From contig MVZN01000001.1 in the NCBI GenBank assembly GCA_002069125.1, positions 5,909-69,908 on the forward strand: a stretch of 64,000 bases of DNA, given 5' to 3'. The notes below the pieces were generated by a model, which did not search any database, was not told the origin of the DNA, and saw only the letters and a program-made list of their open reading frames with translations. Source of the DNA: Spirochaetes bacterium ADurb.BinA120. Its GTDB lineage: Bacteria; Spirochaetota; UBA4802; UBA5368. This document shows, piece by piece, positions 1 through 64,000 of this stretch (the stretch's first letter is position 1; the number at the start of each line of letters is the position of its first letter). Both the position numbers and the translations under genes were made by a program.

Positions 1-211
1 TCCCGCGTCTTCCACCATCTCTCAGGTATTTCTGAAAAGACGGCTGATATTTCCCCAGATCATGTAGCAAACCCGCAATACGAAATATCTCCTTGTAACT
101 AGGTTTGGATGTAAAACTTACAGCCAGTTCGGCCGTCCCGGTTAAATGAGAGGCAAGCTGATGCCAATCGGCCTCAGGTTGATCGGCTATGGTATGCGCA
201 TAATAATTCAT
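1..211 (-). CDS. cas3: Partial CDS (N-terminus only, continues off the left edge): CRISPR-associated Cas3-type HD nuclease domain
   Basis: Minus-strand ATG at 209-211. Translation is MNYYAHTIADQPEADWHQLASHLTGTAELAVSF...RIAGLLHDLGKYQPSFQKYLRDGG. H...HDxGK...FQ is the Cas3 HD-domain signature. AGGAA lies about 12 nt upstream. Confidence 0.5.
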   Translation of the reverse strand, partial: MNYYAHTIADQPEADWHQLASHLTGTAELAVSFTSKPSYKEIFRIAGLLHDLGKYQPSFQKYLRDGGRRG

Positions 212-1055
212 ATTCAAACCAACATTCCTCTTCTTCGCTCTTTCCAATCTACATCCCAACAGGGACACAAAGAGTAATTCTTGGGAATTATCCTTTTAGT
301 TTTCTATTATTCTTCCTTTTTCGGGTTTTCCCTCTTCATGACCGTTTTCAACCACGACTATCAGATTGACGTCGGAGTTTTTTGTATCCGTGCACACTTT
401 GATTTCCGCTATTCCGAACTCGTCCGTTCTGGCGTTTATTTTAATCGCCTTCATAAATCCTACTTTAAAGCATGGATTGGAAATACAATATAAATTATCG
501 TTTTCGTCGTCGGCGAAATGCCCTCCGCGTGGTTAATCCACACGCCCGTGAGGGATGCGTCAATATATCTAAGCCTTGCCATAATAATGAAAAGCCGTCG
601 AGAGAATAAAAATATACAATATTGCTTTTCACTATATCATTGTATATTCCGCATAATATATCATACACCCGTCTGAAAAGTCAAGGTCAATTGACATACT
701 ACACAAATGTCCGTGCGGGATATGGTGCGTATATGGCTTCCAAACTTACCGTGCACCGGGGCGGATCCTTTCATTCAGATTTCAAGCAAGCCGAAAGCCG
801 GAAGTCGGTCAAGCCGCGCCTCCATGCTTTTCAGTGATTTCTTCCCGTTAAGCAAGAAGGATGAAATTACCATGATTTAAGCCAATTTAAAAGGCAGGGA
901 AAAAAATGGTATACCCTGAAGGTCTATCTTGCAGAGTTTTCGAACACCCTAATCTCCGATGGTGGGCCTTTTATCTCTGCCGCTTTTTAAGCCACTTGTT
1001 TTGCGTTAAAAAGGTGGGACTTAAGGTTTTTTATTATCTTAAGACGCGGAGGAGG

Positions 1056-1125
1056 AAGCTTACCGCCCTCACCCCCCCGGCCCCCTCTCCCATTTAGATC
1101 GGAAGAAATGAGAGGGGGGGCCAGG
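1056..1125. repeat. R3 hairpin element: CCCCCTCTCCC - loop - GGGAGAGGGGG (10-11 bp stem)
   Basis: Same element recurs at about 60124, 60336 and 60596. Confidence 0.7.
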
Positions 1126-1164
1126 TAGAACAAGTTCTAAGGCATAAACATAAAGGCTTCCTCA

Positions 1165-1245
1165 TGCCGAGCTTCCAACTTTCAACTTTGAACTTTCGAC
1201 TGTTATCCCCCGGCGCTCTGCGCCACCCCCGGAGGGGGTTTAGGC
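1165..1245 (+). repeat. R1 mosaic repeat: 7-bp AACTTT[C/G] tract followed by double-hairpin core CCCCCGGCGCTCTGCGCCACCCCCGGAGGGGG
   Basis: Near-identical core at 9921, 26990-27320 (reverse-complement), 46800-47110, 60257, 60533 and 63103. Confidence 0.85.
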
Positions 1246-1706
1246 TAATGTCGCCTGCCAGATACCGACTCACACCGGCCGGCACATCGAACATTCATTA
1301 AGCAGCGCGCACGGATGCGCGCGAGGCAAGGTCGCCCGCTATGCCGTCCTGGCGCAGGCGACACTTCCGACATCCTGTCGGTCGGATAGTCCAGGAGGGA
1401 CCTTCCGCAGCCGAACAGAAAGTCCATGGAAGAACCGACAGAAAAACGAAAAGAAACATTTCGACGGATAATCCCGAATTGCCTTTGATACATACATGCG
1501 GAAAGCCCAGGCTCCGCGCCGCTTGAGCGGCAAGCCCCCCGGCGTTTGAGGGCGCGTTTTTCTTTGGTTCTTTCTTTTTCCGCGATGAAAAAGAAAGAAC
1601 CAAGCCCAACGAGGCAGGGAGGCCTCACCCCTGCATGGGGCCCCATGCGAATCCTCGTTTTCTCCGCGCCTAAAAAGAAAAGGCGTAACCCCCCCGACGG
1701 GCGCGT

Positions 1707-3344
1707 TCATCCCCGCGAGCGTGGGGATTCCGTGGTCGTTCCTGCGACTAGAAAGCCTCGCGAACCGATGGCGACCGCAAGCTTGATAAGGAGCAGGAGT
1801 ATGAGGGGCGACCAGAGAGCAAGGCCGAAGAAGCGTACGCCAAAAATATTTTCGTCGGGAGCGAATGTAAAGACGGGCAGAAAACACCCGCCAATTATGG
1901 CGGTTTCTATTAAGAGCAGGGCGAACACGTCCAAAAACGCGCCGGGAATCCTAAACTGAAGATAGAGCGGGCTGCCGCGAATAAGCCGTATGGTTAGCGC
2001 CGTTACGAATACCATTATCACAGCGTAAAGCGCCACGGCCGCGGAGTGGATGTGCGCCGAGTATATGATGCGCATGGCAACCCCTGCGGCGGCCACCACT
2101 GTTCCGTTTACGAGAAGCAGCATTCCCGTTCCGGCGGTCTGCCGCCGCATTACCATGGCGGTCAGCAGCAAAAGCGCGAGTGAGAAGATAAGCCTCTGGT
2201 ACAAAAGCAGGGTCTCCTTGCAGCGCTGCGGTCTTTCCAGAATGGCGGCCGTAAGGCGTTCGTCGAGCCGGGCATCATCCTCCCTGGCGGTCAGCCGGGG
2301 CGCGGGGATTATCGGGTTCACGAATCGGAAGGCGGCGACCATGCGCTCGCGAAGCGCGATCGATTCCTTAAGGATAGGTCCATAGTCTTTGCCGAGTACC
2401 TCGACAAGCGGGGGAACGGCGGAAAGGGCGGGAAGGGGGGCGCCGGCGGCCGCCGCCACGGTTGGGGCGATTGCCGCGTGATAAACGGTCCGCGAGACGC
2501 TTGTGCCGGTCAGAGAAGGCGCGAAAAGATACAGCGGAACGGCAATGGACGCGTCGTCGGTCCCTCCGTGGTTGCCGTCAACGTTCATGCCGTGGTCGGA
2601 GGCCACTATGACGAGCGCGCCGGGAATCCTTTTATCGAGCAGGCGGAATATCCCGCCGAGCAGGCCGTCGATGCGCGTGATCGAAGAGAGATAGCGCCTT
2701 CCGCTGTTGGTCCCGGTCGCGTGCGCTTCGTTGTCGGGCGAGAGGAAGTGAGCTACCGTAAAATAGGGGAGATCATTGCGGCGGATCATGGTCTCCACGG
2801 CGCGGGCCACCTCGGCCGGGTCGTCCCGCTCGCAACACTCGGCGGGGACGTAGAGCGCCTCTTTGCCGAACATCTCTTTGTACCATTCGAATCCCACAAC
2901 GGCGGATTTAAGCCCGACCCTGGAAAGCGAGTGAAACACCGTTGGCGCGTTGCTGCCGGCGCGCGAGCGGGTTTCGTTATTGACGACTCCGTGCATGTGG
3001 GGAGGAGCGCCTGTCAAGATCGATGCGTAATTCGGGGCCGACACGGTGGGAACCATGGCTCGGGCGTTCTCGTAGCGGAGCCCGAACCTTTGCCAGCGGG
3101 CCGATATTTCGGGGCAGATTTCGGGATCGTACAGGCTGTCGCGCGTCGCGCCGTCGAGAATAAAGAGGAGTACCGAAGGATACCGCGGGGTGCGCGGTTC
3201 CGGGTCCGGCGCGGCGGTTTTTATGGAATTCTCGGGGTATGGGCCGTGGAGGGGCGGAACGAAGCGGCCAAACCGATAATCGTTGACGAAAAGCAGGCGC
3301 ACCAGAAGCGCGAGCGAAAGCGCGATAAATACCGCTTTTTTCAT
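1707..3344 (-). CDS. Alkaline phosphatase superfamily / type I phosphodiesterase-nucleotide pyrophosphatase with signal peptide and C-terminal multi-TM domain
   Basis: MKKAVFIALSLALL signal peptide. Metal-binding core motifs (FILDG..., SAPNYASILTG, ASDHGM, GNHGG). About six hydrophobic helices in the last 150 aa. Confidence 0.75.
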   Translation of the reverse strand: MKKAVFIALSLALLVRLLFVNDYRFGRFVPPLHGPYPENSIKTAAPDPEPRTPRYPSVLLFILDGATRDSLYDPEICPEISARWQRFGLRYENARAMVPTVSAPNYASILTGAPPHMHGVVNNETRSRAGSNAPTVFHSLSRVGLKSAVVGFEWYKEMFGKEALYVPAECCERDDPAEVARAVETMIRRNDLPYFTVAHFLSPDNEAHATGTNSGRRYLSSITRIDGLLGGIFRLLDKRIPGALVIVASDHGMNVDGNHGGTDDASIAVPLYLFAPSLTGTSVSRTVYHAAIAPTVAAAAGAPLPALSAVPPLVEVLGKDYGPILKESIALRERMVAAFRFVNPIIPAPRLTAREDDARLDERLTAAILERPQRCKETLLLYQRLIFSLALLLLTAMVMRRQTAGTGMLLLVNGTVVAAAGVAMRIIYSAHIHSAAVALYAVIMVFVTALTIRLIRGSPLYLQFRIPGAFLDVFALLLIETAIIGGCFLPVFTFAPDENIFGVRFFGLALWSPLILLLLIKLAVAIGSRGFLVAGTTTESPRSRG

Positions 3345-3422
3345 GCGGCCGCCGCGCCATGAAAATCTATTGACACGATCATAGGCCCGCTTTAAGCTCC
3401 CCACTTCGTAATCACGCCCGAC

Positions 3423-4547
3423 ATGAGGTCCGCAGCTTTACAGACAATGAAAGAGACGAAGAAAAATCCGGCGCCGCAGGCGCGGCATTTTGTCCGGTTC
3501 GTTGATAAGTATTCCCCGCGAATTGACCTGTCAATAGAGAATTACTTCTCCGGGAAAAAAAAGGCCGCCGAACATCCCTTCATGGCGGAGATCTGGTCGG
3601 ATCTCGCGGAGTACTGCCTGCGGCCCGGCAAAAGGGTCCGCCCGCTCGTGCTCATCGCAGCCTTCCGCGGATACGGAGGCGAAAACTCCGCCATGCGGGC
3701 GATCATAGCGATGGCGGCCTCGCTCGAGCTAATGCACTCGTTCCTTCTCATACAGGACGATATCATCGACCGCTCCCACGTGCGCCGCGGCGGGGCGGCC
3801 TTTCACCTATTGATGCAAGGGCGTTTTTCGGGCGGTACGATAAACGAGGGCGTGGGGTCCGATGTCGCGCTGGTGGCGGCGGACGTGCTGTTCTGCGACG
3901 CCCTGCGGCTCGTTCTCGGCGCCGGGATAGGGGCGGAGGCCAAGACCGGCTTCCTTCGCCTCTTCGCGGACACCTATGAGCGTACGGCCTGGGGACAGAT
4001 CCTCGACATCGTAAACACCATGCCGCGCTCCCTTCACGCGGGCGATACGGCGGCGCACGAGGTCGGCATGATGAAGACAGCCTATTACACCGTCTACTAT
4101 CCGCTCCTGATGGGCTGCACGCTCGCGGGGGCGGCGACGGCCGGCGAGCGCCGCGCAATCGGGCGCTTTGCCCTGCCGCTCGGCCACGCCTTCCAGGTGC
4201 GTGACGACATACTTGGCGTCTTCGGCGACAGGGCCGAGATGGGGAAGTCGGCGGATTCGGACATACTCGAGGGCAAGAAGACGGTTCTCGTGCAGAATAC
4301 GATCGAGCGCCTGGGGCCTGTGGAAGGAAAGCGCTTCGAGTCCCTCTTCACGAAGGCCGCAAAGTCCGCGTCGGACCTGGACGAGATACGGGGGATGATA
4401 CGGGATAGCGGCGCGCTGGATAAGGCCGTGGATATGCACCGCAGGCTCGTCGACGAGGCCGTTCGCGCCTCCTCATCCCTCCTGATCGCCGATGCGGAGC
4501 GGGAGGTGCTCCTCGGATTGTGCGCCTCCATAGGAGCGCTTAAATAG
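3423..4547 (+). CDS. Polyprenyl synthetase family (FPP/GGPP synthase-like)
   Basis: Two aspartate-rich motifs, LLIQDDIIDRSHVRRG and FQVRDDILG. Confidence 0.8.
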   Translation: MRSAALQTMKETKKNPAPQARHFVRFVDKYSPRIDLSIENYFSGKKKAAEHPFMAEIWSDLAEYCLRPGKRVRPLVLIAAFRGYGGENSAMRAIIAMAASLELMHSFLLIQDDIIDRSHVRRGGAAFHLLMQGRFSGGTINEGVGSDVALVAADVLFCDALRLVLGAGIGAEAKTGFLRLFADTYERTAWGQILDIVNTMPRSLHAGDTAAHEVGMMKTAYYTVYYPLLMGCTLAGAATAGERRAIGRFALPLGHAFQVRDDILGVFGDRAEMGKSADSDILEGKKTVLVQNTIERLGPVEGKRFESLFTKAAKSASDLDEIRGMIRDSGALDKAVDMHRRLVDEAVRASSSLLIADAEREVLLGLCASIGALK

Positions 4548-4638
4548 ATTGCCGATATAGATTATGGTATACTCACCACGGACTTCCGGCACGGCCCGCT
4601 CGAAGGGCGCGTGACCGATCAGAGACAAGGGAGCGATA

Positions 4639-5331
4639 ATGAGAGCGGTTAAAAAGAAACGAACCCCGGACGAAAATTCCGGGAAATACCACAAGGATAC
4701 CTTCGACAAAATTTCGGACAAGAAACGCGAGAGGATAATAAAGATATCCACCGTGGAATTCGCCGAAAAGGGATTCAACGGGGCGAACGTAAATGTCATC
4801 GCGAACAAGGCGGGAATCAGCATAGGCTCAATGTACAATTACTTTTCGAGCAAGGAGCACCTCTTTCTCACCGTAGTGGACGAGGGATACAAGCTGCTCG
4901 AGGCGGCGTTTGCGGGAGCGGATCTGTCCAACGGCGACCTGTTCGACAAACTCGAAACGATCATCCGCGTAGCCCAGAAACATTCGCGTTCGCATCCGCA
5001 TTTCGTCCAGCTATACCAGGACATCACCACCGAAAGCCTCGCGCACCTTTCGGCGCGGCTGTCCCGCAAGATCGAGAACATCTCGGCCGTATTTTACAGA
5101 CATTACATCAACGAGGCCAGGGAGAAGGGCCTGGTGGACCCCTCCATCGACGAGCACGTCGCCTCCTACTGCATCGACAACATCATCGTACTCATGCAGT
5201 TCTCGTACACCTCCGAGTATTACAAGGAGCGTCTGCGCACCTTTGTGGGCGAGGACGCCCTCGAGGACGACGAGCGAGTTATTAAGGGGATGATGGATTT
5301 CATAAGGCACGCTATCGGGGCGCGCAAGTGA
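4639..5331 (+). CDS. TetR/AcrR family transcriptional regulator
   Basis: N-terminal HTH (RERIIKISTVEFAEKGFNGANVNVIANKAGISIGSMYNYFSSKEHLF). AAGGGAG RBS. Confidence 0.8.
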   Translation: MRAVKKKRTPDENSGKYHKDTFDKISDKKRERIIKISTVEFAEKGFNGANVNVIANKAGISIGSMYNYFSSKEHLFLTVVDEGYKLLEAAFAGADLSNGDLFDKLETIIRVAQKHSRSHPHFVQLYQDITTESLAHLSARLSRKIENISAVFYRHYINEAREKGLVDPSIDEHVASYCIDNIIVLMQFSYTSEYYKERLRTFVGEDALEDDERVIKGMMDFIRHAIGARK

Positions 5332-5381
5332 GCCCGGGGGCATCGATGTCCCGCCGGGGGGATGATGCGGAATAAAACCCG

Positions 5382-6809
5382 ATGACCATCGATATCGCCG
5401 TTATTCTGATATATATTGTACTTATCAATATAATCGGGCTCTGGTTTTCGGGCGGCTCGAGCGTAAGCGATTATTTCCTGGGAAACCGCTCGGTGCACTG
5501 GTTCCTGGCATGCCTCTCCATCGTCGCCACGGAAACTTCGAGTCTCAGCTTCATCTCGATTCCGGGGCTCGCCTATGCGAGCGGAACGGGGTTTTTACAG
5601 GTCACCTTCGGCTATCTCGCGGGCCGGATGCTTGTGGCCGCCTTCCTACTGCCGCGATACTTTCAGGGCGAATACGAAACCGTGTACGAATTCCTCCAGC
5701 GCCGATTCGGGCGGACGTCGCGGCGCGTGGTTTCGGTCATTTTCCACATAACGCGCCTCTTCGCCGACAGCGTACGCCTCTTCGCAACGGCCATACCGCT
5801 TACCGTAATGACCGGCTGGGACTACAGGCTTTCCCTGGCGGTTATCGGCGGGGCTACGTTCATTTACACCTTTTACGGGGGCATCCGCTCAGTCATCGTG
5901 ACGGACGCCCTGCAGCTCGCGCTGTACCTGTTTTGCGTGGGGCTCGGCGCGTACTGCGTGATGGACGAGCTCTCGCTCTCCCTCGGCGGCGTGTTCGCCC
6001 TCATACCTTCCGCCGATCTGGCCTTCGTCTCCTCCGGCCTTGGCGGCGGCGCGGCGAAGCTTTTCGGCTCGTACAACCTTCTCACCGGCATCGTCGGCGG
6101 GGCGTTTCTCTCGTTCGCCTCGCATGGCACGGACCACCTCATCGTTCAGCGCGTCCTGTCCTGCCGCGACGCCTCGTCGGCCCGCAAGGCCATGATAGCG
6201 AGCGGCTTTCTGGTTATCATGCAGATAGCGCTTTTCCTCCTGTTCGGCCTTTTCATCAAGGCGCTGTTCGGGGGCCGGCACTTCGACTCGAGCGATTCGA
6301 TAGTTCCATACTTTATCGTAAACCATCTGCCAGCGGGACTCAGGGGGCTAATGCTCGCCGGCATCTTCGCCGCGGCCATGTCGACCTTAAGTTCGTCCAT
6401 CAACTCGCTCGCATCATCGACCGCGCTCGACCTGCTGAGGCTCAAGGAGCGCCGGCTTTCCGAGCGCTGTAAAGTGGCCGCGGCTCGCGCAATCGCCTTC
6501 TTCTGGACGCTCGCTATCATCGGCGTCTCGGTGCTATTTCACGATTCGAAGAACCCGCTGGTGGAGGTCGGACTATCCATCTCCTCGGTGACTTACGGCG
6601 GGGTACTGGGGATCTTCGTTCTGGGCAGGTTCACCGACGGCATGGACCCGCGCGCGGCCCTTTTCGGGGTTTTTGCCGGGGTTCTCGCCGTGGTATCGGC
6701 CATGGCCTTTAGCTCGATTTTCTGGCTGTGGTACGTTGCGCTTGGATTCGGGGTGTGCGTGGCCGCGGCGCTTGCCGCCTCGAAGGCGGTCAGTTGGGGT
6801 CTTCGATGA
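5382..6809 (+). CDS. Sodium:solute symporter family (SSF) transporter
   Basis: About 13 TM segments. SSF-like motifs (DYFLGNRSV, GGIRSVIVTDALQ). Confidence 0.75.
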   Translation: MTIDIAVILIYIVLINIIGLWFSGGSSVSDYFLGNRSVHWFLACLSIVATETSSLSFISIPGLAYASGTGFLQVTFGYLAGRMLVAAFLLPRYFQGEYETVYEFLQRRFGRTSRRVVSVIFHITRLFADSVRLFATAIPLTVMTGWDYRLSLAVIGGATFIYTFYGGIRSVIVTDALQLALYLFCVGLGAYCVMDELSLSLGGVFALIPSADLAFVSSGLGGGAAKLFGSYNLLTGIVGGAFLSFASHGTDHLIVQRVLSCRDASSARKAMIASGFLVIMQIALFLLFGLFIKALFGGRHFDSSDSIVPYFIVNHLPAGLRGLMLAGIFAAAMSTLSSSINSLASSTALDLLRLKERRLSERCKVAAARAIAFFWTLAIIGVSVLFHDSKNPLVEVGLSISSVTYGGVLGIFVLGRFTDGMDPRAALFGVFAGVLAVVSAMAFSSIFWLWYVALGFGVCVAAALAASKAVSWGLR

Positions 6810-7737
6810 TCTTCAGCGAGGAATGCGATTCGAAGTGCTCCGGCGGTTCCCGGTCGAAGAGCAGGATGATCTCGGTTCGGACCTTGTTTCTTATTACGAA
6901 ATAATATTCCGATGTGAGCTTTCTCACAAGATCGATGCCCCGGCCGGTCTCGGAGACCTTGTCCGATATCTCCTCTCCTGTTTCGTACGCGCGAAGAATC
7001 ATCTGCGACTCCTCGACGGCCTTCCTGATGCTGTCCAGTATCTTATGTTTGGTCAGTTCGCCCTTGTAGTCGGTGATGGAAATGCCGTAAGCGTCCGCGC
7101 TGTGGGCGAAGAACAGGTCGACAAACTCCCCCTTCTTGAGGGTCACCTGGACGCGCTCCTCCTTCTCGCGAGTGTAGCCGTGCGAATGATAGACCGAGTT
7201 GATGATCAGCTCGTTGAGTATGAGGTTGAGGACCGATTTGTTCCGCACCTTTATCCCCCATTCATCGAGCTGCTTCATGAGGGTCGCTATTGAACCCCTT
7301 ATCCGGCCGGAGGCCGTTATGCGAATCTTCATAATGTCTTCGGCAGGAACGTCCATGTAGTTTTCCAGTCCGAAGATGTTTTTCCGGGTGATGAGTTTCC
7401 GGGCAAGGCTTACCAGCTCTTTTTCCCTAAGCGGCTTGTGGAGCACGTTTCCGATCCCCTCGCGGAAGATGTGCTCGAAAAAGGTATCGATGTCCTTTTC
7501 GGTGACCATGATGGCGGGGATGAAGGGATAGTAGTTCGATATATAATTGTACAGGTCGAAGGCGTTGTCGCCCGGCAGCTCCACTTCGGATACGATGAGG
7601 TCGAAATCGCTCGATTTGAGCCGGGCCATGGCGTCAAAGGCCGATTCGCAGCTTTCGACGTTATAGCCGGCTTCCGTAAACATGCGCGCGATCGTCTCGC
7701 GGTACGGGGTGAAGTCGACGATCAGAATATTGTACAT
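6790..7737 (-). CDS. Response-regulator receiver domain fused to histidine-kinase-like ATPase (anti-sigma-factor-kinase type) domain
   Basis: N-terminal REC (ILIVDF...DLIVSEVELPG...). C-terminal HATPase_c-like region (LILNELIINSVYHSHGY...ETGRGIDLVRKL). Its 3' end overlaps the SSF gene by 20 bp on the opposite strand. Confidence 0.65.
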   Translation of the reverse strand: MYNILIVDFTPYRETIARMFTEAGYNVESCESAFDAMARLKSSDFDLIVSEVELPGDNAFDLYNYISNYYPFIPAIMVTEKDIDTFFEHIFREGIGNVLHKPLREKELVSLARKLITRKNIFGLENYMDVPAEDIMKIRITASGRIRGSIATLMKQLDEWGIKVRNKSVLNLILNELIINSVYHSHGYTREKEERVQVTLKKGEFVDLFFAHSADAYGISITDYKGELTKHKILDSIRKAVEESQMILRAYETGEEISDKVSETGRGIDLVRKLTSEYYFVIRNKVRTEIILLFDREPPEHFESHSSLKIIEDPN

Positions 7738-7993
7738 TGGGTCACCGTGTCCATGACCGGAATGCCCGCACCGGGCCCCGGGGGCTTATGCCTTATTATC
7801 GGCCATTTTGTCCTAAAGGATAATACGGCCGGCGCGATACCAAAATCTCTTGGACCGGAGGCCCGGTCCAGTGTAAAATATGGTTGAAGAACACTGCGGC
7901 CCTGTGATATTATCCAACCGCTTGCGCGGATCGTTCCATGCCCGGCGGCATTCGGACGCTACAACGCCCCGGTAATCGTCGAGGGGCGGATTC

Positions 7994-8713
7994 ATGGGGG
8001 ATATTGCGATGAAAAAAGCTTTTACGATGTTTGTGTGCCTGCTGTCGGCGGCGGTGCTTACGAATACGACTGCCTGGTCTCAGGAGAAGAAGGAGCCGGA
8101 GCGCGGCAGCGCGCTAACCTCGGAGAAGCTGGACAGCGAGGGTAGGGCGCTCGATGAACGGATCGTCGCGCTCGGAAAGAAGATAGAGGATATAGTCGTC
8201 AGATACAAACTCATGTCGACCAAGGACATCCGGGTGGTGCCCTACCAGGTAAGCTACCGGCTTGCGGACGGATATATAGAGATACAGCGCCACAGCTACG
8301 AAAGGGACGAGCTCACCAGACAGGTAACGCGGCTCAAAAAAAAGACCATCCGAATATATTCGTCGGGATCGAGTGTTTCGAAGGTGGAATCGGAGATCAT
8401 GGAACGCGATTACAACGGCGGCCTCTCCACCCAGGTGATCATTGTGGACCCCACGCCCACAGCGGCGGGTACCGATGATATAATCTTTACGCATATCTTA
8501 AACGGCAAAAAGCTCCTCGACGGTCGGAAACTGGGCGAGGTAAAGAACTCGACGGCCTTCCCAGTGCGTAACAACCTCAAGCGCGAGTTCCTGGTGCCGC
8601 ACCTCGAGTATTTCAGCCAGGTCCTCCTATCCATCGCCGAGACCTATGCCAGGGGAATAAAGGACTCCGACAGCCAGATGTACGAATTCCTCAAACAATC
8701 GACCTCGTACTGA
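7994..8713 (+). CDS. Hypothetical secreted protein (signal peptide)
   Basis: MKKAFTMFVCLLSAAVLT signal sequence. No recognisable domain. The alternative start MKK is at 8009. Confidence 0.5.
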   Translation: MGDIAMKKAFTMFVCLLSAAVLTNTTAWSQEKKEPERGSALTSEKLDSEGRALDERIVALGKKIEDIVVRYKLMSTKDIRVVPYQVSYRLADGYIEIQRHSYERDELTRQVTRLKKKTIRIYSSGSSVSKVESEIMERDYNGGLSTQVIIVDPTPTAAGTDDIIFTHILNGKKLLDGRKLGEVKNSTAFPVRNNLKREFLVPHLEYFSQVLLSIAETYARGIKDSDSQMYEFLKQSTSY

Positions 8714-8763
8714 GGACGCCCCGCCGCTTGGCGCCGTTTTATGCGTTCGTATTTCCGCCCGGG

Positions 8764-9360
8764 TCAGTCCAGGCCTCTATTCCCGCAGAATTCTTCTATC
8801 AAGGAGAGCATCTCCCTCCTGCCGAGGTTTGTTTTGGACGAGGAAAAAAAGACCGAATCCTCGCCGACCGAAAGCGCGTTCGCTATCGCGCGCGCCGAGG
8901 CCGCCCGCCCTCCCCGGGCCAGCTTGTCGCACTTCGTGGCCACAACGGCCACCGGCACCCTCCGCTCGGTGAGCAGCGTTATCATCTCGCGCTCGAAGTC
9001 GCCGGGCACGCGCCGGATATCCACCAGCATAAACATCAGGCGCAGCCGGTCACGGTCCCGGATATAGCTTTTTATAAGTGGGAGAAAACCTTCACGGACC
9101 GATTCGGGAAGCTTAGCATAGCCGAATCCCGGCAGGTCAGCGAATGTGATGCCTCCGTTTATAATGAAAAAGTTGACGCTTTTGGTCACTCCGGGCCGCG
9201 AGCCGGTCTTTACCAGGTCTTTTTTGCCAGTGAGCATGTTTATAAGCGAGGACTTCCCGACGTTAGAGCGGCCCATAAAGGCGAATTCGGGATAGGGCAG
9301 GTTCGGAAAGGCCGAAGCGGCGAAAACGCTCTTTAGAAATTGCGCGTCTTTTATCTTCAT
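8764..9360 (-). CDS. engB: Ribosome biogenesis GTP-binding protein YihA/YsxC (EngB)
   Basis: G1 motif GRSNVGKSSLIN, DLPGFGY and TKCDK motifs. ATGA overlap with the upstream rimI. Confidence 0.85.
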   Translation of the reverse strand: MKIKDAQFLKSVFAASAFPNLPYPEFAFMGRSNVGKSSLINMLTGKKDLVKTGSRPGVTKSVNFFIINGGITFADLPGFGYAKLPESVREGFLPLIKSYIRDRDRLRLMFMLVDIRRVPGDFEREMITLLTERRVPVAVVATKCDKLARGGRAASARAIANALSVGEDSVFFSSSKTNLGRREMLSLIEEFCGNRGLD

Positions 9361-9791
9361 TTGATTTTCAGTTCCATGAGCATCGCGTCGTCGCCGCCAT
9401 AGTAGCGCCTTCTCCGCCCAGTCTCGACGAACCCAGCCGCGCGATAGAACGAGCGCGCCTCCAGGTTTTTCGAACGCACCTCGATCAATATCCTCGAATG
9501 GGGCGAGGGGGTGAGGCGGCGCGCAAGGTTTTCCAAAAGCGCGCGGCCGATTCCTCTTCGTCTCTGTGATGCGTGTATCAGGATCCGGTTGAGCTGCAGC
9601 TCTCCGGCGACCCTCCAGGCCACCGCGTATCCGGCGATTCCATTCTCATTCTCGGCCACCAGGAAGTGGGAGAAGGAATTGGAAAGTTCACTCTCAAAGC
9701 CCTGGCGGCTCCAGGGCGAGGGCATCCACTCGTTCTCCATGGAGCAGACCGCGTCGAGGTCGGATTCGGTCGCGTTTCGAATGTTTATCAT
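9357..9791 (-). CDS. rimI: Ribosomal-protein-alanine N-acetyltransferase (GNAT, RimI-like)
   Basis: GNAT acetyl-CoA motif QRRRGIGRALL. Size 144 aa. Coupled to engB. Confidence 0.75.
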   Translation of the reverse strand: MINIRNATESDLDAVCSMENEWMPSPWSRQGFESELSNSFSHFLVAENENGIAGYAVAWRVAGELQLNRILIHASQRRRGIGRALLENLARRLTPSPHSRILIEVRSKNLEARSFYRAAGFVETGRRRRYYGGDDAMLMELKIK

Positions 9792-9896
9792 ACGCTATCC
9801 AATAGCCCGCCCGGGGCGAGCCTGTCAAAGCAAAATCGCTTAAGATTGTTATCTTGAGGCGCCGCCAGGATTGTCAGTAGGTTTTCCCTTTAGCCT

Positions 9897-10012
9897 ACTC
9901 CAGAGCTTCGAGACTAACGCCCCCGGCGCGTTGCGCCACCCCCGGAGGGGGTTTTGCTGATGCCGATGGCTTTTCTTTCAGCTTTGAACTTAGAACTTTG
10001 AACTTTCGACTG
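9897..10012 (+). repeat. R1 mosaic repeat: leader CTCCAGAGCTTCGAGACTAACG, core, then AACTTT[C/G] heptamer tract
   Basis: Core CCCCCGGCGCGTTGCGCCACCCCCGGAGGGGGTTTTGCTGATGCCGATGGC, followed by gctttgaacttagaactttgaactttcgact. Confidence 0.85.
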
Positions 10013-10202
10013 CTAATCATCCTTCCCCAAGTGGGGCACGTCCCTTTGGTGGGTACTTGTTTTTAGTCGATCCCGGCGGTTCTTTGTTGACAAAAAGTCT
10101 TTGACAAAAACGGCCATAAAATACTTTTTCATAAAATCACAATCGGTAACCGCCTGCCGGGTGCATCCGGGGCGCAGTCCGGTAAATGCGGGTTTATCGC
10201 CA

Positions 10203-10421
10203 ATGGCCAGAAAAAAGCACAGGGTTGTAGTAAAATCGGAGCTCTGCAAGGGATGCGATCTGTGCATAGTCTATTGTAAAAAGGGCGTCCTTGCCTCCTC
10301 CGAAGACCTCAACAAGGCAGGTTATCATTACGCAAGCCCCGACGATTCCAAAGAGTGCACCGGCTGCATGGTGTGCGTTCTGGTGTGTCCCGAGGTCGCG
10401 ATAGAGGTGTACGGTGAATAA
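10203..10421 (+). CDS. korD: 2-oxoacid:ferredoxin oxidoreductase delta subunit (4Fe-4S ferredoxin)
   Basis: Two CxxCxxCxxxCP motifs (CKGCDLCIVYC, CTGCMVCVLVCP). ATG at 10203 inside the longer TTG ORF. Confidence 0.8.
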   Translation: MARKKHRVVVKSELCKGCDLCIVYCKKGVLASSEDLNKAGYHYASPDDSKECTGCMVCVLVCPEVAIEVYGE

Positions 10422-11490
10422 GGTATTCATGAGCGGCAACCATACGTTCGGAGAGGCCGCAATACGCGCGGGCTGCCGGAGCTATTTCGGCTATCCGATC
10501 ACGCCGCAGAACGAATTGGGCGAATATATGTCAGAGCACCTTCCGGCGAACGGCGGGGTGTTCGTGCAGTCGGAGAGCGAGACGGCGGCAATCAACATGG
10601 TCATAGGCGCAGCGGCCACCGGAACAAGGGTGATGACCTCATCATCCAGCCCCGGGATAAGCCTCAAGCAGGAGGGCATATCGTTCCTGGCCGGCTTCCA
10701 GCTTCCCGCCGTCATAGTGAACGTAATGAGGGGCGGCCCGGGCCTCGGAAACATCGCCCCGGCGCAGGGCGACTACTTCCAGGCCACGCGGGGCGGAGGC
10801 CACGGCGATTACCGTACGCCCGTCTTCGCTCCCGGATCGGTGCAGGAGGTCGCGGACCTCACCCGGGTGGCCTTCGACGTGGCGGACAGGTACCGCACCC
10901 CGGTGATGGTGTTAGGCGACGGAATGTTGGGCCAGATGAAGGAGCCGGTCGTGTTCCCGGAGCCAATCAGCGATTTTCCAGAGAAGGAGTGGGCGCTTAA
11001 GGGAAGGGGAGACGGGCCGAGCCGTTATATGGCATCGCTTATCCTGGATCCCATGGAGATGGAGCGGCACAACTGGGAGCTGGTCCGCAAATACCAGGTT
11101 ATAGCGAAGAACGAAACGCGCTACGAAGAATACATGTTAGACGACGCGAAGATCGTCGCCGTTGCCTACGGCACCACCGCGCGCATAGCGAAGGCGGCCA
11201 TAAAGCGCGTCCGCAAAGAGGGGGTGCCCGCGGGGCTCCTTCGACCCATCACCCTGTGGCCCTTCCCAAAGGAGCCCCTGCAGAACCTCGCACGGCGCAT
11301 CGAGGATTTTGTGGTATTCGAGATGAGCACCGGACAGATGCTCGAGGATGTGCTGCTCTCCCTGGAGGGGAAGGCGCGCGTGGCCTTCCACGGGCGGCCC
11401 GGCGGCGTCGTGCCGACTCCGGTCGAGTTCGCCCGCGTGCTGTACCGCGAGTACCAGCGTCAGATGAGAGTGAACAATGAAACTGCTTAA
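10414..11490 (+). CDS. korA: 2-oxoacid:ferredoxin oxidoreductase alpha subunit
   Basis: MSGNHTFGEAAIRAGCRSYFGYPITPQNE... typical KorA/PorA N-terminus. GTG start overlaps the korD stop. Confidence 0.85.
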   Translation: MNKVFMSGNHTFGEAAIRAGCRSYFGYPITPQNELGEYMSEHLPANGGVFVQSESETAAINMVIGAAATGTRVMTSSSSPGISLKQEGISFLAGFQLPAVIVNVMRGGPGLGNIAPAQGDYFQATRGGGHGDYRTPVFAPGSVQEVADLTRVAFDVADRYRTPVMVLGDGMLGQMKEPVVFPEPISDFPEKEWALKGRGDGPSRYMASLILDPMEMERHNWELVRKYQVIAKNETRYEEYMLDDAKIVAVAYGTTARIAKAAIKRVRKEGVPAGLLRPITLWPFPKEPLQNLARRIEDFVVFEMSTGQMLEDVLLSLEGKARVAFHGRPGGVVPTPVEFARVLYREYQRQMRVNNETA

Positions 11491-12229
11491 CAAATGGCCC
11501 GATTACTATAAAAAGGACGTGGCGACCCACTATTGCCCCGGCTGCGGTCATGGGATCGTACACCGCATAGTTGCAGAACTCATGGAGGAGATGGACTTAG
11601 GCAGGCGCGCCATCTGCGTCAATCCGGCCGGATGCGCGGTGTTAGCCTACAAGTATTTCGATATTGACATGATCGAGTCGGCCCACGGCCGGGGCACCGC
11701 GATAGCCACCGGGGTCAAGCGCGTCAAGCCCGAACTGTTCGTCTTTACCTACCAGGGCGACGGCGACCTTTCGGCCATAGGGACAGCAGAGACCATACAT
11801 TCGGCGAACCGCGGAGAGCACATAACGGTCATATTCATAAACAACGCGGTCTACGGCATGACTGGCGGCCAGATGGCGCCCACCACGCTTGTCGGCCAGC
11901 GCACGACAACCACCCCCGGAGGGCGTAACCCCAAGTTCGACGGGTTTCCGCTCCACATCACCGATGTCATTGCGAAGTTTCCCGGCGTAATCTACGCCGA
12001 GCGTGTCGCCGTAAACGGGCCGGCCGGAATCCAGAGGACCAAGAGGGCCATCCGGAACGCCTTTCAGGTGCAGGTGGACGGATTGGGCTATTCCATAGTG
12101 GAGGTGCTCTCCCCGTGCCCCACCAACTGGAAGATGACACCGGAGGACTCGTTCAAATGGATCACCGAGGTCATGGCGAAGGAGTTCGTTCCCGGGGTGC
12201 TTACCGATAAAAGGGGAGGCGGGGACTGA
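11477..12229 (+). CDS. korB: 2-oxoacid:ferredoxin oxidoreductase beta subunit (TPP-binding)
   Basis: YCPGCGHG and GDGD...NN TPP-binding motifs. Overlaps korA. Confidence 0.85.
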   Translation: MKLLNKWPDYYKKDVATHYCPGCGHGIVHRIVAELMEEMDLGRRAICVNPAGCAVLAYKYFDIDMIESAHGRGTAIATGVKRVKPELFVFTYQGDGDLSAIGTAETIHSANRGEHITVIFINNAVYGMTGGQMAPTTLVGQRTTTTPGGRNPKFDGFPLHITDVIAKFPGVIYAERVAVNGPAGIQRTKRAIRNAFQVQVDGLGYSIVEVLSPCPTNWKMTPEDSFKWITEVMAKEFVPGVLTDKRGGGD

Positions 12230-12230
12230 T

Positions 12231-12782
12231 ATGCTGGTAAAGATACTGTTCGCGGGAAGCGGCGGCCAGGGCGTCCTCACCATGGGTAACATCCTCGGCA
12301 ATGCAGCCATGTTCGAGGACTTACAGGTCACCTACCTGCCGGCCTACGGCGCGGCCGTACGCGGAGGGACCGCAAACTGCACCATCTGCATATCCGACGA
12401 GGAGATAGCATCGCCGGTGGCCTCCGCGCCGGACTTCGTGGTGGCGCTCAACCATCCCTCGGCGGCCGCGTTCAGCACCAGGCTCGAGCCGGGCGGCCAG
12501 ATGATCTACAATTCGGACCTCGTGGGCGAGCTTATAAGCCGCGGCGACATCACCATGTTTCCCGTGCCGGCCAACGGAATCGCCAAGGGCCTGGGCAACG
12601 AGCGCTCGGCGAACATGGTTATGCTGGGCGCCTTTATAAGATTGACAAAAGTGATAAAAGTCGATTCGATTTACCGGAGCGTCGAGTACATGTTAGGCGC
12701 GAAGAAGAAGCTGGTGGAGATTACAAACCGGGCCGTGGAGGAGGGCTACAACGGCTTTCCCTTCGGCAACGGTTCATTATAA
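12231..12782 (+). CDS. korC: 2-oxoacid:ferredoxin oxidoreductase gamma subunit
   Basis: ILFAGSGGQGVLTMGNILG gamma-subunit signature. Confidence 0.85.
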   Translation: MLVKILFAGSGGQGVLTMGNILGNAAMFEDLQVTYLPAYGAAVRGGTANCTICISDEEIASPVASAPDFVVALNHPSAAAFSTRLEPGGQMIYNSDLVGELISRGDITMFPVPANGIAKGLGNERSANMVMLGAFIRLTKVIKVDSIYRSVEYMLGAKKKLVEITNRAVEEGYNGFPFGNGSL

Positions 12783-12801
12783 CAGGGCGAGGTGATTGTC
12801 G

Positions 12802-13230
12802 ATGCCCATTACCCAGGTCAGCGTATCGGTCGAGAACAGTCCGGGAAAGCTAAACGAGATCTGCGACATACTCGAGAAGGAGCAGATCAACATAAAGGCC
12901 ATCATGGCCTCCGTGGTCATGAATCCGGTGCAGGTCCACATGATCGTAAGCGACCCGTCCAGGGCCGAGACGGTGCTTCGCGCCAGCGGGCTAAACGTAA
13001 CCACCCGCGAGGTGATAGCCGTCGCGACACCGGACCATCCGGGAGGGCTTAACGCCGTTCTAAGGCCGCTGATAGAGTCCAGGGTGAACGTCGAGACGCT
13101 TTATCCGTTCATCAACCTGAGGGGCGACGAGGCGATCATAATCATAGAGGTCGACAAAATAGACGAGGCCAAGGCCGTATTGAAAAAACACTGGGTCAAG
13201 ACCTTCGAAAGCGAGATCTACAAGTCGTAA
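12802..13230 (+). CDS. ACT-domain protein (amino-acid-binding regulatory domain, tandem ACT)
   Basis: Two betaalphabetabetaalphabeta-like repeats (VSVENSPGKLNEICDIL... and ...PDHPGGLNAVLRPL). Follows korC directly. Confidence 0.6.
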   Translation: MPITQVSVSVENSPGKLNEICDILEKEQINIKAIMASVVMNPVQVHMIVSDPSRAETVLRASGLNVTTREVIAVATPDHPGGLNAVLRPLIESRVNVETLYPFINLRGDEAIIIIEVDKIDEAKAVLKKHWVKTFESEIYKS

Positions 13231-13250
13231 AAATTGTCCGGCGGCGCGGC

Positions 13251-13293
13251 AAAAAAAAGGCCGAACGGCTCCGCCGTCCGGCCTTTTGCATTT
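13251..13293. terminator. Bidirectional intrinsic terminator between convergent genes
   Basis: AAAAAAAA-GGCCGAACGGC-tcc-GCCGTCCGGCC-TTTTGCATTT. An 11-bp stem with an A-tract on one side and a T-tract on the other. Confidence 0.7.
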
Positions 13294-13307
13294 ACGGATA
13301 ACCGGGC

Positions 13308-14096
13308 TCAACTGTCCGTAAACTTCGCCTCGCGCTTTTCGAGAAAGGCGGCGATGCCCTCCCTCTTGTCGGCCGTTTCGCACAGCTCCCCGAAGAGCTC
13401 CCTCTCGAATGTCATGGCCTTTGCGAATTCCATGGCCGGCCCCTCGCTAACCGCCCGCATGGCGTTTTTAACCGCGCACCGGCTCCTCGAGGCGATCGCG
13501 GAGGCAAGCTTTTTGGCCTCCGCCACCACCTGACCCTGCGGCACGGCCCGATTCACGACGCCGTACAGCTCGGCCTCCCGACCGGAGATGAAGTTCCCCG
13601 AGAGAATCAGCTCGAGAGCGCGCCCTTTGCCGATAAGCCTCGCCGAGCGCTGTGTTCCGCCGTAACCCGGAATTATGCCGAGCTTGATCTCGGGAAGCCC
13701 GATCTGCGCCGTTTCGTCGGCTAAGCGTATATGGCAGGCGAGCGCCGTTTCCATCCCCCCACCTAAGCAGTAGCCGTTTATGGCTGCTATGTAGGGCTTG
13801 TCGGAATTCTCTATGAGGTTGGTCATCTCCTGGCCGTTTTCGAGATAGGACGCGCCGTCCTTCTTCGTGTTCTTCGGAATAAACTCCTTGATGTCCGCGC
13901 CCGCGATAAAGGCCTTGCCCTCGCCGGTAAAGACGACCGCCCGAACCGCGGGGTCCGAGTTTGCCCTTCGAATGGCGTCCTTTATGTCCGCCAGAACGCC
14001 CTGCGAAAGAGTGTTCATGGGCGGGTTGTTCACCACCATAAGCGCGACGCCGCGCTCGTCGACCGTGTAATCGCAGAATTTTTTATCCGTGCTCAT
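13308..14096 (-). CDS. Enoyl-CoA hydratase/isomerase (crotonase) family
   Basis: Oxyanion-hole motifs FTGEGKAFIAGADI and GYCLGGGMETALACH. Confidence 0.85.
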   Translation of the reverse strand: MSTDKKFCDYTVDERGVALMVVNNPPMNTLSQGVLADIKDAIRRANSDPAVRAVVFTGEGKAFIAGADIKEFIPKNTKKDGASYLENGQEMTNLIENSDKPYIAAINGYCLGGGMETALACHIRLADETAQIGLPEIKLGIIPGYGGTQRSARLIGKGRALELILSGNFISGREAELYGVVNRAVPQGQVVAEAKKLASAIASRSRCAVKNAMRAVSEGPAMEFAKAMTFERELFGELCETADKREGIAAFLEKREAKFTDS

Positions 14097-14285
14097 GGAC
14101 GGCACTCTCCTTTGCATGTGATTCGCGCCGCGAAGGCGCCGGGCTGATCGTTCCGGCGAATGGGTTATATGTTAACCGCGTGAGCCTAATGTCAAATGTT
14201 TTATGCCTCCGGCGATAGGGCATAAAATATCCGACCTGCGGCATTAGGAAGCGGTCCGGCAATGATTTGACTTATGGTGGGGCCC

Positions 14286-15194
14286 TCAGGCCCCGGCTGC
14301 TCGTTCCCTCGCCCTTATCAGGCGTGTGAGGGCCTCGTTGTACGGCGCCGCGATTCCCGCCTCGCGGCCCAAGCGCGCCACGGCCCCGTTTATGCTGTCG
14401 ATCTCGGTTTGCCTGCCGGCGCGCAGGTCCTGAAGCATGGAACAGGTGTTGACCGCGGTCCTAACGCAAACCCCGCGCACCGTCTCGATGAGCTCATCCG
14501 CGTCGAGCGTGATACCGAGCGCCCCAGCCACAAGGGCGCACTCCCTTATGACGTACTCCTGTAGAACGAGAGCGTCCGGAATCTCCAGGAGTTTTCCATT
14601 GGGAACGTCGAGAAGCGCCCCCAGGGGGTTTATGGCGGCGTTTATTACGGCCTTTCTCCAGACCACCTCCTCGGGTCGCTCGCGTATCTGTACCGGCACC
14701 CCGGCTCGCTCCATTATGGAACGAGCCGCCTCCACCGCGCCCGCCTCGGGGCCTCCAATCTCGGCGCTCCCGCTGCCTCCGTAGGCGACCGTATGCGAAT
14801 CGACGCGCGCGGCGCCAAGCGTCACCGAGCCGGATACGACACGAGCAGGGGCGACGAAGCGTTCGATTATCTCGCGGTTGCCTATGCCGTTCTGTAAACT
14901 GACGACAATGGCGCCGCTTTTTATAACGCCGACGATGTCCCGCATCGCATCGGCCGTGGAATAGCTTTTGACGAACAGGAACACGATGTCGCAGGCCGAC
15001 AGAATGCCGGGCGAGCTCGAGGCCTTTGAGCGAAAAACTCGCTCTCCCTCCGGCATACTAAGGGTGGTCCCTTCGGCAAGGGCCCGGGCGAGGTCGGGGT
15101 CCTTTTCGTAAACGGCGTAGTCCATGCCGGCCTCGTTGAAGAGAGAGGCGAAAAGGGAACCTACAGCGCCGCCGCCCGCTATCCCTGCCTTCAT
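14286..15194 (-). CDS. panE: 2-dehydropantoate 2-reductase (ketopantoate reductase, ApbA/PanE family)
   Basis: N-terminal Rossmann GxGxxG (IAGGGAVGSLFA). Family-typical length. Confidence 0.75.
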   Translation of the reverse strand: MKAGIAGGGAVGSLFASLFNEAGMDYAVYEKDPDLARALAEGTTLSMPEGERVFRSKASSSPGILSACDIVFLFVKSYSTADAMRDIVGVIKSGAIVVSLQNGIGNREIIERFVAPARVVSGSVTLGAARVDSHTVAYGGSGSAEIGGPEAGAVEAARSIMERAGVPVQIRERPEEVVWRKAVINAAINPLGALLDVPNGKLLEIPDALVLQEYVIRECALVAGALGITLDADELIETVRGVCVRTAVNTCSMLQDLRAGRQTEIDSINGAVARLGREAGIAAPYNEALTRLIRARERAAGA

Positions 15195-15197
15195 GGC

Positions 15198-16859
15198 TCA
15201 GCTCTCGAAAACCGCGCCCCGGTCGGCCGAGGACACCAATTTCGCGTAACGGCTCATGTAGCCGGTGGTGATGTTGGGGCCGGGGGCCTTCCACTCGGCC
15301 AGGCGCTTCTTAATCTCGGCTTCGGAAAGCCTGACGTTGAGTTTCTTGGCGGGGATGTCGATTTCTATTATGTCGCCGTTACGCACTATGGCGATTGGGC
15401 CGCCGGCTGCCGCTTCGGGCGATACGTGGCCGATGGACGAACCGCGCGTCGCGCCGGAGAAGCGGCCGTCGGTAATGAGGGCCACGTCCTTGTCCAGGCC
15501 CATGCCCGCTATGATCGAGGTGGGCGTCAGCATCTCCCGCATGCCGGGGCCCCCGCGCGGCCCTTCGTAGATTATCACCACCACGTCGCCTTTCTTTATC
15601 TTCCCTCCCATTATGCCCTTCATGGCCGCCTCCTCGGAGGTGAAGACCCTTGCGGGGCCTGTGTGCCTGAGCATGGACGGGTCGACCGCGGCCTGCTTTA
15701 CGATGCAGCCGTCGGGGGCGATGTTCCCCGTAAGAACAGCAAGCCCGCCGTCGGCGTGGACGGGCGCCTTGACGCGGCGGATTACCGACTCGTCGAGGAT
15801 GTCGCGTCCGCGAAGGTTCTGCGCCACGGTCTTTCCGGTAACGGTGATGCAGTCGCCGTGGAGAAGTCTGTTTTTCAAAAGCTCGGACATCACGGCCGGG
15901 ATTCCTCCGGCCTCGTGAAGGTCCTCCATGACGTGGGTGCCGGCCGGGGCCAGCGTGCAGAGGTGCGGCGTGCGCTCGGAGATTGGGTTTATATCCTTAA
16001 GGGTGATGGGAATGCCTGCGTAATGCGCTATTGCCGGTATGTGGAGCGCGGTGTTGGAGGAGCCGCCTATGGCCATGTCCACCGCCAGGGCGTTCTCAAT
16101 GGATCTTCGTGTAACGATCTTTCGGGGGGTGATGTTCTTCTTTACGAGCTCCATGATGGCGCGGCCGCTCTCTTTGGCAAGCCGCACGCGGTCGGCCATT
16201 ACCGCGGGGATGCTTCCGTTGTAGGGGAGGGCGAGCCCCAGGGCTTCGGTCAGGCAGTTCATGGAGTTCGCGGTAAAAAGCCCGGAGCACGAGCCCGCCC
16301 CCGGGCACGCCGAGCACTCGATGGCGTAAAGCTCGTCGGGGCTTATCCTCTTTTTCGCGGCCTTACCGACCGCCTCGAACACATCGTTAAGCGTAAGCTT
16401 TTGCCCCTTGTAACGCCCGGCGAACATGGGGCCGCCGCTTACCACGATCGATGGGATGTCCACGCGCATGGCGGCTATAAGCATACCGGGGGTTATCTTG
16501 TCGCAGTTCGGCACCAGCACCAGGCCGTCGAAGGGATGGCCCATGGCCATAATCTCGACCGAGTCGGCTATAAGCTCGCGCGAACCTAAGGAGTATTTCA
16601 TACCCCTGTGGTTCATGGCAATGCCGTCGCACACCCCGATCGTAGAGAACTCGAGCGGCGTGCCTCCCGCGGCGAGTATGCCGCTCTTTACGGCTTCGAC
16701 TATGGTGTTAAGATGCACGTGTCCGGGAATTATCTCGTTGGCGGAATTTGCTATGCCTATTATGGGGCGCGAAAGCTCTTCGTCGCTAAGCCCGGCCGCG
16801 CGGAAGAGCGAGCGGTGGGGCGCCTTTTCCATTCCTTTTTTCATTACATCGCTTCTCAT
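15198..16859 (-). CDS. ilvD: Dihydroxy-acid dehydratase
   Basis: IlvD/EDD signatures [23 protein letters not shown]. About 554 aa. Confidence 0.9.
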
Positions 16860-17021
16860 CGTGGGTCTCCATGGGTGCAAGTATACGCGGGGTATCCCCG
16901 CGGGGGCGCGCGGCGGGCGGCTTTCGTCCGCCGGGCGCGGTGAGAATTAGGATGAGGCACAATAAGAGGGGATGTCAAGGGTTTTTGCCCGGGGCGGTCC
17001 GAGCGGTTCCGTCCCAATGTG

Positions 17022-17591
17022 TCATTTTTTCACCAGGCGCGCCTTTCGGTCAGCGAGGGTGATTGTGGCCGTTTTGCCGGAATTGAATTCAATATAATCG
17101 CCCTCTATGCCGTCGCTGAAGATTATGCCGTTACGCCCCATAAGGGAGGTGACCTCGAGCGGACTGGATGCCGTAATCATTCCGAACGAGAGCTCAACCT
17201 GTGAGGTCCTGCTCTCGAAGGGTTCGCGCACGCTGAAGAAGAGATGGTCGGCATCCCAGGGGAATCGGCTCGGGTCTTTGCCCTCTTCGGTTTTGTCGAA
17301 ACCGGAGGATATCTTCCGCGCGCCCTCCACTATCGACCCAAACCACCCTGTGGAGCCGCAGCCTGTGGAGACGATAATTCCGTTCGACGACTGCTGTTAC
17401 TCCCTCCCCCCAAAGCGTACCCTGCACCTGGGTGAGATATGGCTTCGCGGTCCGATGAAGATGTCGTTTACACCGTGGATGGTCTGGCCGTCGTTTAGCG
17501 AGGCCTTCGCTATGCTTATTGCGGATGTGTCGAAATCCCCTTTTATTACTCGGCCAAGGTGGCGATCGATAAAATGGCCGATGAAAAGCAT
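17022..17591 (-). pseudogene. NAD-kinase-like C-terminal fragment interrupted by an in-frame TAA (N-terminal GGDG half absent)
   Basis: ORFs 17397..17591 and 17022..17330 are in the same frame. Reading through the TAA at 17397-17399 gives ...SLNDGQTIHGVNDIFIGPRS...*QQSSNGIIVSTGCGSTGWFGSIVEGARK.... This resembles the NAD kinase NE/DV and DGxxxSTPTGSTAYSxSAGG motifs. An upstream stop at 17598-17600 bounds it. Confidence 0.35.
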
Positions 17592-17925
17592 GCTGACCTA
17601 CTGTTCGTATTTACACGAAATCCATAACATGGATAGGGAAAAATGTCATCTAAAATACTCCGGTTTTTTTGGGGAGGATGGGAAATTGCCCTATATTGAA
17701 ATCAGAATCCCGGCTCAAGTTGGGAGATGTCGATATTGGCGATTGCAGGCCATGACTGAAGCAAAGCCAAATAATTCTGGACAAAACCCGCCGCCTGAAA
17801 TTCAACTCATTCGGCGACTGGCGGCGTCTTCCAACTGGAAACTATCTTTCCGGAAACGCCGACTGGTTCGACCCAAGTTGCATAAAAGCATTCATTTATG
17901 ATCAAGTTAATATCGAGGAACGAAA

Positions 17926-19497
17926 ATGAGCGCGAAATACACGGCCCGTGAAGCTCTGCAGATAAAAACTACCTTCGCCTATTTTATCGCGCTTTCCATG
18001 GTCATGATGAGCGCCCTCGTTTTTCTGGCTGTCGCGCGAATGCCTCTGAAAGATATACTGCCTCCGACCATTCTCGCATTTTTCTGCATGGGGCTCGCGT
18101 TTACCCAGTACAGGCTTAAAAGACTCCGAAGGGATTCGCTTTTTATCCCGTGGATCGTCTCGTTCTTGACGCTTGCGGTGCCTTTTATCGCAAAAATAAA
18201 ATACTCCATCACTCATGGTTGGACATTTGCCCTCGGCTCCTATAACTCTTCCGTTCTCATTGTCGTAATGGTTCTCATCACCTGCCTTTTTTTACGTGAA
18301 AAACTTTTCCTTGCGGTCTCCGGGGTCGCTATTGCTTGCTGGAGCGCCTTCATCTATGTCGCTCTTACAAGCGGCGCGGAATATTCGTGGGATGCCATCG
18401 TCAATGGGGATGTATATCTGGGCGTTATACCTCCCAGGGAGATATTTTTTGTTGTCAGCCAGGTTATAATCTCTTTTGTGGCTTACCGGTTAATAGGCAT
18501 TTTAAACACTTTTATAGAACGAACGGAAACACAGCAGCTCGAAATAGAAAAACGGGTCGACCAGATGCATAACATGAATCTCGAAATCCGCGAAAAGGTC
18601 AATATGCTCTTCACCGAGGTTGACTCTCAAAATACGCTTGTAATGAAATTCAACGACAGGATGCAGAGCCAGGCCGCCACATTCGAGGAGATCTCCGCGA
18701 CCCTCGAGGAGCTCCGAGGCTCATCTGAAAACATACATGATTCAAGTCTCGAACAGATCGACGGTAACGTAAAGATGGACGAGATCGTCGAGGCCTTCAG
18801 GCACATCAAGGACGAAACCCGGGAGAACCTGGGACTCACCAACAGCCAGATCCAGGGGATCGCGAACAGGAGCCAGGAGGCGAATGACAAGATCATGGAT
18901 GTGGAAAACACCATGAACACCATAGCCGCCCAGAGCAAAAGGATATCCGAAACGGTCAATATCATCGTCGATATAGCCGACAAGATAAACCTGCTTTCGC
19001 TCAACGCGAGCATCGAGGCCGCAAGGGCCGGCGAGCACGGCAAGGGCTTTGCCGTTGTCGCCGACGAGATCGGCAAACTCGCGGTCATGACGACTGAAAG
19101 CATCAAGGAGATCGAAAAGGTGCTTAGTCTAAACGATGCAGTGACCGGGGAAGGGGTAAATGTCATCAAGACGTCTTCCGCCACCATAAAGGAGATGATC
19201 AATTCAATTTCCGGAAGCAACAAGAATATCCAGATTCTCCAGGATAGCCTTATGGTGGAGGAGAAGTACATAAACGCCATCATAAAACAGATGGAAGAGA
19301 ACATAAGGCTGGCGCGGTTGATAGGTACGGGGACTGACGAGCAAAAGAACGCGCTGGAGAACACGGGCAATGCCATAGAGGATCTAAACGCGATCGTTTC
19401 CGACATGGTCAAGGAGATAAATGAACTTGCCGCCTCGTCGCGGGTGGTCCTTGAAAGCGCAAGATACCTGCTCGCCAAGGCCGATGAAGTGGCGTAG
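17926..19497 (+). CDS. Methyl-accepting chemotaxis protein (multi-TM sensor plus MCP signalling domain)
   Basis: Highly conserved MCP signalling motif [32 protein letters not shown]-terminal about 6 TM helices. Confidence 0.85.
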
Positions 19498-19709
19498 TTA
19501 GTAGAGCATTTCTTGCCTTAGAGCTTTAGGAATAAATACCGGATATACAAAAAAACGGCTAAAGCGAATTGAAATCCGGAAGAGAATAAATCAATATCCG
19601 ACTTTTTGCTCGATTCCCTGAAGAGTCCGGAAGCAAAAAGGATAATTAACGGTTTTATTTCCCTGCATTAAAGAATTGACACTTCGATGGTTGGCCGACA
19701 TCTTTAGGT

Positions 19710-20783
19710 ATGCATGCCGTGAAAAGATACTTTGGAGGTGATTGCGTGGGCTACCCTGAAACCGTGTCGGAAGAGGCAAGACGCATTCACAACGATGCGA
19801 TCATCATCGATGCATGCTCCTTTTTCTTCGAGGGGTATAACGAGTCCATTGAGGCCTCGGGTATTACGGCGCTGAACATCACCGTTCCGGATACGTCGGA
19901 CGATTCGGGTGAAGCGGTAAAAAGCATCGCGGATTATTATGAAGTCATCCGCCGCGACCCCAAACTGATGCTCATAGAGACCGCGGAAGACATACGTACC
20001 GCCAAGCGCGAGGGTCGGGTGGGAATAATCGTTGGTTTTCAGAACTCTCGTCCGTTCTGCCATTATTATCTGGAGAGCATGGTGGATGTTTTTCGCCGCC
20101 TCGGTACACGAGTATCGATACTCGCATATAACTATAGAAATTTTGCGGCGGACGGCTGCGTCGAGGACCCGGACGGAGGTCTGAGCCGGGAAGGCCGCCG
20201 TTTGGTGGACATAATGAACCGCGCCGGAATAGTAATTGATTGCTCTCATACCGGCATCCGTTCAAGCCTGGAGGCGATAGATCTCAGCTCGAAGCCCTGC
20301 ATATTCTCCCACTCTAACCCCAGGGCTTTAAGCAATCAGAGGCGCAATATCACGGATGAACAGATAAAGGCCGTTGCCGCCAGAGGGGGCGTCATCGGGC
20401 TGACTCCCTATCCGCCGATGAACTGGAACGGCGAGAAGGTGGTGCCGTCTATCGACAATTTCCTTAACGCCGTCGACTATGTAGTGAACCTGGCGGGCAT
20501 CGATCACGTGGGGCTTGGCACGGACAAAGAGGCCACTCCCGGCGCATATCCCCGCGATCTCATTTTACGTGAGCTGGAAACGCTTCCTTTTGCGGTGGGC
20601 GATTATTACGGCACCTTTTCCGGCAACTTCGAAGCGGTGAATCTGGCCGGATTTCCGTCGGTGGCCTTCCTCGCACGCTTCAGCCAGGGGCTGATGGACA
20701 GGGGTTATAAGGAAGACGATATCCGCAAGTTCCTCGGGCTTAATTTTCTCAGGGTCTTTGAGGAGGTGTGGCCTGCGGTCTGA
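19710..20783 (+). CDS. Membrane dipeptidase (peptidase family M19)
   Basis: M19 renal-dipeptidase-like motifs (IIIDACSF, IVIDCSHTG, GLGTDKEATPG). Confidence 0.75.
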   Translation: MHAVKRYFGGDCVGYPETVSEEARRIHNDAIIIDACSFFFEGYNESIEASGITALNITVPDTSDDSGEAVKSIADYYEVIRRDPKLMLIETAEDIRTAKREGRVGIIVGFQNSRPFCHYYLESMVDVFRRLGTRVSILAYNYRNFAADGCVEDPDGGLSREGRRLVDIMNRAGIVIDCSHTGIRSSLEAIDLSSKPCIFSHSNPRALSNQRRNITDEQIKAVAARGGVIGLTPYPPMNWNGEKVVPSIDNFLNAVDYVVNLAGIDHVGLGTDKEATPGAYPRDLILRELETLPFAVGDYYGTFSGNFEAVNLAGFPSVAFLARFSQGLMDRGYKEDDIRKFLGLNFLRVFEEVWPAV

Positions 20784-20840
20784 GGCTTGAACAATACGAC
20801 ACAGACCTGTGCGCTCCATCGAGATAGGAGGAATCGTCAC

Positions 20841-22016
20841 ATGACGCCTATACTTGCGATATTGTTTTATATAACGTTTCCGGCGCTGGTCCTGTACTTG
20901 TGCCATAGGTTTCCCGTTCTCGAAAAGCTCGGTGCGGCCCTCATCTGCTTTGTCACCGGGATGGTGCTGGCGAATATAGGCGCCGTTCCGGCCGGATTGG
21001 GAGGCGTCCAGAAGATAATAATGTCGATATCGGTGCCACTGGCCATCCCTCTTATGATCTTCCCGACAGATATACGAAGATGGACCGGCATGGCCGGTAA
21101 AAGCCTTCTTTCGTTTTTTATCTTCGCGCTATCGTTGATACTTGTGGCGGCTGTCGGATATGTCATATACGCCGGAACAATTCACGAAGCCCATAAAATT
21201 GCCGGTATGTATGTCGCCGGATTTACGGGCGCGACAATGAATTTTATGAGCGTGGCCCTTGCCCTGAAGGCGAACCCCGAGACGATAGTAGTTGCGACTG
21301 CGGCATCATGGTTTATCGAGATTTTCTGGCTGCTCTTCATGATGTTTCTGGGGCAGCGAGTAATAGGCCTGTTTTTAAAGCCTTTCGATTTTCAGAAGGG
21401 GGGTGGCCAATCCATTTCCGACGAAGCCGAAGCGGCCTGCGCCGGTGAAGATGCCGGATTCGACAGCTATGCCGGCATTTTCGGCAGGGAGAAGTTCATT
21501 CCGATGCTTGCGGCGTTCGGCATTTCTCTTGTAATATTCGCAATAGGGACCGGACTTTATTACATTTCACCCGAAGAATACAACATGACGGTCCTCATGC
21601 TTGCCGTAAGCACGCTGGGAATATGCTGCTCTTTCTTGCCACGAGTGAGAAAGATTGAAATGTCGTACCCGCTAGGCCAGTATATAATCCTGATCTTCTG
21701 TATTACGATAGCAACAACGGTGGATTTTTCCGAGCTTTTAAAAGCCTCCGGGAATATTATTGTTTACACAATACTGGTTATTTTTGGGTCGACCTTGTTG
21801 CATATTATCATCTGTAGGCCGATTGGCATAGACAGGGATACCCAGATAATAACCGCGACTGCTGGCATTTTTTCTCCGGTTTTTGTACCGGTAGTCGCAA
21901 GCTCCCTGAAAAATCGGGAGGTGATCGTGGGGGGGCTGGCGGCCGGTATAATCGGTTATGCAATCGGCAACTATCTCGGCATCACAACCGCGTATTTTTT
22001 TAAAGCCTGGCTGTAA
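20841..22016 (+). CDS. DUF819-family integral membrane protein
   Basis: About 11 TM helices. AGGAGGA RBS. Confidence 0.55.
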   Translation: MTPILAILFYITFPALVLYLCHRFPVLEKLGAALICFVTGMVLANIGAVPAGLGGVQKIIMSISVPLAIPLMIFPTDIRRWTGMAGKSLLSFFIFALSLILVAAVGYVIYAGTIHEAHKIAGMYVAGFTGATMNFMSVALALKANPETIVVATAASWFIEIFWLLFMMFLGQRVIGLFLKPFDFQKGGGQSISDEAEAACAGEDAGFDSYAGIFGREKFIPMLAAFGISLVIFAIGTGLYYISPEEYNMTVLMLAVSTLGICCSFLPRVRKIEMSYPLGQYIILIFCITIATTVDFSELLKASGNIIVYTILVIFGSTLLHIIICRPIGIDRDTQIITATAGIFSPVFVPVVASSLKNREVIVGGLAAGIIGYAIGNYLGITTAYFFKAWL

Positions 22017-22047
22017 ACGCTGTTAACAGCCGGGGGAAGGGGGCACC

Positions 22048-22446
22048 ATGCTTCGATTGGCCGTCTCGCTCGCCCTCTGCGGCGCTATCGCGCTCGCGAG
22101 CGGCGCGCGCGCACAGGAATATCAGGACATACCGCTTGCCGATATCGCGGCGAACATCACCGCGTACAAGGGGAAGACGATCACCCTGCGCCTTAAGCTT
22201 AAATACATGGATACTGTGTTCAACCGTCTGGTTTTCTACGACCGCAAAAATATCGATGTGGAGTTCGATGTCGAACATATAGCAAAAGACCGAAAACGGG
22301 CTCCGGCCTTCCTCAACCTGCACGGTGGAATGGAATACCTTGTGACCTTCAGGGTCATCGATGTCGGAAAGATGGGCCTGGTGATGGGCGAGCTCGAGGG
22401 CTTCGTTCCACTGGTCCTTTACAAGCTCCCATCGGGAAATGGGTAA
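22048..22446 (+). CDS. Hypothetical secreted protein
   Basis: Signal peptide MLRLAVSLALCGAIALASGARAQ. RBS GGGAAGGGGG. Confidence 0.5.
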   Translation: MLRLAVSLALCGAIALASGARAQEYQDIPLADIAANITAYKGKTITLRLKLKYMDTVFNRLVFYDRKNIDVEFDVEHIAKDRKRAPAFLNLHGGMEYLVTFRVIDVGKMGLVMGELEGFVPLVLYKLPSGNG

Positions 22447-22453
22447 AACAAAA

Positions 22454-22481
22454 GGCAGAATAGCTGGGCGGCTATTCTGCC
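22454..22481 (+). terminator. Candidate hairpin terminator (weak U-tract)
   Basis: Perfect 11-bp stem GGCAGAATAGC-tgggcg-GCTATTCTGCC immediately after the stop of the 22048 gene. Only TTCC follows. Confidence 0.35.
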
Positions 22482-22636
22482 TTCCATACAAGACTTTTAC
22501 GCGCAGTGCCAGGATGGTCAATACAACAATAATCGGGAGGGAATTGCCATATTGATATCCTGTAAGACTATCGGCCGGTCGCTCCGATAACTTTAGCGCT
22601 TTTCGTTTCGATCAATGGTTTTTTTTGGTTTTTGTC

Positions 22637-22664
22637 TTGACATTGTTGTTTGTTTTGCTAAATT
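22637..22664 (+). promoter_or_regulatory. Sigma70-like promoter candidate (TTGACA-16nt-TAAATT) for the OmpA-like gene
   Basis: TTGACA at 22637-22642 and TAAATT at 22659-22664, about 54 nt upstream of the ATG at 22718. Confidence 0.45.
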
Positions 22665-22717
22665 CTTTTAAAAGGCGAGGGCCTTGATATCAGATGAAAG
22701 GAAGGAGTAGGGACGAA

Positions 22718-23215
22718 ATGAGAAAATTAACCGTTATCGTTTTTATCAGCGTTATCGCGTTCGCATTTGCGTGTGGAACGACCCCCGAGGTAAAACAGGA
22801 TGTAGCGCCTGCGGGTTCCATTGTGAACGTCCAGAACGAGCAGCTCGCGCGTATTCCCGTGGAAGGTTTCGACTACAAGAGCTCCAAGGTCCCGGCGCAG
22901 AAATGGGACAAGTGGGCTACCGCCGCCGCCCCTGTGGTTAAGGGCGTCATAGACAAGCTTCCCGAGGGATATGTACTCCAGGTTACCGGACATACCGACG
23001 CCCGCGGACCCGAAGGCCCGGTAGGCGCGAAGCCCGGAAATAAAAAGATATCCACCGATCGCGCGAAGGCCGTTCACGACGCTCTGAGGGAAAAAGGCAT
23101 TACGTCGCCCAAGATGACCTACAAGGGCGTGGGCTCCTCCGAGCTTATCCCCGGTGTCGATCCCAACGATGCCCAGCAGCGCCGCGTAACCTTCAAGGTA
23201 GTGCCGCAGAAATAG
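22718..23215 (+). CDS. OmpA/MotB C-terminal-domain lipoprotein (peptidoglycan-associated)
   Basis: Lipobox-like AFAFACG. OmpA-C motifs VTGHTDARG...STDRAKAV. RBS GGAAGGAG. Confidence 0.75.
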   Translation: MRKLTVIVFISVIAFAFACGTTPEVKQDVAPAGSIVNVQNEQLARIPVEGFDYKSSKVPAQKWDKWATAAAPVVKGVIDKLPEGYVLQVTGHTDARGPEGPVGAKPGNKKISTDRAKAVHDALREKGITSPKMTYKGVGSSELIPGVDPNDAQQRRVTFKVVPQK

Positions 23216-23333
23216 CGCGTTACGACGTTCGTATGCGCATAACTTCATGTTTAGTCTGGGAGGCGGGGTGCATCGACCCCGCCTCTTTTGTTTTTCCCCT
23301 TCAACCACATGCCGGTCCGGCTGGAGACGACTC

Positions 23334-24266
23334 ATGAAATCCGGCATAGGGACAGTCGTCAAGGTGTTCGGCATGTACTCAGCCGTGCTCTTCGAGGGCA
23401 TGCGGATCAACTGCGTTTTGCGCGGGCGCATGCGCCGTGAAAAAGGGGCGAGCGCGTTCTCCGACCCTGTAGCGGTGGGCGATCTTGCGAGGATCGAGCT
23501 CGGCGCCGACGGCTCCGGGGTGATCTCCGAAATCCTCCCCCGCAGGAATTCATTTTCCCGCAGGGAAAAGGGGCGCGCCAGGAAAGAGGACGTAATAGCG
23601 AGCAACCTGGACCGAATAGTCATCATCCAGTCATTCGACAGCCCGCGGCCCAACCTCCGTTTCGTGGACAGGCTTTCGGTGCGGGCCGGCAGGGAGCGCA
23701 TTCCGGTACTGCTGTGCGTCAACAAACGCGACCTGGCGCGAAAGGAGGACGTCGCCGCGGTGATGGAATATTACGATAACGCCCCCATCGACATCGCCTT
23801 TGTTAGCGCTCGGACCGGCCGGGGGATGGAGGAATTTAAAAACTTCATTGCGGGGGGGGCCTCGCTTTTCGTGGGCTATTCGGGCGTCGGCAAGACGAGC
23901 ATTTTAAACCGGCTGTATCCCGGGCTGGACCTGCGCGTCGCGGAGATATCCGAAAGCACGGGGAAGGGGAGGCACACCACCACCAATGTCGAGATGATCC
24001 ATTCCGCGGACGGCACGAGGATCGTGGATACGCCTGGCCTGCGCGAGTTCGGCCTGGCCGGCATAGAGCCGGAGCGCGCCGGCGATTATTTTCATGAATT
24101 CGGAGAACTGGGCCGGGAATGCGCGTTTCGTCCCTGCAGTCACGATCACGAGCCGGACTGCAGGGTGAAAAGCATGGTGGACGAGGGGAGGATATGCGAG
24201 GACCGGTACATCTCGTATCTCAACATACTTCATTCACTGCGGAATGACCGTCAGAGGAGATATTAG
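23334..24266 (+). CDS. rsgA: Ribosome small-subunit-dependent GTPase A (RsgA/YjeQ)
   Basis: Circularly permuted GTPase (NKRDL ... GYSGVGKTS ... DTPG). C-terminal zinc-finger cysteines CAFRPCSHDHEPDC. Confidence 0.8.
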   Translation: MKSGIGTVVKVFGMYSAVLFEGMRINCVLRGRMRREKGASAFSDPVAVGDLARIELGADGSGVISEILPRRNSFSRREKGRARKEDVIASNLDRIVIIQSFDSPRPNLRFVDRLSVRAGRERIPVLLCVNKRDLARKEDVAAVMEYYDNAPIDIAFVSARTGRGMEEFKNFIAGGASLFVGYSGVGKTSILNRLYPGLDLRVAEISESTGKGRHTTTNVEMIHSADGTRIVDTPGLREFGLAGIEPERAGDYFHEFGELGRECAFRPCSHDHEPDCRVKSMVDEGRICEDRYISYLNILHSLRNDRQRRY

Positions 24267-25000
24267 TGATTGCGGCGAGAGGGGTGCGCCTGGGTTTCGG
24301 CGGCCGCATGGTGCTCGATGGGGTCGAGCTTGCCGTGCCCTGCGGCGGACGAACGGCCCTGTTGGGAAAGAACGGATGCGGGAAGTCGGTTCTCTTGAAA
24401 TGCGTCGCCGGTTTGATCGATGAATTCGAGGGGGAGATTACGGTCGGCGGGGTAGACGCCCGCCGCAGGGCCGGCGCGAGAGAGGGCGTGTCGCTTGCCT
24501 ATGTGTTTCAGAAAGGCGGGCTTTTCGATTCGATGGACGTCTACGACAACGTCGCCTTCGGTCTCCGGCGCAGGGGCGTGCCGGAGGACCGCGTCGGGGA
24601 GATCGTCGGCGGCGCCCTTCGAAGCGTCGGCCTTGAGGGGAATGAGCGAAAGCTCCCATCGGAACTTTCCGGCGGCATGCAGAAACGCGTGGGGCTTGCG
24701 CGGGCCGTTTGCCTCGAGCCAGATATCATACTTTACGACGATCCGACCGCAGGCCTCGACCCCATCCTCTCCGACTCCATCGCCGATCTAATCCTCGAGA
24801 TATCCGAGGGTTCTTCCGCCACCTCGATCATAGTGACGCACGATTTAAAGCTCGTCGAAAAGGTCGCGCTCGACGTGGCGCTTATGTACGGCGGGCGCAT
24901 ATCGTTTCGTGGCGCATGCGGGGACTTTTTTTCCAGGGAGGATGGATACGCACGCCAGTTTATCGAAGGCGAAACAGAGGGCCCCATCGACATCTATTGA
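24266..25000 (+). CDS. ABC transporter ATP-binding protein (MlaF-like), no adjacent permease
   Basis: Walker A GKNGCGKS, signature LSGGMQKR, Walker B IILYDDPTAGLD. GTG start overlaps the rsgA stop. Confidence 0.8.
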   Translation: MIAARGVRLGFGGRMVLDGVELAVPCGGRTALLGKNGCGKSVLLKCVAGLIDEFEGEITVGGVDARRRAGAREGVSLAYVFQKGGLFDSMDVYDNVAFGLRRRGVPEDRVGEIVGGALRSVGLEGNERKLPSELSGGMQKRVGLARAVCLEPDIILYDDPTAGLDPILSDSIADLILEISEGSSATSIIVTHDLKLVEKVALDVALMYGGRISFRGACGDFFSREDGYARQFIEGETEGPIDIY

Positions 25001-25097
25001 CCGGCGGCTTCGGGGTTTCCTCACCCATTTCGTTTCGCGCTTGCCCGCCCGTGGCCGGGGTGCTATAAGCGCATTTATAAGCTAATGAGGGCCGGGG

Positions 25098-25412
25098 ATG
25101 ATGGGCGAGGACAGAAGAAGGAGTCGGCGCGTGCCGGGAGAAAGCGGATTTTACCGCATGTCCCCCGACGCACGACGAAAGGTGCGATGCTCGCTCAAGA
25201 ATATCTCGGTTACGGGCGCGTGCATCGTTTCCAGGGGCAGGCTCGCCGCAGGCGAGGTCATTTCCCTCTATCTCGAAAGCGGCGCCGGACGCGCCCTTAA
25301 GTCGCGGGTGGTCTGGGAAATCGCCGGCGAATACGGCGTGGAGTTCCTGCTGGATTCAAACGAGGAGTTCGAAACCATCAGCAGAATCATCAACAACCGC
25401 CGGATTCGATGA
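25098..25412 (+). CDS. PilZ-domain protein (c-di-GMP receptor)
   Basis: RRRSRR (RxxxR) and NISVTGACI (D/NxSxxG) PilZ motifs. Confidence 0.65.
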   Translation: MMGEDRRRSRRVPGESGFYRMSPDARRKVRCSLKNISVTGACIVSRGRLAAGEVISLYLESGAGRALKSRVVWEIAGEYGVEFLLDSNEEFETISRIINNRRIR

Positions 25413-25723
25413 GCGTGCCGGCCCGGCGGGGGAGGCATTCAAAAGAAAACAGCGCCGCGGGCCCGGTTCGATAGTTTCTTATTGACAATTTGATTTCGAC
25501 GCCGTAGCGTGCATACTTTGTCCGGCTTGGCGGGGCATGGCTGAAATTCCATAAGGCAAGCTCTAATTATCAAGTTTTCCCGCCCGCCTTCGGCGGACGG
25601 AAGACGTAAGTACTGATTTTGCCGGTAGTTACAATTTATGGAAATCTTGAAAATTTAATTTTTAAGGGTTCCCATAAGCATATCTTTGATTCCATAATGG
25701 GTCTAATGGCCCGGGTAAAGGCG

Positions 25724-26761
25724 ATGAAAACGATGAAGGTTGAAAAAGCGAATCTGGACTGGAGTGAACTGCCCTTCGGGTATGTTAAAACCGACTACAA
25801 TGTCCGGTATTATTACAGGGACGGAAGCTGGTCGGAGGCCGAGCTGTCGGCCGACGAATATCTCCCCATGCACATGGCGGCCCCGTGCCTGCATTACGGC
25901 CAGGAGGCCTTCGAGGGGCTTAAAATCTTCGAAACGGTGGACGGGCGAATAGTCGCCTTTCGCGTGGACGAGAACGCCAGACGCCTGCAGCGGAGCTCGG
26001 AGCGGATTATCACTCCGATAGTCTCCGAGGAGATGTTCCGGGATGCGGTGCACAGGGTGGTTAAGGCGAACGCCCGCTTCGTGCCGCCTTACGGCACGGG
26101 CGCCAGTATGTACGCCAGGCCTCTCATCATAGGGACCGGCGCGCGAGTGGGCCTGGGACCCGCGGACGAGTACATCTTCCTGGTCTTTGTAACGCCGGTG
26201 GGCCCCTATTACAAGGGCGGATTCAAGGCGGTCAAGGCCCTTGTGGTCGAGGAATACGATCGGGCGGCGCCGCGGGGAGTGGGCGACTGCAAGGTGGGCG
26301 GCAACTACGCGGCCGGTCTGCGAGGAGAGATTTACGGCAAAAAAAAGGGCTATCCGGTAGTGCTGTATCTCGACCCGAAGGAAAAAAGGTACGTGGACGA
26401 GTTCAGCACCTCGAATTTCATAGCGATAAAAGGGAACACCTACATAACCCCGGATTCCGAATCGATACTTCCAAGCGTAACCAATAAGAGTCTGGCCAGA
26501 ATCGCCGAAGACATGGGGATGAAGGTCGAACGGCGCCCTGTCGACATAGCCGAAATCGAAGGCTTCGACGAGGTCGGGGCGGTCGGAACGGCGGCGGTCA
26601 TCACCCCGGTCAATACCATACATTTCAGGGGTAAAGACTACAGCTTCGGAAACGGCGATCAGCCGGGCCCGGTCCTTACAAAGCTTTACGACCGTCTCTC
26701 GAAGATACGCACCGGCGAGGCCGAGGACAAGTTCGGCTGGCTCGACGAGATTGTGCCGTGA
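25724..26761 (+). CDS. ilvE: Branched-chain amino acid aminotransferase (class IV, long form)
   Basis: YGQEAFEGLK, FRVDENARRLQRS and CKVGGNYAAGL motifs of BCAT. Start chosen at MKTMKV, so the N-terminus is uncertain. Confidence 0.8.
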   Translation: MKTMKVEKANLDWSELPFGYVKTDYNVRYYYRDGSWSEAELSADEYLPMHMAAPCLHYGQEAFEGLKIFETVDGRIVAFRVDENARRLQRSSERIITPIVSEEMFRDAVHRVVKANARFVPPYGTGASMYARPLIIGTGARVGLGPADEYIFLVFVTPVGPYYKGGFKAVKALVVEEYDRAAPRGVGDCKVGGNYAAGLRGEIYGKKKGYPVVLYLDPKEKRYVDEFSTSNFIAIKGNTYITPDSESILPSVTNKSLARIAEDMGMKVERRPVDIAEIEGFDEVGAVGTAAVITPVNTIHFRGKDYSFGNGDQPGPVLTKLYDRLSKIRTGEAEDKFGWLDEIVP

Positions 26762-26805
26762 CGATTTCCCCTTAACGCGGCCCGGGGTACCGGGATTCGA
26801 TTAAC

Positions 26806-26836
26806 AGTTCAAAGTTCAAAGTTGAAAGTTGAAAGC
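26806..26836. repeat. 7-bp microsatellite (GTTCAAA/GTTGAAA x4)
   Basis: cagttcaaagttcaaagttgaaagttgaaagc. Confidence 0.8.
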
Positions 26837-26845
26837 TAGAATCGG

Positions 26846-26945
26846 CCATCGTCCACAAGGGGCTACAGCCCCTTGCCCTGTAATAAGGTGATCATTTGTA
26901 GAATCTGGCTAATATCTTCGGAGAACAAGGGGTTGTAATCCCTTG
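26846..26945 (+). repeat. R2 element (about 100 bp) with hairpins GGGGCTACAGCCCC and AAGGGGTTGTAA
   Basis: Second copy in reverse orientation at 63210-63311 (about 85% identity by eye). Confidence 0.8.
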
Positions 26946-26989
26946 CGATTACACGGCGAGCATATAAGGCCTTTCCGTAAATAATCCTA

Positions 26990-27320
26990 CCGGCACTCGG
27001 TATCGGAAAAACCCCCTCCGGGGGTGGCGCAGCGCGCCGGGGGATAACAGTCGAAAATTGAAAGTTCAAAGTTGAAAGTTGAAAGTTTAGCCATCGGTAT
27101 CGGCAAACCCCCCTCTGGGGGTGGCGCAGCGCGCCGGGGGATAACAGTCGAAGGTTGAAAGTTCAAAGTTGAAAGTTTAGCCATCGGTATCGGGAAAACC
27201 CCCTCCGGGGGTGGCGCAGCGCGCCGGGGGATAACAGTCGAAAGTTGAAAGTTCAAAGTTGAAAGTTTAGCCAACGGTATCGGCAAAACCCCCTCCGGGG
27301 GTGGCGCAGCGCGCCGGGGG
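26990..27320 (-). repeat. Tandem array of four about 90-bp R1 units (reverse orientation): core AACCCCCTCCGGGGGTGGCGCAGCGCGCCGGGGG plus heptamer linkers
   Basis: Units start near 27001, 27091, 27181 and 27271, differing by only a few bases. The last unit is truncated. Confidence 0.9.
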
Positions 27321-27508
27321 CGTTGAGGTGGCCGGCCGCGCCACCGGGCTATAAATTTAACACAAATCCGTTAATAAGTACAGGTTTCTTTCTTGACACC
27401 CGCTTGCTCAGGGCGTTTCAAATTAGATACCGTCATGGCCCGGCGGATTCTGGCCGTGACTCATGTTCGAGGAGGAACGGCAATAAATAGAGGGCACAGG
27501 AGGTGGTT

Positions 27509-28474
27509 ATGGTCAATTTCAAGGAACTCGGTCTGGTCAACACCCGCGAGATGTTCAAGGCGGCAATAAGCGGAGGCTACGCCATTCCCGCTTACAACTT
27601 CAACAACATGGAACAGCTTCAGGCGATCGTCATAGCGTGCGCCGAAACCCGCTCGCCGGTGATTGTACAGGTCTCCAAGGGGGCGCGCGAATACGCAAAC
27701 GAGACCCTTCTGCGCTACCTGGCGATGGGGGCGGTCAAAATGGCGGAGGGCCTGGGCGCAAGCATACCGATCGCCCTCCACCTCGACCACGGCGATTCAT
27801 ACGAGCTTTGCGTTTCGTGCATAGAGAACGGGTTCTCCTCGGTGATGATAGACGGATCGCACCTGCCCTACGATGAAAACGTCAAGCTTACGGCTCGCGT
27901 AGTGGAATACGCCCACCGGTACGATGTGACGGTGGAGGGGGAGCTTGGGGTGCTTGCGGGGATCGAGGACGAGGTCTCCTCCGAGGTTTCGCACTATACG
28001 AAACCGCAGGAGGTGGAGGACTTCGTCGGCAAGACCGGTGTGGATTCGCTCGCCATATCTATCGGCACGAGCCACGGGGCCTACAAGTTCAAGCCGGAGG
28101 ACGGAATACCGAAGCTCCGCTTCGACATACTCGAGGAGATAGAGAAGCGCATTCCGGGCTTTCCCATAGTCCTGCACGGGGCCTCATCCGTCGTCCAGGA
28201 ATACGTTGCGATCATCAACATGTATGGAGGGAAGATAAAGGACGCGCTCGGCGTTCCCGAGGATCAGCTTCGAAAGGCCGCGGCGTCCGCAGTGTGCAAA
28301 ATAAACATCGATTCCGACGGCAGGCTCGCCATGACGGCGCGCATTCGGGAGGCGCTCTCCAAGGACCCGTCGAATTTCGACCCGCGAAAATACCTGGCGC
28401 CCGCCCGCGCTGAGCTTATAAAGATGATAAAGCAGAAAAACACGGACGTTCTCGGCTCGAGCGGCAAGGCGTAA
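27509..28474 (+). CDS. fba: Fructose-bisphosphate aldolase class II
   Basis: YAIPAYNFNNMEQ, HLDHG and GTSHGAYK class II FBA motifs. GGAGG RBS 6 nt upstream. Confidence 0.85.
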   Translation: MVNFKELGLVNTREMFKAAISGGYAIPAYNFNNMEQLQAIVIACAETRSPVIVQVSKGAREYANETLLRYLAMGAVKMAEGLGASIPIALHLDHGDSYELCVSCIENGFSSVMIDGSHLPYDENVKLTARVVEYAHRYDVTVEGELGVLAGIEDEVSSEVSHYTKPQEVEDFVGKTGVDSLAISIGTSHGAYKFKPEDGIPKLRFDILEEIEKRIPGFPIVLHGASSVVQEYVAIINMYGGKIKDALGVPEDQLRKAAASAVCKINIDSDGRLAMTARIREALSKDPSNFDPRKYLAPARAELIKMIKQKNTDVLGSSGKA

Positions 28475-30111
28475 TGCTGAGCAAACCCCAGTTCGAGCTC
28501 GCCATGGCCCTTTTGAACGGAGCATCGAGGGCCGGCGGGGTCGACGAATATTTAAAGGGATGCGTTGAGGCAATCCTCAAGGAGGCGTCCCCGCTATCCG
28601 CGGCGGCGTATATTTCGATTGAATCGGAGGAGAAACTCATTCTGGTGGCCGAGGCCGGCGGCGGTTTCGACGGCTACATAGGCGCCTTCCCCAACTTTTC
28701 CCTAATGGTCCGGCGGGCCATAAAGAAAAAAAACGTCATTTACCTTCCGGCCTCGGAAGCCGAAACGCGCGATGGGCTCGAGGTGATGGCGGTGCTGGTG
28801 CCGCTAATCGGCGGCGACAGGACGATGGGGATGATCGGAATGGTCTTCGATATTGGCGAGCTCTTACGCCAGAAGCAGAACGTCAACTTCTACCAGCTTT
28901 CCGGGAGGATTATAGGCTCGTCGGCGTTCTTCAGAGAGCGGATAGCGGAACTCGAGGGCATGGAAAAACTCGGTCCGGAGGAGATGCATTCGGAGAAGAT
29001 ATCGAGCCTTGGGGTGCTGGCCTCCAGCCTCGCGCACGAGTTCAACAATATATTCGCCGTAATTCAGGGCTATACGGAGCTAATCAACATGCAGAGCCCC
29101 GAGTCCAAATCCATACAGAGCGCGCTTTCTGTCATAGACAGCCAGACGGACCGTGGCGCGCGGCTCATCGAAAGCCTCAATGTATTCGTAAAGGGGCGCG
29201 ACGCCAAGTTCCAATACCAGCCGCTCGGCGAGATTGTGAGTGACGTCGTATCGATGCAGAAGTCCGTAATCGAAAGGGAGGGCATAGATCTTGTGCTGAA
29301 AAACGGCCGGATCCCCAGGGTCCTTGCCGACCGCGAACAGATCAAAGAGGCCATTCTCAACGTGCTGCAGAACTCGATCCACTCGATAGACCGGGAAACG
29401 GACGGCAGAATAGAGATCTCCACCGAATACGTGGACGAAAAGGTGGTGCTGACCGTAAGGGACAACGGCTGCGGAATGACGCGCGACCAGGTCGACATGG
29501 CGATTCATCCCTCCATGAGTGGGGCGCGCCCGGCGGACGGGAGCGGGGGCGGAGGGGCCACGGGCCTGTGGCTTGCGGTGGCCTACGGCATCATGAAGAG
29601 CCATGGGGGGCTGCTCACCATAACGAGCGAGGAGGATTGCGGCAAGGAGATCGGACTGGTATTCTCCCGGACCGAGCTTGGCGAAGACAAGGGGGCAAGA
29701 TACGAGCAGAGCGGGATCGTCTTCTTCGGCAACACCCGTATCCTGATAGTCGACGACGAGGAACCCATCCGCGAGTTCCTCTCACGCGCATTCGACGCCG
29801 CGGGCTATCAGGTGATAGCCGTATCGAGCGGCGAGGAGGCGGTGGAGATGTGCGGATTTGAGGACATCGACATCGTGTTTCTCGATTATCTGATGCCCGG
29901 AATCAAGGGGGACAGGGTTTTCGAGATGATAAAAAAGGAGAGCCCCGCGACCGATATCGTTTTCATCACCGGAGTGGATGAGATCCCCGGCCTAAACCGC
30001 CTGCTCGACCAGGGGCTGGCCTATATTCTAAAGAAGCCGTTTAAGATCGACAAGATCCTTAAAGTTACGAACGATCTGATATACAAGAGGATCAACCAGG
30101 GCCGAGGATAG
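28474..30111 (+). CDS. Hybrid sensor histidine kinase / response regulator (GAF-like N-terminus, HisKA, HATPase, REC)
   Basis: H-box LAHEFNNIFAVIQGY. G-boxes NGCGM / GTGLWL. C-terminal REC ILIVDDE...DIVFLDYLMPG. Confidence 0.8.
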   Translation: MLSKPQFELAMALLNGASRAGGVDEYLKGCVEAILKEASPLSAAAYISIESEEKLILVAEAGGGFDGYIGAFPNFSLMVRRAIKKKNVIYLPASEAETRDGLEVMAVLVPLIGGDRTMGMIGMVFDIGELLRQKQNVNFYQLSGRIIGSSAFFRERIAELEGMEKLGPEEMHSEKISSLGVLASSLAHEFNNIFAVIQGYTELINMQSPESKSIQSALSVIDSQTDRGARLIESLNVFVKGRDAKFQYQPLGEIVSDVVSMQKSVIEREGIDLVLKNGRIPRVLADREQIKEAILNVLQNSIHSIDRETDGRIEISTEYVDEKVVLTVRDNGCGMTRDQVDMAIHPSMSGARPADGSGGGGATGLWLAVAYGIMKSHGGLLTITSEEDCGKEIGLVFSRTELGEDKGARYEQSGIVFFGNTRILIVDDEEPIREFLSRAFDAAGYQVIAVSSGEEAVEMCGFEDIDIVFLDYLMPGIKGDRVFEMIKKESPATDIVFITGVDEIPGLNRLLDQGLAYILKKPFKIDKILKVTNDLIYKRINQGRG

Positions 30112-30114
30112 CCC

Positions 30115-30312
30115 CTACTCGGATTTGACCACGCGTTCGGCCTGAAGGGCCAGGTATTTCACCAGGGTCTTCTCCGGAATAAAGCCGAGATTGACGAGGA
30201 TGATACCCATAAGTCCACCTTCCTTTTTCTGCACTTCGAGCGCCTTGTCGAGCTGTTCGCGGCTTATCTCGCCGTCCTCGAGCAGCATTTCTCCCAGCAG
30301 CGGCTTTGCCAT
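30115..30312 (-). CDS. Stand-alone MshEN / T2SS-E N-terminal domain protein (putative c-di-GMP binding)
   Basis: 65 aa. LGEMLLEDGEISREQLDKALEVQKKEGGLMGIILVNLGFIPE matches the GspE-N/MshEN fold motif. Confidence 0.55.
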   Translation of the reverse strand: MAKPLLGEMLLEDGEISREQLDKALEVQKKEGGLMGIILVNLGFIPEKTLVKYLALQAERVVKSE

Positions 30313-30334
30313 CGGTTTCCTCCAGACTGTTTGA

Positions 30335-31819
30335 TTACAGCAGCCGTTTAACGGCGTCCTTCCAGAGCTTTCTCTGGGAGGATCTCTCCTGTTCGGTGAA
30401 GTTCGGTGTATAACGCTTCACGATGCGGTTTCGTTTTGCGACCTCGTCTATGGCGCCGTACAGCCCGCTCGAAAGCCCGGCGAGATACGCGGCGCCAAGC
30501 GCGGTGGACTCTATCACCTCGGGGAGCAGCACCGGTATCCCCAGGATGTCGGCCTGGAACTGCATGAGATACGGCCCCCTTGTCGCCCCGCCGTCGGCGC
30601 GGAGCTCGTTTATGGTCTTGCCCGAGTCCTGCTGCATGACCTCTATGACATCCATGGACTGGAAGGCGATGGAGCGGAGCGCCGCCCTCACAATCTGTTC
30701 GCGCGTGGTGTCGCGGGTCAGCCCGAAGATCGCGCCGCGGGCGTCCATCTTCCAGTAGGGGGCCCCCAGGCCCACAAAGGCCGGTATCATCACGACCTCA
30801 TCGTCCTTTTCGAACGAAAGGGCGAGCCTGTCGGAATCGGAGCTCTCTTCGAAGAACTTCATGTAATCGCGCAGCCATTGAACGACCGCGCCCGCCACGA
30901 ACACAGAGCCCTCGAAGGCGTAACATGGCTTGCCGTGAGCGTCACAGGCAATTGTTGTAAGAAGCCCCTTGTCGGAAAGCACGAAGGACCGGCCGGTGTT
31001 GAGCAGCATGAAGCATCCGGTGCCGTAGGTGTTCTTTATGGTGCCCTCGAATACGCAGTTCTGCCCCACCATGGCTGCCTGCTGGTCTCCCGCGATACCG
31101 CCAATGGGAACACCGTCGGGGAGACCCGGGGCGGCGAGCGTTTTGCCGAAGAAAGAGGAGGAGTCGCGGACCTCGGGCAGGATGCCGGCGGGAATGTCGA
31201 GGATCTCGAGGAGCTCGCGGTCCCAGCATTTCTCCACTATGTTGAATACAAGGGTGCGCGAGGCGTTGGTGTAGTCGGTCGCGTGTGATTTGCCGCCGCT
31301 GAGCTTCCACAGTATCCACGTGTCCACCGTGCCGAAGAGGAGCTTTCCGGTTTTTGCAAGCTCGCGCGCTCCGGCCACGTTGTCGAGGATCCATTTGATC
31401 TTGGTGCCGGAGAAGTAGGCGTCCACGACAAGACCGGTTTTCTTTTTAAAGGTTTCCTCGTGCCCCCTGTTTTTAATGTCGTTACAGATGTCGGTCGTGC
31501 GGCGGCACTGCCATACGATGGCGTTATACACGGGTTTTCCGGTGTCCCTGTTCCATAGAACCGCAGTCTCGCGCTGATTGGTTATTCCGATGGTGATAGC
31601 GTCCGAGGGGTTTAGATTGCCCTTGGCGATGGCCTCGGGGATGAGGCCCGCCAGCGATGACCATATCTCCTCCGGGTCGTGCTCCACCCAGCCAGGGCGA
31701 GGAAAATGCTGTGTAAATTCGCGGTACGCGCTCGAGATGGGAAGGCCGGATTCATCGAAACAGAATACGCGGTTTCCGGTGGTGCCCAGATCGAGGGCGA
31801 TAATAAATTTATTCCCCAT
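30335..31819 (-). CDS. glpK: Glycerol kinase
   Basis: FGGY family. N-terminus IIALDLGTTGNRVFCFD. Motifs GTSCF and ADGG. Confidence 0.85.
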   Translation of the reverse strand: MGNKFIIALDLGTTGNRVFCFDESGLPISSAYREFTQHFPRPGWVEHDPEEIWSSLAGLIPEAIAKGNLNPSDAITIGITNQRETAVLWNRDTGKPVYNAIVWQCRRTTDICNDIKNRGHEETFKKKTGLVVDAYFSGTKIKWILDNVAGARELAKTGKLLFGTVDTWILWKLSGGKSHATDYTNASRTLVFNIVEKCWDRELLEILDIPAGILPEVRDSSSFFGKTLAAPGLPDGVPIGGIAGDQQAAMVGQNCVFEGTIKNTYGTGCFMLLNTGRSFVLSDKGLLTTIACDAHGKPCYAFEGSVFVAGAVVQWLRDYMKFFEESSDSDRLALSFEKDDEVVMIPAFVGLGAPYWKMDARGAIFGLTRDTTREQIVRAALRSIAFQSMDVIEVMQQDSGKTINELRADGGATRGPYLMQFQADILGIPVLLPEVIESTALGAAYLAGLSSGLYGAIDEVAKRNRIVKRYTPNFTEQERSSQRKLWKDAVKRLL

Positions 31820-32068
31820 TGACAAACCCCGAGCTTATGGAAAATGTAGATTGATGTTATACCCGAGATAAAAGCCGTTCCGGGTGTCCGGTTTCCATGG
31901 GGATCGATGAGCGATCGTGCCCTGGAAAGGCCGTTTATCCACAGGATAAAGCGCCTGTAAAGAATAAGGATTTTCGGCGCCGTGTCAATTAAAAATAACG
32001 GCCCGATGCCGAAAATATAGTACGGCGGCATAGAGAGGGCTTTTAAGGCCGAATGCTGGAGAGACGGG

Positions 32069-33106
32069 ATGAAAAATATTGAAGGAATTTTTCGAGGCGG
32101 GGAAACCTTCTTCATCGCGGAGATAGGGATAAATCATAACGGGAGCCCGAAGGAGGCAAGGGCGATGATACGGGCGGCGGCGTCGGCCGGAGCGGACGCG
32201 GTCAAATTCCAGACCTTTGTCCCGGAGGAGATGTATTCGCGATATACGAGTTCCATGCTGCGAAACGACAAGGCGCTTACGGCGGATTTTTCGCAGATCG
32301 AGTTTTTTAAGCGGTTCGTAATCGGAGAGGACGACTTAAAATCGCTTAAAAATGAGGCGGAGGCGCGCGGCCTTATCTTCTTTTCATCCGCCTTTGATAT
32401 CCCATCGGTCGAAATGCTCGAACGGCTTGGGGTGCCCATGTACAAGCTCGCCTCATCCGAGGTGACGAATACGCCGCTTCTCGAAAGGGTGGGCCGGACC
32501 CAAAAGCCGGTCATTATGTCCACGGGCATTTCCACAGGGGCGGAAATCGGGCGGGCTATCGATACCCTGCGTTCCTTTGGAACGCGCGAACTCGTCCTGC
32601 TTCATTGTGTAGCCCTGTATCCATTGGGACCGGAAAACGCCAACCTCTCGCGCATATCGTCGCTTAGCTCGATGTTCGCTCTGCCGGTGGGCTTTTCGGA
32701 CCACGCCGTGGATGGCGCCGGCTGCGCGCTCGCCGCCATGCTGGGGGCCCGAGTGTTCGAGAAGCACTTCATGCCGGCCGAGGGCTATGATTGCCCCGAT
32801 GCGGCGGTATCGCTGCATCCCGCTTCCTTCATGAAAATGAGGGAGGACGTCGAGAGGGCCGTCACCATGTTCGGCCATGGGGGAGTCGATTACGACTTTT
32901 CGGAAAAAGAGGTTGCAAAATCGGCGCGCAGAAGCCTTTTTAGCGGAAGGCCGCTTAGTGCCGGAGAAGAATTGCGGCGCGACGCCATAGCCGTCAAGCG
33001 TCCCGGAGTGGGGCTGCCGATAGCCGATATGGAGCGCTTGCTTGGCCGAAGGCTGCTCAGGGATATCCCGGAAGATTTTCCCCTGCGGTTTGAAGATTTA
33101 GAATAA
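32069..33106 (+). CDS. N-acetylneuraminate (sialic/nonulosonic acid) synthase family, NeuB/PseI-like
   Basis: FIAEIGINHNGS signature, TIM barrel plus C-terminal SAF domain. Confidence 0.7.
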   Translation: MKNIEGIFRGGETFFIAEIGINHNGSPKEARAMIRAAASAGADAVKFQTFVPEEMYSRYTSSMLRNDKALTADFSQIEFFKRFVIGEDDLKSLKNEAEARGLIFFSSAFDIPSVEMLERLGVPMYKLASSEVTNTPLLERVGRTQKPVIMSTGISTGAEIGRAIDTLRSFGTRELVLLHCVALYPLGPENANLSRISSLSSMFALPVGFSDHAVDGAGCALAAMLGARVFEKHFMPAEGYDCPDAAVSLHPASFMKMREDVERAVTMFGHGGVDYDFSEKEVAKSARRSLFSGRPLSAGEELRRDAIAVKRPGVGLPIADMERLLGRRLLRDIPEDFPLRFEDLE

Positions 33107-33123
33107 AGGGCATTGATCGAACG

Positions 33124-33666
33124 ATGAAAATGAAATGGGCGCTCGTGTCGCTTCTTGTCGCATTCGCCGGAGGTTGCTCTATTGCGCCTGTCCGCGACGA
33201 ATCGATATTCACTCCCTCCGAAAAAAAGATACTGGAGAAGGCCACCGAGGCCCTGGACTATGGATACGGCTATGAACGCGAGATAGGCATAGATTATATA
33301 ATTTCGTATTCCTTCAGCGAGACGAACATGCCGGCGCGAGAAAAGGCGCTTGCGGCGGCCCTGAAAGACCAGGATGTCTCCGAGATAATCGGTTTTTACT
33401 CGAAGATATACAGGCTGGGCGTAACGATGCGCTATCGCATAGAGGCTTTCGAAAAGGACAAGGATTGGAAGCAGTATACTTACCTTAAAAATTATCTTGT
33501 CCCTCCACTGGAGGCCTTCACGGCCCATATCAGGAAGCAGCTATTGGCCCGCGACCCTTCAGTCGCGGAGAGGCTTCCGGCAATCCATGCCAAAGCGGAA
33601 AAGGCGGTCGCCGACTATTTCTACGAACTGGAAATGGAAGATCTTAGGGACAAGTGGCGCATATAA
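33124..33666 (+). CDS. Hypothetical lipoprotein
   Basis: Signal peptide plus lipobox LLVAFAGGCS. Confidence 0.55.
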   Translation: MKMKWALVSLLVAFAGGCSIAPVRDESIFTPSEKKILEKATEALDYGYGYEREIGIDYIISYSFSETNMPAREKALAAALKDQDVSEIIGFYSKIYRLGVTMRYRIEAFEKDKDWKQYTYLKNYLVPPLEAFTAHIRKQLLARDPSVAERLPAIHAKAEKAVADYFYELEMEDLRDKWRI

Positions 33667-33670
33667 AAAA

Positions 33671-33700
33671 ATCCCCATGTCGCCATGGGGATGTGCTTGA
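33671..33700 (-). terminator. Intrinsic terminator on the minus strand
   Basis: Minus-strand RNA ATCCCCATG-gcga-CATGGGGAT followed by UUUUUUU. It lies about 300 nt downstream of the iclR stop. Confidence 0.65.
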
Positions 33701-33993
33701 AGTATATCAGCCGGCATCTGCCCGCCCGATATTAGCACTCACTACCATAGAGTGCTAATAAAAAATAATCAATTCATATCGATTCGGCAAGCATTTTTTG
33801 GGCGAGTCGGCTTTCTATCAGGCTTGGGGCAGCAAAGGACGGCCTTGAAGGGAGATCCGCCTGCCCCGTCGAAGCGTCCTTTCGGAGCGGCAGGGGTGGC
33901 CCTTTCGCATTATGGCCGGAAGGAACCCTTGGGTCCGCTGGCCATTGTGGGCGGCTCCCAATTATCACAAAAAAGCTGTTGAACAGAGCAATT

Positions 33994-34767
33994 TTATGTT
34001 TTAGAGCTGTATCCAAGCTGTAAGGACACCTGACTCGAGGTGTACCGCACGGAAGCCGCCATCCGATCCCGGTCGCGGCGGATGTGTTCGGCCTCTCCGG
34101 TGATGACGAAACCAGCCACAACCTGTCCAGTGTAATTGAAAATAGGCCCGCCGATTCCCGCCAGCCCGACGATGGACTCCTCATTGTCGAAGGCGATGCC
34201 CTCTCTTGCCACCCTTTCAAGCTCCTTTATGAAGCTCTCATGGTCCCCGATGGAGTTCCTGGTAAGCTTTTCAAAGGGATAGTCCCGCAGTATTCCGTTT
34301 CGCTCGCCGGCCGGCATGTGGGCGAACAGAATCTTCCCGATGCATGTAGTGTGGATGGGGATGACCGAACCGGCCTGCGGAAACACCATGAAGCGGTTTT
34401 CGGGCTCAACGCGAAGCACCACTATTACCCTGTCGCCTACCAGCATGCCGACGTTTACCGGCTCCATGAACTGGAAGCACAGCCGCTCCATCCATGCCCG
34501 GGCTATTATGACCAGGTCCATGTTCGTGGCGTACTTCATTCCCAATTGAAAGAGGGCGGGGCCAAGGCGGTATTTGGAGGTGATGTGGTCCTTTTCGAGG
34601 AACTTAAGCGCCTCGAGGGTCTGCACGATGCTGGAGATGGTGGTTTTAGGGAGGTTCAGCCTCGCCGCAAAATCCGTAATCCCCATGGTCCGTTTCTCCT
34701 GGATAAAAATGCCAAGTATGTCGGACGCCCGTTTTATGGATTGGATAAGGCGTTTCTGCTTCGCCAT
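33994..34767 (-). CDS. IclR family transcriptional regulator
   Basis: N-terminal HTH (SIKRASDILGIF...GITDFAARLNLPKTTISSIVQTLE) plus C-terminal IclR effector domain. Confidence 0.8.
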   Translation of the reverse strand: MAKQKRLIQSIKRASDILGIFIQEKRTMGITDFAARLNLPKTTISSIVQTLEALKFLEKDHITSKYRLGPALFQLGMKYATNMDLVIIARAWMERLCFQFMEPVNVGMLVGDRVIVVLRVEPENRFMVFPQAGSVIPIHTTCIGKILFAHMPAGERNGILRDYPFEKLTRNSIGDHESFIKELERVAREGIAFDNEESIVGLAGIGGPIFNYTGQVVAGFVITGEAEHIRRDRDRMAASVRYTSSQVSLQLGYSSKT

Positions 34768-34821
34768 GTTCGCTCCTTTCTCCGCCGACGTGAAATATTT
34801 ATTTTAACGGCGCTTATCTGA

Positions 34822-34880
34822 TTGACATATTATATGCTCTGCTATAATAATGGAACATCGTACGATATTGTCGTACAATG
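34822..34880 (+). promoter_or_regulatory. Promoter candidate (TTGACA ... TATAAT/ATAATA) with downstream palindromic operator ATCGTACGAT plus half-site TCGTACAAT
   Basis: TTGACA at 34822-34827 and TATAAT at 34843-34848. A perfect 10-bp palindrome sits at 34857-34866. The region lies divergent between iclR and the hgd-like operon. Confidence 0.5.
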
Positions 34881-34969
34881 TCAAGTATGATTATCCGCCG
34901 TTCCGGGTTCCGCGGACTCGATGCGGCGCCTTAGGCGGCCTCGTTATTCCATACTACAGGTGGCAGGGC

Positions 34970-36091
34970 ATGAACACGATCCGGCAATTTCAAGATGTAA
35001 TAGACGACAGCGGCGGGTACGCGCGGCGCCTCAAGCAGGGCTCCGGCGGCAAGATCCTCGGCTATTTCTGCACCTATACGCCGGAGGAGATCATCCATGC
35101 GGCTGGGATCCATCCCATGAGGCTTTTCGGGACCCGCTTTGCGATAGCCCATGCCGACGCCCATCTCCAGGCCTATAGCTGTTCACTGGTGCGCGGGGTG
35201 CTCGAGGAGGCGCTGGCCGGCAGGCTGGAGTTTCTGGACGGGGCCGTATTCCCTCACACGTGCGACTCCATACAGCGGCTTTCGGACATCTGGCGGCTCA
35301 ATATTGATTTCAGCTTTCACGCCGATGTGGTGCTCCCGGTGAAGCTCGACACTGCGAGCGCGAGGAAGTACATGGCGGACGTTCTGCGTAAGTTTCGCCG
35401 GGAGCTCGAGGAGAAGATGGGCCTCTCCATCTCCGACGAAGCCCTCTTAAAATCCATTAAAACCTTCAACACCATCAAGCGGGCGCTCGAAAAGATCTAC
35501 CGCCTGCGAAGTGAAAACCCGGGGATCATCTCCGGGGCCGACGTATACACCCTGGTTAAGGGCGCAATGATCATGGACCGCTCCGAGGCCGCGGAGAAAC
35601 TTTCCGCCTTCGCCCAGGCGCTCGGCTCGGAGAAGGCAAAGGGCCCCGACGCTCGCCGGCGCATCGTGGTAAGCGGGGGGCTCTGCGATCATCCCGTTAT
35701 ATACGACCTCATCGAGAAATCGGGCGGCGCGGTGGTCTGGGACGATCTGTGCACGGGGTCGCGCTACTTCGAGGGGCTGGTGTCGGAGGAGGGCGATCCT
35801 TACGAGGCCCTTGCCGACCGGTATACCGATCGCGTCGTCTGCCCGGCCAAGCATTCGTCCATCACCGCCCGCGGCGACAATCTTGTCCGCATAGCGAAGG
35901 AGCACAGCGCCTCGGGCGTCATTTTCCTTCTGCTCAAGTTCTGCGATCCCCATGCCTTCGACTATCCGTACATGAAGGAGATGCTGGACGGCATTGGGGT
36001 CCCGAGCATGTTGATGGAGATCGAGCAGGACCTTCCATCGGAAGGGCAGCTTTCAACGCGCTTCGAGGCGTTTATCGAGATGCTTCGCTGA
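34970..36091 (+). CDS. 2-hydroxyacyl-CoA dehydratase / benzoyl-CoA reductase B-C family subunit (HgdB/BcrB-like)
   Basis: HgdB-like N-terminus GKILGYFCTYTPEEIIHAAGIHPMRLFG. Conserved Cys residues. Confidence 0.7.
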   Translation: MNTIRQFQDVIDDSGGYARRLKQGSGGKILGYFCTYTPEEIIHAAGIHPMRLFGTRFAIAHADAHLQAYSCSLVRGVLEEALAGRLEFLDGAVFPHTCDSIQRLSDIWRLNIDFSFHADVVLPVKLDTASARKYMADVLRKFRRELEEKMGLSISDEALLKSIKTFNTIKRALEKIYRLRSENPGIISGADVYTLVKGAMIMDRSEAAEKLSAFAQALGSEKAKGPDARRRIVVSGGLCDHPVIYDLIEKSGGAVVWDDLCTGSRYFEGLVSEEGDPYEALADRYTDRVVCPAKHSSITARGDNLVRIAKEHSASGVIFLLLKFCDPHAFDYPYMKEMLDGIGVPSMLMEIEQDLPSEGQLSTRFEAFIEMLR

Positions 36092-36158
36092 CGGGCGGCG
36101 CCGGGCCCCGACGCGGCGGCCGGACGTTTCCGTTAGACACCAATCGAGGAGAAAGAAC

Positions 36159-37406
36159 ATGTCGGAAGAACAGCTTAAAAAGGACCCGGAAAAGGAAAAG
36201 ATGAAGGTCAAGTCCGTCAAAAAGATGAAGGAGATAATGACCGCGTACTATATAGACGCAAAGACCGCCTCCCAGAACGGGAAAAAAGTCGGCTGGATAA
36301 CCAGCGGCGGGCCGGTGGAACCGATTATCGTGATGGACGCCATTCCGGTATACCCGGAGAACCATGGCGCTATGATCGGGGCGGCGAAGATGGGCGTGGA
36401 CCTGTGCGAGAAGGCCGAGGACATGGGATATTGCCGCGACCTGTGCTCGTATGCGCGCTCGGACATAGCCGCCTCACTCGTAAACGGCGGCCCGATCGGC
36501 GGCCTCCCGGCGCCGGACTTCCTGGTGTGCGGCAACAACATCTGCGGCACGGTGCTCAAATGGTATGAGATACAGGCGCGCTACTACAAGGTGCCGCTTT
36601 TTATATTCGATACGCCCTTCTGCCACACCGAGTTCTCGAGCGAGGCGCGCGAATACGTACGCAGGCAGATCGACGAATATATCAAATTCCTCGAAGAGGT
36701 CTGCGGTAAAAAGTTCGACATGGACAGGATGAAGGAGGTCGGACGGCTCTCCCTGCAGGGGCAGCGCCTGTGGCAGGAGGTGCTCGACACATCCATGAAC
36801 AAGCCCGCGCCGCTCTCGGCCTTCGACGCGTTCTTCCATCTGGCCCTCATCGTCACGCTCCGGGGGACCCAGACGGCGGTTGACTACTACGTAATGCTCC
36901 TCGAAGAGATGAAGGAGCGCGCGGCGCAGAAGATCGGCTCTATCCCCAACGAGCGCTACCGCCTGCTGTGGGACAATCTGCCCGTATGGTACAAAACCAG
37001 ATGGCTGTCGGAGAAGTTCGCCTCGTACGACGCCTGCCTGGTCGCCGACACCTACACCACGGCCTGGTGCGGCTCGCTGGACTACCTCGACGAAAACGAC
37101 TTTTTGGGGTCCATGGTCGAAGGATATACGCGCATTTACCTGAACATCGGCGTCGACGAGATGCTCAAGATCATCAAGAAGATGATTAAAAAATACGAGG
37201 TGGACGGGTTCGTGATGCACTCCAACCGGAGCTGTAAGCCGTACTCGCTCGGCCAGTACGACATCATGAAAACACTACAGAAGGAGATGGGGCTTCCGAG
37301 CCTGATGATAGAGGCGGACATGGTCGACGAGCGCTCCTGGAGCGAAAGCCAGATAGAGACCCGCATAGACGCCTTCATGGAGATAATCAAGCAGAAAAAG
37401 GGATGA
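36159..37406 (+). CDS. 2-hydroxyacyl-CoA dehydratase family subunit (HgdA/BadD-like)
   Basis: KVGWITSGGPVEPIIVMDAIPVYPENHGA...CSYARSD motifs typical of the A subunit. Confidence 0.7.
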   Translation: MSEEQLKKDPEKEKMKVKSVKKMKEIMTAYYIDAKTASQNGKKVGWITSGGPVEPIIVMDAIPVYPENHGAMIGAAKMGVDLCEKAEDMGYCRDLCSYARSDIAASLVNGGPIGGLPAPDFLVCGNNICGTVLKWYEIQARYYKVPLFIFDTPFCHTEFSSEAREYVRRQIDEYIKFLEEVCGKKFDMDRMKEVGRLSLQGQRLWQEVLDTSMNKPAPLSAFDAFFHLALIVTLRGTQTAVDYYVMLLEEMKERAAQKIGSIPNERYRLLWDNLPVWYKTRWLSEKFASYDACLVADTYTTAWCGSLDYLDENDFLGSMVEGYTRIYLNIGVDEMLKIIKKMIKKYEVDGFVMHSNRSCKPYSLGQYDIMKTLQKEMGLPSLMIEADMVDERSWSESQIETRIDAFMEIIKQKKG

Positions 37407-37465
37407 AAGCCCGATAGACGCGACCGTCGGGCCGCGCCATAACTTAATACGGAGGAATGGTCACC

Positions 37466-39184
37466 ATGTACGAGAAAAAACCATGGCTCAAGTTCTACGG
37501 CGATGTACCCGAATCGATCGATTACCCAAGGATCACAATGTATCAGGCGGTAATGAATACCGCGGCCAAATACCCGGACGCGATAGCTTACGATTTTCTC
37601 GGCTATACTTCGACCTACAAGCGGTTTGCCGAGGAGATTAACAGGTGCGCTGACGCGCTTGCCGCGCTGGGATTGAAGAAGGGCGACCGCGTGACCATCT
37701 CGATGCCCACAAGCCCCCAGGGCATAATATGCTTCTACGCGGTGAACAAACTGGGGGCGGTCGCGAGCATGATCCATCCACTCTCGCCGCCGAAGGAAAT
37801 CGAGTTTTATCTCAACATCAGCAAGAGCGTAATGGCGCTTACCATCGACGCGTTCTATGGAAATTTCAACCAGGTGATGCACAAGACGGATTGCAAAAAG
37901 CTCATCCTGGCGCGTATTCCCGATTACCTGGGGCTGGTCAAGAGGATCGGCTTCAACCTGACCAAGGGCCGAAAAATTCCCAAGGTGCCCCGGGACGAGC
38001 GGGTGGTCTGGTGGAACGAGCTGATGCACGGGTCCTATCCCGAGGCCGCGAAGGCCGATATGGCGCCGGACGATATGGCGGTCATACTCTACAGCGGAGG
38101 CACCACCGGAGTGCCCAAGGGAATAATGCTTTCCAATTACAACTTCATAAGCGAGGGGATGATGGTCGCGCACTGGGGCGGCATGGACAGGACGAGCTCG
38201 GTGCTGGCCATTCTCCCCATCTTCCATGGATTCGGCCTGGGCGTATGCGTAAACGCCGCGTTTATGGGGGGCGGGAAGAGCATTCTCGTTCCGACCTTCA
38301 CGCCGGAGGACGTGGCGAATCTTATCAAATCCAAACGCCCTACATTCGTAATCGGCGTACCGACGCTCTTTATGGCCCTGTCGAAAAACGAGAAGTTCAA
38401 AAGGACCGATCTCTCCTGCCTTAAGGGCTGCTTTAGCGGGGCGGACACCCTTCCGCGCGAGGTAAAAGAGGAGTTCGAGGGGATAGTCCGCAGACAGGGA
38501 GGCAACGTCAAGCTGCTCGAGGGATACGGCCTGACTGAAGCGGTTACCGCCATTGGGGCCATGCCTTTTAACGAGTATCGCGAGGGGAGCATCGGGGTTC
38601 CCTTTTCGGATATGATAGCCAAGATAGTGAAAATGGGCTCCGACGAGGAGTGCGCTCCGGGCGAGGAGGGCGAGATTTGCCTTTACGGCCCGGCCGTAAT
38701 GCTCGGGTATCTCGACCAGCCGGAGGAAACGGCCAGGGTTTTAAAGAAGCACTCCGACGGGAAGATCTGGCTGCATACCGGGGACATGGCGAGCATGGAC
38801 GCCGACGGCTTCATGTACTTCAAGCAGCGCATCAAGCGCATGATCAAGTCCTCCGGGGTGAACGTATATCCCGGCCAGGTGGAGGACGTTCTGCGCCAGC
38901 ACCCGGCCGTCGACATGGCCTGCGTCATTGGCGTGCCGGACAAGGCGCAGGTTTCGCGCGTGAAGGCCTTCGTTGTGCTTAAAGACAAATCGAAGGCCAC
39001 CCCCGAAATGGCGGGCGAGCTCATCAAGCATTGCGCGGAGCACCTGCTTAAATGGAGCTGCCCGCGCGAGGTGGAATTCCGTGACGATCTGCCAAAGACC
39101 CTTGTGGGCAAGGTCGCGTTTAACACACTCGAAGAGGAAGAAAAGACGAAACTCCGCGCTGCGGGGCAGTACGCCGGAGATTGA
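37466..39184 (+). CDS. AMP-dependent acyl-CoA synthetase/ligase
   Basis: AMP-binding motif YSGGTTGVPKGIMLSNYN, plus YGLTE and GDMASMDADGFMYFKQRIKRMIK motifs. Confidence 0.85.
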   Translation: MYEKKPWLKFYGDVPESIDYPRITMYQAVMNTAAKYPDAIAYDFLGYTSTYKRFAEEINRCADALAALGLKKGDRVTISMPTSPQGIICFYAVNKLGAVASMIHPLSPPKEIEFYLNISKSVMALTIDAFYGNFNQVMHKTDCKKLILARIPDYLGLVKRIGFNLTKGRKIPKVPRDERVVWWNELMHGSYPEAAKADMAPDDMAVILYSGGTTGVPKGIMLSNYNFISEGMMVAHWGGMDRTSSVLAILPIFHGFGLGVCVNAAFMGGGKSILVPTFTPEDVANLIKSKRPTFVIGVPTLFMALSKNEKFKRTDLSCLKGCFSGADTLPREVKEEFEGIVRRQGGNVKLLEGYGLTEAVTAIGAMPFNEYREGSIGVPFSDMIAKIVKMGSDEECAPGEEGEICLYGPAVMLGYLDQPEETARVLKKHSDGKIWLHTGDMASMDADGFMYFKQRIKRMIKSSGVNVYPGQVEDVLRQHPAVDMACVIGVPDKAQVSRVKAFVVLKDKSKATPEMAGELIKHCAEHLLKWSCPREVEFRDDLPKTLVGKVAFNTLEEEEKTKLRAAGQYAGD

Positions 39185-39222
39185 TTTTACGCGGGTCGGG
39201 GGGCTTTCGCCCCCCGGCATTC

Positions 39223-41214
39223 TCATTCCAGGTCTATAATAATAAGGGTAATATCGTCCTCGAAATCGCCGGCGGGCCTCCTCCAGGCCGTAAGCCGCAT
39301 GCCGAGCCGTTTGGCGAGTTCTTCGCCGGGCAGGTCCCTCCACCCGCGGAGACAGGAGACTAAACGCTTCTCGCCGAAAAGCTCGCCCCGCGCGCTTCGG
39401 CATTCAATTATTCCGTCTGTGTAAACAACCAGCCTGTCCCCCGGCCGGAGCGGAAGGGTGCGCTGGGCGCAGCGGATGTCCTTCATCCAGCCCATTGCAC
39501 GGCCTTTGGCATCGGCCACGATCGGTTCGCCTGCGCCGCGGGGCAGGATGAAAAAAGGCGGATGGCCCGCGTTCGCGTACACGATTTCCCGCGCGTCGAG
39601 ATCGATGTACGTGTACGAGGCGGTAATGAACTGGCTGATGTTCCTGCCCATTAGCATGTCGTTCATGGCCTGCAGCAGCGGGGCCGGCGAATCGGCCATG
39701 TTCCTGACGAGCGAGAAGAGGACCTCGAGCGTGGACGCAATCATGGCCGCGGGGACGCCGTGTCCGACTATGTCGGCGGCCAGTACGCCGATTCGCCGGC
39801 CGTCGATAATGTGCCAATCGTAGTAATCGCCGCTTATGCCCTCTGGAGGAAGGGTAAAGACGTGCATGCGCATCCCCTCGAGCGTCGGAAGCGAGGCGGG
39901 CAGGATGGATTTCTGTATGCGTCGCGCGATCTCGAGCTCCCTGCGAAGGTCGGCAAGTTTAATTGTATCGGCAAAGGCCGCGGAGGAACGCCTCGAAAGA
40001 ATGAAGGATTGCAGCAGAACGAAGATGAAAAGGCCGCTCGGCAGAAGATATCCCGTACGCACCAGGAGATCGGCGTCGAGGATATCGTTTATGGCGCAGG
40101 CCATAAGGACTACAAGTCCGACCAACAGGAGGCGTGCGTCATTACGCCTTCGGATGACAGCGCGCAGGAGGGTGTAAATGAGATGAACGAACGCGGCTAT
40201 GCTGACCAGGTGAAAGGGTGTCAGGAGATGGCTGTACACCCGCAGGGGCAGGACGAGGGTCGGAATCGAAAAAACCGCTCCGACCGCGCAATAAAGGACG
40301 CGCGCCTGTTTGGGCATTTCCTTCGGAAAAAGCGATTGGATGAAGAGTGCGAACACCGGAAGACCTATATAGATGGTCAGAAACTCGAGTTTCATCTCGA
40401 ACTCCCAGTCGATGTCGGGGAAATACCGCACGAGTATGAATTCACCCGTCAGCGTGATCCTGAGCGCGATGAGCAGGCAGAATGCGCCGAAATAGAGCGG
40501 CGAGCGCTCGTTCCTCCTGAGGAGGAAAAGGCCGAGGTGGTAAAGGCCCATCACGATCAGTCCGCCGAGAAGGGTGTATTCGTACAGAAGGCGCTGGTCT
40601 CGTTTTTTCATGATCCGCTGTTCGGAGCCAAGCAGGATAGAATTCCAGGGCCCTCCCTTGTCGGAGCTGTAATTGGCGATGTGCAGAACGAGCTCTATTG
40701 TTTCGCCGGCAGGCTCGAAGGAGACGGTGGTAGGATTGTACCGGGGCCGTGTAGTCCGGGCCGATTGCGTAACGGCGCCGTTTGAGGCGATGTGCCGGCC
40801 GTCGACGAAAAGGCTGTAGCTTGTGGCCATTACGGGAATCTTAAGCGTGCGGATCCCGCCCGGGCCGCCGGTGAGTATCCGAAGCCTAAACGTGGCGAAG
40901 CCGTCGCCTCCTATGCGGCCGCCGGCGGGGGACGTGCGGCCGTTCCAGACACCGGGGACTTCAAAATATTCGGCCGCAGGGCACGCCCCTCCTTTGCCAA
41001 AAGCGTTCGGTTCGAGAAGCCTTTCCCAGTAGAACTCCCATTCGCCGTCGAGCAATATGGGATTCATGCGATCGAAATCGTAGTGGCGAAGGTCCATCAC
41101 CCCACGGACCGCGCGCGGAGGTCCAGATTTTTCAGCCGGAGCATGGCGGGCTGAGGCCATCAGAAAAATCGCCGCAAGGGCGAGTGTCGTCAATGATGCG
41201 ATAGCGCGATGCAT
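39223..41214 (-). CDS. 7TMR-DISM receptor (extracellular DISMED2 plus 7 TM) fused to PP2C/SpoIIE-type serine phosphatase
   Basis: Signal peptide, large periplasmic domain, seven hydrophobic helices, then PP2C motifs (GDYYDW, LAADIVGHGVPAAM, YTDGI). Confidence 0.75.
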   Translation of the reverse strand: MHRAIASLTTLALAAIFLMASARHAPAEKSGPPRAVRGVMDLRHYDFDRMNPILLDGEWEFYWERLLEPNAFGKGGACPAAEYFEVPGVWNGRTSPAGGRIGGDGFATFRLRILTGGPGGIRTLKIPVMATSYSLFVDGRHIASNGAVTQSARTTRPRYNPTTVSFEPAGETIELVLHIANYSSDKGGPWNSILLGSEQRIMKKRDQRLLYEYTLLGGLIVMGLYHLGLFLLRRNERSPLYFGAFCLLIALRITLTGEFILVRYFPDIDWEFEMKLEFLTIYIGLPVFALFIQSLFPKEMPKQARVLYCAVGAVFSIPTLVLPLRVYSHLLTPFHLVSIAAFVHLIYTLLRAVIRRRNDARLLLVGLVVLMACAINDILDADLLVRTGYLLPSGLFIFVLLQSFILSRRSSAAFADTIKLADLRRELEIARRIQKSILPASLPTLEGMRMHVFTLPPEGISGDYYDWHIIDGRRIGVLAADIVGHGVPAAMIASTLEVLFSLVRNMADSPAPLLQAMNDMLMGRNISQFITASYTYIDLDAREIVYANAGHPPFFILPRGAGEPIVADAKGRAMGWMKDIRCAQRTLPLRPGDRLVVYTDGIIECRSARGELFGEKRLVSCLRGWRDLPGEELAKRLGMRLTAWRRPAGDFEDDITLIIIDLE

Positions 41215-41355
41215 GGAGAAATCCTTTATGGTTCATATTAGACCAAAACCCGTGATTTGTAAACAATGAAAATGGCCCAGGGAGGCCTGTATCCTTCTTG
41301 ACAGGGCGCCGTACGGAAATTATGTTCAGGGAACACTTTACCGGCGAGGTACCGC

Positions 41356-43032
41356 ATGCTGCTCGGCATTGACGTGGGGGGGACTCACACGGACGTCGTG
41401 GTTGTAGACGCAAGGGGAGTGAGGGCCGCCGCCAAGGTGGTAACCAATCACGAAAACCTCTTCGAATCGGTCAACGGCGGTATCGCCGCCATGCTGCGTG
41501 AGGTCGACGCCGCCGGGATCGAGCGCATCAACCTCAGTACTACGCTCTCCACGAACGCTATCGTGGAAAATACAATCGAAAAGGTGGGAATGCTTGTAAG
41601 CGCCGGCCCGGGAATAGAGCCGGCCAGTTTTACGATCGGCGATCAGTATCATCGCATCGAAGGCGCGCTCGATCATCGCGGAGCGGAGATACTCCCCCTG
41701 GATGAAAAGCGCCTGGAGAAGGCGATAGCCGCTTGCCGCAAGGCGGGCATAAAGGCCTATGCGGCCGTGTCCAAATTCTCCACAAGGAATCCCGCCCACG
41801 AGAACTCGATGCGGGAAGCGCTTGCCGGCTCGGCGGATTTCATCACCCAGGGCCATGCCATTTCGGGAAACCTCAACTTCCCCCGGCGTATCGCGACCGC
41901 CTATTATAACTCTTCCGTGTGGCGGATCTACAATCGCTTTGCCGACGCGGTGGAAAAGGCGCTCGGGGAGTACGGTGTACGCGCCTCGGTAAACGTGCTC
42001 AAGGCCGACGGCGGCACCATGCCGCTTGCCGTATCGCGCCTGCTTCCGGTCGAAACCATACTCTCGGGGCCTTCCGCAAGCGTAATGGGGATACTTGCGC
42101 TCTGCGACATCGGCGTCGATTCGGTCGTCCTCGATATCGGAGGAACCACCACCGACATCGCCGTGTTCGCAAGCGGCGGTCCCCTCATTGAGCCGGATGG
42201 TATCGCGCTTAACGGAAGGAACACACTGGTCCGCGCCCTAAGAACCCGCTCCATCGGCATAGGGGGCGACTCTCTTCTCAGGGTAGAGGGCGGCGAGGTG
42301 AGGGTTGGGCCGGAACGCCTCGGCCCGGCCGTGGCGGACGGGGGTGTGCTTGCAACACTGGTGGACGCCTTCAACCGGCTTGGGGCCGACGCGCACGGGA
42401 ATACGGAGGCCTCCGCGAGGGCGATGGAGGACCTGGCCAAGAAAAACGGCATGAACGGAGAGGAGCTGGCCCGCAGGGCCGTGGAGCGCGCCACCGCTTT
42501 CATAAAATCCTCGGTGGACGAAATGATAGCGGAGATCAACGAGCGCCCCGTTTATACCATTCACGAAATGCTCGAGGGCCGAAGGATCGCGCCCGAGCGC
42601 ATATATGTCGTCGGAGGACCGGCGGAGGCGTTCAGGAAGGAGCTTGCGAGGGCCTTTTCGCTCGAGGTGACCGTTCCGCGCGATTACGCGGTAGCCAACG
42701 CCATCGGCGCGGCGCTCGCCCGAACGACCATGAGCATCGAACTGCTGGCCGATACGGAGATGGGCATGCTGATGATCCCGGAGCTGGGCGTATCGCGCGA
42801 GGTGCCGGCCTCGTACACGCTCGAGGAGGCGGGTGAAGACGCGCGGCGCTACCTTATCGGACACCTGGGCAAGACCGCACCAGGGGAGCGCGTACAGGCC
42901 GAGGTGGTCCACGCGGCCTCATTCAATATGGTGCGGGGATACCATACCGCGGGCAGAAACATTCGCGTCCGCTGCCAGGTGAAGCCGGGTATCCTCGAGA
43001 AATACGAAAAGGGGGTGCGGGGAACATGCTGA
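41356..43032 (+). CDS. Hydantoinase/oxoprolinase (HyuA-like, ASKHA ATPase) family protein
   Basis: N-terminus LLGIDVGGTHTDVVVVD, second phosphate motif LDIGGTTTDIA, 558 aa. Confidence 0.6.
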   Translation: MLLGIDVGGTHTDVVVVDARGVRAAAKVVTNHENLFESVNGGIAAMLREVDAAGIERINLSTTLSTNAIVENTIEKVGMLVSAGPGIEPASFTIGDQYHRIEGALDHRGAEILPLDEKRLEKAIAACRKAGIKAYAAVSKFSTRNPAHENSMREALAGSADFITQGHAISGNLNFPRRIATAYYNSSVWRIYNRFADAVEKALGEYGVRASVNVLKADGGTMPLAVSRLLPVETILSGPSASVMGILALCDIGVDSVVLDIGGTTTDIAVFASGGPLIEPDGIALNGRNTLVRALRTRSIGIGGDSLLRVEGGEVRVGPERLGPAVADGGVLATLVDAFNRLGADAHGNTEASARAMEDLAKKNGMNGEELARRAVERATAFIKSSVDEMIAEINERPVYTIHEMLEGRRIAPERIYVVGGPAEAFRKELARAFSLEVTVPRDYAVANAIGAALARTTMSIELLADTEMGMLMIPELGVSREVPASYTLEEAGEDARRYLIGHLGKTAPGERVQAEVVHAASFNMVRGYHTAGRNIRVRCQVKPGILEKYEKGVRGTC

Positions 43033-44336
43033 AGGCTAAAAACAGGCTTGGGCTCATCTTTTTTCCGGCATTCGACTGGGCGATAAGCCCCACGCATCCC
43101 GAAAGACAGGAGCGGCTGCTCTACACACAGGACCAATTGATAGAGGAGGGCGTGTTCGACATCCCCGGTATTAAAGAATACAAGCCCGACCTGGCCACTA
43201 TAGAGGATGTGGAGCGGACACATTTCTGCTTTCCGGACGTTCGAAGCATACTGACCGAGTCGCACCTGGTCTCGGCCGGAGGGGCCATAAAGGCGGCGAG
43301 GCTCGTTATGGAGAAACGGGAGGATCGGGCATTCGCCCTGGTGCGCCCGCCGGGCCATCATGCCATGAAGGTGGTGCACGGCTCCCGGGGATTCTGCAAC
43401 ATCAACATAGAAGCCGTAATGATCGAGCACATCCGTGAGCATTATGGAAGAAAGAGGATCGCGATAGTCGATACGGACTGCCATCATGGGGACGGGACCC
43501 AGGACCTCTACTGGCACGACCCGGACACGCTCTTCATCTCCATGCACCAGGACGGGCGCACCCTGTATCCCGGCAGCGGCTTTATCGACGAACAGGGCGG
43601 GCCAAACGCAATCGGCAAGACCGTAAACATTCCCCTCCCGCCGGAAACATCGGACGAGGGCTTTTTGTACGTGCTCGAAAAGGTGGTCCTGCCCATACTC
43701 GACGATTTCAAGCCGGACCTAATCATCAACTCCGCCGGGCAGGACAACCACTATTCGGACCCCATAACCAACATGCGCTTTTCGGCGCAGGGTTATGCGC
43801 GATTGAACGAGATCCTGAAGCCCGATATAGCGGTGCTCGAGGGAGGCTATTCCATTCAGGGGGCGCTTCCCTACGTAAACCTCGGAATTGCCCTCGCCAT
43901 GGCGGGCGTGGATTATTCATACGTCCGCGAGCCGGATTTCGAACGCGAGTCGGTCCGGCAGGAGCCCGAGGTAACCCAGTATATAAAGAAATTGTCCAAA
44001 GAGATACTGGAGCGGTATTACCGCGCCGGCGATTTCGTGATGCGGGGAATGCCCGGCAATTACATGGTGCGTAAAAAATCCATCTACTACGATACGGACG
44101 GCATACGCGAGAACCAGGTGGAGTCCGTTATGGTATGTGACGACTGTGCCGGCGTTCTAAAGATCGAAACGATATCGTCGGTAAACCCGCTGTGCCTTGG
44201 CGTGGAGGTGCCCCTGGGCTCCTGCGACCGGTGCAGAAGCGAGGGATACCGCATACTCGAGGAGGCCCGGGAGAAGGGCAAGCATTCGCACATCCAGCTC
44301 ATAGACCGAATGGGCAGGGAGTATCTGAGGTTCTGA
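43026..44336 (+). CDS. Histone deacetylase / acetoin-utilisation AcuC / acetylpolyamine amidohydrolase family with C-terminal Cys4 zinc-ribbon
   Basis: HDAC motifs RPPGHHA, DTDCHHGDGTQ, EGGY. C-terminal CDDC...CDRC. Its start overlaps the upstream gene by 7 bp. Confidence 0.7.
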   Translation: MLKAKNRLGLIFFPAFDWAISPTHPERQERLLYTQDQLIEEGVFDIPGIKEYKPDLATIEDVERTHFCFPDVRSILTESHLVSAGGAIKAARLVMEKREDRAFALVRPPGHHAMKVVHGSRGFCNINIEAVMIEHIREHYGRKRIAIVDTDCHHGDGTQDLYWHDPDTLFISMHQDGRTLYPGSGFIDEQGGPNAIGKTVNIPLPPETSDEGFLYVLEKVVLPILDDFKPDLIINSAGQDNHYSDPITNMRFSAQGYARLNEILKPDIAVLEGGYSIQGALPYVNLGIALAMAGVDYSYVREPDFERESVRQEPEVTQYIKKLSKEILERYYRAGDFVMRGMPGNYMVRKKSIYYDTDGIRENQVESVMVCDDCAGVLKIETISSVNPLCLGVEVPLGSCDRCRSEGYRILEEAREKGKHSHIQLIDRMGREYLRF

Positions 44337-44395
44337 CGAACCGGCACAGGAAGTGGCTCGAAGCGGGCCCCTTCCTGCCGGCGCCGTCCCGGTAA

Positions 44396-46564
44396 CTATT
44401 TAATGAACAACATTTCCCAGAAGCGCGGCAGCGGCCAGATCTCGTCGTCGATTACAAGCTCGATCGCGTCGACCCTGGAACGAATTTTGGCTATCGTTTC
44501 CCGGACTGTGGTGCCGAACGCGGCGGCCTTTTCCTCCTCGGAATGAAGGGATTCCGCGCGCTCGACGTTCCCTTTAAGCTCGGCCACGAGCCTCATGGTT
44601 TCGCCTATAAGGCCGGTCAGGGACGCCAGAAGCTCTCTCTGCGGCGCGAGAAGGGAGTCATCGCCGAGGGCCTGAGCCGCGCTTAGGATCGAGGAGGCCA
44701 ACTCCCCCTGAAAGCGGATCGCCGCGGGAAGGACCTGGCTGTCGACCATGTCGCAGAGTGTGCCGGCCTCTATGTCTATCTCCTTCACATAACGCTCCAG
44801 CCGCACCTGATAGCGCGACATTAGCTCCGCCGAGGAGAGCACCCTGTACTTCTCGAAGAGGGCGACCGCCTTTGGGGTGGCGAGGTCCGGAAGCGATTCG
44901 TAAGAGGTCTTCTTGTTGGGAAGGCCCCTGCGCCCCGCCTCCGCCTCCCATTCCTTCGAGTAGTTGTCGCCCATAAAGAGGACCCTTTTTATGGTACCTA
45001 TCTCGTCCTTCAGCACATCGAGGGTCGCCTGCCTTAAGTTTTCCCCCTTTGCGGCGATCTTCCCGGCGAGGATGTCCAGGCTCTCGGCGACGATGGTGTT
45101 TAGCACGGTGGCCGGGAACGATATGGACTGGGAGGCCCCCACGGCGCGAAACTCGAACTTGTTTCCGGTAAAGGCGAAAGGGGAGGTCCGGTTTCGGTCG
45201 GTGTTGTCCTTGGAGAGGACCGGCAGCTTCGATATTCCCATATCGATAATCGCGCCGTTGGTCCCGTTGCTCACGATTCCCTTTTCGATGTCCTCCAGGA
45301 TGCCGGTAAGCTGCTCGCCTAAGAATACCGAGATGATCACCGGCGGCGCCTCGTTCGAGCCGAGCCGGTGGTCGTTACCGGACGACGCGATCGTTGCCCT
45401 GAGAATATCCGCGTGATGGTAAACCGCGCGGATGGTCGCAACGAGGAATACGAGGAACTGGATGTTGTCCTGCGGGGTTCTGCCCGGATTGAGCAGGTTG
45501 TTGCCCAGATCGTCGGCGAGCGACCAGTTGAGATGCTTGCCCGAGCCGTTGATGCCCGCAAAGGGCTTTTCGTGCAGAAGGGCGGCGAGCCTGTGCTTGG
45601 TCGCGACCGAACGAAGCGTCTCCATCAAGATCTGGTTGTGGTCCACCGCAAGATTGGCCTCCTCGAAGAGGGGGGCGATTTCGTACTGGCCCGGGGCCGC
45701 CTCGTTGTGCCGGGTCTTGGCGGGGATGCCGAGCTTGTAGAGCTCCTCCTCCACATCGTGCATGAACGAGAATATCCTTTCCCTTATGCTCCCGAAATAG
45801 TGGTCCCCCAGCTCCTGGCCCTTGGGGGGAGTCGCGCCGAGGACGGCCCTTCCCGCGAGAAGCAGATCCTGCCTTTTATAATAATAGTCCTGGTCGATAA
45901 GAAAATACTCCTGTTCCGGCCCCAGAGTTGTGTATACCCTGCGGACCTTCCTGTTGCCGAGGACCCGAAGCATGTTGACGGCGCTCGTATTGATCGCCTC
46001 TATGGAGCGCAGAAGCGGGGTCTTCTTGTCGAGCGCCTCGCCGGAGTAGGAAATAAATATAGAAGGAATGCAAAGGGCGCTGCCTATGCCCCGCTTCAAT
46101 ATAAAGGCCGGGCTCGATATGTCCCATGCCGTGTATCCGCGCGCCTCGAAGGTGGAGCGAATCCCGCCGCTCGGAAAGTTCGACGCGTCGGGCTCCCCCT
46201 GGATGAGCTGCTTGCCGGAAAAATGCTCGATCGGCGTCCCATCACTGGTGAACTCGATAAAGGCGTCGTGTTTTTCCGCGGTCGATCCGGTCATCGGCTG
46301 GAACCAGTGGCAGTAATGGGTCGCCCCCTTTTCAATCGCCCATTCCTTCATGGCGTGGGCCACGGCATTGGCCGTTTCCAGATCGGGTTTCCTGCCTCTT
46401 ATGGTGGTGTCCTGCAGCCGGTTAAACACGGCCTCGGGCAGTCTCTCGCGCATGGTGGTGGCGTTGAATGTATCCTCCCCGAAATACCGTGATATGGGGA
46501 CGTTCTTTTCCCGTTCTACCAGGTAGTTTCTGTCGGCGGCGATGATTACTTCGGTGCGCTTCAT
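44396..46564 (-). CDS. glnN: Glutamine synthetase type III
   Basis: About 720-aa GS-III architecture, motifs HNEAAPGQYEIAP and NGSGKH. GGAGG RBS. Confidence 0.8.
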   Translation of the reverse strand: MKRTEVIIAADRNYLVEREKNVPISRYFGEDTFNATTMRERLPEAVFNRLQDTTIRGRKPDLETANAVAHAMKEWAIEKGATHYCHWFQPMTGSTAEKHDAFIEFTSDGTPIEHFSGKQLIQGEPDASNFPSGGIRSTFEARGYTAWDISSPAFILKRGIGSALCIPSIFISYSGEALDKKTPLLRSIEAINTSAVNMLRVLGNRKVRRVYTTLGPEQEYFLIDQDYYYKRQDLLLAGRAVLGATPPKGQELGDHYFGSIRERIFSFMHDVEEELYKLGIPAKTRHNEAAPGQYEIAPLFEEANLAVDHNQILMETLRSVATKHRLAALLHEKPFAGINGSGKHLNWSLADDLGNNLLNPGRTPQDNIQFLVFLVATIRAVYHHADILRATIASSGNDHRLGSNEAPPVIISVFLGEQLTGILEDIEKGIVSNGTNGAIIDMGISKLPVLSKDNTDRNRTSPFAFTGNKFEFRAVGASQSISFPATVLNTIVAESLDILAGKIAAKGENLRQATLDVLKDEIGTIKRVLFMGDNYSKEWEAEAGRRGLPNKKTSYESLPDLATPKAVALFEKYRVLSSAELMSRYQVRLERYVKEIDIEAGTLCDMVDSQVLPAAIRFQGELASSILSAAQALGDDSLLAPQRELLASLTGLIGETMRLVAELKGNVERAESLHSEEEKAAAFGTTVRETIAKIRSRVDAIELVIDDEIWPLPRFWEMLFIK

Positions 46565-46781
46565 TGTTCCTCCGGGAAAGCCCTGTCTTTTGATGAGCAA
46601 CTGAGACCTTCGGCGTTAATTTGTCAAACAAGTACGGGGTGAAATCCAGTTATTAAACGCTAATTTTACATCGATGTAACCTTGCATGCGGTCCCGATTA
46701 TACTGACGGAAAGTCGGGCCGGAAATTTGAGCATAAAGGGCCGCTTGGCTTCTCTTTTAGGCTTTTCCTTTTACTTGCTCC

Positions 46782-47112
46782 AGGGCTGCGGAGGCTAACG
46801 TCCCCGGCGCTCTGCGCCACCCCCGGAGGGGGTTTTGCTGATGCCGATGGCCAAACTTTCAACTTTCGACTGTTATCCCCCGGCGCTCTGCGCCACCCCC
46901 GAAGGGGGTTGCCCGATGCCGATGGTCAAACTTTCAACTTTCGACTGTTATCCCCCGGCGCTCTGCGCCACCCCCGGAGGGGGTTGCCCGATGCCGATGG
47001 CCAAACTTTCAACTTTGAACTTTCAACTTTCGACTGTTATCCCCCGGCGCGCTGCGCCACCCCCGGAGGGGGTTGCCCGATGCCGATGGCCAAACTTTCA
47101 ACTTTTAAGGGC
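46782..47112 (+). repeat. Tandem array of four R1 units (forward orientation), each core plus TTGCCCGATGCCGATGGCCAAACTTTCAACTTTCGACTGTTAT linker
   Basis: Leader CTCCAGGGCTGCGGAGGCTAACG, then four repeats of CCCCCGGCGCTCTGCGCCACCCCCGGAGGGGG with heptamer linkers. Confidence 0.9.
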
Positions 47113-47336
47113 AGTCATAAAAATTAGGCTTTATCGTCGGCCGAAGATGGACAGAAAAGACTAACTACTTAATCTGCAGGTAGTTAGGTTATAAAGAAAA
47201 GTTAAAATTATTAGTTTTAGGACTTCCCTTGATTTCTAAGAGAGGTATAGGATAAATTGGTCAATGCCGGTCGGCCGCGATGTTTTGGCGGGTGGCGGGC
47301 CGAGGGCATTTCCGGGGATATTATCGCCGGATTATA

Positions 47337-48191
47337 ATGGGTCGGATGAACAGAAACGAGATCATACGGACCGCCAGGTCGCTTGGGCTTTCGCCGAACA
47401 AAAGGCTCGGCCAGAACCTCCTGTGCGATTCCGGCATCACGCAAAAGATAATAGACTCGGCCGGTGTGACCGCCGAGGACAGCGTGCTCGAGGTCGGGCC
47501 GGGCCTCGGCGCGCTGACCGGTGGACTTCTCGATAGGGCGGGTTCGGTAACGGCCGTGGAGATAGACGCCGGCTTCGCGCGCTTTCTCTCACAGCGCTTT
47601 GCGGGCAACGCCCGGCTTAAATTGATACACGGCGATTTCCTTAAAATGGCGCCAGAGCTGGGTTTTACGAAGGCTGTTTCGAACCTTCCGTATTATTGCT
47701 CGTCGGAAGCGCTTTTCCGGATAGCCTCGGACTATCGCATACCCTCGGTATACGTAATGCTCCAGAGGGAGATGGCCAGGCGCATTACGGCCGCCCCCGG
47801 AAGCCCCGAGTACGGCGCCCTCTCCGTTTCGCTCGGCATCTATTACAGGGCGCGTACGCTCTTTTCCATACCGCCCGAGTGTTTCTATCCGCGGCCGGAC
47901 GTGGTTTCTGTGTTCATAGCGCTCGATCTGCGGCGCGACGTAGAGCTTGATGGAGAGAAGCTCGCGCTATTTCACCTTCTAATAAAATCGGCCTTCTGGG
48001 GTCGCAGAAAAACCCTTATAAAGGCCCTTTCCGAGTCCCCGCATATTGCGCTTGACCGGAAAACGGTGGCCGATGTTCTTGCGGGGATGGGCTTCGACTC
48101 GAGGATACGGGGGGAGGATATGTCGATTGCCGATTTTATGGCGCTAAGCGAAGGATTGAAGGAGGCAGCGAATGCCGCCGTTAAGGGATGA
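47337..48191 (+). CDS. rsmA: 16S rRNA (adenine1518/1519-N6)-dimethyltransferase
   Basis: LGQNLL, SAM motif VLEVGPGLGALT and NLPY motifs. Confidence 0.85.
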   Translation: MGRMNRNEIIRTARSLGLSPNKRLGQNLLCDSGITQKIIDSAGVTAEDSVLEVGPGLGALTGGLLDRAGSVTAVEIDAGFARFLSQRFAGNARLKLIHGDFLKMAPELGFTKAVSNLPYYCSSEALFRIASDYRIPSVYVMLQREMARRITAAPGSPEYGALSVSLGIYYRARTLFSIPPECFYPRPDVVSVFIALDLRRDVELDGEKLALFHLLIKSAFWGRRKTLIKALSESPHIALDRKTVADVLAGMGFDSRIRGEDMSIADFMALSEGLKEAANAAVKG

Positions 48192-50622
48192 ACTTTTGGT
48201 AGAGCTGCTCTCCTCCGTCCAGAAGCCGGCGCGCTACACGGGCGGAGAGTACAACCAGGTGCGGAAGGCCGGGGCACAGCTTCGCATGGCGGTCTGTTAT
48301 CCCGACCTGTACGAGGTCGGGATGTCGAATCATGGCATCAGAATATTATACGATATAGTAAACTCTATCGAATGGGCGGCGTGCGAGCGCGTTTTCGCGG
48401 TCGACATGGACATGGAGGCGCGGCTTCGGGCCATGGGCCTCCGGCTATTTACAATCGAAACCCGCACTCCGCTTTGCGAGCTCGACATGTTGGCCTTCAA
48501 CCTTTCGCACGAGCTTCTTTACACAAACCTGCTCCAGGTGCTGGACCTCGGAGGCATCCCGCTCGCGGCGGCGGACCGCGGCGAGGCCTGCCCAATCGTC
48601 ATCGCGGGCGGAGAGGCCGCATGCAATCCTGCGCCTATGGGGGAGTTTGTCGACGCCTTCTATTTGGGCGACGGCGAAGAAGGGATCGTCGAATTAGCGG
48701 AGTGTCTGCTGCGGGCGAAACGGCAGGGCGTACCGAGAACCGGGTCGCTCGCCATGTTAGAGGAGATTGAAGGCGTATACATTCCATCGCTCCACCGTTA
48801 CGTGCGGTCAAATGGACGGCTTGCGGCCGTGGAGGGTAAAAGAGTAAAAAAGCGTTCGTATCGCGCCTCCTCGCCGCATTTTCCTCTTCGCCCCATCGTC
48901 CCGAACATACGCGTCGCGCAGGACAGGGCCATCGTCGAGGTTACGCGCGGCTGCTCCAATATGTGCCGCTTCTGCCACGCGGGCTATTACGATCTTCCCT
49001 GCAGGGAATATGCCCCCGGGGCCCTCTCCGACGGGATTATGACCATGCTCGATAACTCGGGCTACGACGAGCTTACCCTCGCTTCGCTGTCCATAAGCGA
49101 TTATCGCGGGCTGGTAGACCTTCTAAACAAAATTCTTCCCGGCTTAAACGAGCGCGGGGTTTCGGTTTCGCTGCCCTCGCTTCGCGTGGATACCGGAACG
49201 CTCCCGATAATAGAAGGCGTCTCCTCCCTCAGGAAGGCCTCCCTTACCTTCGCCGTGGAATCCGCGTCGGAACAGATGCGTATGCTTGCCAACAAGAGGA
49301 TATCCACGGAGGACCTGCTTTCCATCATGGCGCATGTTTTCGAAAAGGGATGGCGCACCATAAAACTATATTTCATGATCGGCCTTCCCGGATGCGAAAC
49401 GACCGATGAAGCCGTGGAGACTGCCGCGCTTTTAAAAAGAATCGCCTCGCTTGCGAGGGGGAAAAGGGAGATAAACGTAACGGTGTCCCCTTTCGTGCCA
49501 AAACCGCTCACGCCTTTCCAGTGGGAGCGCCAGATGGACGCGGCGTACTTTCTGGATGTAGTAAAGCGCCTCAAACGGGAAGCGCCGCGCCAGGCAAGCA
49601 TAAAGAACCACAACGTGGAATCCTCGGTGCTGGAGGGGGTGCTCTCGCGCGGCGACGAGCGCCTCTCGAGCGTTATACTGGGTGCCTATATGGACGGGGC
49701 GAGGCTCGATTCGTGGAGCGAACATTTCGACTACGCCTTATGGGAGAGGAACCTAAACGCACGGCTTCCGGATTGGAGCTCTCTCCTCGAACGAAAACCG
49801 GACGATACGGTCTTCCCCTGGGATGCCGTGGAGACAGGTTTCGAGGGACTGCTGGACATTCATAAGAGCGGCCGCGTAAGCCCGTCCTCTCTTGCGAAAA
49901 GGGCCACAAGGCCCATGCCGGCCCTAACGGCGCACGATGGGTCGCTTGAGGCTTTCGAGCGGAAGTATACCGTGGCCGGCCATGCGCGGCTTCGCCTTTC
50001 CAAGACCGGCTTGGCCCGTTATGTGCCTCATATCGATTTTATCGAGATCGTAAAACGATCGCTTCGAATGGCGGGCGTACCGGTTTCGTTTTCCCAGGGA
50101 TTTAACAAGCGCGAAAGGGTGTCCTCGGGCTTCCCCCTGCCGCTCGGTGTCGAAAGCCTATGCGAGTTTCTCGATGTGGACCTGTACATGGAAACGGACG
50201 TAATGGCTTTGCCGGGCCTCATGAACGGCCGGCTTCCGGAGGGAATAAGAGTGGAATCCGCGCGCCGTCTCGACTCGAGGGAGTCGCTCATGGCGCTAAC
50301 CGGCGCGATGGAGTATGCGGCCGTCACGGAAGACGGAGAAATCCTCTCTGCGATGAGGCGGAATGTCGAATCGCGCGTCTCTTTTACGAGGGAGGCGAAA
50401 AAGGGGACGGTGGAGCTCGCCTTTGACGATGCCGTACTAAAGGCGGAATTCGATGATGAGGGGCTTCGCCTTTTACTTTCGACGGAGGAGGCGAAGGCGC
50501 TTCGCATAGACCGCGCGGTAATGGCGCTCGCCGAGATTTCAGCGGACAGGCTTCATCGCGTCCGGCTTATCAGGCTTCGCCAGTTTCGCTTGACTGAGGC
50601 CGGTCCCCTCGAGATATTTTAG
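48172..50622 (+). CDS. Radical SAM protein (B12-binding-like N-domain plus radical SAM core) fused to a C-terminal DUF2344-like domain
   Basis: CSNMCRFC (CxxxCxxC) radical SAM motif. 816 aa. Start overlaps the rsmA 3' end by 20 bp. Confidence 0.7.
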   Translation: MPPLRDELLVELLSSVQKPARYTGGEYNQVRKAGAQLRMAVCYPDLYEVGMSNHGIRILYDIVNSIEWAACERVFAVDMDMEARLRAMGLRLFTIETRTPLCELDMLAFNLSHELLYTNLLQVLDLGGIPLAAADRGEACPIVIAGGEAACNPAPMGEFVDAFYLGDGEEGIVELAECLLRAKRQGVPRTGSLAMLEEIEGVYIPSLHRYVRSNGRLAAVEGKRVKKRSYRASSPHFPLRPIVPNIRVAQDRAIVEVTRGCSNMCRFCHAGYYDLPCREYAPGALSDGIMTMLDNSGYDELTLASLSISDYRGLVDLLNKILPGLNERGVSVSLPSLRVDTGTLPIIEGVSSLRKASLTFAVESASEQMRMLANKRISTEDLLSIMAHVFEKGWRTIKLYFMIGLPGCETTDEAVETAALLKRIASLARGKREINVTVSPFVPKPLTPFQWERQMDAAYFLDVVKRLKREAPRQASIKNHNVESSVLEGVLSRGDERLSSVILGAYMDGARLDSWSEHFDYALWERNLNARLPDWSSLLERKPDDTVFPWDAVETGFEGLLDIHKSGRVSPSSLAKRATRPMPALTAHDGSLEAFERKYTVAGHARLRLSKTGLARYVPHIDFIEIVKRSLRMAGVPVSFSQGFNKRERVSSGFPLPLGVESLCEFLDVDLYMETDVMALPGLMNGRLPEGIRVESARRLDSRESLMALTGAMEYAAVTEDGEILSAMRRNVESRVSFTREAKKGTVELAFDDAVLKAEFDDEGLRLLLSTEEAKALRIDRAVMALAEISADRLHRVRLIRLRQFRLTEAGPLEIF

Positions 50623-50677
50623 GGGACCGGGACCCTCGGCGGATTTTCACGCCGAGAGCGCTGTAAGGAGGTGCGGA

Positions 50678-51469
50678 ATGGATCTAGGCTTGCGGAACAG
50701 GGTTGCCGTAGTTACGGCGTCGAGCAGGGGGCTCGGCCGCGCCGTGGCCGAGGCGCTTGCGGCCGAAGGGGCGAGGCTCGCCCTGTGCTCCAGGGACGCC
50801 GACGCGATACGGAAGACCGCGGAGATTATCGGAGATAATTACGGGGTGGATGTATTTGCCGCTCCGTGCGACGTGACCGATCCATCGGCGGTGGAGGCCT
50901 TCGCCGGGGAGGCGCTTCGGCGCTTAGGCGAGGTCCATATACTTTTCGCCAACGCGGGCGGGCCTCCGCCGGGCATAGTTCAGGATTTCGCTCCCGAGGA
51001 CTTCCGTAAGGCCCTGGAGCTCAATCTTCTAAGCACCATCGGCCTTGTGCACGCCTTTATGCCCGCCATGAAGCGCCTCGGGTGGGGCCGCATCATCGCC
51101 TCCACGTCGATAACCGTAAAACAGCCGGCTCCGAACCTCGCGCTCTCCAACGTATCGCGCGTCGGCGTGGTCGCTTACATGAAGACGCTCGCCGGCGAGC
51201 TCGCCTCGCACAACATCACCTGCAACACGGTCGCGCCTGGCTATATCCTGACGGACCGCGTCGAGGGTCTTATAGCTGGAATGATGGAAAAATCCAAAAT
51301 GGCATACGAGGAGGCGAGGCGCTCCATCACCGCGGGGATACCGGCCGGACGTATAGGATCTCCGGAGGAGTTCGGCTCGCTTGTCGCCTTTCTGGCCTCG
51401 GAGAGGGCGGCATACATCACGGGAGAGACCATCCTTATCGACGGCGGGGCGTACCGCGGGCTTATGTGA
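50678..51469 (+). CDS. SDR family oxidoreductase
   Basis: VTASSRGLG cofactor motif, NAG, catalytic YxxxK region. Confidence 0.8.
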   Translation: MDLGLRNRVAVVTASSRGLGRAVAEALAAEGARLALCSRDADAIRKTAEIIGDNYGVDVFAAPCDVTDPSAVEAFAGEALRRLGEVHILFANAGGPPPGIVQDFAPEDFRKALELNLLSTIGLVHAFMPAMKRLGWGRIIASTSITVKQPAPNLALSNVSRVGVVAYMKTLAGELASHNITCNTVAPGYILTDRVEGLIAGMMEKSKMAYEEARRSITAGIPAGRIGSPEEFGSLVAFLASERAAYITGETILIDGGAYRGLM

Positions 51470-51595
51470 GTCGGTCCCGCCGATAGACCGCGAGGCTAAA
51501 ACCGGCGGCCGGTTCGACCACTCCCGCCCTGCGACGTCATCGATCGTGGGGCGAAGGATTTTTCTCGCGGCCGAACCATGCCGGCAAAGCGCACT

Positions 51596-52894
51596 TTACG
51601 AAATCTCCTCCTTCGCAAGCGCCGATTCCTTCATCAGGCAGCTCAGCACGACATTCACTACGGCCAGCGCGATGAACCCGATCATGAATGGCGTAAGCGT
51701 GATGGTGCTTTCCGCCCTGTTAGCGTCGGCCATGGCTTCGATGGTTACATGCCCCAGTATGGCCATCAGCGTGATAAAAATGGTGCCGGAAACCTGTCCC
51801 GAAAGAACGATCATCCCCTGCGAGGTCGACTCGGGGGCCGGATGGCTCACCTCGGCGGCGTACTGGTAGCCGATCGGGGCCGCGCCCATGAAGAAAAAGC
51901 CGAAAACACCGCTGGCGATGAGCAGCAATGCGTAGGAGGACGCAAAGGTAAGCCCCGCAAGCCCCGGGATGAGGCCCAGCATGCAGATCACCAGAAAGAG
52001 TTTTCGTTTCATGAGCCTGTCGGAGAAAATCGGCACGACAATGGCTCCCAGAACTCCCGCAATCATCATGAGGGCGCCGATGTCCCCAGCTTCGTGACCA
52101 CCGGCCTTGTAGCCCTTGCCCGCGAGAATGAGGTCTACGAAAGTGGTGATGGCGTTGAACATCCCGAGGCCGATGAAGAAAATCAGCAGCAGAAATATCA
52201 TGTCGCGCTGCCGGAAAAGGTGGCGCAGCCCGTCGAACATGCCGTAGCGCTCCTCGGCCGATTCCGCGTCCGGCGGTGAAGGGGGTTTGTCTCTGACGAT
52301 TAGGATGAACAGCACGGCTGAAACGATAGAGACGTAACCGTAAACCGTAAGCATCGATTTCATCGCCGGCAGGGTCAGGGCGGTGCTTCCCGCCGGAAGA
52401 AACATTTCGGCGATGGGCCGTGTGGCCGCCATGGCTATTATGATTCCAATGAACTGAAAGAGCGCGGTAACTCCCGAAGCTGTCGCCCGTTCGTTGATGG
52501 GGAACCATTCGGCCGCCACCTTGGTGATGGCGTTCATGATGAATGGCTGGGCCGCCGCCAGCGCAAACTGCGCCAGGCACACGGCGGTGTAACTCTCGCC
52601 TCCCACCCCGCGGACATAGCCGAATACACCGGTGAGCGCGGCGCCGATTCCAACGCCGATACGGATTCCATAGCGCCCGATGATGTACGACGCCGGCACG
52701 CTCATGACGAGGTACACGAGCATGAACGACATGGAAAGCAACACGATCCAGAAGGCGGAGACGCCGTACAGCGCCATTGCGTCCACCGTAACAGGCGCAA
52801 AGGTTATCCAGTCGAGTTGTATGACGCCGTTGAGGAGCGCGAATACAAGGAGAACCATCCATCGGTATGCGTAAACCGTATACGTTTTCTGCAT
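51596..52894 (-). CDS. MFS transporter
   Basis: 12 predicted TM helices, MFS-like loop motifs. GGAGG RBS. Confidence 0.75.
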   Translation of the reverse strand: MQKTYTVYAYRWMVLLVFALLNGVIQLDWITFAPVTVDAMALYGVSAFWIVLLSMSFMLVYLVMSVPASYIIGRYGIRIGVGIGAALTGVFGYVRGVGGESYTAVCLAQFALAAAQPFIMNAITKVAAEWFPINERATASGVTALFQFIGIIIAMAATRPIAEMFLPAGSTALTLPAMKSMLTVYGYVSIVSAVLFILIVRDKPPSPPDAESAEERYGMFDGLRHLFRQRDMIFLLLIFFIGLGMFNAITTFVDLILAGKGYKAGGHEAGDIGALMMIAGVLGAIVVPIFSDRLMKRKLFLVICMLGLIPGLAGLTFASSYALLLIASGVFGFFFMGAAPIGYQYAAEVSHPAPESTSQGMIVLSGQVSGTIFITLMAILGHVTIEAMADANRAESTITLTPFMIGFIALAVVNVVLSCLMKESALAKEEIS

Positions 52895-53145
52895 GCAGAA
52901 TCCTCCGTGTTCAGGATATGGCTCTCGTGCCGGCGGAGGCTGGCGGGTCGGCGCGCGCAGGGAGATCCCTGTGAGGAAAAGCTCCTGGAGTCATAATTGC
53001 GGGGGATCATGACGCATGCGTCGGGAAAAGTCAATTCAAAAATAGTAAAGTGTAATAATACATTTCTCCGGGGCGGGGGCGGAGATCTCATGTGCGAAAA
53101 GATCGAACGCGAAGCCGGTCACGGAATGGTGTCCCGGTACGCTGT

Positions 53146-55512
53146 TTATAAACCAAGCCTGGTCCTCGCGATGATTTCGCCCTTTACCGAGTCGGGCAGA
53201 TCGTCGAAGTACGCCGAGTAGCCCGCGACGCGCACCACAAGCCCCGGGTGTGTTCCCGGATTCCGCCGGGCCTCCTCGAGCGCGGCGGGATCGACCACGT
53301 TGAACTGCATCTCCATCCCCCCCGAAGCGAAGAAGCCTTTTGCGAGCGCCGTCAAAACGGAAAGCCCGCGTTCTCCCGCGACCGTGTGCGGGTCGAACCG
53401 CAGGTTGAGGGCGTATCCGTTGGGCGCCAGCTCGGACTCTATCCTGGCGACGGAGTTGAGGAGCGCCGTGGGGCCCAGGCGGTCTCGCCCCTGGGACGGG
53501 TCGAGGCTGGCGGCGAAGGGCTCGCCCGAACGCCTGCCGCTCGGGAGGGCCCCGGTGTACCGACCGAAGCCGACATGGGAAGTCGAGGAGTAAAAGCCGG
53601 GAACATACGGCCCCCCACGCGTGTTCAGGTGCCGGGCGAGAGCGGAATGAAAAATCCGCACGACCATGGCCGCGTAGCCGTCGGGAAGTTCGACATCGTT
53701 TCCGTATTTGGGCGCGTTGAGCAATTCGGCCCGCATGACCGGATCGGAGGTGAAATCCGTCCGCATCGCGTCAATTACCTGCGTCAGCGTATAGCGTTGC
53801 CTCCGGTAAACGATATGATCGAGGGCCGCCAGGGAGTCCGCGGTGTCCGCTACGCCCACACCCTGTATCCCGCTGGAGTTGTACAGCGCGCCACCGGCGG
53901 TCGTGTCTTTCCCGGATTCGATGCATCCGTCCACCAGCATGGAAGAAAACGGGGTGGGGTGATAATCGCGGTTGCCGCGTTCGATGACCTGAATATCGGA
54001 GATGAACCGGCCAACCATGTGGGATACCTGCGCACGGAACGCCTCGAGAAGATCTTCGATACCGCCGAAGCCCGCAGGGGACGGCGTATATGCTCCCACG
54101 CGGGCGCCTCCGCAGAGGCGCCTCCCCCGGTTGAGCGCGAGTTCGAGGCATACGGGCAGATTGAAGAGCGCGGCATCGGTCGAGAAGAAGCTCTTTCCCG
54201 GCAGGGCCAGCTCCACGCAGCCGACCACGCCGTAGTTGCGCGCTTCTTCCTGCGGATAGCCGTGACGCAGCAGTGCCGATATCGACGCCTCATCGTTGAA
54301 GAGGGCGGGAACGCCGTTCCCCCTCCTCGCCACATCCACGGCTCTCAGCACATAGCGCTCGGGTGCTCCGGGGTGAATGCGCGCCTGGTAGTTCGGGTCG
54401 CGCAGCCCGGATTCTTCCATAACATCCAGGAAGATATAGGTGAGATCATTGACCGCGTCATTTCCGTCCTCGTCGATGCCTCCAACGATGGCCGCCTGTG
54501 CCACGAGATATCCGCCGTGGTATTCGCTGGTGCGCTCGGAGAGAAGAAAGACATGTTCCGTCGCCTTGGCGGAGAAGCAGAGAAGAAGCTCGCGCGCACG
54601 CTCCGGCGTGATGCTTCCCGCTTCGAGGTCGTCGCGGAAATAGGGATAGAGATACTGGTCGATCCGCCCGAATGAAACGGCCGAATTGATGCTCTCAAGG
54701 CATACCCCCATGTGGGATAGCCAGAGGGACTGGACCGCCTCGTGGAACGTTCCTGCGGGCTCAAACGGAACCTTCGCGCAGATGCGCTCTATCTCCTTCA
54801 GCTCGGCCCGGCGCTCCGCGTCGCTTTCGGTTTGCGCGAGCCGCGCCGCCTCAGCCGCGAGTTTCCCCGCGAAAGCGACGATTCCGTCGCATGCGATAAT
54901 CGCCGCGCGGTGGAAGTCCGCCCCGCCTTTCTCAAGCTCTTCGATATATCCGCGGATTCCGATCTTCAGGATTCTTTCGTAGTTTGGAAGGAAATGCCCG
55001 ATGCCTCCGGCCTCGTTTATAAGGTAATACGTCGCGTTGAGCTGCTCGGCCGCATAGCGCAGGAAACGTCCGATGCGCGGGTAGAACGCGCGGAAGACAA
55101 GATTGCGGAAAGACCAGTATGGCACCACGCGCGTGAAAAGCTTCAGGCGATCGCGCCGGGATATCCGCATGGGGTTCGTGCCTCTTTTCTCGATGCGGGC
55201 GAGGTCCGCGATCATCGAAATGACGCCCGAGAGCTCCGGCTGGATTATGGCGGATTTCCTGCGGGTGCCCATATTGCCGGCTATCAGCTCATCGGGGAAG
55301 ATGATCGCGGACTTCGAGCTCATCAGGTGCCGGAAGGCCTTTGCCTTGCGGACGATCATCGGATCCGCCGGTGAATCGTGCCTCTTGAAGTATTCGGTGA
55401 CCAGGTATGCCCTCTCGGGGCACAGATGCATGGGCTCACCGAGAAGCGCGTTCTTTATCCGCTGGAAGCGTGCGGATCGATGATCCAGGAGTACGGCACT
55501 GTTTTCAATCAT
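53146..55512 (-). CDS. Glycyl radical enzyme, PFL2/glycerol-dehydratase-like clade
   Basis: PFL2-type N-terminus (PMHLCPERAYLVTEYFKR). Active-site GCVE (thiyl Cys plus Glu). C-terminal glycyl-radical motif VVRVAGYSAYF. Confidence 0.85.
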   Translation of the reverse strand: MIENSAVLLDHRSARFQRIKNALLGEPMHLCPERAYLVTEYFKRHDSPADPMIVRKAKAFRHLMSSKSAIIFPDELIAGNMGTRRKSAIIQPELSGVISMIADLARIEKRGTNPMRISRRDRLKLFTRVVPYWSFRNLVFRAFYPRIGRFLRYAAEQLNATYYLINEAGGIGHFLPNYERILKIGIRGYIEELEKGGADFHRAAIIACDGIVAFAGKLAAEAARLAQTESDAERRAELKEIERICAKVPFEPAGTFHEAVQSLWLSHMGVCLESINSAVSFGRIDQYLYPYFRDDLEAGSITPERARELLLCFSAKATEHVFLLSERTSEYHGGYLVAQAAIVGGIDEDGNDAVNDLTYIFLDVMEESGLRDPNYQARIHPGAPERYVLRAVDVARRGNGVPALFNDEASISALLRHGYPQEEARNYGVVGCVELALPGKSFFSTDAALFNLPVCLELALNRGRRLCGGARVGAYTPSPAGFGGIEDLLEAFRAQVSHMVGRFISDIQVIERGNRDYHPTPFSSMLVDGCIESGKDTTAGGALYNSSGIQGVGVADTADSLAALDHIVYRRQRYTLTQVIDAMRTDFTSDPVMRAELLNAPKYGNDVELPDGYAAMVVRIFHSALARHLNTRGGPYVPGFYSSTSHVGFGRYTGALPSGRRSGEPFAASLDPSQGRDRLGPTALLNSVARIESELAPNGYALNLRFDPHTVAGERGLSVLTALAKGFFASGGMEMQFNVVDPAALEEARRNPGTHPGLVVRVAGYSAYFDDLPDSVKGEIIARTRLGL

Positions 55513-55597
55513 GTCGACCTTTCCTTCGCGATTCGGGGAATACCCGGTTGCGATACCGTCGCCGGAAACGCGGTCCCCACGGTCTCACGGAATATCA

Positions 55598-56419
55598 TCA
55601 TTTCCCTTGTTCTATACCTATTTCCGAAATACAGGTATCGTTGTACTTCGTTCCCCTGTACACGGAAAGTATCTCGACGGCGAGAAAGGTGCTGTCTTTG
55701 TGATCAACGGCCGGTTTCCCGTTTTCGATAACGCTCCGGAAGGCCAGTCCCCTGCGAGGCGGCAGGGGGAGCGGTTGCCAGCCGTTCAGATCCTTCAGGG
55801 TGACTTCATGAGAGCCAACCACGGTAATGTCTTCGAAAACGAGACCAGTTTCGTACTGGCCGATCTCCTTGCGGGCCTGTCTGGCCTGTAAGGCCCATAT
55901 CCTGATTTTTCGGGCGCGGTTGTTGGCCTTATATAGATGGTCGCTCGCGCCAAGCCCGCTCCATATCCGTACGGGTTTTGTCGTGTCCACCTTCACGACG
56001 AGTACTTCGCCGACACCTTCGTCCTTTTTTCCTTCGCACCATGCGGTCGAGGTATCGCCGTCCATGGCGCTGAGGGCGGTGTACATGCACGACCAGTTTT
56101 CAAGGGCCCTCCAGGATGCGTATTCGGCCTCGTCTTCGTCCATGTTCGCGGTGGGAATTGGCTTGACGGGAGGCTTGCCGGTCGCCCCGAGGTGTGAGCT
56201 GCTCCAGTCGCAGATATCGCCGCCCATATGCACGCCTCCCCACCAGGTGAGCGCGCCGATGGATCCTTTCTTTAACAATTCGGGCAACCTGGGATTGCCG
56301 GCCCTGCCACAAGGGGTGGCCGTTTCGGCCTGAGCGCGGACATTCGTGGAGAATGACATGAACGCGACCGCGAGCACCATCGGTACGACCGCACAATATT
56401 TTCTGATGAAGGATGACAT
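55598..56419 (-). CDS. Hypothetical secreted protein (possible discoidin/F5-8-type-C-like carbohydrate-binding domain)
   Basis: Signal peptide MSSFIRKYCAVVPMVLAVAFMSFSTNVRAQA. DGDTSTAWCEG motif is reminiscent of discoidin domains. GGAGG RBS. Confidence 0.5.
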   Translation of the reverse strand: MSSFIRKYCAVVPMVLAVAFMSFSTNVRAQAETATPCGRAGNPRLPELLKKGSIGALTWWGGVHMGGDICDWSSSHLGATGKPPVKPIPTANMDEDEAEYASWRALENWSCMYTALSAMDGDTSTAWCEGKKDEGVGEVLVVKVDTTKPVRIWSGLGASDHLYKANNRARKIRIWALQARQARKEIGQYETGLVFEDITVVGSHEVTLKDLNGWQPLPLPPRRGLAFRSVIENGKPAVDHKDSTFLAVEILSVYRGTKYNDTCISEIGIEQGK

Positions 56420-56831
56420 GGTGTTTCCTCCATACCGGCCACATCGTGTATCGGGCATGCGAAGATCGGAATGATGAACCGTACCACCATGATTTCTCCT
56501 TGTCAAACGATAAAGACACCGTGCATCTACTATCAGTGCGGCTTGCTCCGCGACCGTCCCGGGCGTTCCGGATGGCAGGCCTCAGCAAGAGCCGTGATTC
56601 GGCGCCCTCCTGAAGGTAGTATACGGATAGGCTGATCGCGGATAAAATATAACGAGCGTTCACTCATATTTTTGCAACCTGTACGCCGGACCCGTGTCTG
56701 TCTGTGTATACGGGGCGTGGATTATCGGAGGCATGCCTTTTCCGGCAATACCGGTGGTTTCATACGGCCTCTATACCGTACGCCCGTAACGCCATGGAAT
56801 CCTGAATACGGAGGAGTTAAAAATCGTCCGC

Positions 56832-58115
56832 ATGAAAAAGAAATTCGACGAAACGGACCTCGCACGGAAATCACTCGTGTTAACCGGAAAGCTTATCGAA
56901 GAGTGCGGTCCGCGACTGGCGGGTGGAGAGGGCGGCCGAAGGGCCGCGGAAAAACTGCATGAGAACCTGGAACGCTGCTGCGACAGGGCGCACCTGGAAA
57001 CATTCAGCATGCATCCCGGCTCATTCCTGGGCTTTATGTACACATCGTCCACCCTGTTTATCGCGGCGACCTTCCTGCTGCTGTTCGATTACGTGCTTGC
57101 GGCGGCGGCAGGGTATACGCTGGCACAGATCATGGCCTTCACCCAGTTCATCTGTTACTGGCAGGTGTTCGATCCGCTGTATCCCGAACGCGAAGGACGA
57201 AACGTGTATGGCGTCATAGAACCGGTGGAAGAGGCGCGCTCGCAGATAGTCGTAAGCGGGCATCATGATAGCGCGTACGAGTTTACCCTCATGGCGCGTA
57301 TGCCGCGCGGCTACCGGATCTGCGTTGCGGGAATGATATCCGCTCTTACGGTTGCGCCGGTTTTCGCCTGGATAATCGCGGGGTTTCGATTCATGGAAGG
57401 AACAACACCGCAATTCGCCACTTATTTCACCTGGGGCGCTTTCGTCTGTTTCGTGTTCATAGTGCCGATGTATTTTTTTATGGGCAAAAACGGTACTCCC
57501 GGGGCCGGCGACAATCTTATAGCGTCGGCAATGGTGGTCGAGCTGGCGCGATATTTTGGAGAATTGAAGAAGGCCGGAGGGGGCGTGCCGCGGCACACGC
57601 GGCTCGTGTTCGCCAGTTTCGACGCGGAAGAGGCGGGGCTCAGGGGGTCGCGGGCATTCGCGAAGCGACACCGCGCGGAACTGCTCTCGATTCCGACCAG
57701 GGTCTTAAACCTTGACAGCATATACCGCGCGGACAGGATAAAATTTCTCGTGTCGGATATCAACGGGTTCGTGAAGCTGTCCCGCTCCATGGCGGAGGAA
57801 TGCGTCGCCCTCGCCGGGAGGGCCGGGTACGAGGCGAAGCTCTTCCGGGTATATCCCGGCGTAGGCGGCACGGACGCCGCGGAATTCGCGAAGATAGGGG
57901 TGGAGGCGACCACGCTGATCGCCCTTCCCACCGACGTCGAAAAGGAGCGCATGGTGTATCACACGCGGGATGACACCGTCGAGAACATCGAGCCGGGGGC
58001 CGTGGAGGCCTGTCTTAAAATAGTCCATGAATATGTCATGAAGAAGTGCGCCGATACCTGTGGGGAAGGGACCGCAACGGCCGCCGGGGTTCTGGGTTTA
58101 CCGGAGTTGAAATAA
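56832..58115 (+). CDS. M28-family (Zn) peptidase with inserted transmembrane segments
   Basis: SGHHDSAYEF and FASFDAEEAGLRGSRAF motifs of M28 aminopeptidases. Confidence 0.6.
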   Translation: MKKKFDETDLARKSLVLTGKLIEECGPRLAGGEGGRRAAEKLHENLERCCDRAHLETFSMHPGSFLGFMYTSSTLFIAATFLLLFDYVLAAAAGYTLAQIMAFTQFICYWQVFDPLYPEREGRNVYGVIEPVEEARSQIVVSGHHDSAYEFTLMARMPRGYRICVAGMISALTVAPVFAWIIAGFRFMEGTTPQFATYFTWGAFVCFVFIVPMYFFMGKNGTPGAGDNLIASAMVVELARYFGELKKAGGGVPRHTRLVFASFDAEEAGLRGSRAFAKRHRAELLSIPTRVLNLDSIYRADRIKFLVSDINGFVKLSRSMAEECVALAGRAGYEAKLFRVYPGVGGTDAAEFAKIGVEATTLIALPTDVEKERMVYHTRDDTVENIEPGAVEACLKIVHEYVMKKCADTCGEGTATAAGVLGLPELK

Positions 58116-58141
58116 GGAAGGAGGCAATCGGAAAAACCGTC

Positions 58142-60031
58142 CTATACAATGTCGGGAATGCTGATGCTGAAACGGGCGCCATGGTCGTTTTCGATACGAA
58201 TGGTGCCGTTTAGCTGTTCCAACATCATGCGCACGAGCTCCAGCCCGAAACCGGCGGTCCCGCCGTAAAGGACCGCCTCGGGGAGTCCGGGGCCGTCATC
58301 GTGTACGACGATCTCGACCGTATTTTTATTTCTCGAAGCCGAAAGGGTAATGCTCCCATTCGGCCTCCCTGTATAGGCGTATTTCATGGCATTTGTGAGG
58401 AGTTCGTTAATGATAATTCCTATCGGTATCAACTTGTCCGTATTCAAGGTAAAATCGTCTATTTGTTTTTCGGACGTTATGACCGCCGAGAGGGTGCTGG
58501 AGGTTATAATATCGTCCATCAGAGGTTCCAGATACCCGCGAAGCGATATGCTTCTATAGTCCGCCGATCGAAACAGCCTGTCGTAGACTATCATCATGCT
58601 GTTTATCCGCGATCGGGCGTCCCGCAGGGTGTCCGCGGCCGAGGCCGAATCGGTGCTGTTGGCCTGAAGGGAAAGCAGGCCCATCATGGTGTTCATGTTG
58701 TTTTTAACGCGGTGATGCACCTCCCTTAGAAGCAGCTCCTTCTCCTCCAGGAGGCGGCTTATCTCGATCGAGGATTCCATCTGGTTCACCACCTTCCAGG
58801 CGGAATCCATCAATATGGTAAGATGCTGCACGTCGCTTTCATCATAATCCGTCTCCTTGTTGCCCACCCCCACTACGGCGACGATTTTATCATTTACAAT
58901 TAGGGGAATCGTCAGGAAACGGGTAAGTTCTACATGGCCCTCCGGATACCCCTTTTTAAGGGGATGGGGATTCTGGAAATCGTTCACCATGATCGTCTTC
59001 CTCTGGCGCACCGCCTCTCCCCATATTCCGGTTCCATGGAGCGGATAGATCGTACTGGGGTTCTGTACGGTGCAGCTTTCCATGACCTCCTTAGACCAGG
59101 TGTTCAGCGTGAACAGTCTCTTCTCTTCGTCATAGAAATAGATATATCCGTATAAACTGGAGGTCAGGGCCAGGGCCTGTTTGAGGGCGTAGTCGAGGAA
59201 GTCCTTGACCGATTCGCTCCGATATTGTAGAATTTCCACCTGGCTTTGCATCCTTGCCGCATTGCGTTTCAACTCCTCCTCCATCTTCTTTTGAACGGAT
59301 ATGTCATGGATTATTGAGTACAGCAATTGTTTCCCCTTGAAGGGAATAGGGCCGGAATAAACCTCGACCTCCCGGATGTCGCCGGAGGCGCGCCTGTGGC
59401 GGAAAAAAAAGACGTTTCGCTTTTCTTTTTCCGCCATTTCCATCTCGCGCCGGGTTTCCTCCGGGGATAGGGCGTTTATATCGAATATCTTTTTGTTTCT
59501 GAGTTCGTCGAGGCTCCATCCATACCAGCGGGAGGCGGATTTGTTCGCGTCGATTATATCGCCGGTTTTCGGATCTACGAGCAGCATGATGGACTGGCTA
59601 TTCTCAAACAATGCGCGATAGCGCTCCTCGCTTTCTCCCAGCATCCTGTGAGATCTATATAAATCGAAAGCCGTCTCTATGGTTGAGCGCAAAGCGGGCC
59701 ACCCGCTGCCTTTGATGACATATCCGTAACCGGGTATTTCCCTGGTTTTTTCGTAGTTGTTCTCTTCAAAACGAGAGGCGAGGAATACTATAGGGGATTG
59801 GGTTTTTCGGGTTATTTCATGGGCTATTTGGATAAAGTCGACGCTGTTGTCCGAATCCGTATCCAAAAGGACCAGGCCAGCGTTCGTCTTGCTACGGATG
59901 ATTTCCATGGCCTCCTCGCCGTTTGCCGCAGCGAGAACGGAATAACCAAAACCCTCGAGGGCCCTTTTGGTCTCGAGCCTGTTTGAGCTATCGTTTTCTA
60001 TAAGAAGTATGGGCTTACGTTTTATCGTCAC
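58142..60031 (-). CDS. Hybrid signalling protein REC-PAS-GAF-histidine kinase (HWE/HisKA_2 type)
   Basis: N-terminal REC (ILLIEND...LLDTDSD). HisKA_2 H-box EVHHRVKNNM. Confidence 0.75.
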   Translation of the reverse strand: MTIKRKPILLIENDSSNRLETKRALEGFGYSVLAAANGEEAMEIIRSKTNAGLVLLDTDSDNSVDFIQIAHEITRKTQSPIVFLASRFEENNYEKTREIPGYGYVIKGSGWPALRSTIETAFDLYRSHRMLGESEERYRALFENSQSIMLLVDPKTGDIIDANKSASRWYGWSLDELRNKKIFDINALSPEETRREMEMAEKEKRNVFFFRHRRASGDIREVEVYSGPIPFKGKQLLYSIIHDISVQKKMEEELKRNAARMQSQVEILQYRSESVKDFLDYALKQALALTSSLYGYIYFYDEEKRLFTLNTWSKEVMESCTVQNPSTIYPLHGTGIWGEAVRQRKTIMVNDFQNPHPLKKGYPEGHVELTRFLTIPLIVNDKIVAVVGVGNKETDYDESDVQHLTILMDSAWKVVNQMESSIEISRLLEEKELLLREVHHRVKNNMNTMMGLLSLQANSTDSASAADTLRDARSRINSMMIVYDRLFRSADYRSISLRGYLEPLMDDIITSSTLSAVITSEKQIDDFTLNTDKLIPIGIIINELLTNAMKYAYTGRPNGSITLSASRNKNTVEIVVHDDGPGLPEAVLYGGTAGFGLELVRMMLEQLNGTIRIENDHGARFSISIPDIV

Positions 60032-60119
60032 GCTGTTTGCCTCGCTGGCGTTGTTGCCGATAGCGCCAGCTTCTAATCCTTACATCATCGTGAATGATTT
60101 GTCAAGGCCGGCCATGTTT

Positions 60120-60750
60120 TTCTTTTAACGCCCTCACCCCCGGCCCCCTCTCCCATTAAGCTCGGGAAAAAAGGAGAGGGGGAGTTCACGCGATGAGCTT
60201 GAGGTTTTTGGCTCAATTATGAGAGATTCTCACTCCAGGTATTCTACGAGCCTAATGCCCCCGGCGCGCTGCGCCACCCCCGGAGGGGGTTTTGCTGATG
60301 CCTATGGCCGAGCTTTGAACTTTGAACTGCTTAACGCCCTCACCCCCGGCCCCCTCTCCCATTAAGCTCGGGAAAAAAGGAGAGGGGGAGTCTCATGGTA
60401 GAATAAGTTTGAAATCGTAACCATAAAGCACCAGCTCACATACTTTCAACTTTTACCTTTGAACTTTCGACGGCCTTTCCTTTCGACTGCCTCTCCTCAA
60501 CTTCCAACTGCTTACCTCCTTCGCCCCCGGCGCGCTGCGCCACCCCCGGAGGGGGTTTTGCTGATGCCTATGGCCGAGCTTTGAACTTTGAACTGCTTAA
60601 CGCCCTCACCCCCGGCCCCCTCTCCCATTAAGCTCGGGAAAAAAGGAGAGGGGGAGTCTCATGGTAGAATAAGTTTGAAATCGTAACCATAAAGCACCAG
60701 CTCACATACTTTCAACTTTTACCTTTGAACTTTCGACGGCCTTTCCTCTG
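60120..60750. repeat. Composite repeat region: R3 hairpin (x3), R1 core (x2), heptamer tracts, and a near-perfect tandem duplication (period 276 bp)
   Basis: 60257-60490 and 60533-60746 are essentially identical over about 214 bp. R3 at 60124, 60336 and 60596. Confidence 0.85.
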
Positions 60751-60901
60751 AAAAATGTTACATTATGGATATAAAAAAAATACTGAAAGCATATTTAAAA
60801 TGGTTTTCAATTAATTTGAGCCCATATTTATATGACAGGCATGATACGCCCCCCTGTGGGTGATGCCGGTTGCGATAGAATGAGTGTCAGGAGAGAAAGA
60901 T

Positions 60902-62878
60902 ATGCCAAACATTGATTATTTCAACCTGCCCTGGAAGGACCAGTGGGAATGGGAGCGGACGAAACTTCCCACCGTTACGCAGAGATACGTAGAGAATTCC
61001 AAAACCTACGCCGCCAAGGACCTTCAGCGTTTCAACCCGGCCCTTTACAAGGGGGACGGCAACGGCACCATGACCTGGGGCGAGGCCTACGAGAGGGTCG
61101 AGAACTACGCCTGCGGCCTCATGAGCCTTGGCCTGAAAAAGCAGGAGATGGTGGCGATAATGTCGGCCAGCGGCCCTTACTGGACGCATGCAGACATGGC
61201 GCTAGCCTGCGCCAACGGTGTTAGCGTAGCGATATATCCAACGCTTTCTTTAAAAGAGGTCTCGTATATCGTCAACGACTCCGCGAGTAAATTCATCTTT
61301 TTAAGGGGCGCCGACGTACTGAAAATGGTCCTCTCCGGCATTGACCGGATGCCGAAGCTTGAAAAGATCATCGTGATGGACCGTGAATACAAGGGCCAGG
61401 ATTCAAGGGTCATCGGGATGGGCGAGCTTGAGAGGATGGGTGAGGAATGGAAAAAAACGAAGGCGAATTACGAAGCCTTTATCGTTAGGCGCGACGGGGT
61501 CGTTCTCGACGACATATACACCATTCTCTATACCTCCGGCACCACGGGACAGGGCAAGGGCGTGGTGCTTACGCATCATAACGCCTCTTCGAGGATGAAC
61601 GGGGTAAATGAATTTTTCAAGTATTGCGGTATGGACTTCAAAACTGAATACACCACCCTGTGTTTTCTGCCCCTTGCCCACATATTCGACAGGGGCTCGT
61701 GCCAGCTTGCCGCCATCTTCAACGGATGCACCATCTGCTACGCCGATTCGCCCGGAACCCTGGTGGCCGATTTACAGAAATACAACCCGCACTGGATAAA
61801 CTGCGTACCGCGTCTTTACGAAAAGATATACATCCAGCTCCAGCAGACTATGGGCGAGAGCGGGCTTAAGCGAAAACTCTTCGACTGGGCGCTGGGCGTC
61901 GGGGAACAGGTCTTTATGCGGCGTTATGATCCCGAAACCGACACCTATAACATGGGCCACGACTATGACGTAACGCGGGACCTGCCGCTTGGATTGAAAA
62001 TCAAATTCAGGATAGCCGACAAACTTTTCGCCAAGGTGCGCGCGCTGTTTGGGAGTAACTTTAAGCACTCCTTCTCCGCCAGCGCCTCAATATCGCCCGA
62101 GCTCCTAAGATTTTTCTATATAATCGGGATCAGGGTGAGCGAGGGATACGGTTCCACCGAGAGTTTCAACGCCTGCGCCAACATGCCTCTTCGGGCCTGC
62201 AGGCCCGGTTCCGTCGGTCTGGAATCAAACGGCAGCAGACTGCGCGTGTCCGAAATTGGAGAGCTCGAGCTGCGCGGCGCGGGCATCTTCAGGGAGTACT
62301 GGAACAAGCCCGAGGAGACCCGTTCCTCGTTTACGGAGGACGGATGGTTCAAGACGGGCGACAAGGTGGAGGTTGACCGATTCGGTTACTATAAGATAGT
62401 AGATCGCATCAAGGCGATCATCTGCCTTTCCAGCGGCAAGAACGTGGCGCCGGCGAAGATCGAAAGTCTGTTCGCCACCAGCCCCTACATTGACCAGGTG
62501 TTCACCATCGGCGACGAGCGTGCGGTGATCTCCATGCTCTTCGTCCCGAACCTTACATATTTCAAGGACAAGTTCGACCGGGAGGGCATTGGATACGATA
62601 AAAACGCCGTGGTGATAGACAGCTCGGCCGGAGCGCCCATTGTGGTCAAGGTGGGGCCCGACTTCATCGAGAAGGGGAACATACGCGGCCTCATCGCCGA
62701 GGAGATCGCAAAGGCCAACAGGGAGCTCGAGGGTTTCGAGCAGATCAAACAGCATACGGTGCTTTGCGAACGCTTTACCGAGCAGAACGGCATGCTGACC
62801 CCGACGCAGAAAGTGAAGAAAAGGGTGGTCCTCGATGTGTACTCCGGGGAGATAGAGAAGATGTATTCTCGGCCCTGA
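60902..62878 (+). CDS. Long-chain-fatty-acid--CoA ligase (AMP-binding)
   Basis: YTSGTTGQGKGVVLTHHN AMP-binding motif, YGSTE and GWFKTGD motifs. RBS CAGGAGAG. Confidence 0.85.
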   Translation: MPNIDYFNLPWKDQWEWERTKLPTVTQRYVENSKTYAAKDLQRFNPALYKGDGNGTMTWGEAYERVENYACGLMSLGLKKQEMVAIMSASGPYWTHADMALACANGVSVAIYPTLSLKEVSYIVNDSASKFIFLRGADVLKMVLSGIDRMPKLEKIIVMDREYKGQDSRVIGMGELERMGEEWKKTKANYEAFIVRRDGVVLDDIYTILYTSGTTGQGKGVVLTHHNASSRMNGVNEFFKYCGMDFKTEYTTLCFLPLAHIFDRGSCQLAAIFNGCTICYADSPGTLVADLQKYNPHWINCVPRLYEKIYIQLQQTMGESGLKRKLFDWALGVGEQVFMRRYDPETDTYNMGHDYDVTRDLPLGLKIKFRIADKLFAKVRALFGSNFKHSFSASASISPELLRFFYIIGIRVSEGYGSTESFNACANMPLRACRPGSVGLESNGSRLRVSEIGELELRGAGIFREYWNKPEETRSSFTEDGWFKTGDKVEVDRFGYYKIVDRIKAIICLSSGKNVAPAKIESLFATSPYIDQVFTIGDERAVISMLFVPNLTYFKDKFDREGIGYDKNAVVIDSSAGAPIVVKVGPDFIEKGNIRGLIAEEIAKANRELEGFEQIKQHTVLCERFTEQNGMLTPTQKVKKRVVLDVYSGEIEKMYSRP

Positions 62879-63084
62879 TGCGCAAAGTTATATCTTGCTA
62901 TACACCCGAACGGAAGGGATCGTCCCAAAAGTTACTTTTGGGAAGTCCCTCTCTTCAGTCGATGAAAGATATAACGGCCTTCGTTACTTTCGTGGGGCGA
63001 AAGACATCATGGAAGCGCCGCGCTTCGTTACGGGCTACGCCCTACTAAGCGTCTGCTTGGATAGTCTGTAGGTTTTTCCTAATA

Positions 63085-63390
63085 CTTACTCCAGGGGTGC
63101 GGAGACTAACGCCCCCGGCGCGCTGCGCCACCCCTAGAGGGGGTTTTGCTGATGCCTATGGCCGGTTGGATTATTTACGGATAGGCCATATATGCTCGTC
63201 GTGCAAAAGTTAGGGGTTACAACCCCTTGTTCTCTGAAGATATTAGCCTGATTCCACGAAGAATCCCCTTATTACAGAGTTAGGGGCTGTAGCCCCTTGT
63301 GGACGATGACCTATTCAAACTTTGACCTTTGACCTTTGACCTTTGACCTTTGAACTTTGAACTTTCAACTTTCGACTTTCGACTGTTTCC
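63085..63390. repeat. Composite repeat locus: R1 (forward) - R2 (reverse) - 7-bp microsatellite (CTTTGAC x5, AACTTTG/C)
   Basis: Mirror image of the 26806-27320 locus architecture. Confidence 0.85.
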
Positions 63391-63614
63391 CTTTCGCCTG
63401 CTTATCATCTTCCCGCAAGCGAGCCATGCTTCTGTGGGGTTGCTTGTTTTTAATCAGCCTCTGTCTCGTTTTAATGCTCTCGGATGACGAAATGGCGTAA
63501 ATGGATTGACATCGCCGAGAAAGACGGCAATATCGATGACAAATGCGGCCCTGCGGCGGGGCGTATCTCAGGATTTATCGGGCGCAATCCTTTGCTGGGA
63601 GAATGGTGGAAGCA

Positions 63615-64000
63615 ATGGGCGGAAAGCCAAAATTGTGGCCGGCTTCGATTGGCGGCAGGGTGGACCAGATCGGCATAGTGGTACGCGACGCGGAAAAGGC
63701 CATGCTGCGCTACACCCAGGCTCTCGGTGTGCGGTGCTGGTACAGGGCCGAGAGCTCCGGCGAGATGCGGGTCGTTTCGCGCGGCAAGGAGCTTGTTCTC
63801 GACATCGACATCCATCTTGGTTATATAGGCCGCGTTCAACTGGAGATCATAGAGAGCAGGGCGGGGTCGGGCGGCATTTACGCCGAACATCTCGAAGCAA
63901 GAGGCGAAGGACTGCATCATGTGGGCTTTTTCGTGTCCAATCTGGATAAAAAGCTAAGGGCGCTGCGTGCGATAGGGATCGAGCCGGCGCAGAGCGGCGA
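63615..64000 (+). CDS. Partial CDS (runs off the right edge): VOC/glyoxalase-family protein (methylmalonyl-CoA-epimerase-like)
   Basis: ATG at 63615. ...IDQIGIVVRDAEKAMLRYTQALGV...HHVGFFVSNLD. No stop before the window end. Confidence 0.55.
   Translation, partial: MGGKPKLWPASIGGRVDQIGIVVRDAEKAMLRYTQALGVRCWYRAESSGEMRVVSRGKELVLDIDIHLGYIGRVQLEIIESRAGSGGIYAEHLEARGEGLHHVGFFVSNLDKKLRALRAIGIEPAQSG

Follow-up and report, generated by a model that had tools for sequence, protein, structure and literature searches.

What lies in front of the cas genes at the left end of this DNA, and did it arrive together with them? The window, the 64-kb stretch of DNA that was analysed, opens inside a gene that runs leftwards out of it, and the DNA upstream of that gene is AT-rich. 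A sequence-only reading had taken the gene for the HD-domain start of a cas3 at the head of a type I operon, and the AT-rich DNA for a horizontally acquired leader or promoter region of that operon. The account that we favour, with a probability of roughly 0.7, is that the window opens with the start of a type I-C cas3, preceded by an acquired flank of mosaic make-up, at a locus where whole effector modules have been swapped. The features on which it draws are collected in Table 1.

Table 1. Features at the left end of the window (feature, window positions, strand, basis).
cas3 5′ end (HD-domain N-terminus)	1-217	-	translation and profile matches; remainder of the gene left of the window
Cassette-specific 5′ UTR of cas3	218-295	-	sequence read directly
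Low-GC block ahead of cas3	212-1059	.	about 42% GC; composition and shared-flank comparison
RelN-like antitoxin gene, truncated to a relic (52 of 77 aa)	296-454	-	homology, alignment
Deletion junction	310-322	-	imperfect short repeat GAAAAAGGAAGAA / GAAAAAAGGAATAA; blastn breakpoints
Solitary degenerate CRISPR repeat (psi-repeat) GACGCATCCCTCACGGGCGTGTGGATTAACCA	530-561	-	23/32 match to GTCGCGCCCCGCACGGGCGCGTGGATTGAAAC
Weaker sigma-70-like site	611-640	-	consensus match
Best sigma-70-like promoter match	655-684	-	TTGACT, 18 nt, TATATT, TG before the second hexamer
Two host REP-like palindromic elements (composite)	1063-1238	.	REP2 1063-1135, REP1 core 1204-1238; bounds the low-GC block

The identity of the first gene was confirmed. 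The window encodes the first 70-72 residues of the protein on the minus strand (positions 1-211 or 1-217, depending on the start codon), and the translation of 1-211 is MNYYAHTIADQPEADWHQLASHLTGTAELAVSFTSKPSYKEIFRIAGLLHDLGKYQPSFQKYLRDGGRRG. This 70-aa fragment matched the cas3_HD model TIGR01596 with an E-value of 4.2e-11 and 43.2 bits, slightly below the cutoff of 43.45, and it also matched the Pfam families HD and Cas3_HD. An ATG lies at 211-209, and the gene callers picked an in-frame TTG at 217-215; the ribosome-binding site AGAGGA, at 226-231, precedes this TTG by 8 nt. Over 72 aa the window fragment is 100% identical to the 721-aa Cas3 of contig L003, and this full-length protein carries both the HD domain (cas3_HD, E 2.2e-23, 83.2 bits) and, in the part that falls outside the window, the helicase (cas3_core, E 3.3e-41, 141.6 bits, cutoff 102.45).

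All sequence to the left of window position 1 was read from other assemblies and not from the window's own record. Contigs L002 and L003 are 99.9% identical to window 1-3344, and both continue into a full operon in the order cas3-cas5c-cas8c-cas7-cas4-cas1-cas2, followed by a leader and a CRISPR array, which bears out the expectation that a type I cas operon would follow to the left; the refuting condition set for that reading, a generic HD phosphohydrolase without the SF2 helicase domain and with no cas genes beyond it, did not hold. The NCBIfam models TIGR01876 (cas5c, 149.4 bits, cutoff 85), TIGR01863 (cas8c/csd1, 297.4 bits, cutoff 218.65), TIGR02589 (cas7/csd2, 298.6 bits, cutoff 182.25) and TIGR03640 (cas1_DVULG, 482.4 bits, cutoff 385) were all matched above their cutoffs, as were those for Cas4 and Cas2, and there was no cas6 among the called genes of the locus. 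After cas2 in L002 the array consists of a 32-nt repeat, GTCGCGCCCCGCACGGGCGCGTGGATTGAAAC; the arrays hold at least 22 identical copies, ending in ATTGAAAC, with spacers of 33-36 nt. The gene set and order, the lack of cas6 and the matches to I-C-specific models are those of type I-C (Dvulg) systems, from which nothing essential sets this locus apart except that here the whole effector module is polymorphic. Judged by its gene content, the locus is an ordinary, complete type I-C CRISPR-Cas system of an uncultured Spirochaetota bacterium, whose strains come from anaerobic digesters and activated sludge. The leader-proximal spacers vary between contigs, and this variation is the sole and indirect sign of interference or adaptation activity.

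The AT-rich island that had been described at 250-1030 is real, although its contrast with the surroundings had been given as 45% against 60% GC and amounts to 41.6% against 56.9% for the whole window, and its limits are wider: the stretch is gene-free from 212 to the stop codon of a phosphodiesterase-family gene at 1706, with the low GC ending near 1059. The lowest-GC 800-bp windows of the 64 kb fall within it. The GC content of the flank (42%) lies between that of the effector genes (37-40%) and that of the adaptation genes (49%), against 57% for the host, and is consistent with horizontal acquisition. Searches of the AT-rich stretch for known elements returned little: Rfam at permissive E-values gave only chance matches of microRNA models to palindromes, a tRNA/tmRNA scan found nothing, and blastn of 212-1165 against plasmid and phage collections gave zero matches. 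RNA folding of the flank yielded z-scores of -1.2 to -2.5 and no assignable structure, and an AT-rich inverted repeat past the promoter is not kept in contig L020.

On the right, the GC step and the REP-like elements bound the low-GC block and may mark the limit of the acquired DNA. The elements are short GC-rich imperfect palindromes, intergenic and often in tandem clusters with a 75-90-bp period, which places them with REP elements; in the window the REP1 core occurs 13 times and REP2 4 times. Contig L001 diverges from the window at 1165/1166, inside the REP cluster, and L012 departs from the common sequence only at a palindrome near 1575. With its order phosphodiesterase-REP-recX, L001 was considered as an empty-site allele and rejected: rplM-rpsI precede recX in L024, which is of the same species, as well as in L026, a relative at 81% identity, so that L001 reflects a REP-mediated rearrangement or a chimeric join. 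In reference genomes, relatives of the phosphodiesterase gene have other genes downstream and no cas genes, and no relic of those other genes was found in the window.

The flank is shared between strains. Together with cas4-cas1-cas2, the leader and the repeat, it brackets three deeply divergent effector cassettes, numbered here as variants 1 to 3, in co-occurring strains. Among the variants the flanks are 99.6-99.97% identical, Cas1 is 100%, Cas2 99-100% and Cas4 92-100% identical, the repeat is the same and some spacers are shared; the identities are 24-35% for Cas3, 30-34% for Cas5, about 22% for Cas8 and 24-29% for Cas7. In variant 3 the genes run cas5-cas8-cas7-cas3, and its Cas8 is unrecognisable. 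Window positions 310-1059 are common to the strains that carry one or another of the three cassettes (at least 99.6% identity), and 1-309 alone belongs to the cassette of this window. Within the latter, a diverged counterpart of 218-295 precedes a variant 1-like cas3 in L019, and the stretch is missing from variants 2 and 3. The cassette junctions are staggered, as expected for homologous recombination, and contig L005 ends exactly at the fork. Short-read assemblies do not allow phasing through the 0.9-kb flank or the 2.1-kb adaptation module, and the linkage of the cassettes to one chromosomal site rests on the agreement of several independent assemblies and not on long reads. Apparent deletions in L006 proved to be scaffold gaps of Ns. 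The idea that the AT-rich region came in with this operon as its simple leader or promoter thus does not hold, since the same flank precedes three different cassettes.

Nor is the flank wholly without coding remains, as had been supposed. The open reading frame at 296-454 codes for 52 aa and is what remains of a gene for a conserved protein of 77 aa. Its product is 100% identical to P0001 over the first 48 residues and belongs to a family with 120 representatives. The NCBIfam model for RelN, NF050107, matched the 52-aa form with an E-value of 0.051, and 11 of 45 family members with E-values of at most 0.01 (best 2.1e-5), all below its 70-bit cutoff. No Pfam family matched and no curated cutoff was passed, a scan of reference genomes gave no match to the antitoxin, and the AlphaFold model (pTM 0.29) was uninformative. 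In L007, L018, L038 and L039 the antitoxin gene is overlapped downstream by a PIN gene, and among relatives the pair was found twice inside type I-E cas operons, those of L007 and L018. The intact proteins, of 70-77 aa and encoded by a gene overlapping that for a downstream PIN-domain protein, resemble VapBC-like type II pairs, and their C-terminal tail resembles that of YiiF (PDB 2k5j). The copy in the window differs from such pairs and from the NF050107 family in that it is cut to 52 aa, lacks the conserved C-terminal motif YDFSDL...QRxLRDEW and has no toxin partner.

The cause of the truncation could be read from the alignments. About 430 bp, comprising the 3′ end of the antitoxin gene and a PIN relic, were lost at the junction at 310-322, where the blastn breakpoint places position 13035 of L002/L003 at window 310, and L009 and L019 retain the DNA that is deleted from the window. 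In variants 2 and 3 the PIN gene is itself reduced to residues 1-13 and 78-105 (tblastn, L009). Because the PIN gene is deleted and the antitoxin truncated, the window contains a relic and not a toxin-antitoxin (TA) pair, most likely a dead remnant of cargo with no working part in the locus. Apart from these antitoxin and PIN relics, tblastn with the complete set of Cas, PIN and antitoxin proteins from four loci detected no relics of cas genes in the flank.

On the cas strand, the interval from the REP elements to cas3 contains no promoter matches other than the two sigma-70-like sites, and nothing resembling a terminator was found from these sites to cas3. Both sites are consensus matches in AT-rich DNA, where 7 were found in window 1-2000 against 2.0 expected. 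In variant 2 the cas3 start codon is no more than about 54-62 nt away from the shared flank, and the promoter of this variant must therefore be part of that flank. It is thus plausible that the flank serves as the cas promoter, and this part of the sequence-only reading survives as a prediction. The leader part does not: the flank showed no similarity to the true leader after cas2 beyond the repeat and 4 nt at the junction (alignment score 31 against a shuffle maximum of 30, due wholly to the repeat), the AT-rich DNA abuts nothing more than a repeat relic with 23/32 matches, and the functional leader and array stand after cas2. It is very improbable that the flank is a purely non-coding, horizontally acquired promoter or leader of this particular operon; the low GC that it has in common with the cas genes, its promoter-like sites and the lack of Rfam, tRNA, plasmid and phage matches would suit such an origin, yet it holds a gene relic with clear homologues as well as a repeat relic, and most of it is found in strains with effector cassettes that show no relationship in their DNA. 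The AT-rich DNA is a mosaic flank of relics with a likely promoter, and not a dedicated leader.

The absence of a CRISPR array from the flank, which had also been claimed, is correct, but a single repeat-like unit is present. The match at 530-561 reads in the direction of the cas genes and the array, stands about 320 nt ahead of cas3 and is the best match to the repeat on either strand of the window (next best 20/32). None of 1000 shuffles of the region exceeded 21 matches, and a gapped scan returned it as the only outlier, with a score of 17 against at most 14. Variants 1 to 3 all keep it, as do the diverged relatives L019-L023. The close contigs are all at least 99.6% identical, so that conservation among them says little about function; in the diverged lineage L019-L023 the repeat carries 3/32 changes against 7/75 and 9/144 in its surroundings, a rate similar to that of the flanks, which, over few sites, fits a relic.

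A repeat outside the array invites comparison with known small regulators. In type I-D loci, the space that separates mini-arrays from cas genes is enriched in TA genes (Shmakov et al. 2023, PMC10120712), and CreR typically lies upstream of type I cas genes, with type I-C CreA/R entries on record (bioRxiv 10.1101/2024.10.29.618823). In those cases and in the CreR/CreTA systems of the Li laboratory, as here, a degenerate repeat outside the array lies upstream of TA cargo and effectors, in a shuffling hotspot; the locus differs in having one repeat only, for which a second repeat, a spacer and a PAM-flanked target were not recognisable, in that the cargo is an inactivated protein pair of PIN type, and in its subtype, I-C, the published TA-cargo cases being mainly I-D. 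The psi-repeat might nevertheless encode a working RNA of the CreR/CreA or standalone-repeat, crRNA-like kind that would act with Cascade to repress the TA-cargo or the cas promoter, making the flank an autoregulatory or addiction module. The significance and orientation of the match, its position between candidate promoter and TA cargo, upstream of the effector genes as in the type I-D layout, and its retention in each of the variants and in a relative that has diverged by about 8% are what such a role would predict. Location and orientation thus agree with a CreR/CreA mini-array, whereas the two repeats and the PAM-adjacent promoter match of such an array were not found. Ungapped and gapped scans for a second repeat-like unit returned chance-level matches only, including a tempting GTGTCCCTGTTGGGATGTAGATTGGAAAG just before cas3, and no TTC/TC-flanked match to the sequence adjacent to the psi-repeat was found within about 1.5 kb on either side in variants 1 and 2. 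Within the flank and cas3 start of the same two variants, no seed match reached 10/12 and no TTC/TC-flanked match exceeded 9/16, and the spacer-like search yielded no shared 9-mers beyond chance. The cas3 start matches the promoter region at 14/16 positions (repeat D7); this match was set aside, being at chance level as estimated by hand. With no second repeat and no PAM-flanked target, a regulator of the CreR/CreA type is not supported. The part that would form the crRNA 5′ handle is moreover altered (TGGATTAACCAC against TGGATTGAAAC), the predicted RNA fold prefers an alternative hairpin to the repeat hairpin, the toxin that might have been guarded is dead, and the substitution rate in the repeat equals that of its flanks. 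We consider a working regulator improbable.

CRISPR leaders are AT-rich, and terminal CRISPR repeats are often degraded. The AT-rich stretch and the psi-repeat could be what is left of a second array formerly located ahead of the cas operon: an old leader whose array collapsed to one repeat by repeat-repeat recombination. The DNA directly 5′ of the psi-repeat is AT-rich and correctly oriented, the unit is most degraded at its two ends, and divergence shifts sharply within about 40 nt of its 5′ edge (L022/L023 differ from L003 at 1/323 positions upstream of the psi-repeat and at 19/251 downstream), marking a recombination junction. Such an origin is possible but somewhat doubtful, since apart from 4 nt at the junction the flank does not resemble the functional leader and no further repeat remnants were found at a spacing of about 66 nt; on present data it is also indistinguishable from a decayed mini-array. 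We regard the psi-repeat as most likely a dead remnant, of either a collapsed mini-array or an array.

Taken in the direction of cas transcription, the low-GC block at 212-1059 is the upstream flank of a low-GC, probably horizontally acquired cas locus, beginning with about 375 bp of featureless AT-rich DNA and continuing with the promoter sites at 684-655 and 640-611, the decayed repeat at 561-530 and the antitoxin relic at 454-296, which represents the 5′ two-thirds of its gene. A deletion between short repeats removed the remainder of that gene and the PIN relic, and a short cassette-specific 5′ UTR with its ribosome-binding site completes the flank before cas3. Transcription would start in the shared flank, probably in the old promoter region of the TA pair, and the transcript would cross the repeat and antitoxin relics unterminated into cas3 and on into the genes for Cascade. 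Homology arms are probably provided by the flank at one end and by cas4-cas1-cas2, the leader and the array at the other; between these arms ordinary homologous recombination would have exchanged the cas3/cas5/cas8/cas7 modules, giving at least three divergent cassettes in otherwise near-identical strains.

One may go further and see in the flank a fixed docking platform, with a promoter, a repeat recognised by Cascade or Cas5c and, formerly, an addictive PIN TA pair, kept with the adaptation module and array while the cassettes are exchanged. If this were true, a population would keep its spacer memory while escaping effector-specific anti-CRISPRs, and each newly acquired cassette would come under one common feedback control through the repeat in the 5′ UTR; we consider this most improbable. 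The exchange of modules by recombination between shared arms agrees with what is known of modular CRISPR-Cas evolution, in which effector and adaptation modules are shuffled (Koonin and Makarova 2019, PMC6452270). There too the adaptation module, leader and repeats are kept and the effector module is replaced; here, in contrast, the exchange is found within one population, among three cassettes of one subtype whose proteins share 22-35% identity, with Cas1 100% identical, and the swap is sharper and more recent than the tree-level incongruence that is usually cited. The RelN-like/PIN pair, present in two type I-E operons and as a relic before this type I-C operon, joins the list of CRISPR-cas cargo. 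The cas3 start itself matters little; the population matters as a clean and recent example of effector-module exchange, which could be used to ask whether anti-CRISPR pressure drives effector swaps and to what extent one and the same repeat is tolerated by divergent Cascade and Cas5c proteins.

The stop-free translation of window positions 1-211 on the minus strand, 70 aa long (MNYYAHTIADQPEADWHQLASHLTGTAELAVSFTSKPSYKEIFRIAGLLHDLGKYQPSFQKYLRDGGRRG), matched the NCBIfam model TIGR01596 (cas3_HD) with an E value of 4.2e-11, and Pfam HD and Cas3_HD were also matched. The exact sequence of the upstream 545-aa phosphodiesterase/sulfatase-family protein is carried by many public metagenome contigs, two of which (L002 and L003) match window positions 1-3344 at 99.91-99.97% identity. 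All sequence to the left of window position 1 is taken from other assemblies; there, L002 and L003 encode a 721-aa Cas3, whose residues 1-72 are 100% identical to the window, together with Cas5c, Cas8c/Csd1, Cas7/Csd2, Cas4, Cas1c and Cas2, all of which exceed the NCBIfam cutoffs. A 169-bp leader and then an array with the repeat GTCGCGCCCCGCACGGGCGCGTGGATTGAAAC lie 3′ of cas2. Since a complete Cas3-to-Cas2 operon and array are present on near-identical contigs, the sequence-only reading was right to place the start of a type I cas3 here; the contrary outcome that it had named, a protein lacking the helicase and followed by no cas genes, is not what these contigs hold, as Cas3 and the downstream cas genes all score above cutoff. 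The window thus opens in a standard, ordinary type I-C CRISPR-Cas locus.

Other contigs carried the same phosphodiesterase gene and the low-GC flank upstream of cas3 at 99.6-99.97% identity and then diverged completely. We found that three non-homologous effector cassettes fill one slot, between an identical flank and the adaptation module; the window's share of cassette 1 is positions 1-309 only, and 310-1059 constitute the common upstream flank. Variant 2 (L004 and L009-L011; Cas3 of 770 aa, Cas5c of 252, Cas8c of 664 and Cas7 of 321) is bona fide type I-C by NCBIfam, and variant 3 (L012; gene order cas5-cas8-cas7-cas3) is I-C-like, falling under the NCBIfam cutoffs, with an unrecognisable Cas8. 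Identity among the three variants is 24-35% for Cas3, 30-34% for Cas5, about 22% for Cas8 and 24-29% for Cas7, as against 92-100% for Cas4, 99-100% for Cas2 and 100% for Cas1, and the leader and 32-nt repeat are the same. Contig L005 terminates exactly at the fork, as would be expected should a single sample contain several variants. Apparent deletions in L006 proved to be scaffold gaps.

The junctions of the cassettes are staggered. At the 5′ end, the sequence that variant 2 has in common with the others stops about 54-62 nt ahead of its cas3 start, and variant 3 and the variant-1-like relative L019 share ~45 nt more than variant 2; at the 3′ end, the common sequence resumes 11 nt upstream of the cas4 ATG in variants 1 and 2, and ~66 nt within cas4 in variant 3. 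Because of this staggering, the sequences point to ordinary homologous recombination, in which the flank and the adaptation module would serve as homology arms, rather than to a site-specific mechanism. Some spacers occur in more than one variant (L003 and L009 have the same first spacer, and spacers 2-6 of L010 are spacers 1-5 of L012), although this is only a hint of recent exchange, because short reads cannot phase over the 2.1-kb shared module. Leader-proximal spacers differ among the contigs and deeper ones are shared, which suggests that spacer acquisition is ongoing in the population. Cassette 1 alone has a 486-bp non-coding gap of 39% GC between cas7 and cas4 (L003 18698-19182), which is free of repeat-like sequence and ends where the 3′ recombination junction lies.

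Coordinates of the features in the window (first nine rows) and in the contigs compared with it
Feature	Location	Strand	Details
TTG start of cas3	217-215	minus	in frame, 8 nt downstream of AGAGGA; gene callers' choice on identical contigs
Deletion junction	310-322		~430-bp loss
Solitary degenerate repeat	530-561	minus	GACGCATCCCTCACGGGCGTGTGGATTAACCA; 23/32 positions as in locus repeat
Sigma-70-like site	640-611	cas strand	9/12
Sigma-70-like site	684-655	cas strand	10/12, TG before second hexamer
REP1	1204-1238, 9917-9951, 27012-27324, 46798-47072, 60254-60555, 63110-63143		GC-rich palindrome, core CCCCCGGCGCGCTGCGCCACCCCCGGAGGGGG; 13 copies in window
REP2	1063-1092, 60126-60627		GC-rich palindrome, GCCCTCACCCCCGGCCCCCTCTCCCA; 4 copies in window
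Perfect 17-bp inverted repeat	1564-1603		TTGGTTCTTTCTTTTTC / GAAAAAGAAAGAACCAA, 6-nt loop; GC-normal non-coding, after phosphodiesterase gene
Phosphodiesterase/sulfatase-family gene	stop at 1706	minus, as cas3	545 aa
Cassette 1	L002/L003 13036-19171
Cassette 2	L009 10471-16607
Cassette 3	L012 about 1725-7954
Arrays compared	L002 21306-, L009 18742-, L010 18742-, L012 10012-, L015 10592-, L017 8902-

The AT-rich region that the earlier reading had described at 250-1030 is real (41.6% GC vs 56.9% for the window); across the entire 64 kb, the GC content of 800-bp windows reaches its lowest values in this flank. Its extent was misjudged, however: the low-GC part stops near 1059, and the stretch without an intact gene continues to 1706, not 1030. 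Beyond the antitoxin and PIN relics, the repeat and the promoter-like sites, the flank contained no Rfam family, tRNA, plasmid or phage similarity, or cas-gene relic. At 1063-1238 the low-GC block abuts a composite element made up of two host REP-like palindromes, units of which often form tandem clusters with a period of 75-90 bp and runs of AAGTTGA-type heptamers between them. From the REP cluster to the phosphodiesterase stop codon (1251-1706), ~450 bp are GC-normal (58% GC), with no convincing gene or Rfam match. The perfect inverted repeat located there is not followed by a T-run; L012 departs from the common sequence only at this palindrome, from which 133 nt of unrelated sequence follow. 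In L001 (12101-12526), the phosphodiesterase gene is joined to recX via a REP unit. We rejected this contig as an allele without the island, since in the same species (L024 5327-6000, with a six-unit REP cluster before recX), and likewise in a relative at 81% identity (L026 4995-6627), it is rplM-rpsI that precedes recX, which suggests that the L001 join is a REP-mediated rearrangement or a chimeric assembly join.

The flank retains the remains of a gene pair. The first 48 codons of a 52-aa ORF (296-454, minus strand) are identical to those of a 77-aa ORF in other strains of the species. A search of 1.84 billion proteins, with E < 1e-3 as the threshold, gave 120 cluster representatives for the family of the 77-aa protein. 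By the source names of the small-ORF clusters, the organism belongs to Spirochaetota and is represented by digester and sludge metagenome-assembled genomes. The family has a strongly conserved C-terminal motif, YDFSDLxGxLxWxGDxxxxQRxLRDEW, no Pfam match, and sub-threshold matches to the NCBIfam RelN antitoxin model in 11 of 45 members. In all four readable intact contexts, a PIN-domain gene overlaps the 3′ end of the small gene, the classic arrangement of type II toxin-antitoxin pairs. The two closest intact relatives (73-75% identical; L007 6001-6617 and L018 3391-4007) have the PIN partner and lie as insertions between the cse2 and cas7 genes of type I-E cas operons. The RelN-like/PIN pair is thus a recurrent CRISPR-cas cargo in two subtypes. 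The spirochaete PIN gene was already broken, with only residues 1-13 and 78-105 remaining, and in the window's variant a further ~430-bp deletion between the short repeats GAAAAAGGAAGAA and GAAAAAAGGAATAA took the conserved C-terminus of the antitoxin and the PIN relic.

Upstream of the antitoxin relic lies a degenerate CRISPR repeat, the top match to the locus repeat on both strands of the window (runner-up, 20 positions) and the sole outlier in a gapped scan; none of 1000 shuffles of the region scored >21. It runs in the same direction as the cas genes and the array, and is present in all variants and also in a diverged lineage, with 3 substitutions within the 32-nt unit. No second repeat-like unit was found, the part matching the crRNA 5′ handle is altered, and the canonical hairpin is weakened, the predicted fold taking another hairpin; no PAM-flanked partial target lies nearby, and the repeat changes as fast as the surrounding sequence. 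Because of these features, and because the toxin is dead, the repeat is most simply seen as what is left of an upstream array that collapsed, or of a mini-array by which the toxin-antitoxin cargo was formerly controlled. Compared with the window's type, contigs L022 and L023 have 1/323 differences upstream of the repeat vs 19/251 from the repeat onwards, and L020 is diverged on both sides, a pattern that places an additional crossover within ~40 nt of the repeat's 5′ edge.

Between cas3 and the REP elements, the cas strand has no sigma-70-like matches other than the two tabulated sites. Since both of these sole promoter-like sites precede the repeat, no terminator-like site separates them from cas3, and variant 2 leaves no room for a promoter of its own between the flank and cas3, transcription would probably begin within the shared flank whichever cassette is present, at around minus-strand position 645-650, and would read through the repeat and antitoxin relics into cas3.

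The order of repeat-like element, toxin-antitoxin cargo and effector genes matches a layout reported by Shmakov et al., chiefly for type I-D loci, in a region described as a hotspot of gene shuffling (PMC10120712). CreR-type elements have been described upstream of type I cas genes, type I-C entries included (Li laboratory); we looked in the flank for the two repeats and the partially matching PAM-flanked target that define such regulators and found neither. That effector modules are exchanged against adaptation modules is well established for the evolution of CRISPR-Cas (PMC6452270), and the present case is unusual only in its resolution, one population with identical Cas1 containing three cassettes of the same subtype. 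The type I-C system, the toxin-antitoxin cargo and the standalone repeat are thus of already known kinds, and the added value lies in the anatomy of the flank and in the population-level swap of effector modules. It seems to us very improbable, though it would be interesting if true, that the flank serves as a working platform on which exchangeable effector cassettes dock and are controlled.

Follow-up and report, generated by a model that had tools for sequence, protein, structure and literature searches.

On balance, we favor the view that a 32-nt sequence, R1 (CCCCCGGCGCKCTGCGCCACCCCCGGAGGGGG), is the conserved core of a previously undescribed intergenic repeat, a non-coding, non-autonomous REP/BIME-like mosaic that grows by local amplification and is rearranged by recombinational shuffling. 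Its host is an uncultured Spirochaetota lineage from anaerobic digesters. When the 64-kb window (the whole stretch of DNA analyzed, 64,000 nt) was searched by pattern matching with ≤3 mismatches, 13 copies of the core were recovered (13 copies/64 kb), each carrying 0 to 2 mismatches, against 0 expected and 0 copies in the 100 shuffles that served as the control. These counts bear out the family of near-identical repeats that an earlier note had reported from this DNA. The same note had described dispersed copies at seven intergenic loci, including two 4-unit arrays. The dispersal and the two direct arrays were recovered, whereas the number of intergenic regions is six, because the cores at 60258 and 60524 lie within one of them; two positions that had been given as 60533 and 63103 are actually 60524 and 63112. 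All 13 copies fall outside real genes, as claimed, and three of the six regions are flanked by divergent genes, in keeping with the description of R1 as often lying between such genes. Self-BLAST of the window placed dispersed repeats at 1058-1241, 9868-10015, 26802-27328, 46758-47108, 60125-60747, and 63059-63391, with essentially none beyond these R1 blocks except one 40-bp segment (1564-1603).

Three of the regions carry a single core on the forward strand. The core at 1207..1238 (loop 1, TCT; 0 mismatches) is preceded by AACTTTS heptamers (1177-1197, + strand) and followed by the trailer variant TTTAGGCTAATGTCGCCTGCC. The core at 9920..9951 (loop 1, GTT) sits between a GNAT gene on the reverse strand and a ferredoxin/VOR operon on the forward strand, with a diverged leader at 9897-9919 and a trailer at 9952-9971, while the core at 63112..63143 has a variant second loop (TAGA), a leader at 63089-63111, and a trailer at 63144-63163. 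The first array (27012..27320, - strand) has four units, with cores at 27012, 27109, 27199, and 27289 (periods of 97, 90, and 90 nt), each unit being made up of the core, trailer, AACTTTS heptamers, and GACTGTTAT. The second four-unit array (46801..47072, + strand) has cores at 46801, 46877, 46952, and 47041 (periods of 76, 75, and 89 nt) behind a leader at 46778-46800. The remaining two cores (60258-60289 and 60524-60555, spanning 60258..60555, + strand) belong to a tandem duplication of 266 bp (60257-60747; 1.8 copies, 100% identical) that also contains the trailer, heptamers, and an R2 hairpin. We rejected the idea that the arrays are coding, as unit periods of 75, 76, 89, 90, and 97 nt break the reading frame; the open reading frame at 46835-47164 merely passes through the repeats.

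The order in which R1 is combined with the trailer, heptamers, leader, R2, R3, and R4 varies between mosaics. Both a leader and a downstream segment had been assigned to most copies; a GCTGATGCCGATGGCC-type trailer does follow 10 of the 13 (≤4 mismatches), but the leader CTCCAGGGCTGCGGAGRCTAACG belongs to just three (46778, 63089, and the diverged 9897). Heptamer arrays are the commonest companion. The one at 63317..63384 (+ strand) is built of AACTTTG, GACCTTT, and AACTTTC; besides the array at 1177-1197, others lie at 9982-10006 and 47004-47031 on the forward strand and at 26810-26837, 27060-27087, 27150-27177, and 27240-27267 on the reverse strand. R3, a module of ~155 nt with promoter-like and hairpin features, is found directly 3' of R1 and its trailer at 63161..63320 (+ strand); a second copy is at 26837-26994 (- strand), and all five additional unique full-length copies on other contigs are also downstream of R1. 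The R2 hairpin repeat (CGCCCTCACCCCCGGCCCCCTCTCCC...GGAGAGGGGG) occupies 60129..60188 (+ strand), with further copies at 1066-1135, 60335-60394, and 60601-60660. R4 (AGCAGCGCGCACGGATGCGCGCG...GTCGCCCGC...CCGACATCCTGTCGGTCGGATAGTCC; 1290..1395, + strand) also lies downstream of R1; it is 83.6% identical over 384 nt to locus L050, in which R4 comes after a 3-unit R1 array.

The R1 core contains two palindromes, GGCGC-N3-GCGCC and CCCCC-N3-GGGGG, that form a pair of 5-bp GC stems. The two adjacent hairpins predicted in the earlier note are indeed the minimum-free-energy fold as both RNA and DNA, albeit with a stability not significantly above that of composition-matched shuffles (z = -1.1 and -1.7). 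Variation among the window copies was concentrated in the loops, where four of six sites vary, relative to two of 26 elsewhere (P = 0.0056, Fisher's exact test), and the same pattern of variable loops and nearly fixed stems was seen across 147 copies. In 105 unique contexts from metagenome contigs, conservation extended over only the core and ~3 nt on each side (~38 bp). Across 74 unique copies, 98.4% of stem cells were paired and no compensatory pairs were observed, although the pattern used to scan the metagenomes required fixed stems, so that their conservation is partly an ascertainment effect; the nine copies outside this ascertainment had one-sided stem changes only. Since the stems hardly vary, covariation, which the earlier note had proposed as a check, argues neither for nor against the hairpins, and we regard this result as uninformative rather than negative. 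C-to-T and G-to-A changes were about equally frequent in the stems, implying that neither strand is favored. The conserved part comprises both 5-bp GC stems together with the run of C residues on the 5' side (C-run), while the two 3-nt loops drift freely. Because the stems and C-run are kept while the loops drift, the constraint probably acts on hairpin or palindrome geometry rather than on a message.

R1 is widespread in related digester contigs, and the 105 distinct flanking contexts bear out the expectation that it would be abundant beyond the window. Among species-representative genomes, the core was present on only three contigs, two of which are ~1 kb long, and no R1 match was found in collections of viral contigs, plasmids, and phages. 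The whole window had no match in Rfam 15 at the gathering threshold and only hairpin noise at permissive thresholds; R1 therefore belongs to no family in that database. The exact sequence was also absent from the searchable literature.

Neighboring R1 cores are strictly direct. All 45 unique pairs within 400 bp of each other were in direct orientation (0 inverted), even where the modules between the cores differ (e.g., L045). With respect to genes, the 48 unique R1-bearing intergenic regions comprised 17 divergent, 13 convergent, and 18 tandem regions, compared to an intergenic background of 68, 63, and 192, respectively; R1 is thus enriched in divergent and convergent regions at the expense of tandem ones. 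Within the tandem regions, R1 was co-oriented with the genes in 7 cases and anti-oriented in 11. The orientation of R1 bore no relation to local GC skew at 45 loci, and the genes beside R1 regions are functionally unrelated, housekeeping genes being among them. By a simple tally, adjacent R1 clusters on one contig mostly share an orientation (~10 of 13), which is only suggestive.

Comparison of ~99%-identical strains revealed length or module variants at five of the six regions, as read from short-read metagenome assemblies in which collapse or chimeras are possible at repeats. The 27012 array has six units instead of four in one strain contig (L139), and the 46801 array has three instead of four in another (L127). 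In addition, three independent assemblies have a 152-bp module inserted precisely at the core's 5' edge, and the leading module of the 60258 region is replaced in L144. The heptamer number at 63317..63384 also differs by strain, yielding an intergenic region of either 712 bp or 684 bp, each seen in several independent assemblies. In the same assemblies, synteny also breaks at window position 1166 and at ~60190. Module junctions coincide exactly with the 5' edge of the R1 core, and each of three independent truncations stops within the 3' arm of hairpin 1. Other gene coordinates were identical across strains, a few start calls aside, and plasticity was confined to the mosaics. In a syntenic relative, whose glutamine synthetase III is 87% identical, no module was present within 22 kb, and amtB-glnK occurs without the repeat where the 46801 array sits. 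Judging from these sequences, the R1 modules are lineage specific. Orthology of locus L042 with the 9920 locus was considered and dismissed, since the module is shared and the flanking genes are not.

These strain-level alleles indicate that both local amplification and mosaic reshuffling occur. Local growth would involve direct tandem units of 75 to 97 bp (core, trailer, and AACTTTS heptamers) produced by replication slippage or unequal recombination, while recombination between dispersed copies would reshuffle the mosaics. R1 itself would be a REP-like short GC-rich palindromic unit within BIME-like mosaics and would act at the level of DNA, its orientation being free relative to transcription; any effects on neighboring genes would be secondary. 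The spread of this sharply delimited core to further intergenic sites, which we infer, would need a hairpin-recognizing enzyme acting in trans, the obvious candidate being a RAYT-like HUH/Y1 transposase that acts on single-stranded DNA. REP-RAYT systems have a single-copy gene for such a transposase, typically with REPs on either side. A RAYT/IS200-like gene, which the earlier note had suggested looking for, was not seen in the available sequence (0.9 Mb; genome incomplete). Specifically, tblastn searches of the window and of 914 kb of R1-bearing loci produced no hit below E = 0.7 with single-sequence queries, which are insensitive (E. coli TnpA_REP, identical to PDB 4ER8; a Pseudomonas RAYT-like sequence; and an IS200-like consensus). 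No pair of empty and filled orthologous sites was found for a single R1 core, and recombination alone might explain the mosaics. Two recurrent ORF clusters near R1 lacked Pfam matches and probably represent translated repeats.

By analogy with E. coli, R1 could instead be a double-stranded DNA site that serves the host, its palindromes binding a nucleoid-associated protein dimer, gyrase, or a factor like IHF, and its arrays acting as topological or transcriptional insulators that separate transcription units, a role that has been suggested for the BIMEs of E. coli. IHF, Pol I, and gyrase all bind to BIMEs (PMC3184786), the arrangement of palindromic half-sites around an unconstrained 3-bp spacer is as compatible with dimer binding as with hairpins, and the excess of R1 in divergent and convergent regions is in line with such a function. 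Nevertheless, the variation in unit number and module content between near-identical strains and the complete lack of the elements in the syntenic relative argue against an essential site; the flanking genes are functionally unrelated, and no candidate protein was identified. We therefore consider this explanation unlikely.

It is more doubtful still that R1 functions at the RNA level, whether as an intrinsic terminator, as an exonuclease-blocking hairpin at mRNA 3' ends of the kind reported for some REP and SMAG units, or as part of an sRNA or attenuator, for which 3' ends would be expected at GGGGGUUUU. REP and SMAG units reportedly affect mRNA stability (PMC3184786), many copies have TTTT after the second hairpin, R1 can lie immediately 5' of R3 with its promoter-like and hairpin features, and in three copies the leader matches the complement of hairpin 2's 5' arm at 9 to 10 of 11 positions. 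However, the T-run is not conserved, three of the four units of the 46801 array reading GGGGGTTGCCC instead, and terminator and promoter scans of three regions flagged no R1 copy. R1 also shows no orientation preference, given the 7 co-oriented and 11 anti-oriented cases and the 17 regions between divergent genes; a terminator would be expected to be co-oriented with its gene. The lack of any Rfam match even at permissive E values, the lack of compensatory changes, and the parity of C-to-T and G-to-A changes in the stems weigh against this explanation as well. Alternative pairing between the leader and R1 as an attenuator was rejected, because the leader is present in only three copies and does not covary with the loop 2 variants.

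Rather improbable, too, is a reading in which R1 is the recognition hairpin of a structure-specific single-strand DNA enzyme other than a RAYT, which would add units in a single orientation only and so assemble non-coding "cassettes" (heptamers, R2, R3, and R4) into oriented arrays between R1 sites. Such a system would be a non-coding counterpart to the way in which integrons or CRISPR arrays grow, and F2, a family related to R1 that shares its first hairpin, would represent a related system in other phyla. The direct-only orientation, the junctions at the 5' edge of the core, and the three truncations in the 3' arm of hairpin 1 are compatible with this scheme.

A classical MITE mobilized by a DDE transposase is very unlikely. 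R1 is short, non-coding, multicopy, and intergenic, as a MITE would be, but the ends of the repeated blocks have no terminal inverted repeats of ≥8 nt, no target-site duplication is visible at sharply bounded copies, no direct repeats flank R1 in the contexts listed, the conserved unit is just ~38 bp, and the R1-bearing loci contain no multicopy transposase-like ORF. An intact or degenerate CRISPR array, suggested by a partly palindromic 32-bp repeat in direct arrays and by a type I-C cas operon (cas3, cas5, cas8c, and cas7) that strain contigs carry upstream of window position 1, is refuted because the "spacers" are not unique sequences, each unit repeating the same trailer and heptamers; moreover, the R1 copy closest to cas3 is a lone unit at a distance of ~1 kb and lies on the wrong flank of the operon, and the arrays are scattered among housekeeping genes. 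On inspection, the R1 sequence did not resemble KOPS, Chi, dif, or attC.

Returning to the favored REP/BIME-like reading, REPs are short GC-rich stem-loops that are extragenic and occur singly or clustered with other conserved motifs, and their clusters are tied to recombination (PMC3184786). R1 agrees with this definition in being a short GC-rich stem-loop former (within about 20 to 40 bp) that is extragenic and multicopy, both in the window and in related contigs, and in forming mosaic clusters with other motifs. It shares with the REPs and BIMEs of Enterobacteria, Pseudomonas, and Stenotrophomonas a length of ~30 to 40 bp, a strictly extragenic location, a high density, and an association of clusters with recombination. 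The earlier comparison to REP/BIME-type mosaics thus stands with respect to composition, palindromes, location, and recurrent modules, but not orientation, since R1 neighbors are never inverted. In E. coli BIMEs, successive REPs alternate in orientation, whereas R1 units are always direct. Furthermore, R1 consists of two adjacent 5-bp hairpins instead of one longer imperfect palindrome, often lies between divergent genes, shows no similarity to REPs in sequence, and comes from a different phylum.

R1 likewise resembles the REPIN-RAYT systems studied by Bertels and Rainey, Nunvar, Ton-Hoang, and Messing in being a hairpin-constrained non-coding population with conserved stems, and F2 forms REPIN-like inverted doublets ~150 bp apart. 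R1 itself lacks inverted doublets, and with 45 of 45 pairs direct it is not a REPIN as defined previously (PMC3337134), although tandemly repeated arrangements of up to five have been described in P. fluorescens SBW25 (PMC3337134). A GTAG or GTGG tetranucleotide 5' of the palindrome is a feature of REP-RAYT systems (PMC3184786); no GTAG occurs at R1, and a GTGG on the reverse strand overlaps the first stem (GGGGGTGGCGC) in a noncanonical arrangement.

The mosaics also recall pneumococcal BOX elements, with their boxA-boxB(n)-boxC architecture, and the neisserial NIME/Correia elements, all of which are modular and intergenic with variable internal units. The sequences are unrelated, however, and R1 mosaics have neither fixed outer modules nor terminal inverted repeats. 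The short tandemly repeated heptanucleotide (STRR) sequences of heterocystous cyanobacteria, reportedly described by Mazel et al. in 1990, are intergenic like the AACTTTS module, whose copy number varies between strains; they differ in sequence and phylum, and the heptamers here are part of a larger R1-containing unit. NIMEs have also been linked to recombination (PMC3184786).

Since REP/REPIN-type repeats have so far been studied almost exclusively in Proteobacteria, R1 would bring the REP-type phenomenon to another phylum. Its direct-only arrays with a nested minisatellite (7-bp heptamers within 75- to 97-bp units) are not covered by the inverted-doublet model of REPINs. In practical terms, R1 mosaics are the places at which metagenome assemblies of this lineage, which is abundant in digesters, break up or differ; they are a likely source of misassembly, and their arrays could serve as strain markers.

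A pattern search for the R1 core (CCCCCGGCGCKCTGCGCCACCCCCGGAGGGGG) recovered 13 copies in the window, each with at most two mismatches, relative to 0 matches in 100 dinucleotide-preserving shuffles of the window. These results bear out the claim of the earlier note that R1 is a dispersed and highly conserved repeat. Single copies lie on the + strand at 1207, 9920, 60258, 60524, and 63112, and two four-unit arrays occupy 46801-47072 (+ strand) and 27012-27320 (- strand). Although the note had counted seven loci, including the two arrays, the loci reduce to six, since the copies at 60258 and 60524 share one 266-bp tandem duplication (60257-60747; 1.8 copies, 100% identical) whose unit contains R1, the trailer 3' of the core, AACTTTS heptamers, and the R2 module. 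Such perfect identity implies that the duplication either arose very recently or reflects the assembly process. By self-BLAST, essentially all dispersed repeats in the window fall into six blocks (1058-1241, 9868-10015, 26802-27328, 46758-47108, 60125-60747, and 63059-63391), the exception being one 40-bp segment at 1564-1603. A lone hairpin-forming segment at 1563-1604, within a 460-bp noncoding stretch between the R4 module and a sulfatase gene, has one self-BLAST partner and gives only miRNA-like noise against Rfam.

R1 is strictly intergenic in the window, as had been proposed: none of the 13 copies lies inside a real gene. R1 copies are flanked by ordinary chromosomal genes, namely those for the sulfatase, a GNAT protein, a 2-oxoacid:ferredoxin oxidoreductase operon, a class IV aminotransferase, a class II aldolase, glutamine synthetase III (GS-III), KsgA, a histidine kinase, and an acyl-CoA ligase.

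A profile search of the window and related contigs, with chance and coding hits removed, placed R1 in at least 83 loci and at least 105 unique flanking contexts, across which the conserved block comprises only the 32-nt core and ~3 nt on each side (ACG or TAT 5' of the core and TT(T) 3' of it). Variation gathers in the two 3-nt loops, with at least 13 different loop 1 triplets. In the window copies, which were not picked by the metagenome scan pattern, four of six loop sites vary, relative to 2 of 26 other sites (P = 0.0056). Conservation also extends to the 5' C-run, despite its absence from the scan pattern and its lack of a pairing partner in the predicted fold. As suggested previously, two adjacent hairpins form the minimum-free-energy fold of the core (-18.7 kcal/mol as RNA and -11.3 kcal/mol as DNA), but this fold is no better than that of composition-matched shuffles. 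Of all stem cells in 74 unique copies, 98.4% are paired, and the covariation check proposed in the note found no compensatory stem changes; in nine unique copies outside the scan pattern, stem changes are one-sided only. The double-hairpin structure is therefore plausible and apparently constrained, short of proof, and the RNA and DNA levels are not told apart.

Three independent truncated copies were also observed on related contigs (L031 5766-5789, L055 9864-9887, and L007 1987-2011). Each retains the 5' flank plus core positions 1 through 14-17, with its end inside the 3' arm of hairpin 1, and no 3'-only fragments were seen; on these three anecdotal cases, this arm may be a preferred breakpoint.

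R1 is embedded in mosaics. Each array unit consists, in order, of the core, the trailer (TTTTGCTGATGCCGATGGCC or a variant), two to five AACTTTS heptamers, and GACTGTTAT, giving periods of 75 to 97 nt that differ by multiples of 7. Arrays on other contigs have 82-nt and 145-nt units with different modules between the cores, and one comprises ten units. While a leader and a trailer had both been ascribed to most copies, the trailer was found at ten copies and the leader at only three. R2, a GC-rich hairpin repeat (CGCCCTCACCCCCGGCCCCCTCTCCC...GGAGAGGGGG; stem of ~10 bp) at 1066-1135, 60129-60188, 60335-60394, and 60601-60660, shares mosaics with R1 in the window and in many metagenome loci; it can face either way with respect to R1 (and is reversed in contig L060). 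R3, a conserved ~155-nt module starting with GGATTATTTACGGATAGGCC, is always downstream of R1 and the trailer, at 63161-63320 (+) and 26837-26994 (-) in the window and on five related contigs (L001, L014, L044, L045, and L083). Two palindromic segments within it, AAGGGGTTACAACCCCTT and AAGGGGCTGTAGCCCCTT, also match each other in inverted orientation (25-nt arms) on either side of a variable center, where the L001 copy carries a 28-bp palindromic insertion. R3 matched no Rfam family, showed a single compensatory pair, and may represent a MITE-like unit or a small RNA gene. R4 comprises a series of GC hairpins (GCGCGCA-CGGA-TGCGCGC, GTCGCCCGC...GCAGGCGAC, and CCGACA-TCC-TGTCGG) located downstream or upstream of R1 at 1290-1395 in the window, at L050 1650-1760, and on L007, L088, and L049; its first hairpin loosely recalls the stem of a type I-C CRISPR repeat.

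Proteins encoded in the window are identical to those of the MAGs "Spirochaetes bacterium ADurb.BinA120" and "Spirochaetota bacterium," and the segment recurs at 99 to 100% identity in many anaerobic-digester assemblies. Among assemblies with ~99 to 100% identical flanking genes, the structural differences seen fall in R1 mosaics; other gene coordinates are identical, except for a few discrepant start calls. Three independent assemblies carry an additional 152-bp module at the exact junction of the heptamers with the first C of the 1207 core, and SNPs in the neighboring heptamers suggest replacement by recombination. The intergenic region with the heptamer array at 63317 measures 712 or 684 bp, each length occurring in several independent assemblies. 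Other variants rest on single assemblies, and short-read assemblies may collapse arrays or misjoin contigs at repeats: the array at 27012 has six units in L139 rather than four, that at 46801 has three units in L127 rather than four, L144 has a different leading module at 60258, and L140 diverges inside the 60258 mosaic and continues into different genes. L118 carries two extra R1 copies, and its left flank differs from position 1166 on, where recX/alaS takes the place of a type I-C cas operon; this change reflects either divergence between strains or a chimera assembled at the repeat. Window positions 1-217 lie inside cas3 of this operon (cas3, cas5d, csd1, and cas7; - strand), which is seen upstream of the window start in L119, L120, L122, and L123.

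The closest relative found, syntenic contig L135 (GS-III 87% identical), lacks R1, the heptamers, and all other modules over 22 kb. Between ksgA and GS-III, this contig has amtB and glnK (P-II) (7984-10001); in the window (46565-47336), amtB/glnK are absent and an R1 array fills the gap. A relative with 73% identity likewise has no R1 modules, and L036 (~83% nucleotide identity) has one R1 copy with different loops. A search of 185,579 species-representative genomes located the core on just three contigs, of which two are ~1 kb long and two are labeled Spirochaetota, a scarcity that fits assemblies breaking at the repeat. A degenerate pattern scan of metagenomes matched at least 114 stretches, and viral, plasmid, and phage collections gave no match. 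R1 matches no Rfam family at gathering score or permissive E values and is not printed in the searchable literature.

R1 arrays are not CRISPR arrays, as the "spacers" are not unique, and R1 blocks lack the terminal inverted repeats of MITE-type ends. A terminator scan of three regions called no R1 copy terminator-like, the T-run after R1 is not conserved, and orientation relative to genes is random: 48 unique intergenic regions comprise 17 divergent, 13 convergent, and 18 tandem, the last with 7 co-oriented and 11 anti-oriented copies. Successive REPs in Escherichia coli BIMEs alternate in orientation. In contrast, all 45 unique neighboring R1 pairs within 400 bp are direct, including across unrelated modules, and none is inverted, whereas inverted doublets define REPINs (PMC3337134). 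The analogy to REP/BIME elements thus holds for the generic REP features and the mosaic organization (PMC3184786) but not for inverted doublets or alternating orientation.

The most economical reading is that R1 is a REP/BIME-like family of selfish or near-neutral DNA repeats. Such a family would be constrained for hairpin or palindrome geometry, would expand locally by slippage or unequal crossing-over, and would have its mosaics shuffled via recombination between copies. Since a sharp 32- to 38-bp unit occurs in >100 contexts without target duplications, the sequences suggest that dispersal may be enzyme mediated and hairpin directed, of the IS200/RAYT type. We infer this step with its defining partner enzyme not found: the transposase search proposed in the note (E. 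coli query verified as PDB 4ER8) detected neither a RAYT nor an IS200-like gene across 914 kb of sequence bearing R1, and R1-bearing loci contained no multicopy open reading frame with a Pfam domain.

The same degenerate scan recovered a second family, F2 (CCACCCCGGCGCTTCGCGCCACCCCTCC-NNN-GGAGGGGAAT), which has the first hairpin and 5' C-run in common with R1, a likeness partly imposed by the scan pattern. Its second stem is longer than that of R1, and its loops are likewise variable. F2 may represent a relative of R1 in other phyla, and the two families hint at a wider class of double-hairpin repeats. F2 loci (L057 1-190, L077 8803-8996, L092 418-603, L005, L030, L037, L082, L110, L112, and L117) lie on contigs of 45 to 65% GC from termite-gut and other metagenomes, with one contig labeled Proteobacteria, and F2 is arranged as 45-bp direct tandems and as REPIN-like inverted doublets ~150 bp apart.

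Follow-up and report, generated by a model that had tools for sequence, protein, structure and literature searches.

Two intergenic loci in the window, by which is meant the whole 64-kb stretch of DNA analysed, carry the same set of repeated sequences. Locus A lies between the genes for a branched-chain aminotransferase (ilvE) and a class II aldolase (fba), and locus B between an acyl-CoA synthetase gene and a VOC-like open reading frame. Both are built in the order heptamer tract, R2, R1, and they hold the only two copies of R2 in the window. The features of locus A are as follows:

26801..26837, + strand: heptamer end, with the terminal motif TTAACAGT, then CAAAGTT, CAAAGTT, GAAAGTT and GAAAGCT
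26810-26837, + strand: the heptamers, four units (TRF row 26806-26835)
26838..26991, + strand: R2, 154 bp, containing REP-b and REP-a, which are mutually inverted
26854-26875: REP-b (hairpin 1), CACAAGGGGCTACAGCCCCTTG
26921-26945: REP-a (hairpin 2), GAGAACAAGGGGTTGTAATCCCTTG
26992..27043, - strand: first R1 unit, adjoining R2, a 20-nt tail (26992-27011) plus the core
27012-27043, - strand: core of the first R1, a 32-bp double GC hairpin, CCCCCGGCGCGCTGCGCCACCCCCGGAGGGGG
27044..27320, - strand: three more tandem heptamer-plus-R1 units, period 90-97 bp
27109-27140, 27199-27230 and 27289-27320, - strand: the further R1 cores, with heptamer tracts between them
27321..27349, + strand: outer flank, CGTTGAGGTGGCCGG...

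Locus B has the corresponding modules in the opposite orientation, with additional ones on either side:

62916..63058, + strand: extra left modules, shared with contig L025, with a hairpin CCCAAAAGT/ACTTTTGGG
63015-63053, + strand: left module, present in contig L009 too
63059..63111, + strand: leader module, ...CTCCAGGGGTGCGGAGACTAACG
63112..63163, + strand: R1, core 63112-63143 and tail TTTTGCTGATGCCTATGGCC at 63144-63163
63164..63316, - strand: R2, the reverse complement of that of locus A, with REP-a at 63212-63234 and REP-b at 63280-63301
63318..63384, - strand: heptamer tract of about nine units, CTTTGAC/CTTTGAA/CTTTCAA/CTTTCGA on the + strand, end GACTGTT
63385..63459, + strand: right-hand module, which ends GCTTGTTTTTAATCAGCC and is common to L025 and to the element at ~10003-10068

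An earlier note on this DNA, made from the sequence, had described the two loci as mirror images of each other, and both the layout and the placement were borne out. Alignment of locus A (26806-27043) with the reverse complement of locus B (63112-63349) gave a single gapless, colinear match with 84.0% identity over 238 bp. Since colinearity is maintained across all three modules, the resemblance is not one of R1 and R2 separately, with unrelated spacing. The figure of about 85% over about 100 bp given earlier for the R2 copies was thus sound as to similarity and understated as to length, R2 alone being about 154 bp. Similarly, locus B was rightly placed at 63085-63390, but its extent is greater, the homology to L025 spanning ~62916-63460. 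Shuffled controls excluded chance as the source of these motifs: in the window, 13 matches to the R1 core were counted where 0.00 were expected, two to each R2 hairpin pattern (0.00 expected) and 32 to paired heptamers (0.05 expected). An assembly artefact at locus A was also ruled out; three contigs from independent metagenome assemblies (L002, L003 and L024) are the same base for base over the stretches that they cover. The contigs L003 and L024 stop within the repeats of locus A.

R1 consists of GGCGC-NNN-GCGCC followed by CCCCC-NNN-GGGGG and usually by TTTT. The window contains 13 copies at seven loci, all of them intergenic and between long open reading frames. Wherever R1 occurs it is linked to a heptamer minisatellite, (SAAAGTT)n, which ends in ACTGTTA. 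Read on the R1-forward strand, the order is core, 20-nt tail and (AACTTTS)n ending in GACTGTTAT, after which a further R1 may follow; array periods are 75-97 bp, with two to nine heptamers per tract. Besides A and B there are five R1 loci, at ~1.2, 9.9, 46.8 and 60.2-60.7 kb, and these lie within the following members of the family:

1172..1241, + strand: heptamers, then one R1, without R2
9868..10068, + strand: leader, one R1, heptamers and the right-hand module, without R2
46743..47106, + strand: leader and four tandem R1-plus-heptamer units, without R2
60226..60747, + strand: a 266-bp unit of R1, heptamers, a CCCCCTCTCC...GGAGAGGGGG hairpin module and more heptamers

The leaders that precede R1 at 9868-9919 and 46743-46800 are related to that of locus B. 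The 266-bp block is tandemly duplicated and its copies are 100% identical (60257-60747). Variation in unit number is seen between strains as well. There are four R1 units at the position of locus A in the window and in L002, and six in L001, where the ilvE-fba spacer measures 914 bp compared to 748 bp here; locus B has one. In another pair of contigs, L012 and L021, a 198-bp indel has R1 copies at its bounds. On these comparisons, the changes in R1 array length are signatures of recombination or slippage, and among simple repeats heptamers have been reported to slip most readily (PMC4679880, which cites Mrazek 2007). R1 was considered as a terminator of the upstream gene, which fits locus B, where it is co-oriented with the gene and has a hairpin and TTTT. 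At locus A, at 46.8 kb and at 60.2 kb it does not fit, as either the gene before R1 is divergent or R1 points away from it, and a terminator scan flagged no R1.

A metagenome scan with a 23-mer of R2 and a genome scan with a 20-mer of R2 revealed eight more distinct composite loci on metagenome and MAG contigs of this lineage, all with module order and junctions kept. The ten distinct composites are thus the two in the window (winA and winB) and L008, L010, L021, L014a, L014b, L019, L023 and L025. Their alignment has a mean column identity of 79%, the junction between R2 and R1 is the same in all ten, and the variants of the R1 tail (GCCTATGGCC vs GCCGATGGCC) co-segregate with those of R2 (TTTTGCAC vs GCTTACAC). 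The one junction and the co-segregating variants support the suggestion, made earlier, of a composite element rather than of independent REP insertions. In most copies the first ~15 nt of the outer flank seen at locus A (CGTTrrG...) recur past the outermost R1. As to size, proposed earlier to be some 300-500 bp, the recurring unit measures ~240 bp, and a longer version of ~530 bp is common to locus B (~62916-63460) and L025, the flanking genes being unrelated.

In all copies R2 is bracketed by an imperfect direct repeat of 8 bp, CGATGGCC, and in plain R1 units CGATGGCC is directly followed by heptamers. Being common to every copy, the repeat reflects a single ancestral event. From the sequences it looks as if R2 was inserted once into a unit of R1 and heptamers and the resulting composite was then propagated whole. 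One copy, L014a, has a 29-nt palindrome nested in the middle of R2, and this palindrome is absent from the 64-kb window. A coding role for the composite was rejected; the open reading frames across R2 and R1 are only short frames of repeat sequence, and the 29-nt insertion in L014a also speaks against it. Annotated plasmids and phages gave no similarity match.

The organism is an uncultured member of the Spirochaetota. A fragment of an acyl-CoA synthetase with 100% identity to the one encoded here bears the label "MAG TPA: Spirochaetota bacterium", and for two proteins of the window the nearest relatives with a name are from Spirochaetes or Spirochaetota MAGs. Its habitat is anaerobic digesters and sewage; an identical aldolase gene is present on contigs from sewage, to judge by the record name, and from other ENA and JGI metagenome assemblies. 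Gene order around locus A is kept in relatives, in which the ilvE-fba spacer is 276, 262 and 75 bp long and the aldolase is 92%, 90% and 85% identical, respectively. In two of these relatives (L028 and L026), a plain terminator, a hairpin plus a run of T, stands in place of the ~570 bp of repeats at locus A, and the aldolase promoter region downstream is conserved in relatives. At locus B, two relatives (synthetase 83-84% identical) are free of repeats, and in each a canonical terminator follows the gene immediately. None of the eight syntenic loci of relatives that were examined contains R1 or paired heptamers. Comparison of filled and empty sites thus found both sites empty in related species, the neighbouring proteins of which are 83-92% identical, and the short terminator spacers of the relatives mark both loci as lineage-specific insertions. 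No target-site duplication, as would have been sought for a mobile element, was seen when the outer borders of both loci were set against the empty sites, a comparison that is coarse because the relatives' spacers are too divergent for mapping at the nucleotide level. The missing outer duplication is as expected of a Y1 enzyme. As the composite stands where the relatives have intrinsic terminators, its hairpins probably have a side effect on adjacent genes, either on the formation of their 3' ends or on the stability of their mRNA.

By analogy with BIMEs, to which IHF and gyrase bind, the arrays could be cis-acting DNA sites kept by the host for the binding of a regulator or nucleoid protein, their spread being due to selection rather than transposition. 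The stems of the R1 and R2 hairpins are constant among copies and the loops variable, the pattern expected of hairpins that are recognised as such; the heptamers are strongly over-represented and always adjoin R1, the repeats are located in promoter or terminator spacers, and comparable intergenic heptamer repeats (TAACTGA) have been proposed as protein-binding sites (PMC4679880). Nevertheless, we regard such a role as improbable. At both sites, close relatives in which gene order is the same have ordinary terminators and no repeats, position and orientation with respect to genes are inconsistent, and the number of units differs between strains; no binding protein was identified. An array kept by the host leaves the empty orthologous sites and the variable unit number unexplained.

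The nature of R2 is indicated by its two hairpins. Both CACAAGGGGCTACAGCCCCTTG and GAGAACAAGGGGTTGTAAYCCCTTG have one palindrome of some 20-27 nt as their stems, CAAGGGG-N6-CCCCTTG, and their loops are reverse complementary, approximately so here (CTACAG vs TTGTAA) and exactly in L007 (CTACAG/CTGTAG). With the same stems and reverse-complementary loops, the hairpins are inverted copies of each other. Their starts are 69 bp apart in nine of the ten R2 copies and 98 bp apart in L014a, which has the nested insertion. The spacing is 69 bp in L007 too, which comes from another Spirochaetota MAG and has an unrelated spacer sequence; in L005 and L006 it is 47 and 71 bp. On either strand RNAalifold joins the two hairpins to each other, and the minimum-free-energy folds and centroids of single sequences agree, so that the doublet can, according to these predictions, form one long stem of ~25-35 bp, as RNA or as single-stranded DNA.

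Classical REPs of enterobacteria and pseudomonads have a conserved GTAG at the 5' foot of the stem. In R2, GTAG is not at the 5' foot and occurs solely in the hairpin 1 loop (R1-forward strand, GGGGCTGTAGCCCC), and the loop of hairpin 2 reads TTACAA where hairpin 1 has GTAG. Judged by the arrangement of its palindromes, the R2 core is a REPIN-like doublet. Conservation among the copies reaches past a minimal REPIN to include a linker of ~46 nt, R1 and the heptamers, and segmental duplication by recombination could explain part of the spread.

The stable folds (z-scores -1.1 to -3.9) also bear on the suggestion, made in the earlier note, of a family of structured sRNA genes. R2, with or without R1, would then be transcribed from a promoter made up of a heptamer TTSAAA (-35) and a junction TAGAAT/TACAAT (-10), with the GC hairpins as 3' ends. 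There is a sigma-70-like TTCAAA-16-TAGAAT precisely where the heptamers of locus A meet R2, and a hexamer of the TAnAAT type is kept there in about half of the ten copies, but in the other half either A2 or T6, the key positions of the -10-like hexamer, is missing. R1 read forwards is a GC hairpin with TTTT at its end, but in the direction of the promoter it has no U tract. Rfam gave no match at the gathering threshold over the whole window, and at E<=1 over both loci only a spurious microRNA match outside R2. Of 27 pairs none was compensatory, with 95% of cells paired and a covariation score equal to the shuffled mean; RNAalifold found one compensatory pair per orientation. The orientation of the composite relative to the neighbouring genes is mixed, and L014a tolerates the 29-nt palindromic insertion in mid-R2. 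Without an Rfam match or compensatory changes, and with mixed orientation, the sRNA family was not upheld, and we think it very unlikely.

The R2 palindrome is also associated with transposase genes. The CAAGGGG-type palindrome flanks Y1 (RAYT-type) genes on five other contigs, in one case with identity over 25 nt. The unbiased metagenome scan with the R2 23-mer led to contig L011, where the match lies ~110 bp downstream of an open reading frame of 160 aa, which the palindrome also precedes. The product is a Y1_Tnp protein (PF01797; 46.4 bits, cut-off 23), and its best NCBIfam model is that of the REP-associated tyrosine transposase (47.8 bits, which is under the model's cut-off of 80). Among its 24 homologues are several to which JGI gives the name RayT, and one that carries a Spirochaetota label. 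In L035, L036 and L037-39 the palindrome brackets the transposase gene or overlaps its 3' end, and in L040 a REP doublet lies in frame inside the gene. In many homologues of the L011 protein the C-terminal residues are NKGLQPLV, as encoded by the palindrome (AAC AAG GGG TTG CAA CCC CTT). R2 hairpin 1 (AAC AAG GGG CTA CAG CCC CTT), read in codons, is a synonymous spelling of the NKGLQPL peptide. A palindrome that both flanks Y1 genes and encodes their C-terminus places that of R2 in a REP family tied to a clade of RAYTs.

A RAYT gene was not found in the 64-kb window or on the contigs bearing R1 (tblastn with the confirmed L011 family), and in a preliminary blastp search with approximate E. coli RAYT, IS200 and IS608 queries the one weak match was L011. 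G+C is 40-47% in those RAYT contigs whose palindrome matches best, compared with 57% here, and these contigs hence come from other organisms. In L034, the sole RAYT contig labelled Spirochaetota, a different palindrome flanks the gene. As none of this organism's sequence that was examined carries a RAYT, the cognate transposase is a presumed one. It would be expected to be encoded by a single-copy gene flanked by or ending in CAAGGGGCTACAGCCCCTTG (C-terminus ...NKGLQPL).

Taken together, these observations lead us to favour, with some confidence, a mosaic, non-coding and non-autonomous repeat that bears a REPIN and owes its distribution to RAYT-mediated spread together with local recombination and slippage. 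R2, or the composite as a whole, would be carried to further intergenic sites by a RAYT that is encoded by a single-copy gene and acts in trans on hairpins of single-stranded DNA. The arrays would then expand or contract locally through replication slippage or homologous recombination, between R1 units and inside heptamer tracts, of the kind that the strain comparisons show. The composite would be inherited and spread as a unit of ~240 bp, at times of ~530 bp, and a function for the host would not be needed to explain it. The RAYT part of this proposal is limited in that neither R1 nor the heptamers are linked to any enzyme. Of the MITE-like, non-autonomous element proposed in the earlier note, the non-autonomous, mobile character is the part that fits best, but a classical MITE is not indicated, in view of the lack of terminal inverted repeats and of an outer target-site duplication.

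The composite might instead be immobile now, its copies being relics of old segmental duplications and of recombination between R1/heptamer arrays, with one ancient insertion of R2 carried along. A single original insertion is what the CGATGGCC repeats flanking R2 in all copies and the inheritance of variants within subfamilies point to, recombination between R1 copies has been demonstrated (L012 vs L021), and the copies at A and B have diverged by 16%. However, the copies lie in unrelated gene contexts with the same module ends as their bounds, the orthologous sites are empty in relatives, and the REP core belongs to a RAYT-associated family. Segmental duplication alone thus accounts for the internal repeat and the dynamics of the arrays, but not for the unrelated contexts or the RAYT-type core, and we consider it unlikely. 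A bolder version of the RAYT proposal is that the composite is one new type of element, of ~240-530 bp, moved whole by a RAYT, that the heptamer tract with its ACTGTTA end is a landing site or a by-product of nicking and rejoining, and that the host has come to rely on the element in place of terminators. We give this version little credence. If the heptamer tract does have such a role, there would be a mechanistic link from HUH transposition to the birth of minisatellites.

REPINs are doublets of REP sequences that form hairpins and are mobilised by RAYTs (Bertels & Rainey 2011, PMC3116915), and groups of RAYTs have been described (PMC5581495). The composite resembles them in having two inverted short palindromes and a spacer, predicted to form one long hairpin, in occurring in several copies, two in the 64 kb, both intergenic, and eight on other contigs of this lineage, in a palindrome that flanks Y1/RAYT genes, albeit on other contigs, and, as with REPIN/HUH Y1 elements, in the lack of an outer target-site duplication. 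It differs from REPINs in that GTAG is in the loop rather than at the 5' foot of the stem, in that the doublet lies within a larger conserved unit with the R1 hairpin family and a 7-bp minisatellite, and from those described in its Spirochaetota host and in the presumed status of its RAYT. A survey of REPs that sampled Spirochaetota noted that published REP information on the sampled strains had been lacking (PMC12306157).

BOX elements have the structure boxA-boxB(n)-boxC, and the BIMEs of E. coli are mosaics of REPs and linker motifs. The composite, too, is a modular intergenic mosaic of fixed order, with an internal module in tandem in variable number; the likeness is one of organisation only. 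The sequences are taken to be unrelated, and the host belongs to another phylum. Like the BOX elements of Streptococcus pneumoniae (Croucher et al. 2011, PMC3049150), it has extensive predicted secondary structure and a lineage-specific proliferation best explained as that of parasitic DNA able to affect co-transcribed genes. In contrast to BOX, the module that varies in number here combines a heptamer tract with a double hairpin, and one of the modules is tied to a REP of the RAYT type.

The heptamer tracts have counterparts as well. Cyanobacterial STRR heptamers are intergenic heptanucleotide repeats. TAACTGA intergenic heptamer repeats occur in Beggiatoaceae, Cyanobacteria and Bacteroidetes (MacGregor 2015, PMC4679880), and the tracts resemble these as short intergenic arrays of 7-mers (2-9 units), the variable number of which is consistent with polymerase slippage. 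They differ in their unit, SAAAGTT/AACTTTS, in being always joined to R1 or R2, in their fixed ACTGTTA end, and in not being placed immediately upstream of start codons.

MITEs and the palindrome-associated elements of the IS200/IS605 kind are small, non-coding, hairpin-rich and dispersed, and depend on a transposase supplied in trans. The composite shares these properties, with the trans-acting transposase a presumed one here. No terminal inverted repeats were found, the outer ends TAACAGT... and ...GCCGGGGGCGTTrG sharing at most TAAC. Unlike a DDE-type MITE, therefore, the composite has neither terminal inverted repeats nor an outer target-site duplication and has only the internal, imperfect CGATGGCC. 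Unlike the left and right ends of IS200/IS605 elements, its two hairpins are inverted and not in the same orientation.

The composite is accordingly a new family of a well-known, selfish type of bacterial repeat and not a new type of system, and current concepts of bacterial repeats are unchanged by it. It adds an undescribed family of the REP/REPIN type and a plausible partner clade of RAYTs in Spirochaetota, a phylum barely covered in the REP/RAYT literature cited. It also shows how different repeat families can be nested into a larger unit that spreads and forms arrays. Ordinary terminators have been replaced by it beside core metabolic genes, the expression of which could be affected. Strain-level length polymorphisms of the arrays could serve as markers. 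The arrays also break metagenome assemblies, several contigs ending inside them and one, L018, looking chimeric.

Many RAYT homologues (among P0243-P0264) share the C-terminus ...NKGLQPLV, and the coding sequence for this end is the flanking REP palindrome itself. In some over-extended N-termini from the same set, QGVATPC is the palindrome translated from the opposite strand. RAYT (REP-associated tyrosine transposase) genes thus share their end sequences with the overlapping REP. Two further features lie in or beside such genes:

L040, 1066-1195: REP doublet CAAGGGGCTGAAGACCCTTG ... CAAGGGTCTTCAGCCCCTTG, an in-frame insertion within a RAYT-like gene
L011, 3421-3509: tandem repeat GGTGTCCTGCGMCCGGAT of about 19 bp, directly adjoining the REP 3' of the RAYT gene

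With the in-frame doublet the RAYT-like protein is about 50 residues longer. The tandem repeat on L011 continues past the contig end.

Further repeat features, in the window and on other contigs:

window, 60257-60747: tandem duplication of a 266-bp unit, the two units 100% identical
L014, about 1310-1345: palindrome of about 30 bp, GGACAAGCGATGATCATGATCATCGCTTGTC, inserted within the R2 spacer of one of the two composite copies (L014a)
L009, about 400-440: palindrome similar to GGACAAGCGATGATCATGATCATCGCTTGTC, on its own
window, 63015-63053; L009, 75-117; L025, about 2815-2860: shared module GACGCTNAGTAGGGCGNAGCCCGTANCGAAGCGCGGCGC, adjoining these repeats

The 266-bp unit comprises R1 (the 32-bp double GC hairpin), heptamers, a hairpin module of the form CCCCCTCTCC...GGAGAGGGGG, and further heptamers. 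Because its two copies are identical, the duplication is a very recent event. A related hairpin module occurs 5' of the heptamers at about 1100-1170 in the window, and is also carried by L014, L021 and L023. The GGACAAGCGATGATCATGATCATCGCTTGTC-type palindrome looks like an additional small nested repeat family; a search of the 64-kb window for it found no copy. The GACGCTNAGTAGGGCGNAGCCCGTANCGAAGCGCGGCGC module recurs beside these repeats in different genomes.

Regions at loci A and B were compared with relatives (L026, L028, L032, L033). In these, strong intrinsic terminators of canonical form follow the aminotransferase and acyl-CoA synthetase genes. In contrast, the window has only weak hairpins, followed by the repeats, at these positions:

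window, 26762-26800: weak hairpins, then repeats
window, 62879-62950: weak hairpins, then repeats

In L018, a metagenome contig of 1172 bp, the leader from the 46.7-kb locus is linked with six or seven units of R1 and with R2 from locus A. Chimeric assembly across repeats probably produced this contig. Among the other contigs, several (L003, L004, L016) terminate within the arrays.

Defence loci adjoin RAYT genes of the L011/L035 clade (L035, 1-2700; L036, 848-1294; L037, 3040-5534). On L035 a gene for a RuvC/NUC-domain nuclease, cas4, cas1 and cas2 lie by the RAYT gene, along with a repeat array that resembles a CRISPR array. L036 and L037 carry neighbouring genes with TaqI_C / Eco57I / MmeI-type restriction-modification domains. 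On a further contig, L007 (about 7170-7500), two REP doublets lie 3' of an ORF which, by eye, resembles the C-terminal part of a gene of that kind.

Follow-up and report, generated by a model that had tools for sequence, protein, structure and literature searches.

The function of a glycyl radical enzyme (GRE) is usually predicted from the activase and the pathway genes that lie beside it. A GRE gene from Spirochaetes bacterium ADurb.BinA120, an uncultured spirochaete from an anaerobic digester, belongs to a clade that defeats such prediction. The locus raises the question of what the enzyme does and what activates it. The window, that is, the whole stretch of DNA analysed, is 64,000 nucleotides (64 kb) long, and it was compared with loci of homologous genes from other genomes (L001 and so on). 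GD and PD stand for B12-independent glycerol dehydratase and 1,2-propanediol dehydratase. The features discussed are:

51596..52894, minus strand: MFS transporter of 432 aa, downstream of the GRE gene (MFS_1, 102 bits)
53146..55512, minus strand: GRE of 788 aa, PFL2-type, of an uncharacterised clade unlinked to an activase (Pfam, NCBIfam, AF2, dN/dS)
53212..53232, minus strand: Gly loop RVAG764YSA, residues 761-767, the glycyl radical site (translation)
54211..54222, minus strand: Cys loop G-C432-V-E434, with the CXE motif that marks GRE eliminases and isomerases (translation)
54679..54687, minus strand: N276-S277-A278, a family-specific replacement of the GD/PD pocket segment G-H281-S282 (alignment to 1R8W, 5I2A and 9RCO; coordinates calculated from the verified frame of the GRE coding sequence)
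54985..55005, minus strand: GIGH173FLP loop, in which His173 corresponds to the general-acid His164 of GD (translation and alignment to 1R8W)
55598..56419, minus strand: secreted protein of 273 aa with an NADase-type/F5-8-C glycan-binding domain, upstream of the GRE gene (NADase_transloc, 65 bits; NF047619, 86 bits)

The glycyl radical enzyme

The protein is a member of the GRE superfamily. A PFL-like barrel (PF02901, 576 bits) is followed by a C-terminal glycine-radical domain (Gly_radical, PF01228, 89 bits), and both the Gly loop and the catalytic cysteine are present. The original prediction had called it a 788-aa PFL2-type GRE with GCVE and RVAGYSA motifs; the reading frame, the Pfam matches and the location of both motifs bear this out.

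Its score lies under every NCBIfam cutoff, including those of the equivalogs HypD, CutC, HpsG/HpfG, PflD and PFL. On the PFL2-3 subfamily model TIGR01774 it reaches 624.1 bits, where the cutoff is 678.2. On the CutC, HypD, HpsG/HpfG, PflD, IAD and HPAD equivalogs it reaches 250-486 bits against cutoffs of 1000-1150; as a control, genuine CutC proteins score 1554-1688 bits on their NCBIfam equivalog. The family to which it belongs is a divergent branch of the PFL2-type enzymes.

The AF2 model (pLDDT 84.8) matches GRE structures generally at a TM of about 0.9. Its best fold match is PFL2 of A. fulgidus (AfPFL2, 2F3O), with a TM of 0.91 and 38% identity. Cys432 and Glu434 of the GCVE motif align with Cys433 and Glu435 of GD, while His173 and Asp446 align with the general-acid His164 and Asp447. 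Confidence in the model is lowest at the His173 loop, where the pLDDT of residues 171-173 falls below 50.

A family across several phyla

Homologs that share at least 59% identity form a monophyletic family (50/50 NJ bootstraps). The sister loci L028 and L029 are 45-46% identical to the family; other PFL2 GREs do not exceed 36%, and no solved or characterised GRE exceeds 38%. GREs that share 40-50% identity generally differ in function (PMC11528403). Members were found only in MAGs, from Spirochaetota, Syntrophales/Smithella, Dehalococcoidia, Desulfobacterales, Actinomycetota and others, and one comes from a tar-biofilm MAG. The family is a distinct, uncharacterised clade spread over several phyla, abundant in environmental anaerobes of methanogenic carbon turnover such as syntrophs, Dehalococcoidia and digester spirochaetes. 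No paper that describes it was found in the literature. An uncharacterised GRE specificity had been suggested as possible, and the suggestion is supported: the enzyme lies outside all characterised clades, both by the NCBIfam cutoffs and by its identity to solved GREs.

Two candidates were set aside. L004 contains a second GRE, with an activase of its own, but at just 29.5% identity and with RVAGFAA as its Gly loop it is not a paralog within the family. A paper on a limonene GRE concerns an X-succinate synthase and is unrelated to the clade.

Conservation within the family is strong. Among 120 homologs, 226 of the 788 positions are at least 98% identical. The residues Gly764, Cys432, Glu434, His173 and Asp446 are invariant (120/120), and so are Val433, Ser277 and Ala278. 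The Gly loop has the consensus R-V-[SA]-G-Y-C-A, and the enzyme of the window carries Ser at the second position after the glycine. The identical protein is encoded in GCA_029565585.1, in ADurb.BinA120 (OPZ39728.1) and on JGI 3300010351 contig Ga0116248_10000005; relatives on long contigs occur in GCA_035477215.1, GCA_030605165.1 and GCA_040755515.1.

Absence of a linked activase

No activase was found anywhere in the 64-kb window by either of two independent searches, a motif scan and a profile HMM. When stop-to-stop reading frames of at least 100 aa were scanned for CxxxCxxC, the only occurrence in the whole window was in a radical SAM (rSAM) gene of the TIGR03960 type at 48172-50622. The HMM was built from 40 bona fide GRE activases, which come from the out-group, and run on the six-frame translation; it may miss a very divergent activase, and the CxxxCxxC scan does not depend on it. 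Its single weak match in the window (30.7 bits, at 10017-10418) falls on a 2-oxoacid:ferredoxin oxidoreductase, whose small ferredoxin subunit is encoded at 10101-10421. All such weak matches, in the window and in L013, L014, L015 and L091, are CxxCxxCxxxCP ferredoxin or CCG-type Fe-S proteins rather than radical SAM enzymes. Among the large remaining reading frames of the window, Pfam revealed neither a further GRE nor an activase, nor any microcompartment genes. The activase-free stretch around the gene extends 53 kb to one side and 8.5 kb, up to the end of the window, to the other, and re-annotation found no activase adjacent to it. The earlier claim that none lies within about 7 kb is therefore true but understated.

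The same pattern is seen in the rest of the family, of which 449 kb of flanking sequence was searched. Of 20 well-flanked family loci, 1 has an activase close by, compared with 32 of 35 loci of other PFL2-type GREs (Fisher p = 1e-10, which overstates independence since the family loci are related by descent). At five further, independently gene-called family loci an activase was not found either. Orphan status is a trait of the whole clade and not solely of the ADurb.BinA120 genome. Judged by motif only, the C50 proteins of L018, L019 and L022 are RlmN-like and two rSAM proteins of L011 are SPASM/heme-biosynthesis-like, and these were rejected as activases.

The nearest relatives of the family are found in a small sister clade represented by L028/L094 and L029/L093 (Deltaproteobacteria MAG; unclassified; 50/50 bootstraps). 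Like the family, these GREs are uncharacterised and fall under all NCBIfam cutoffs. Unlike the family, they have a canonical activase directly upstream, with a 4-nt overlap with the GRE start. An apparent activase-GRE fusion in L028 (a reading frame of 1371 aa) arises only because the frame upstream of the GRE happens to be open; the activase lies in another frame and ends before the GRE. The family has lost the activase linkage that its sister clade keeps. In a search for an unlinked partner, with the cognate activase of the sister clade as query, matches came from Nitrospirae, Myxococcota, Binatia and others, and not from the lineages of the family.

Neighbouring genes

The GRE gene is flanked by the MFS transporter and the secreted protein, as had been reported. 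The NADase-like gene of the secreted protein lies 85 bp from the GRE start, and the MFS gene lies 251 bp past the GRE stop; all three genes are on the minus strand. The N-terminus of the NADase-like protein, read by eye, is signal-peptide-like: MSSFIRKYCAVVPMVLAVAFMSFSTNVRA/QA. These genes could form an operon for the acquisition and catabolism of a glycan-derived substrate. In favour of such an operon, the NADase-like gene is directly upstream of the GRE gene in several Spirochaetota genomes (L001, L003, L032, L085-87). However, this adjacency occurs only in Spirochaetota loci, and conservation within a single lineage at 82-94% identity may be mere inherited synteny. The transporter had also been proposed as a possible importer of the substrate, but its linkage to the GRE is weak and it is no conserved partner. 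The MFS gene is present in L003 and L085-87, but it is missing from L001 (an 87%-identical ortholog) and from other phyla, and a sigma-70-like site at 53034-53006 within the GRE-MFS spacer suggests that it has a promoter of its own. Neither neighbour is found at family loci of other phyla. An operon of this kind is unlikely.

On the opposite strand lies a separate operon of RsmA, the TIGR03960-type rSAM and an SDR reductase, which is conserved independently of the GRE. The SDR is indeed a neighbour, but it is the last gene of this operon. The rSAM/DUF2344 fusion of 816 aa had been called unusual. It belongs to a named and recurrent NCBIfam family (TIGR03960 “rSAM_fuse_unch”, together with TIGR03936), and it is therefore neither unusual nor a candidate activase.

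The view that the substrate cannot be read from the gene context is confirmed, with no consistent pathway among the neighbours of the family loci. A Pfam census of 150 neighbours at 21 loci found no family common across phyla; SDR, PAS, ECH, AMP-binding, HGD-D and GntR each occur at just 3-5 loci. No conserved neighbour cluster was seen among the reading frames systematically covered, those of at least 90 aa. A search for riboswitches and other RNAs with Rfam gave nothing above the gathering thresholds in the window, L001, L004 and L007.

Substrate pocket and proposed reaction

What is new here is a distinct clade, its clade-wide unlinking from an activase, and an altered pocket. When the substrate-binding residues are inspected, the predicted pocket differs from those of GD and PD at three positions. 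In the alignment, His281 and Ser282 of GD are replaced by Ser277 and Ala278, and Tyr339 of GD (Phe in PD) is replaced by Val or Ala at position 338. These three residues of GD are presumably substrate contacts. Ser642 of GD corresponds to Val or Ser at position 643. Both pocket tyrosines of GD and PD are kept, as Tyr335 and Tyr641. The pocket is predicted to have smaller residues and to be more hydrophobic than that of GD, which suggests a substrate that differs from glycerol and may be a vicinal diol or hydroxy compound of greater bulk or lower polarity.

The enzyme might instead be an ordinary dehydratase of glycerol or 1,2-propanediol, with its activase and pathway genes encoded elsewhere. 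Among fold matches of known function, GD (1R8W) and PD (5I2G, 9RCO) rank best (TM 0.90-0.91), and the family keeps the full catalytic set of GD: Cys, Glu, His and Asp. Position 643 is Val in 85 of 120 members, as in PD, and genes for Fe-ADH, AFOR, SDR and glpABC/ugp-like proteins lie near some family members. However, identity to GD and PD is just 33-35%, the score stays below the PFL2-3 subfamily cutoff, and the invariant “NSA” of the family stands where GD and PD have “GHS”. Microcompartment shell genes, a partner of the aldehyde dehydrogenase or DhaT type and other diol-pathway genes are all absent from the window, as is an activase, and the aldehyde-handling neighbours are not recurrent across family loci. 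It is quite improbable that the enzyme is an ordinary dehydratase of either kind.

The reading preferred here, and judged probable, is that of a functional CXE-type GRE (a 1,2-eliminase or isomerase) which belongs to a distinct multi-phylum clade, has a new specificity and is activated in trans. The mechanism is proposed by analogy with GD, PD, HypD and YbiW, and the roles of the CXE glutamate and of His164 in GD, like the definition of the CXE motif, are taken from the literature (PMC13450708). A radical-SAM activase would place the radical on Gly764. The radical would then move to Cys432, and the resulting thiyl radical would take a hydrogen from the carbinol carbon of the substrate. Glu434 would take the proton of the substrate hydroxyl, while His173, with Asp446, would protonate a vicinal oxygen-based leaving group. 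The outcome would be a carbonyl product, and the enzyme is thus most probably a C-O-cleaving dehydratase or isomerase. Since the gene context offers no consistent pathway, the enzyme could also cleave a C-N or C-S bond, or catalyze a new kind of reaction. Activation in trans, the class of reaction and the nature of the leaving group are all inferred. The substrate, once identified, would add to the known GRE specificities.

Comparison with fumarate-adding enzymes

Fumarate addition has been proposed for the closest solved relative. AfPFL2 is the best match both in sequence (509 bits) and in fold. It shares the CXE motif, a histidine equivalent to His164 of GD, and similar segments after the Cys loop, GCVE..(G)(K/N)SF.S.DAAL.N and A(I/V)S(F/M)GRIDQYLYP. 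It is, however, archaeal and hyperthermophilic, and with 38% identity it lies far outside the boundary of at least 59% that encloses the family. An alkane-activating role has been proposed for AfPFL2, and whether it is a glycerol dehydratase or an alkylsuccinate synthase is debated (PMC13450708); no function can therefore be transferred from it.

A fumarate-adding enzyme, similar to alkyl- or benzylsuccinate synthase, would also suit the deposited name of OPZ39728.1 (“Benzylsuccinate synthase alpha subunit”) and the presence of the family in Smithella/Syntrophales and in the tar-biofilm MAG. Against this, MASS and BSS alpha subunits match at 23-24% identity and 200-219 bits, and the CXE motif is typical of eliminases and isomerases. 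Family loci lack an activase and conserved accessory genes, and the fermentative genes of the host, a spirochaete from a digester, are ordinary ones. Fumarate addition is very unlikely.

Activation in trans

Under the preferred reading, the activase would be encoded elsewhere in the genome and act in trans, and it would probably be common to another GRE. A precedent is TdcE of E. coli (and GrcA), which has no dedicated adjacent activase. Cross-activation is documented between GREs with matching Gly loops, such as that of TdcE by PflA (PMC13450708). Many activase-linked PFL2 GREs carry exactly the same Gly loop as the family, RVAGY[CS]A. TdcE shares both its genome and its chemistry with PflB, of which it is a close paralog, whereas here a whole cross-phylum clade is unlinked.

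Alternatively, a non-canonical activator may be encoded nearby. Both the window and its Spirochaetota orthologs have an rSAM gene, the TIGR03960 B12-type rSAM/DUF2344 fusion, at a distance of 2.5 kb from the GRE, and in L092 a B12-rSAM/DUF4070 gene is immediately downstream of the GRE on the same strand. These two rSAM types are unrelated to one another and to GRE activases, and genes of this sort are missing from about 30 other family loci. The TIGR03960 gene is part of the opposite-strand RsmA-rSAM-SDR operon and is missing at family loci outside Spirochaetota; the remaining rSAM neighbours are RlmN- or heme-biosynthesis-like, by motif only. Activation by either gene has a very slim chance of being correct.

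A broader proposal goes beyond activation in trans and is made only tentatively. This large MAG-only clade, which syntrophs, Dehalococcoidia, sulfate reducers and digester spirochaetes have in common, may catalyze an undescribed radical elimination or isomerisation of a common anaerobic metabolite, and it may have given up its dedicated activase in favour of a shared or unrecognised activator. If so, and if the genomes contain no other GRE-activase pair, a new maturation route would be implied. The identity of the activator would reveal how far activases reach over unrelated GREs, which a 2026 GRE review names as an open question.

Database names and state of the gene

Public annotation would make the enzyme a pyruvate formate-lyase (PFL, formate C-acetyltransferase), with the deposited names “pyruvate formate lyase family protein” and “formate C-acetyltransferase”. 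This is almost certainly wrong: the Cys loop G-C-V-E lacks the adjacent Cys-Cys pair of PFL (C418/C419, PMC12338860), the PFL equivalog TIGR01255 gives 125 bits against a cutoff of 994, and PFL structures match at just about 100 bits. The names “pyruvate formate lyase” and “benzylsuccinate synthase” are unsupported for the family. Such routine mislabelling skews metabolic reconstructions of fermentation and hydrocarbon degradation.

There is practically no chance that the protein is a decaying or non-catalytic relic which no longer needs the activase missing from the 64 kb, since the reading frame is intact, dN/dS against orthologs is 0.08-0.09, the catalytic residues are all invariant in the 120 homologs from several phyla, and 20 contigs carry exactly this sequence. 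The GRE gene is a working gene under purifying selection, with its catalytic residues intact.

The gene and its conservation

The original prediction of a glycyl radical enzyme (GRE) with GCVE and RVAGYSA motifs is borne out by a 788-aa open reading frame with two Pfam GRE domains. The expected MFS transporter and secreted protein are both present, one on either side.

The GRE gene and its flanking genes
53146-55512, minus strand: GRE, 788 aa (Pfam PFL-like, 576 bits; Gly_radical, 89 bits)
54211-54222, minus strand: Cys loop GCVE, from the translation
53212-53232, minus strand: Gly loop RVAGYSA, from the translation
51596-52894, minus strand: MFS transporter, 432 aa, downstream of the GRE
55598-56419, minus strand: 273-aa protein with a signal-peptide-like N-terminus and an NADase-type F5/8-C glycan-binding domain, upstream of the GRE

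The GRE sequence is found unchanged on 20 public contigs, all with identical gene order, including MAG GCA_029565585.1 and a 312-kb JGI contig. These deposits come from uncultured Spirochaetota, such as "Spirochaetes bacterium ADurb.BinA120".

A database search gives 1480 homologs at E < 1e-50, the best 120 of which are 65-94% identical to the window GRE. Further loci (L005-L084) were obtained from a scan using one genome per species. Pairwise identity to the window GRE splits cleanly into at least 59%, 45-46% and at most 36%. The first group, here called the family, comprises 24 full-length sequences, all from MAGs of Spirochaetota/Leptospirales, Syntrophales/Smithella, Dehalococcoidia, Desulfobacterales, Desulfomonilia, Bacteriovoracaceae and Actinomycetota. 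Only two loci (L028 and L029) fall at 45-46%, and all remaining compared sequences lie at or below 36%. In neighbor-joining trees, the family is monophyletic and these two loci are its sister group, each in 50 of 50 bootstraps.

A dN/dS of 0.08-0.09 against Spirochaetota orthologs, together with the invariance of Gly764, Cys432, Val433, Glu434, His173 and Asp446 in 120 family members, rules out a relic or a protein without catalytic function. Across these members, 226 of the 788 positions show at least 98% identity. The residue at Gly+2 is Ser in the window GRE (RVAGYSA) versus Cys in 117 of the 120 (RV[SA]GYCA).

Loss of the linked activase

GREs need a radical-SAM activase to install the glycyl radical. 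The prediction that none lies nearby holds across the entire 64-kb window by motif scan, HMM and Pfam. Among open reading frames of at least 100 aa, the CxxxCxxC motif occurs only in the TIGR03960 radical SAM protein (48172-50622). A profile HMM trained on 40 genuine GRE activases and applied to six-frame translations has a single weak match in the window (30.7 bits), the ferredoxin subunit of the following enzyme.

10101-12782, plus strand: 2-oxoacid:ferredoxin oxidoreductase, four genes (delta ferredoxin 106 aa, alpha 358 aa, beta 250 aa, gamma/POR 183 aa)

By Pfam, the other large reading frames are ordinary metabolic and signalling genes, with no second GRE and no microcompartment.

The orphan state extends to the whole clade. 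Among loci whose GRE is flanked by 3 kb or more on both sides, an activase (HMM above 100 bits) is linked in 32 of 35 non-family PFL2-type loci versus 1 of 20 family loci (Fisher p = 1e-10, the family loci being kin to each other). The family flanks searched total 449 kb, each at most 10 kb. At the sole exception (L004), the activase follows a second, unrelated GRE, 29.5% identical and with the Gly loop RVAGFAA. Independent gene calls and precomputed Pfam matches reveal no activase at five more family loci.

In the sister clade, a canonical activase gene runs 4 nt into the start of the GRE (L093:10001-13419; L094:10001-13326). Because the sister clade keeps an overlapping activase and the family has no linked one, the loss of linkage is placed on the family's stem branch.

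On the best-supported reading, the window GRE receives its radical in trans from an activase whose gene lies elsewhere in the genome. This is plausible by analogy, because RVAGY[CS]A is a generic PFL2-type loop common to many activase-linked GREs, and because known cross-activation tracks Gly-loop identity, as for PflA with TdcE, whose Gly loops are identical (PMC13450708).

Placement among glycyl radical enzymes

The window GRE lies outside the characterised GREs, falling under every NCBIfam cutoff and reaching at most 38% identity to solved GREs. It scores 624 bits against the PFL2-3 subfamily model (cutoff 678) and 250-486 bits against the HypD, CutC, HpsG/HpfG, PflD, IAD and HPAD equivalogs (cutoffs 1000-1150). 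Genuine CutC reaches 1554-1688 bits in the same scan. The top sequence match among solved structures is Archaeoglobus PFL2 (2F3O, 509 bits), and fold comparison of an AlphaFold model (pLDDT 84.8, pTM 0.89) ranks solved GREs in the same order as sequence.

Fold matches of the window GRE among solved GREs
2F3O (AfPFL2): 38% identity, TM 0.91
Propanediol dehydratase (PD) and glycerol dehydratase (GD): 33-35% identity
PflD: 32% identity
CutC: 30-31% identity
HypD: 30% identity
IseG, HpsG and IslA: 28% identity
MASS and BSS: 23-24% identity

The function of AfPFL2 is still debated (PMC13450708). Every characterised PFL2-type enzyme catalogued in a 2026 GRE review (PMC13450708) falls among the distant matches, and 40-50% identity between GREs is generally taken as functionally distinct (PMC11528403).

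Of the deposits of the exact protein (OPZ39728.1, HPI14500.1, HPO45407.1), one carries the name "Benzylsuccinate synthase alpha subunit" and the others are entered as "pyruvate formate lyase family protein". The first name fails, with just 23-24% identity. A pyruvate formate-lyase is rejected by the missing Cys-Cys pair and an equivalog score far under the cutoff (125 versus 994 bits). Such names are likely to mislead metabolic reconstructions.

The family is an abundant clade with clear limits and wrong public names, and it is unusual in having lost activase linkage systematically. The finding is not categorically new, as uncharacterised GRE clades are already documented (PMC13450708) and trans-activated GREs have precedent. 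The family is a reasonable target for functional discovery. The sister clade is a further uncharacterised group, 45-46% identical to it; its surroundings differ, with nucleoside hydrolase and AtuA/methylcrotonyl-CoA-carboxylase-like genes at one locus and a GH39 glycosidase at the other.

Active site

Aligned with GD (1R8W), the window GRE shows the following correspondences, with variants counted among 120 family members.

Active-site residues of the window GRE and GD
His173: GD His164, invariant
Cys432 and Glu434: GD Cys433 and Glu435, catalytic pair
Asp446: GD Asp447, conserved
Tyr335 and Tyr641: GD Tyr336 and Tyr640, conserved
Ser277 and Ala278: GD His281 and Ser282, invariant replacement
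Position 338, Val (99) or Ala (21): GD Tyr339; Phe in PD and 9RCO (a GRM3 propanediol dehydratase)
Position 643, Val (85) or Ser (35): GD Ser642; Val in PD

The three altered positions (277/278, 338 and 643) presumably correspond to substrate contacts in GD and PD. The catalytic set is common to GD, PD and the family, whereas the segments at 277/278 and 338 differ from both. The conserved His, Cys, Glu, Asp and Tyr correspondences indicate that the set for C-O elimination is retained; GD His164 is proposed to act as general acid towards the departing hydroxyl (PMC13450708). Judging from the aligned residues, the distal pocket appears lined by smaller residues and more hydrophobic than that of GD. 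The best-supported assignment makes the enzyme a radical 1,2-eliminase or isomerase of the CXE type with a new specificity; its most probable reaction is C-O cleavage of a hydroxylated compound that is not glycerol.

Neighbouring genes

In Spirochaetota the NADase-like gene comes first, then the GRE, an optional MFS, the convergent SDR/TIGR03960 rSAM/RsmA genes, and GSIII. One ortholog locus (L001, GRE 87% identical) lacks the MFS gene, and at another (L003) further transporter genes are inserted after it. In the window, the 251-bp spacer between the GRE and MFS genes holds a promoter-like site.

RsmA-rSAM-SDR operon, strand opposite to the GRE
47280-48191: RsmA, overlapping the rSAM gene by 20 nt
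48172-50622, plus strand: rSAM/DUF2344, 816 aa
50678-51469: SDR, last gene of the operon

The rSAM/DUF2344 fusion had been called unusual. It scores above cutoff for two families that NCBIfam already names, TIGR03960 (530 versus 462 bits) and TIGR03936 (117 versus 72 bits), and is therefore a known fused arrangement from a family of unknown function. Related Spirochaetota keep the operon independently of the GRE.

Outside Spirochaetota, family GREs have none of these neighbours. A Pfam census of 150 neighbours at 21 loci finds no common family. A riboswitch search of the window, L001, L004 and L007 detects none. Some family loci lie near Fe-ADH, AFOR, SDR, glpABC/ugp-like or Fer4/CCG genes; these are not consistent, and are compatible with an aldehyde or ketone product. 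For instance, at L091:8609-16316 a Fer4/CCG-domain protein ends 34 bp ahead of the GRE start, followed downstream by glpABC-like genes (anaerobic glycerol-3-phosphate dehydrogenase), a HAD phosphatase and a ugp-like ABC transporter. At L013, too, the gene immediately before the GRE encodes a Fer4/CCG protein. This context may hint at glycerol-related chemistry, without recurrence at other loci. At one locus only (L092:12592-14073), a 493-aa B12-binding radical SAM/DUF4070 gene, unrelated to GRE activases, lies directly 3' of the GRE on the same strand.

A second radical-type enzyme system occupies 33994-39184 of the window, where two HGD-D subunits are encoded together with an IclR regulator and an AMP-binding CoA ligase. 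Next to it there is no obvious activator ATPase of the HgdC/BcrAD type, and the only BcrAD_BadFG trace is a weak match in a hydantoinase (41356-43032). The HGD-D subunits score 302 and 275 bits and are of the 2-hydroxyacyl-CoA dehydratase/benzoyl-CoA reductase type.
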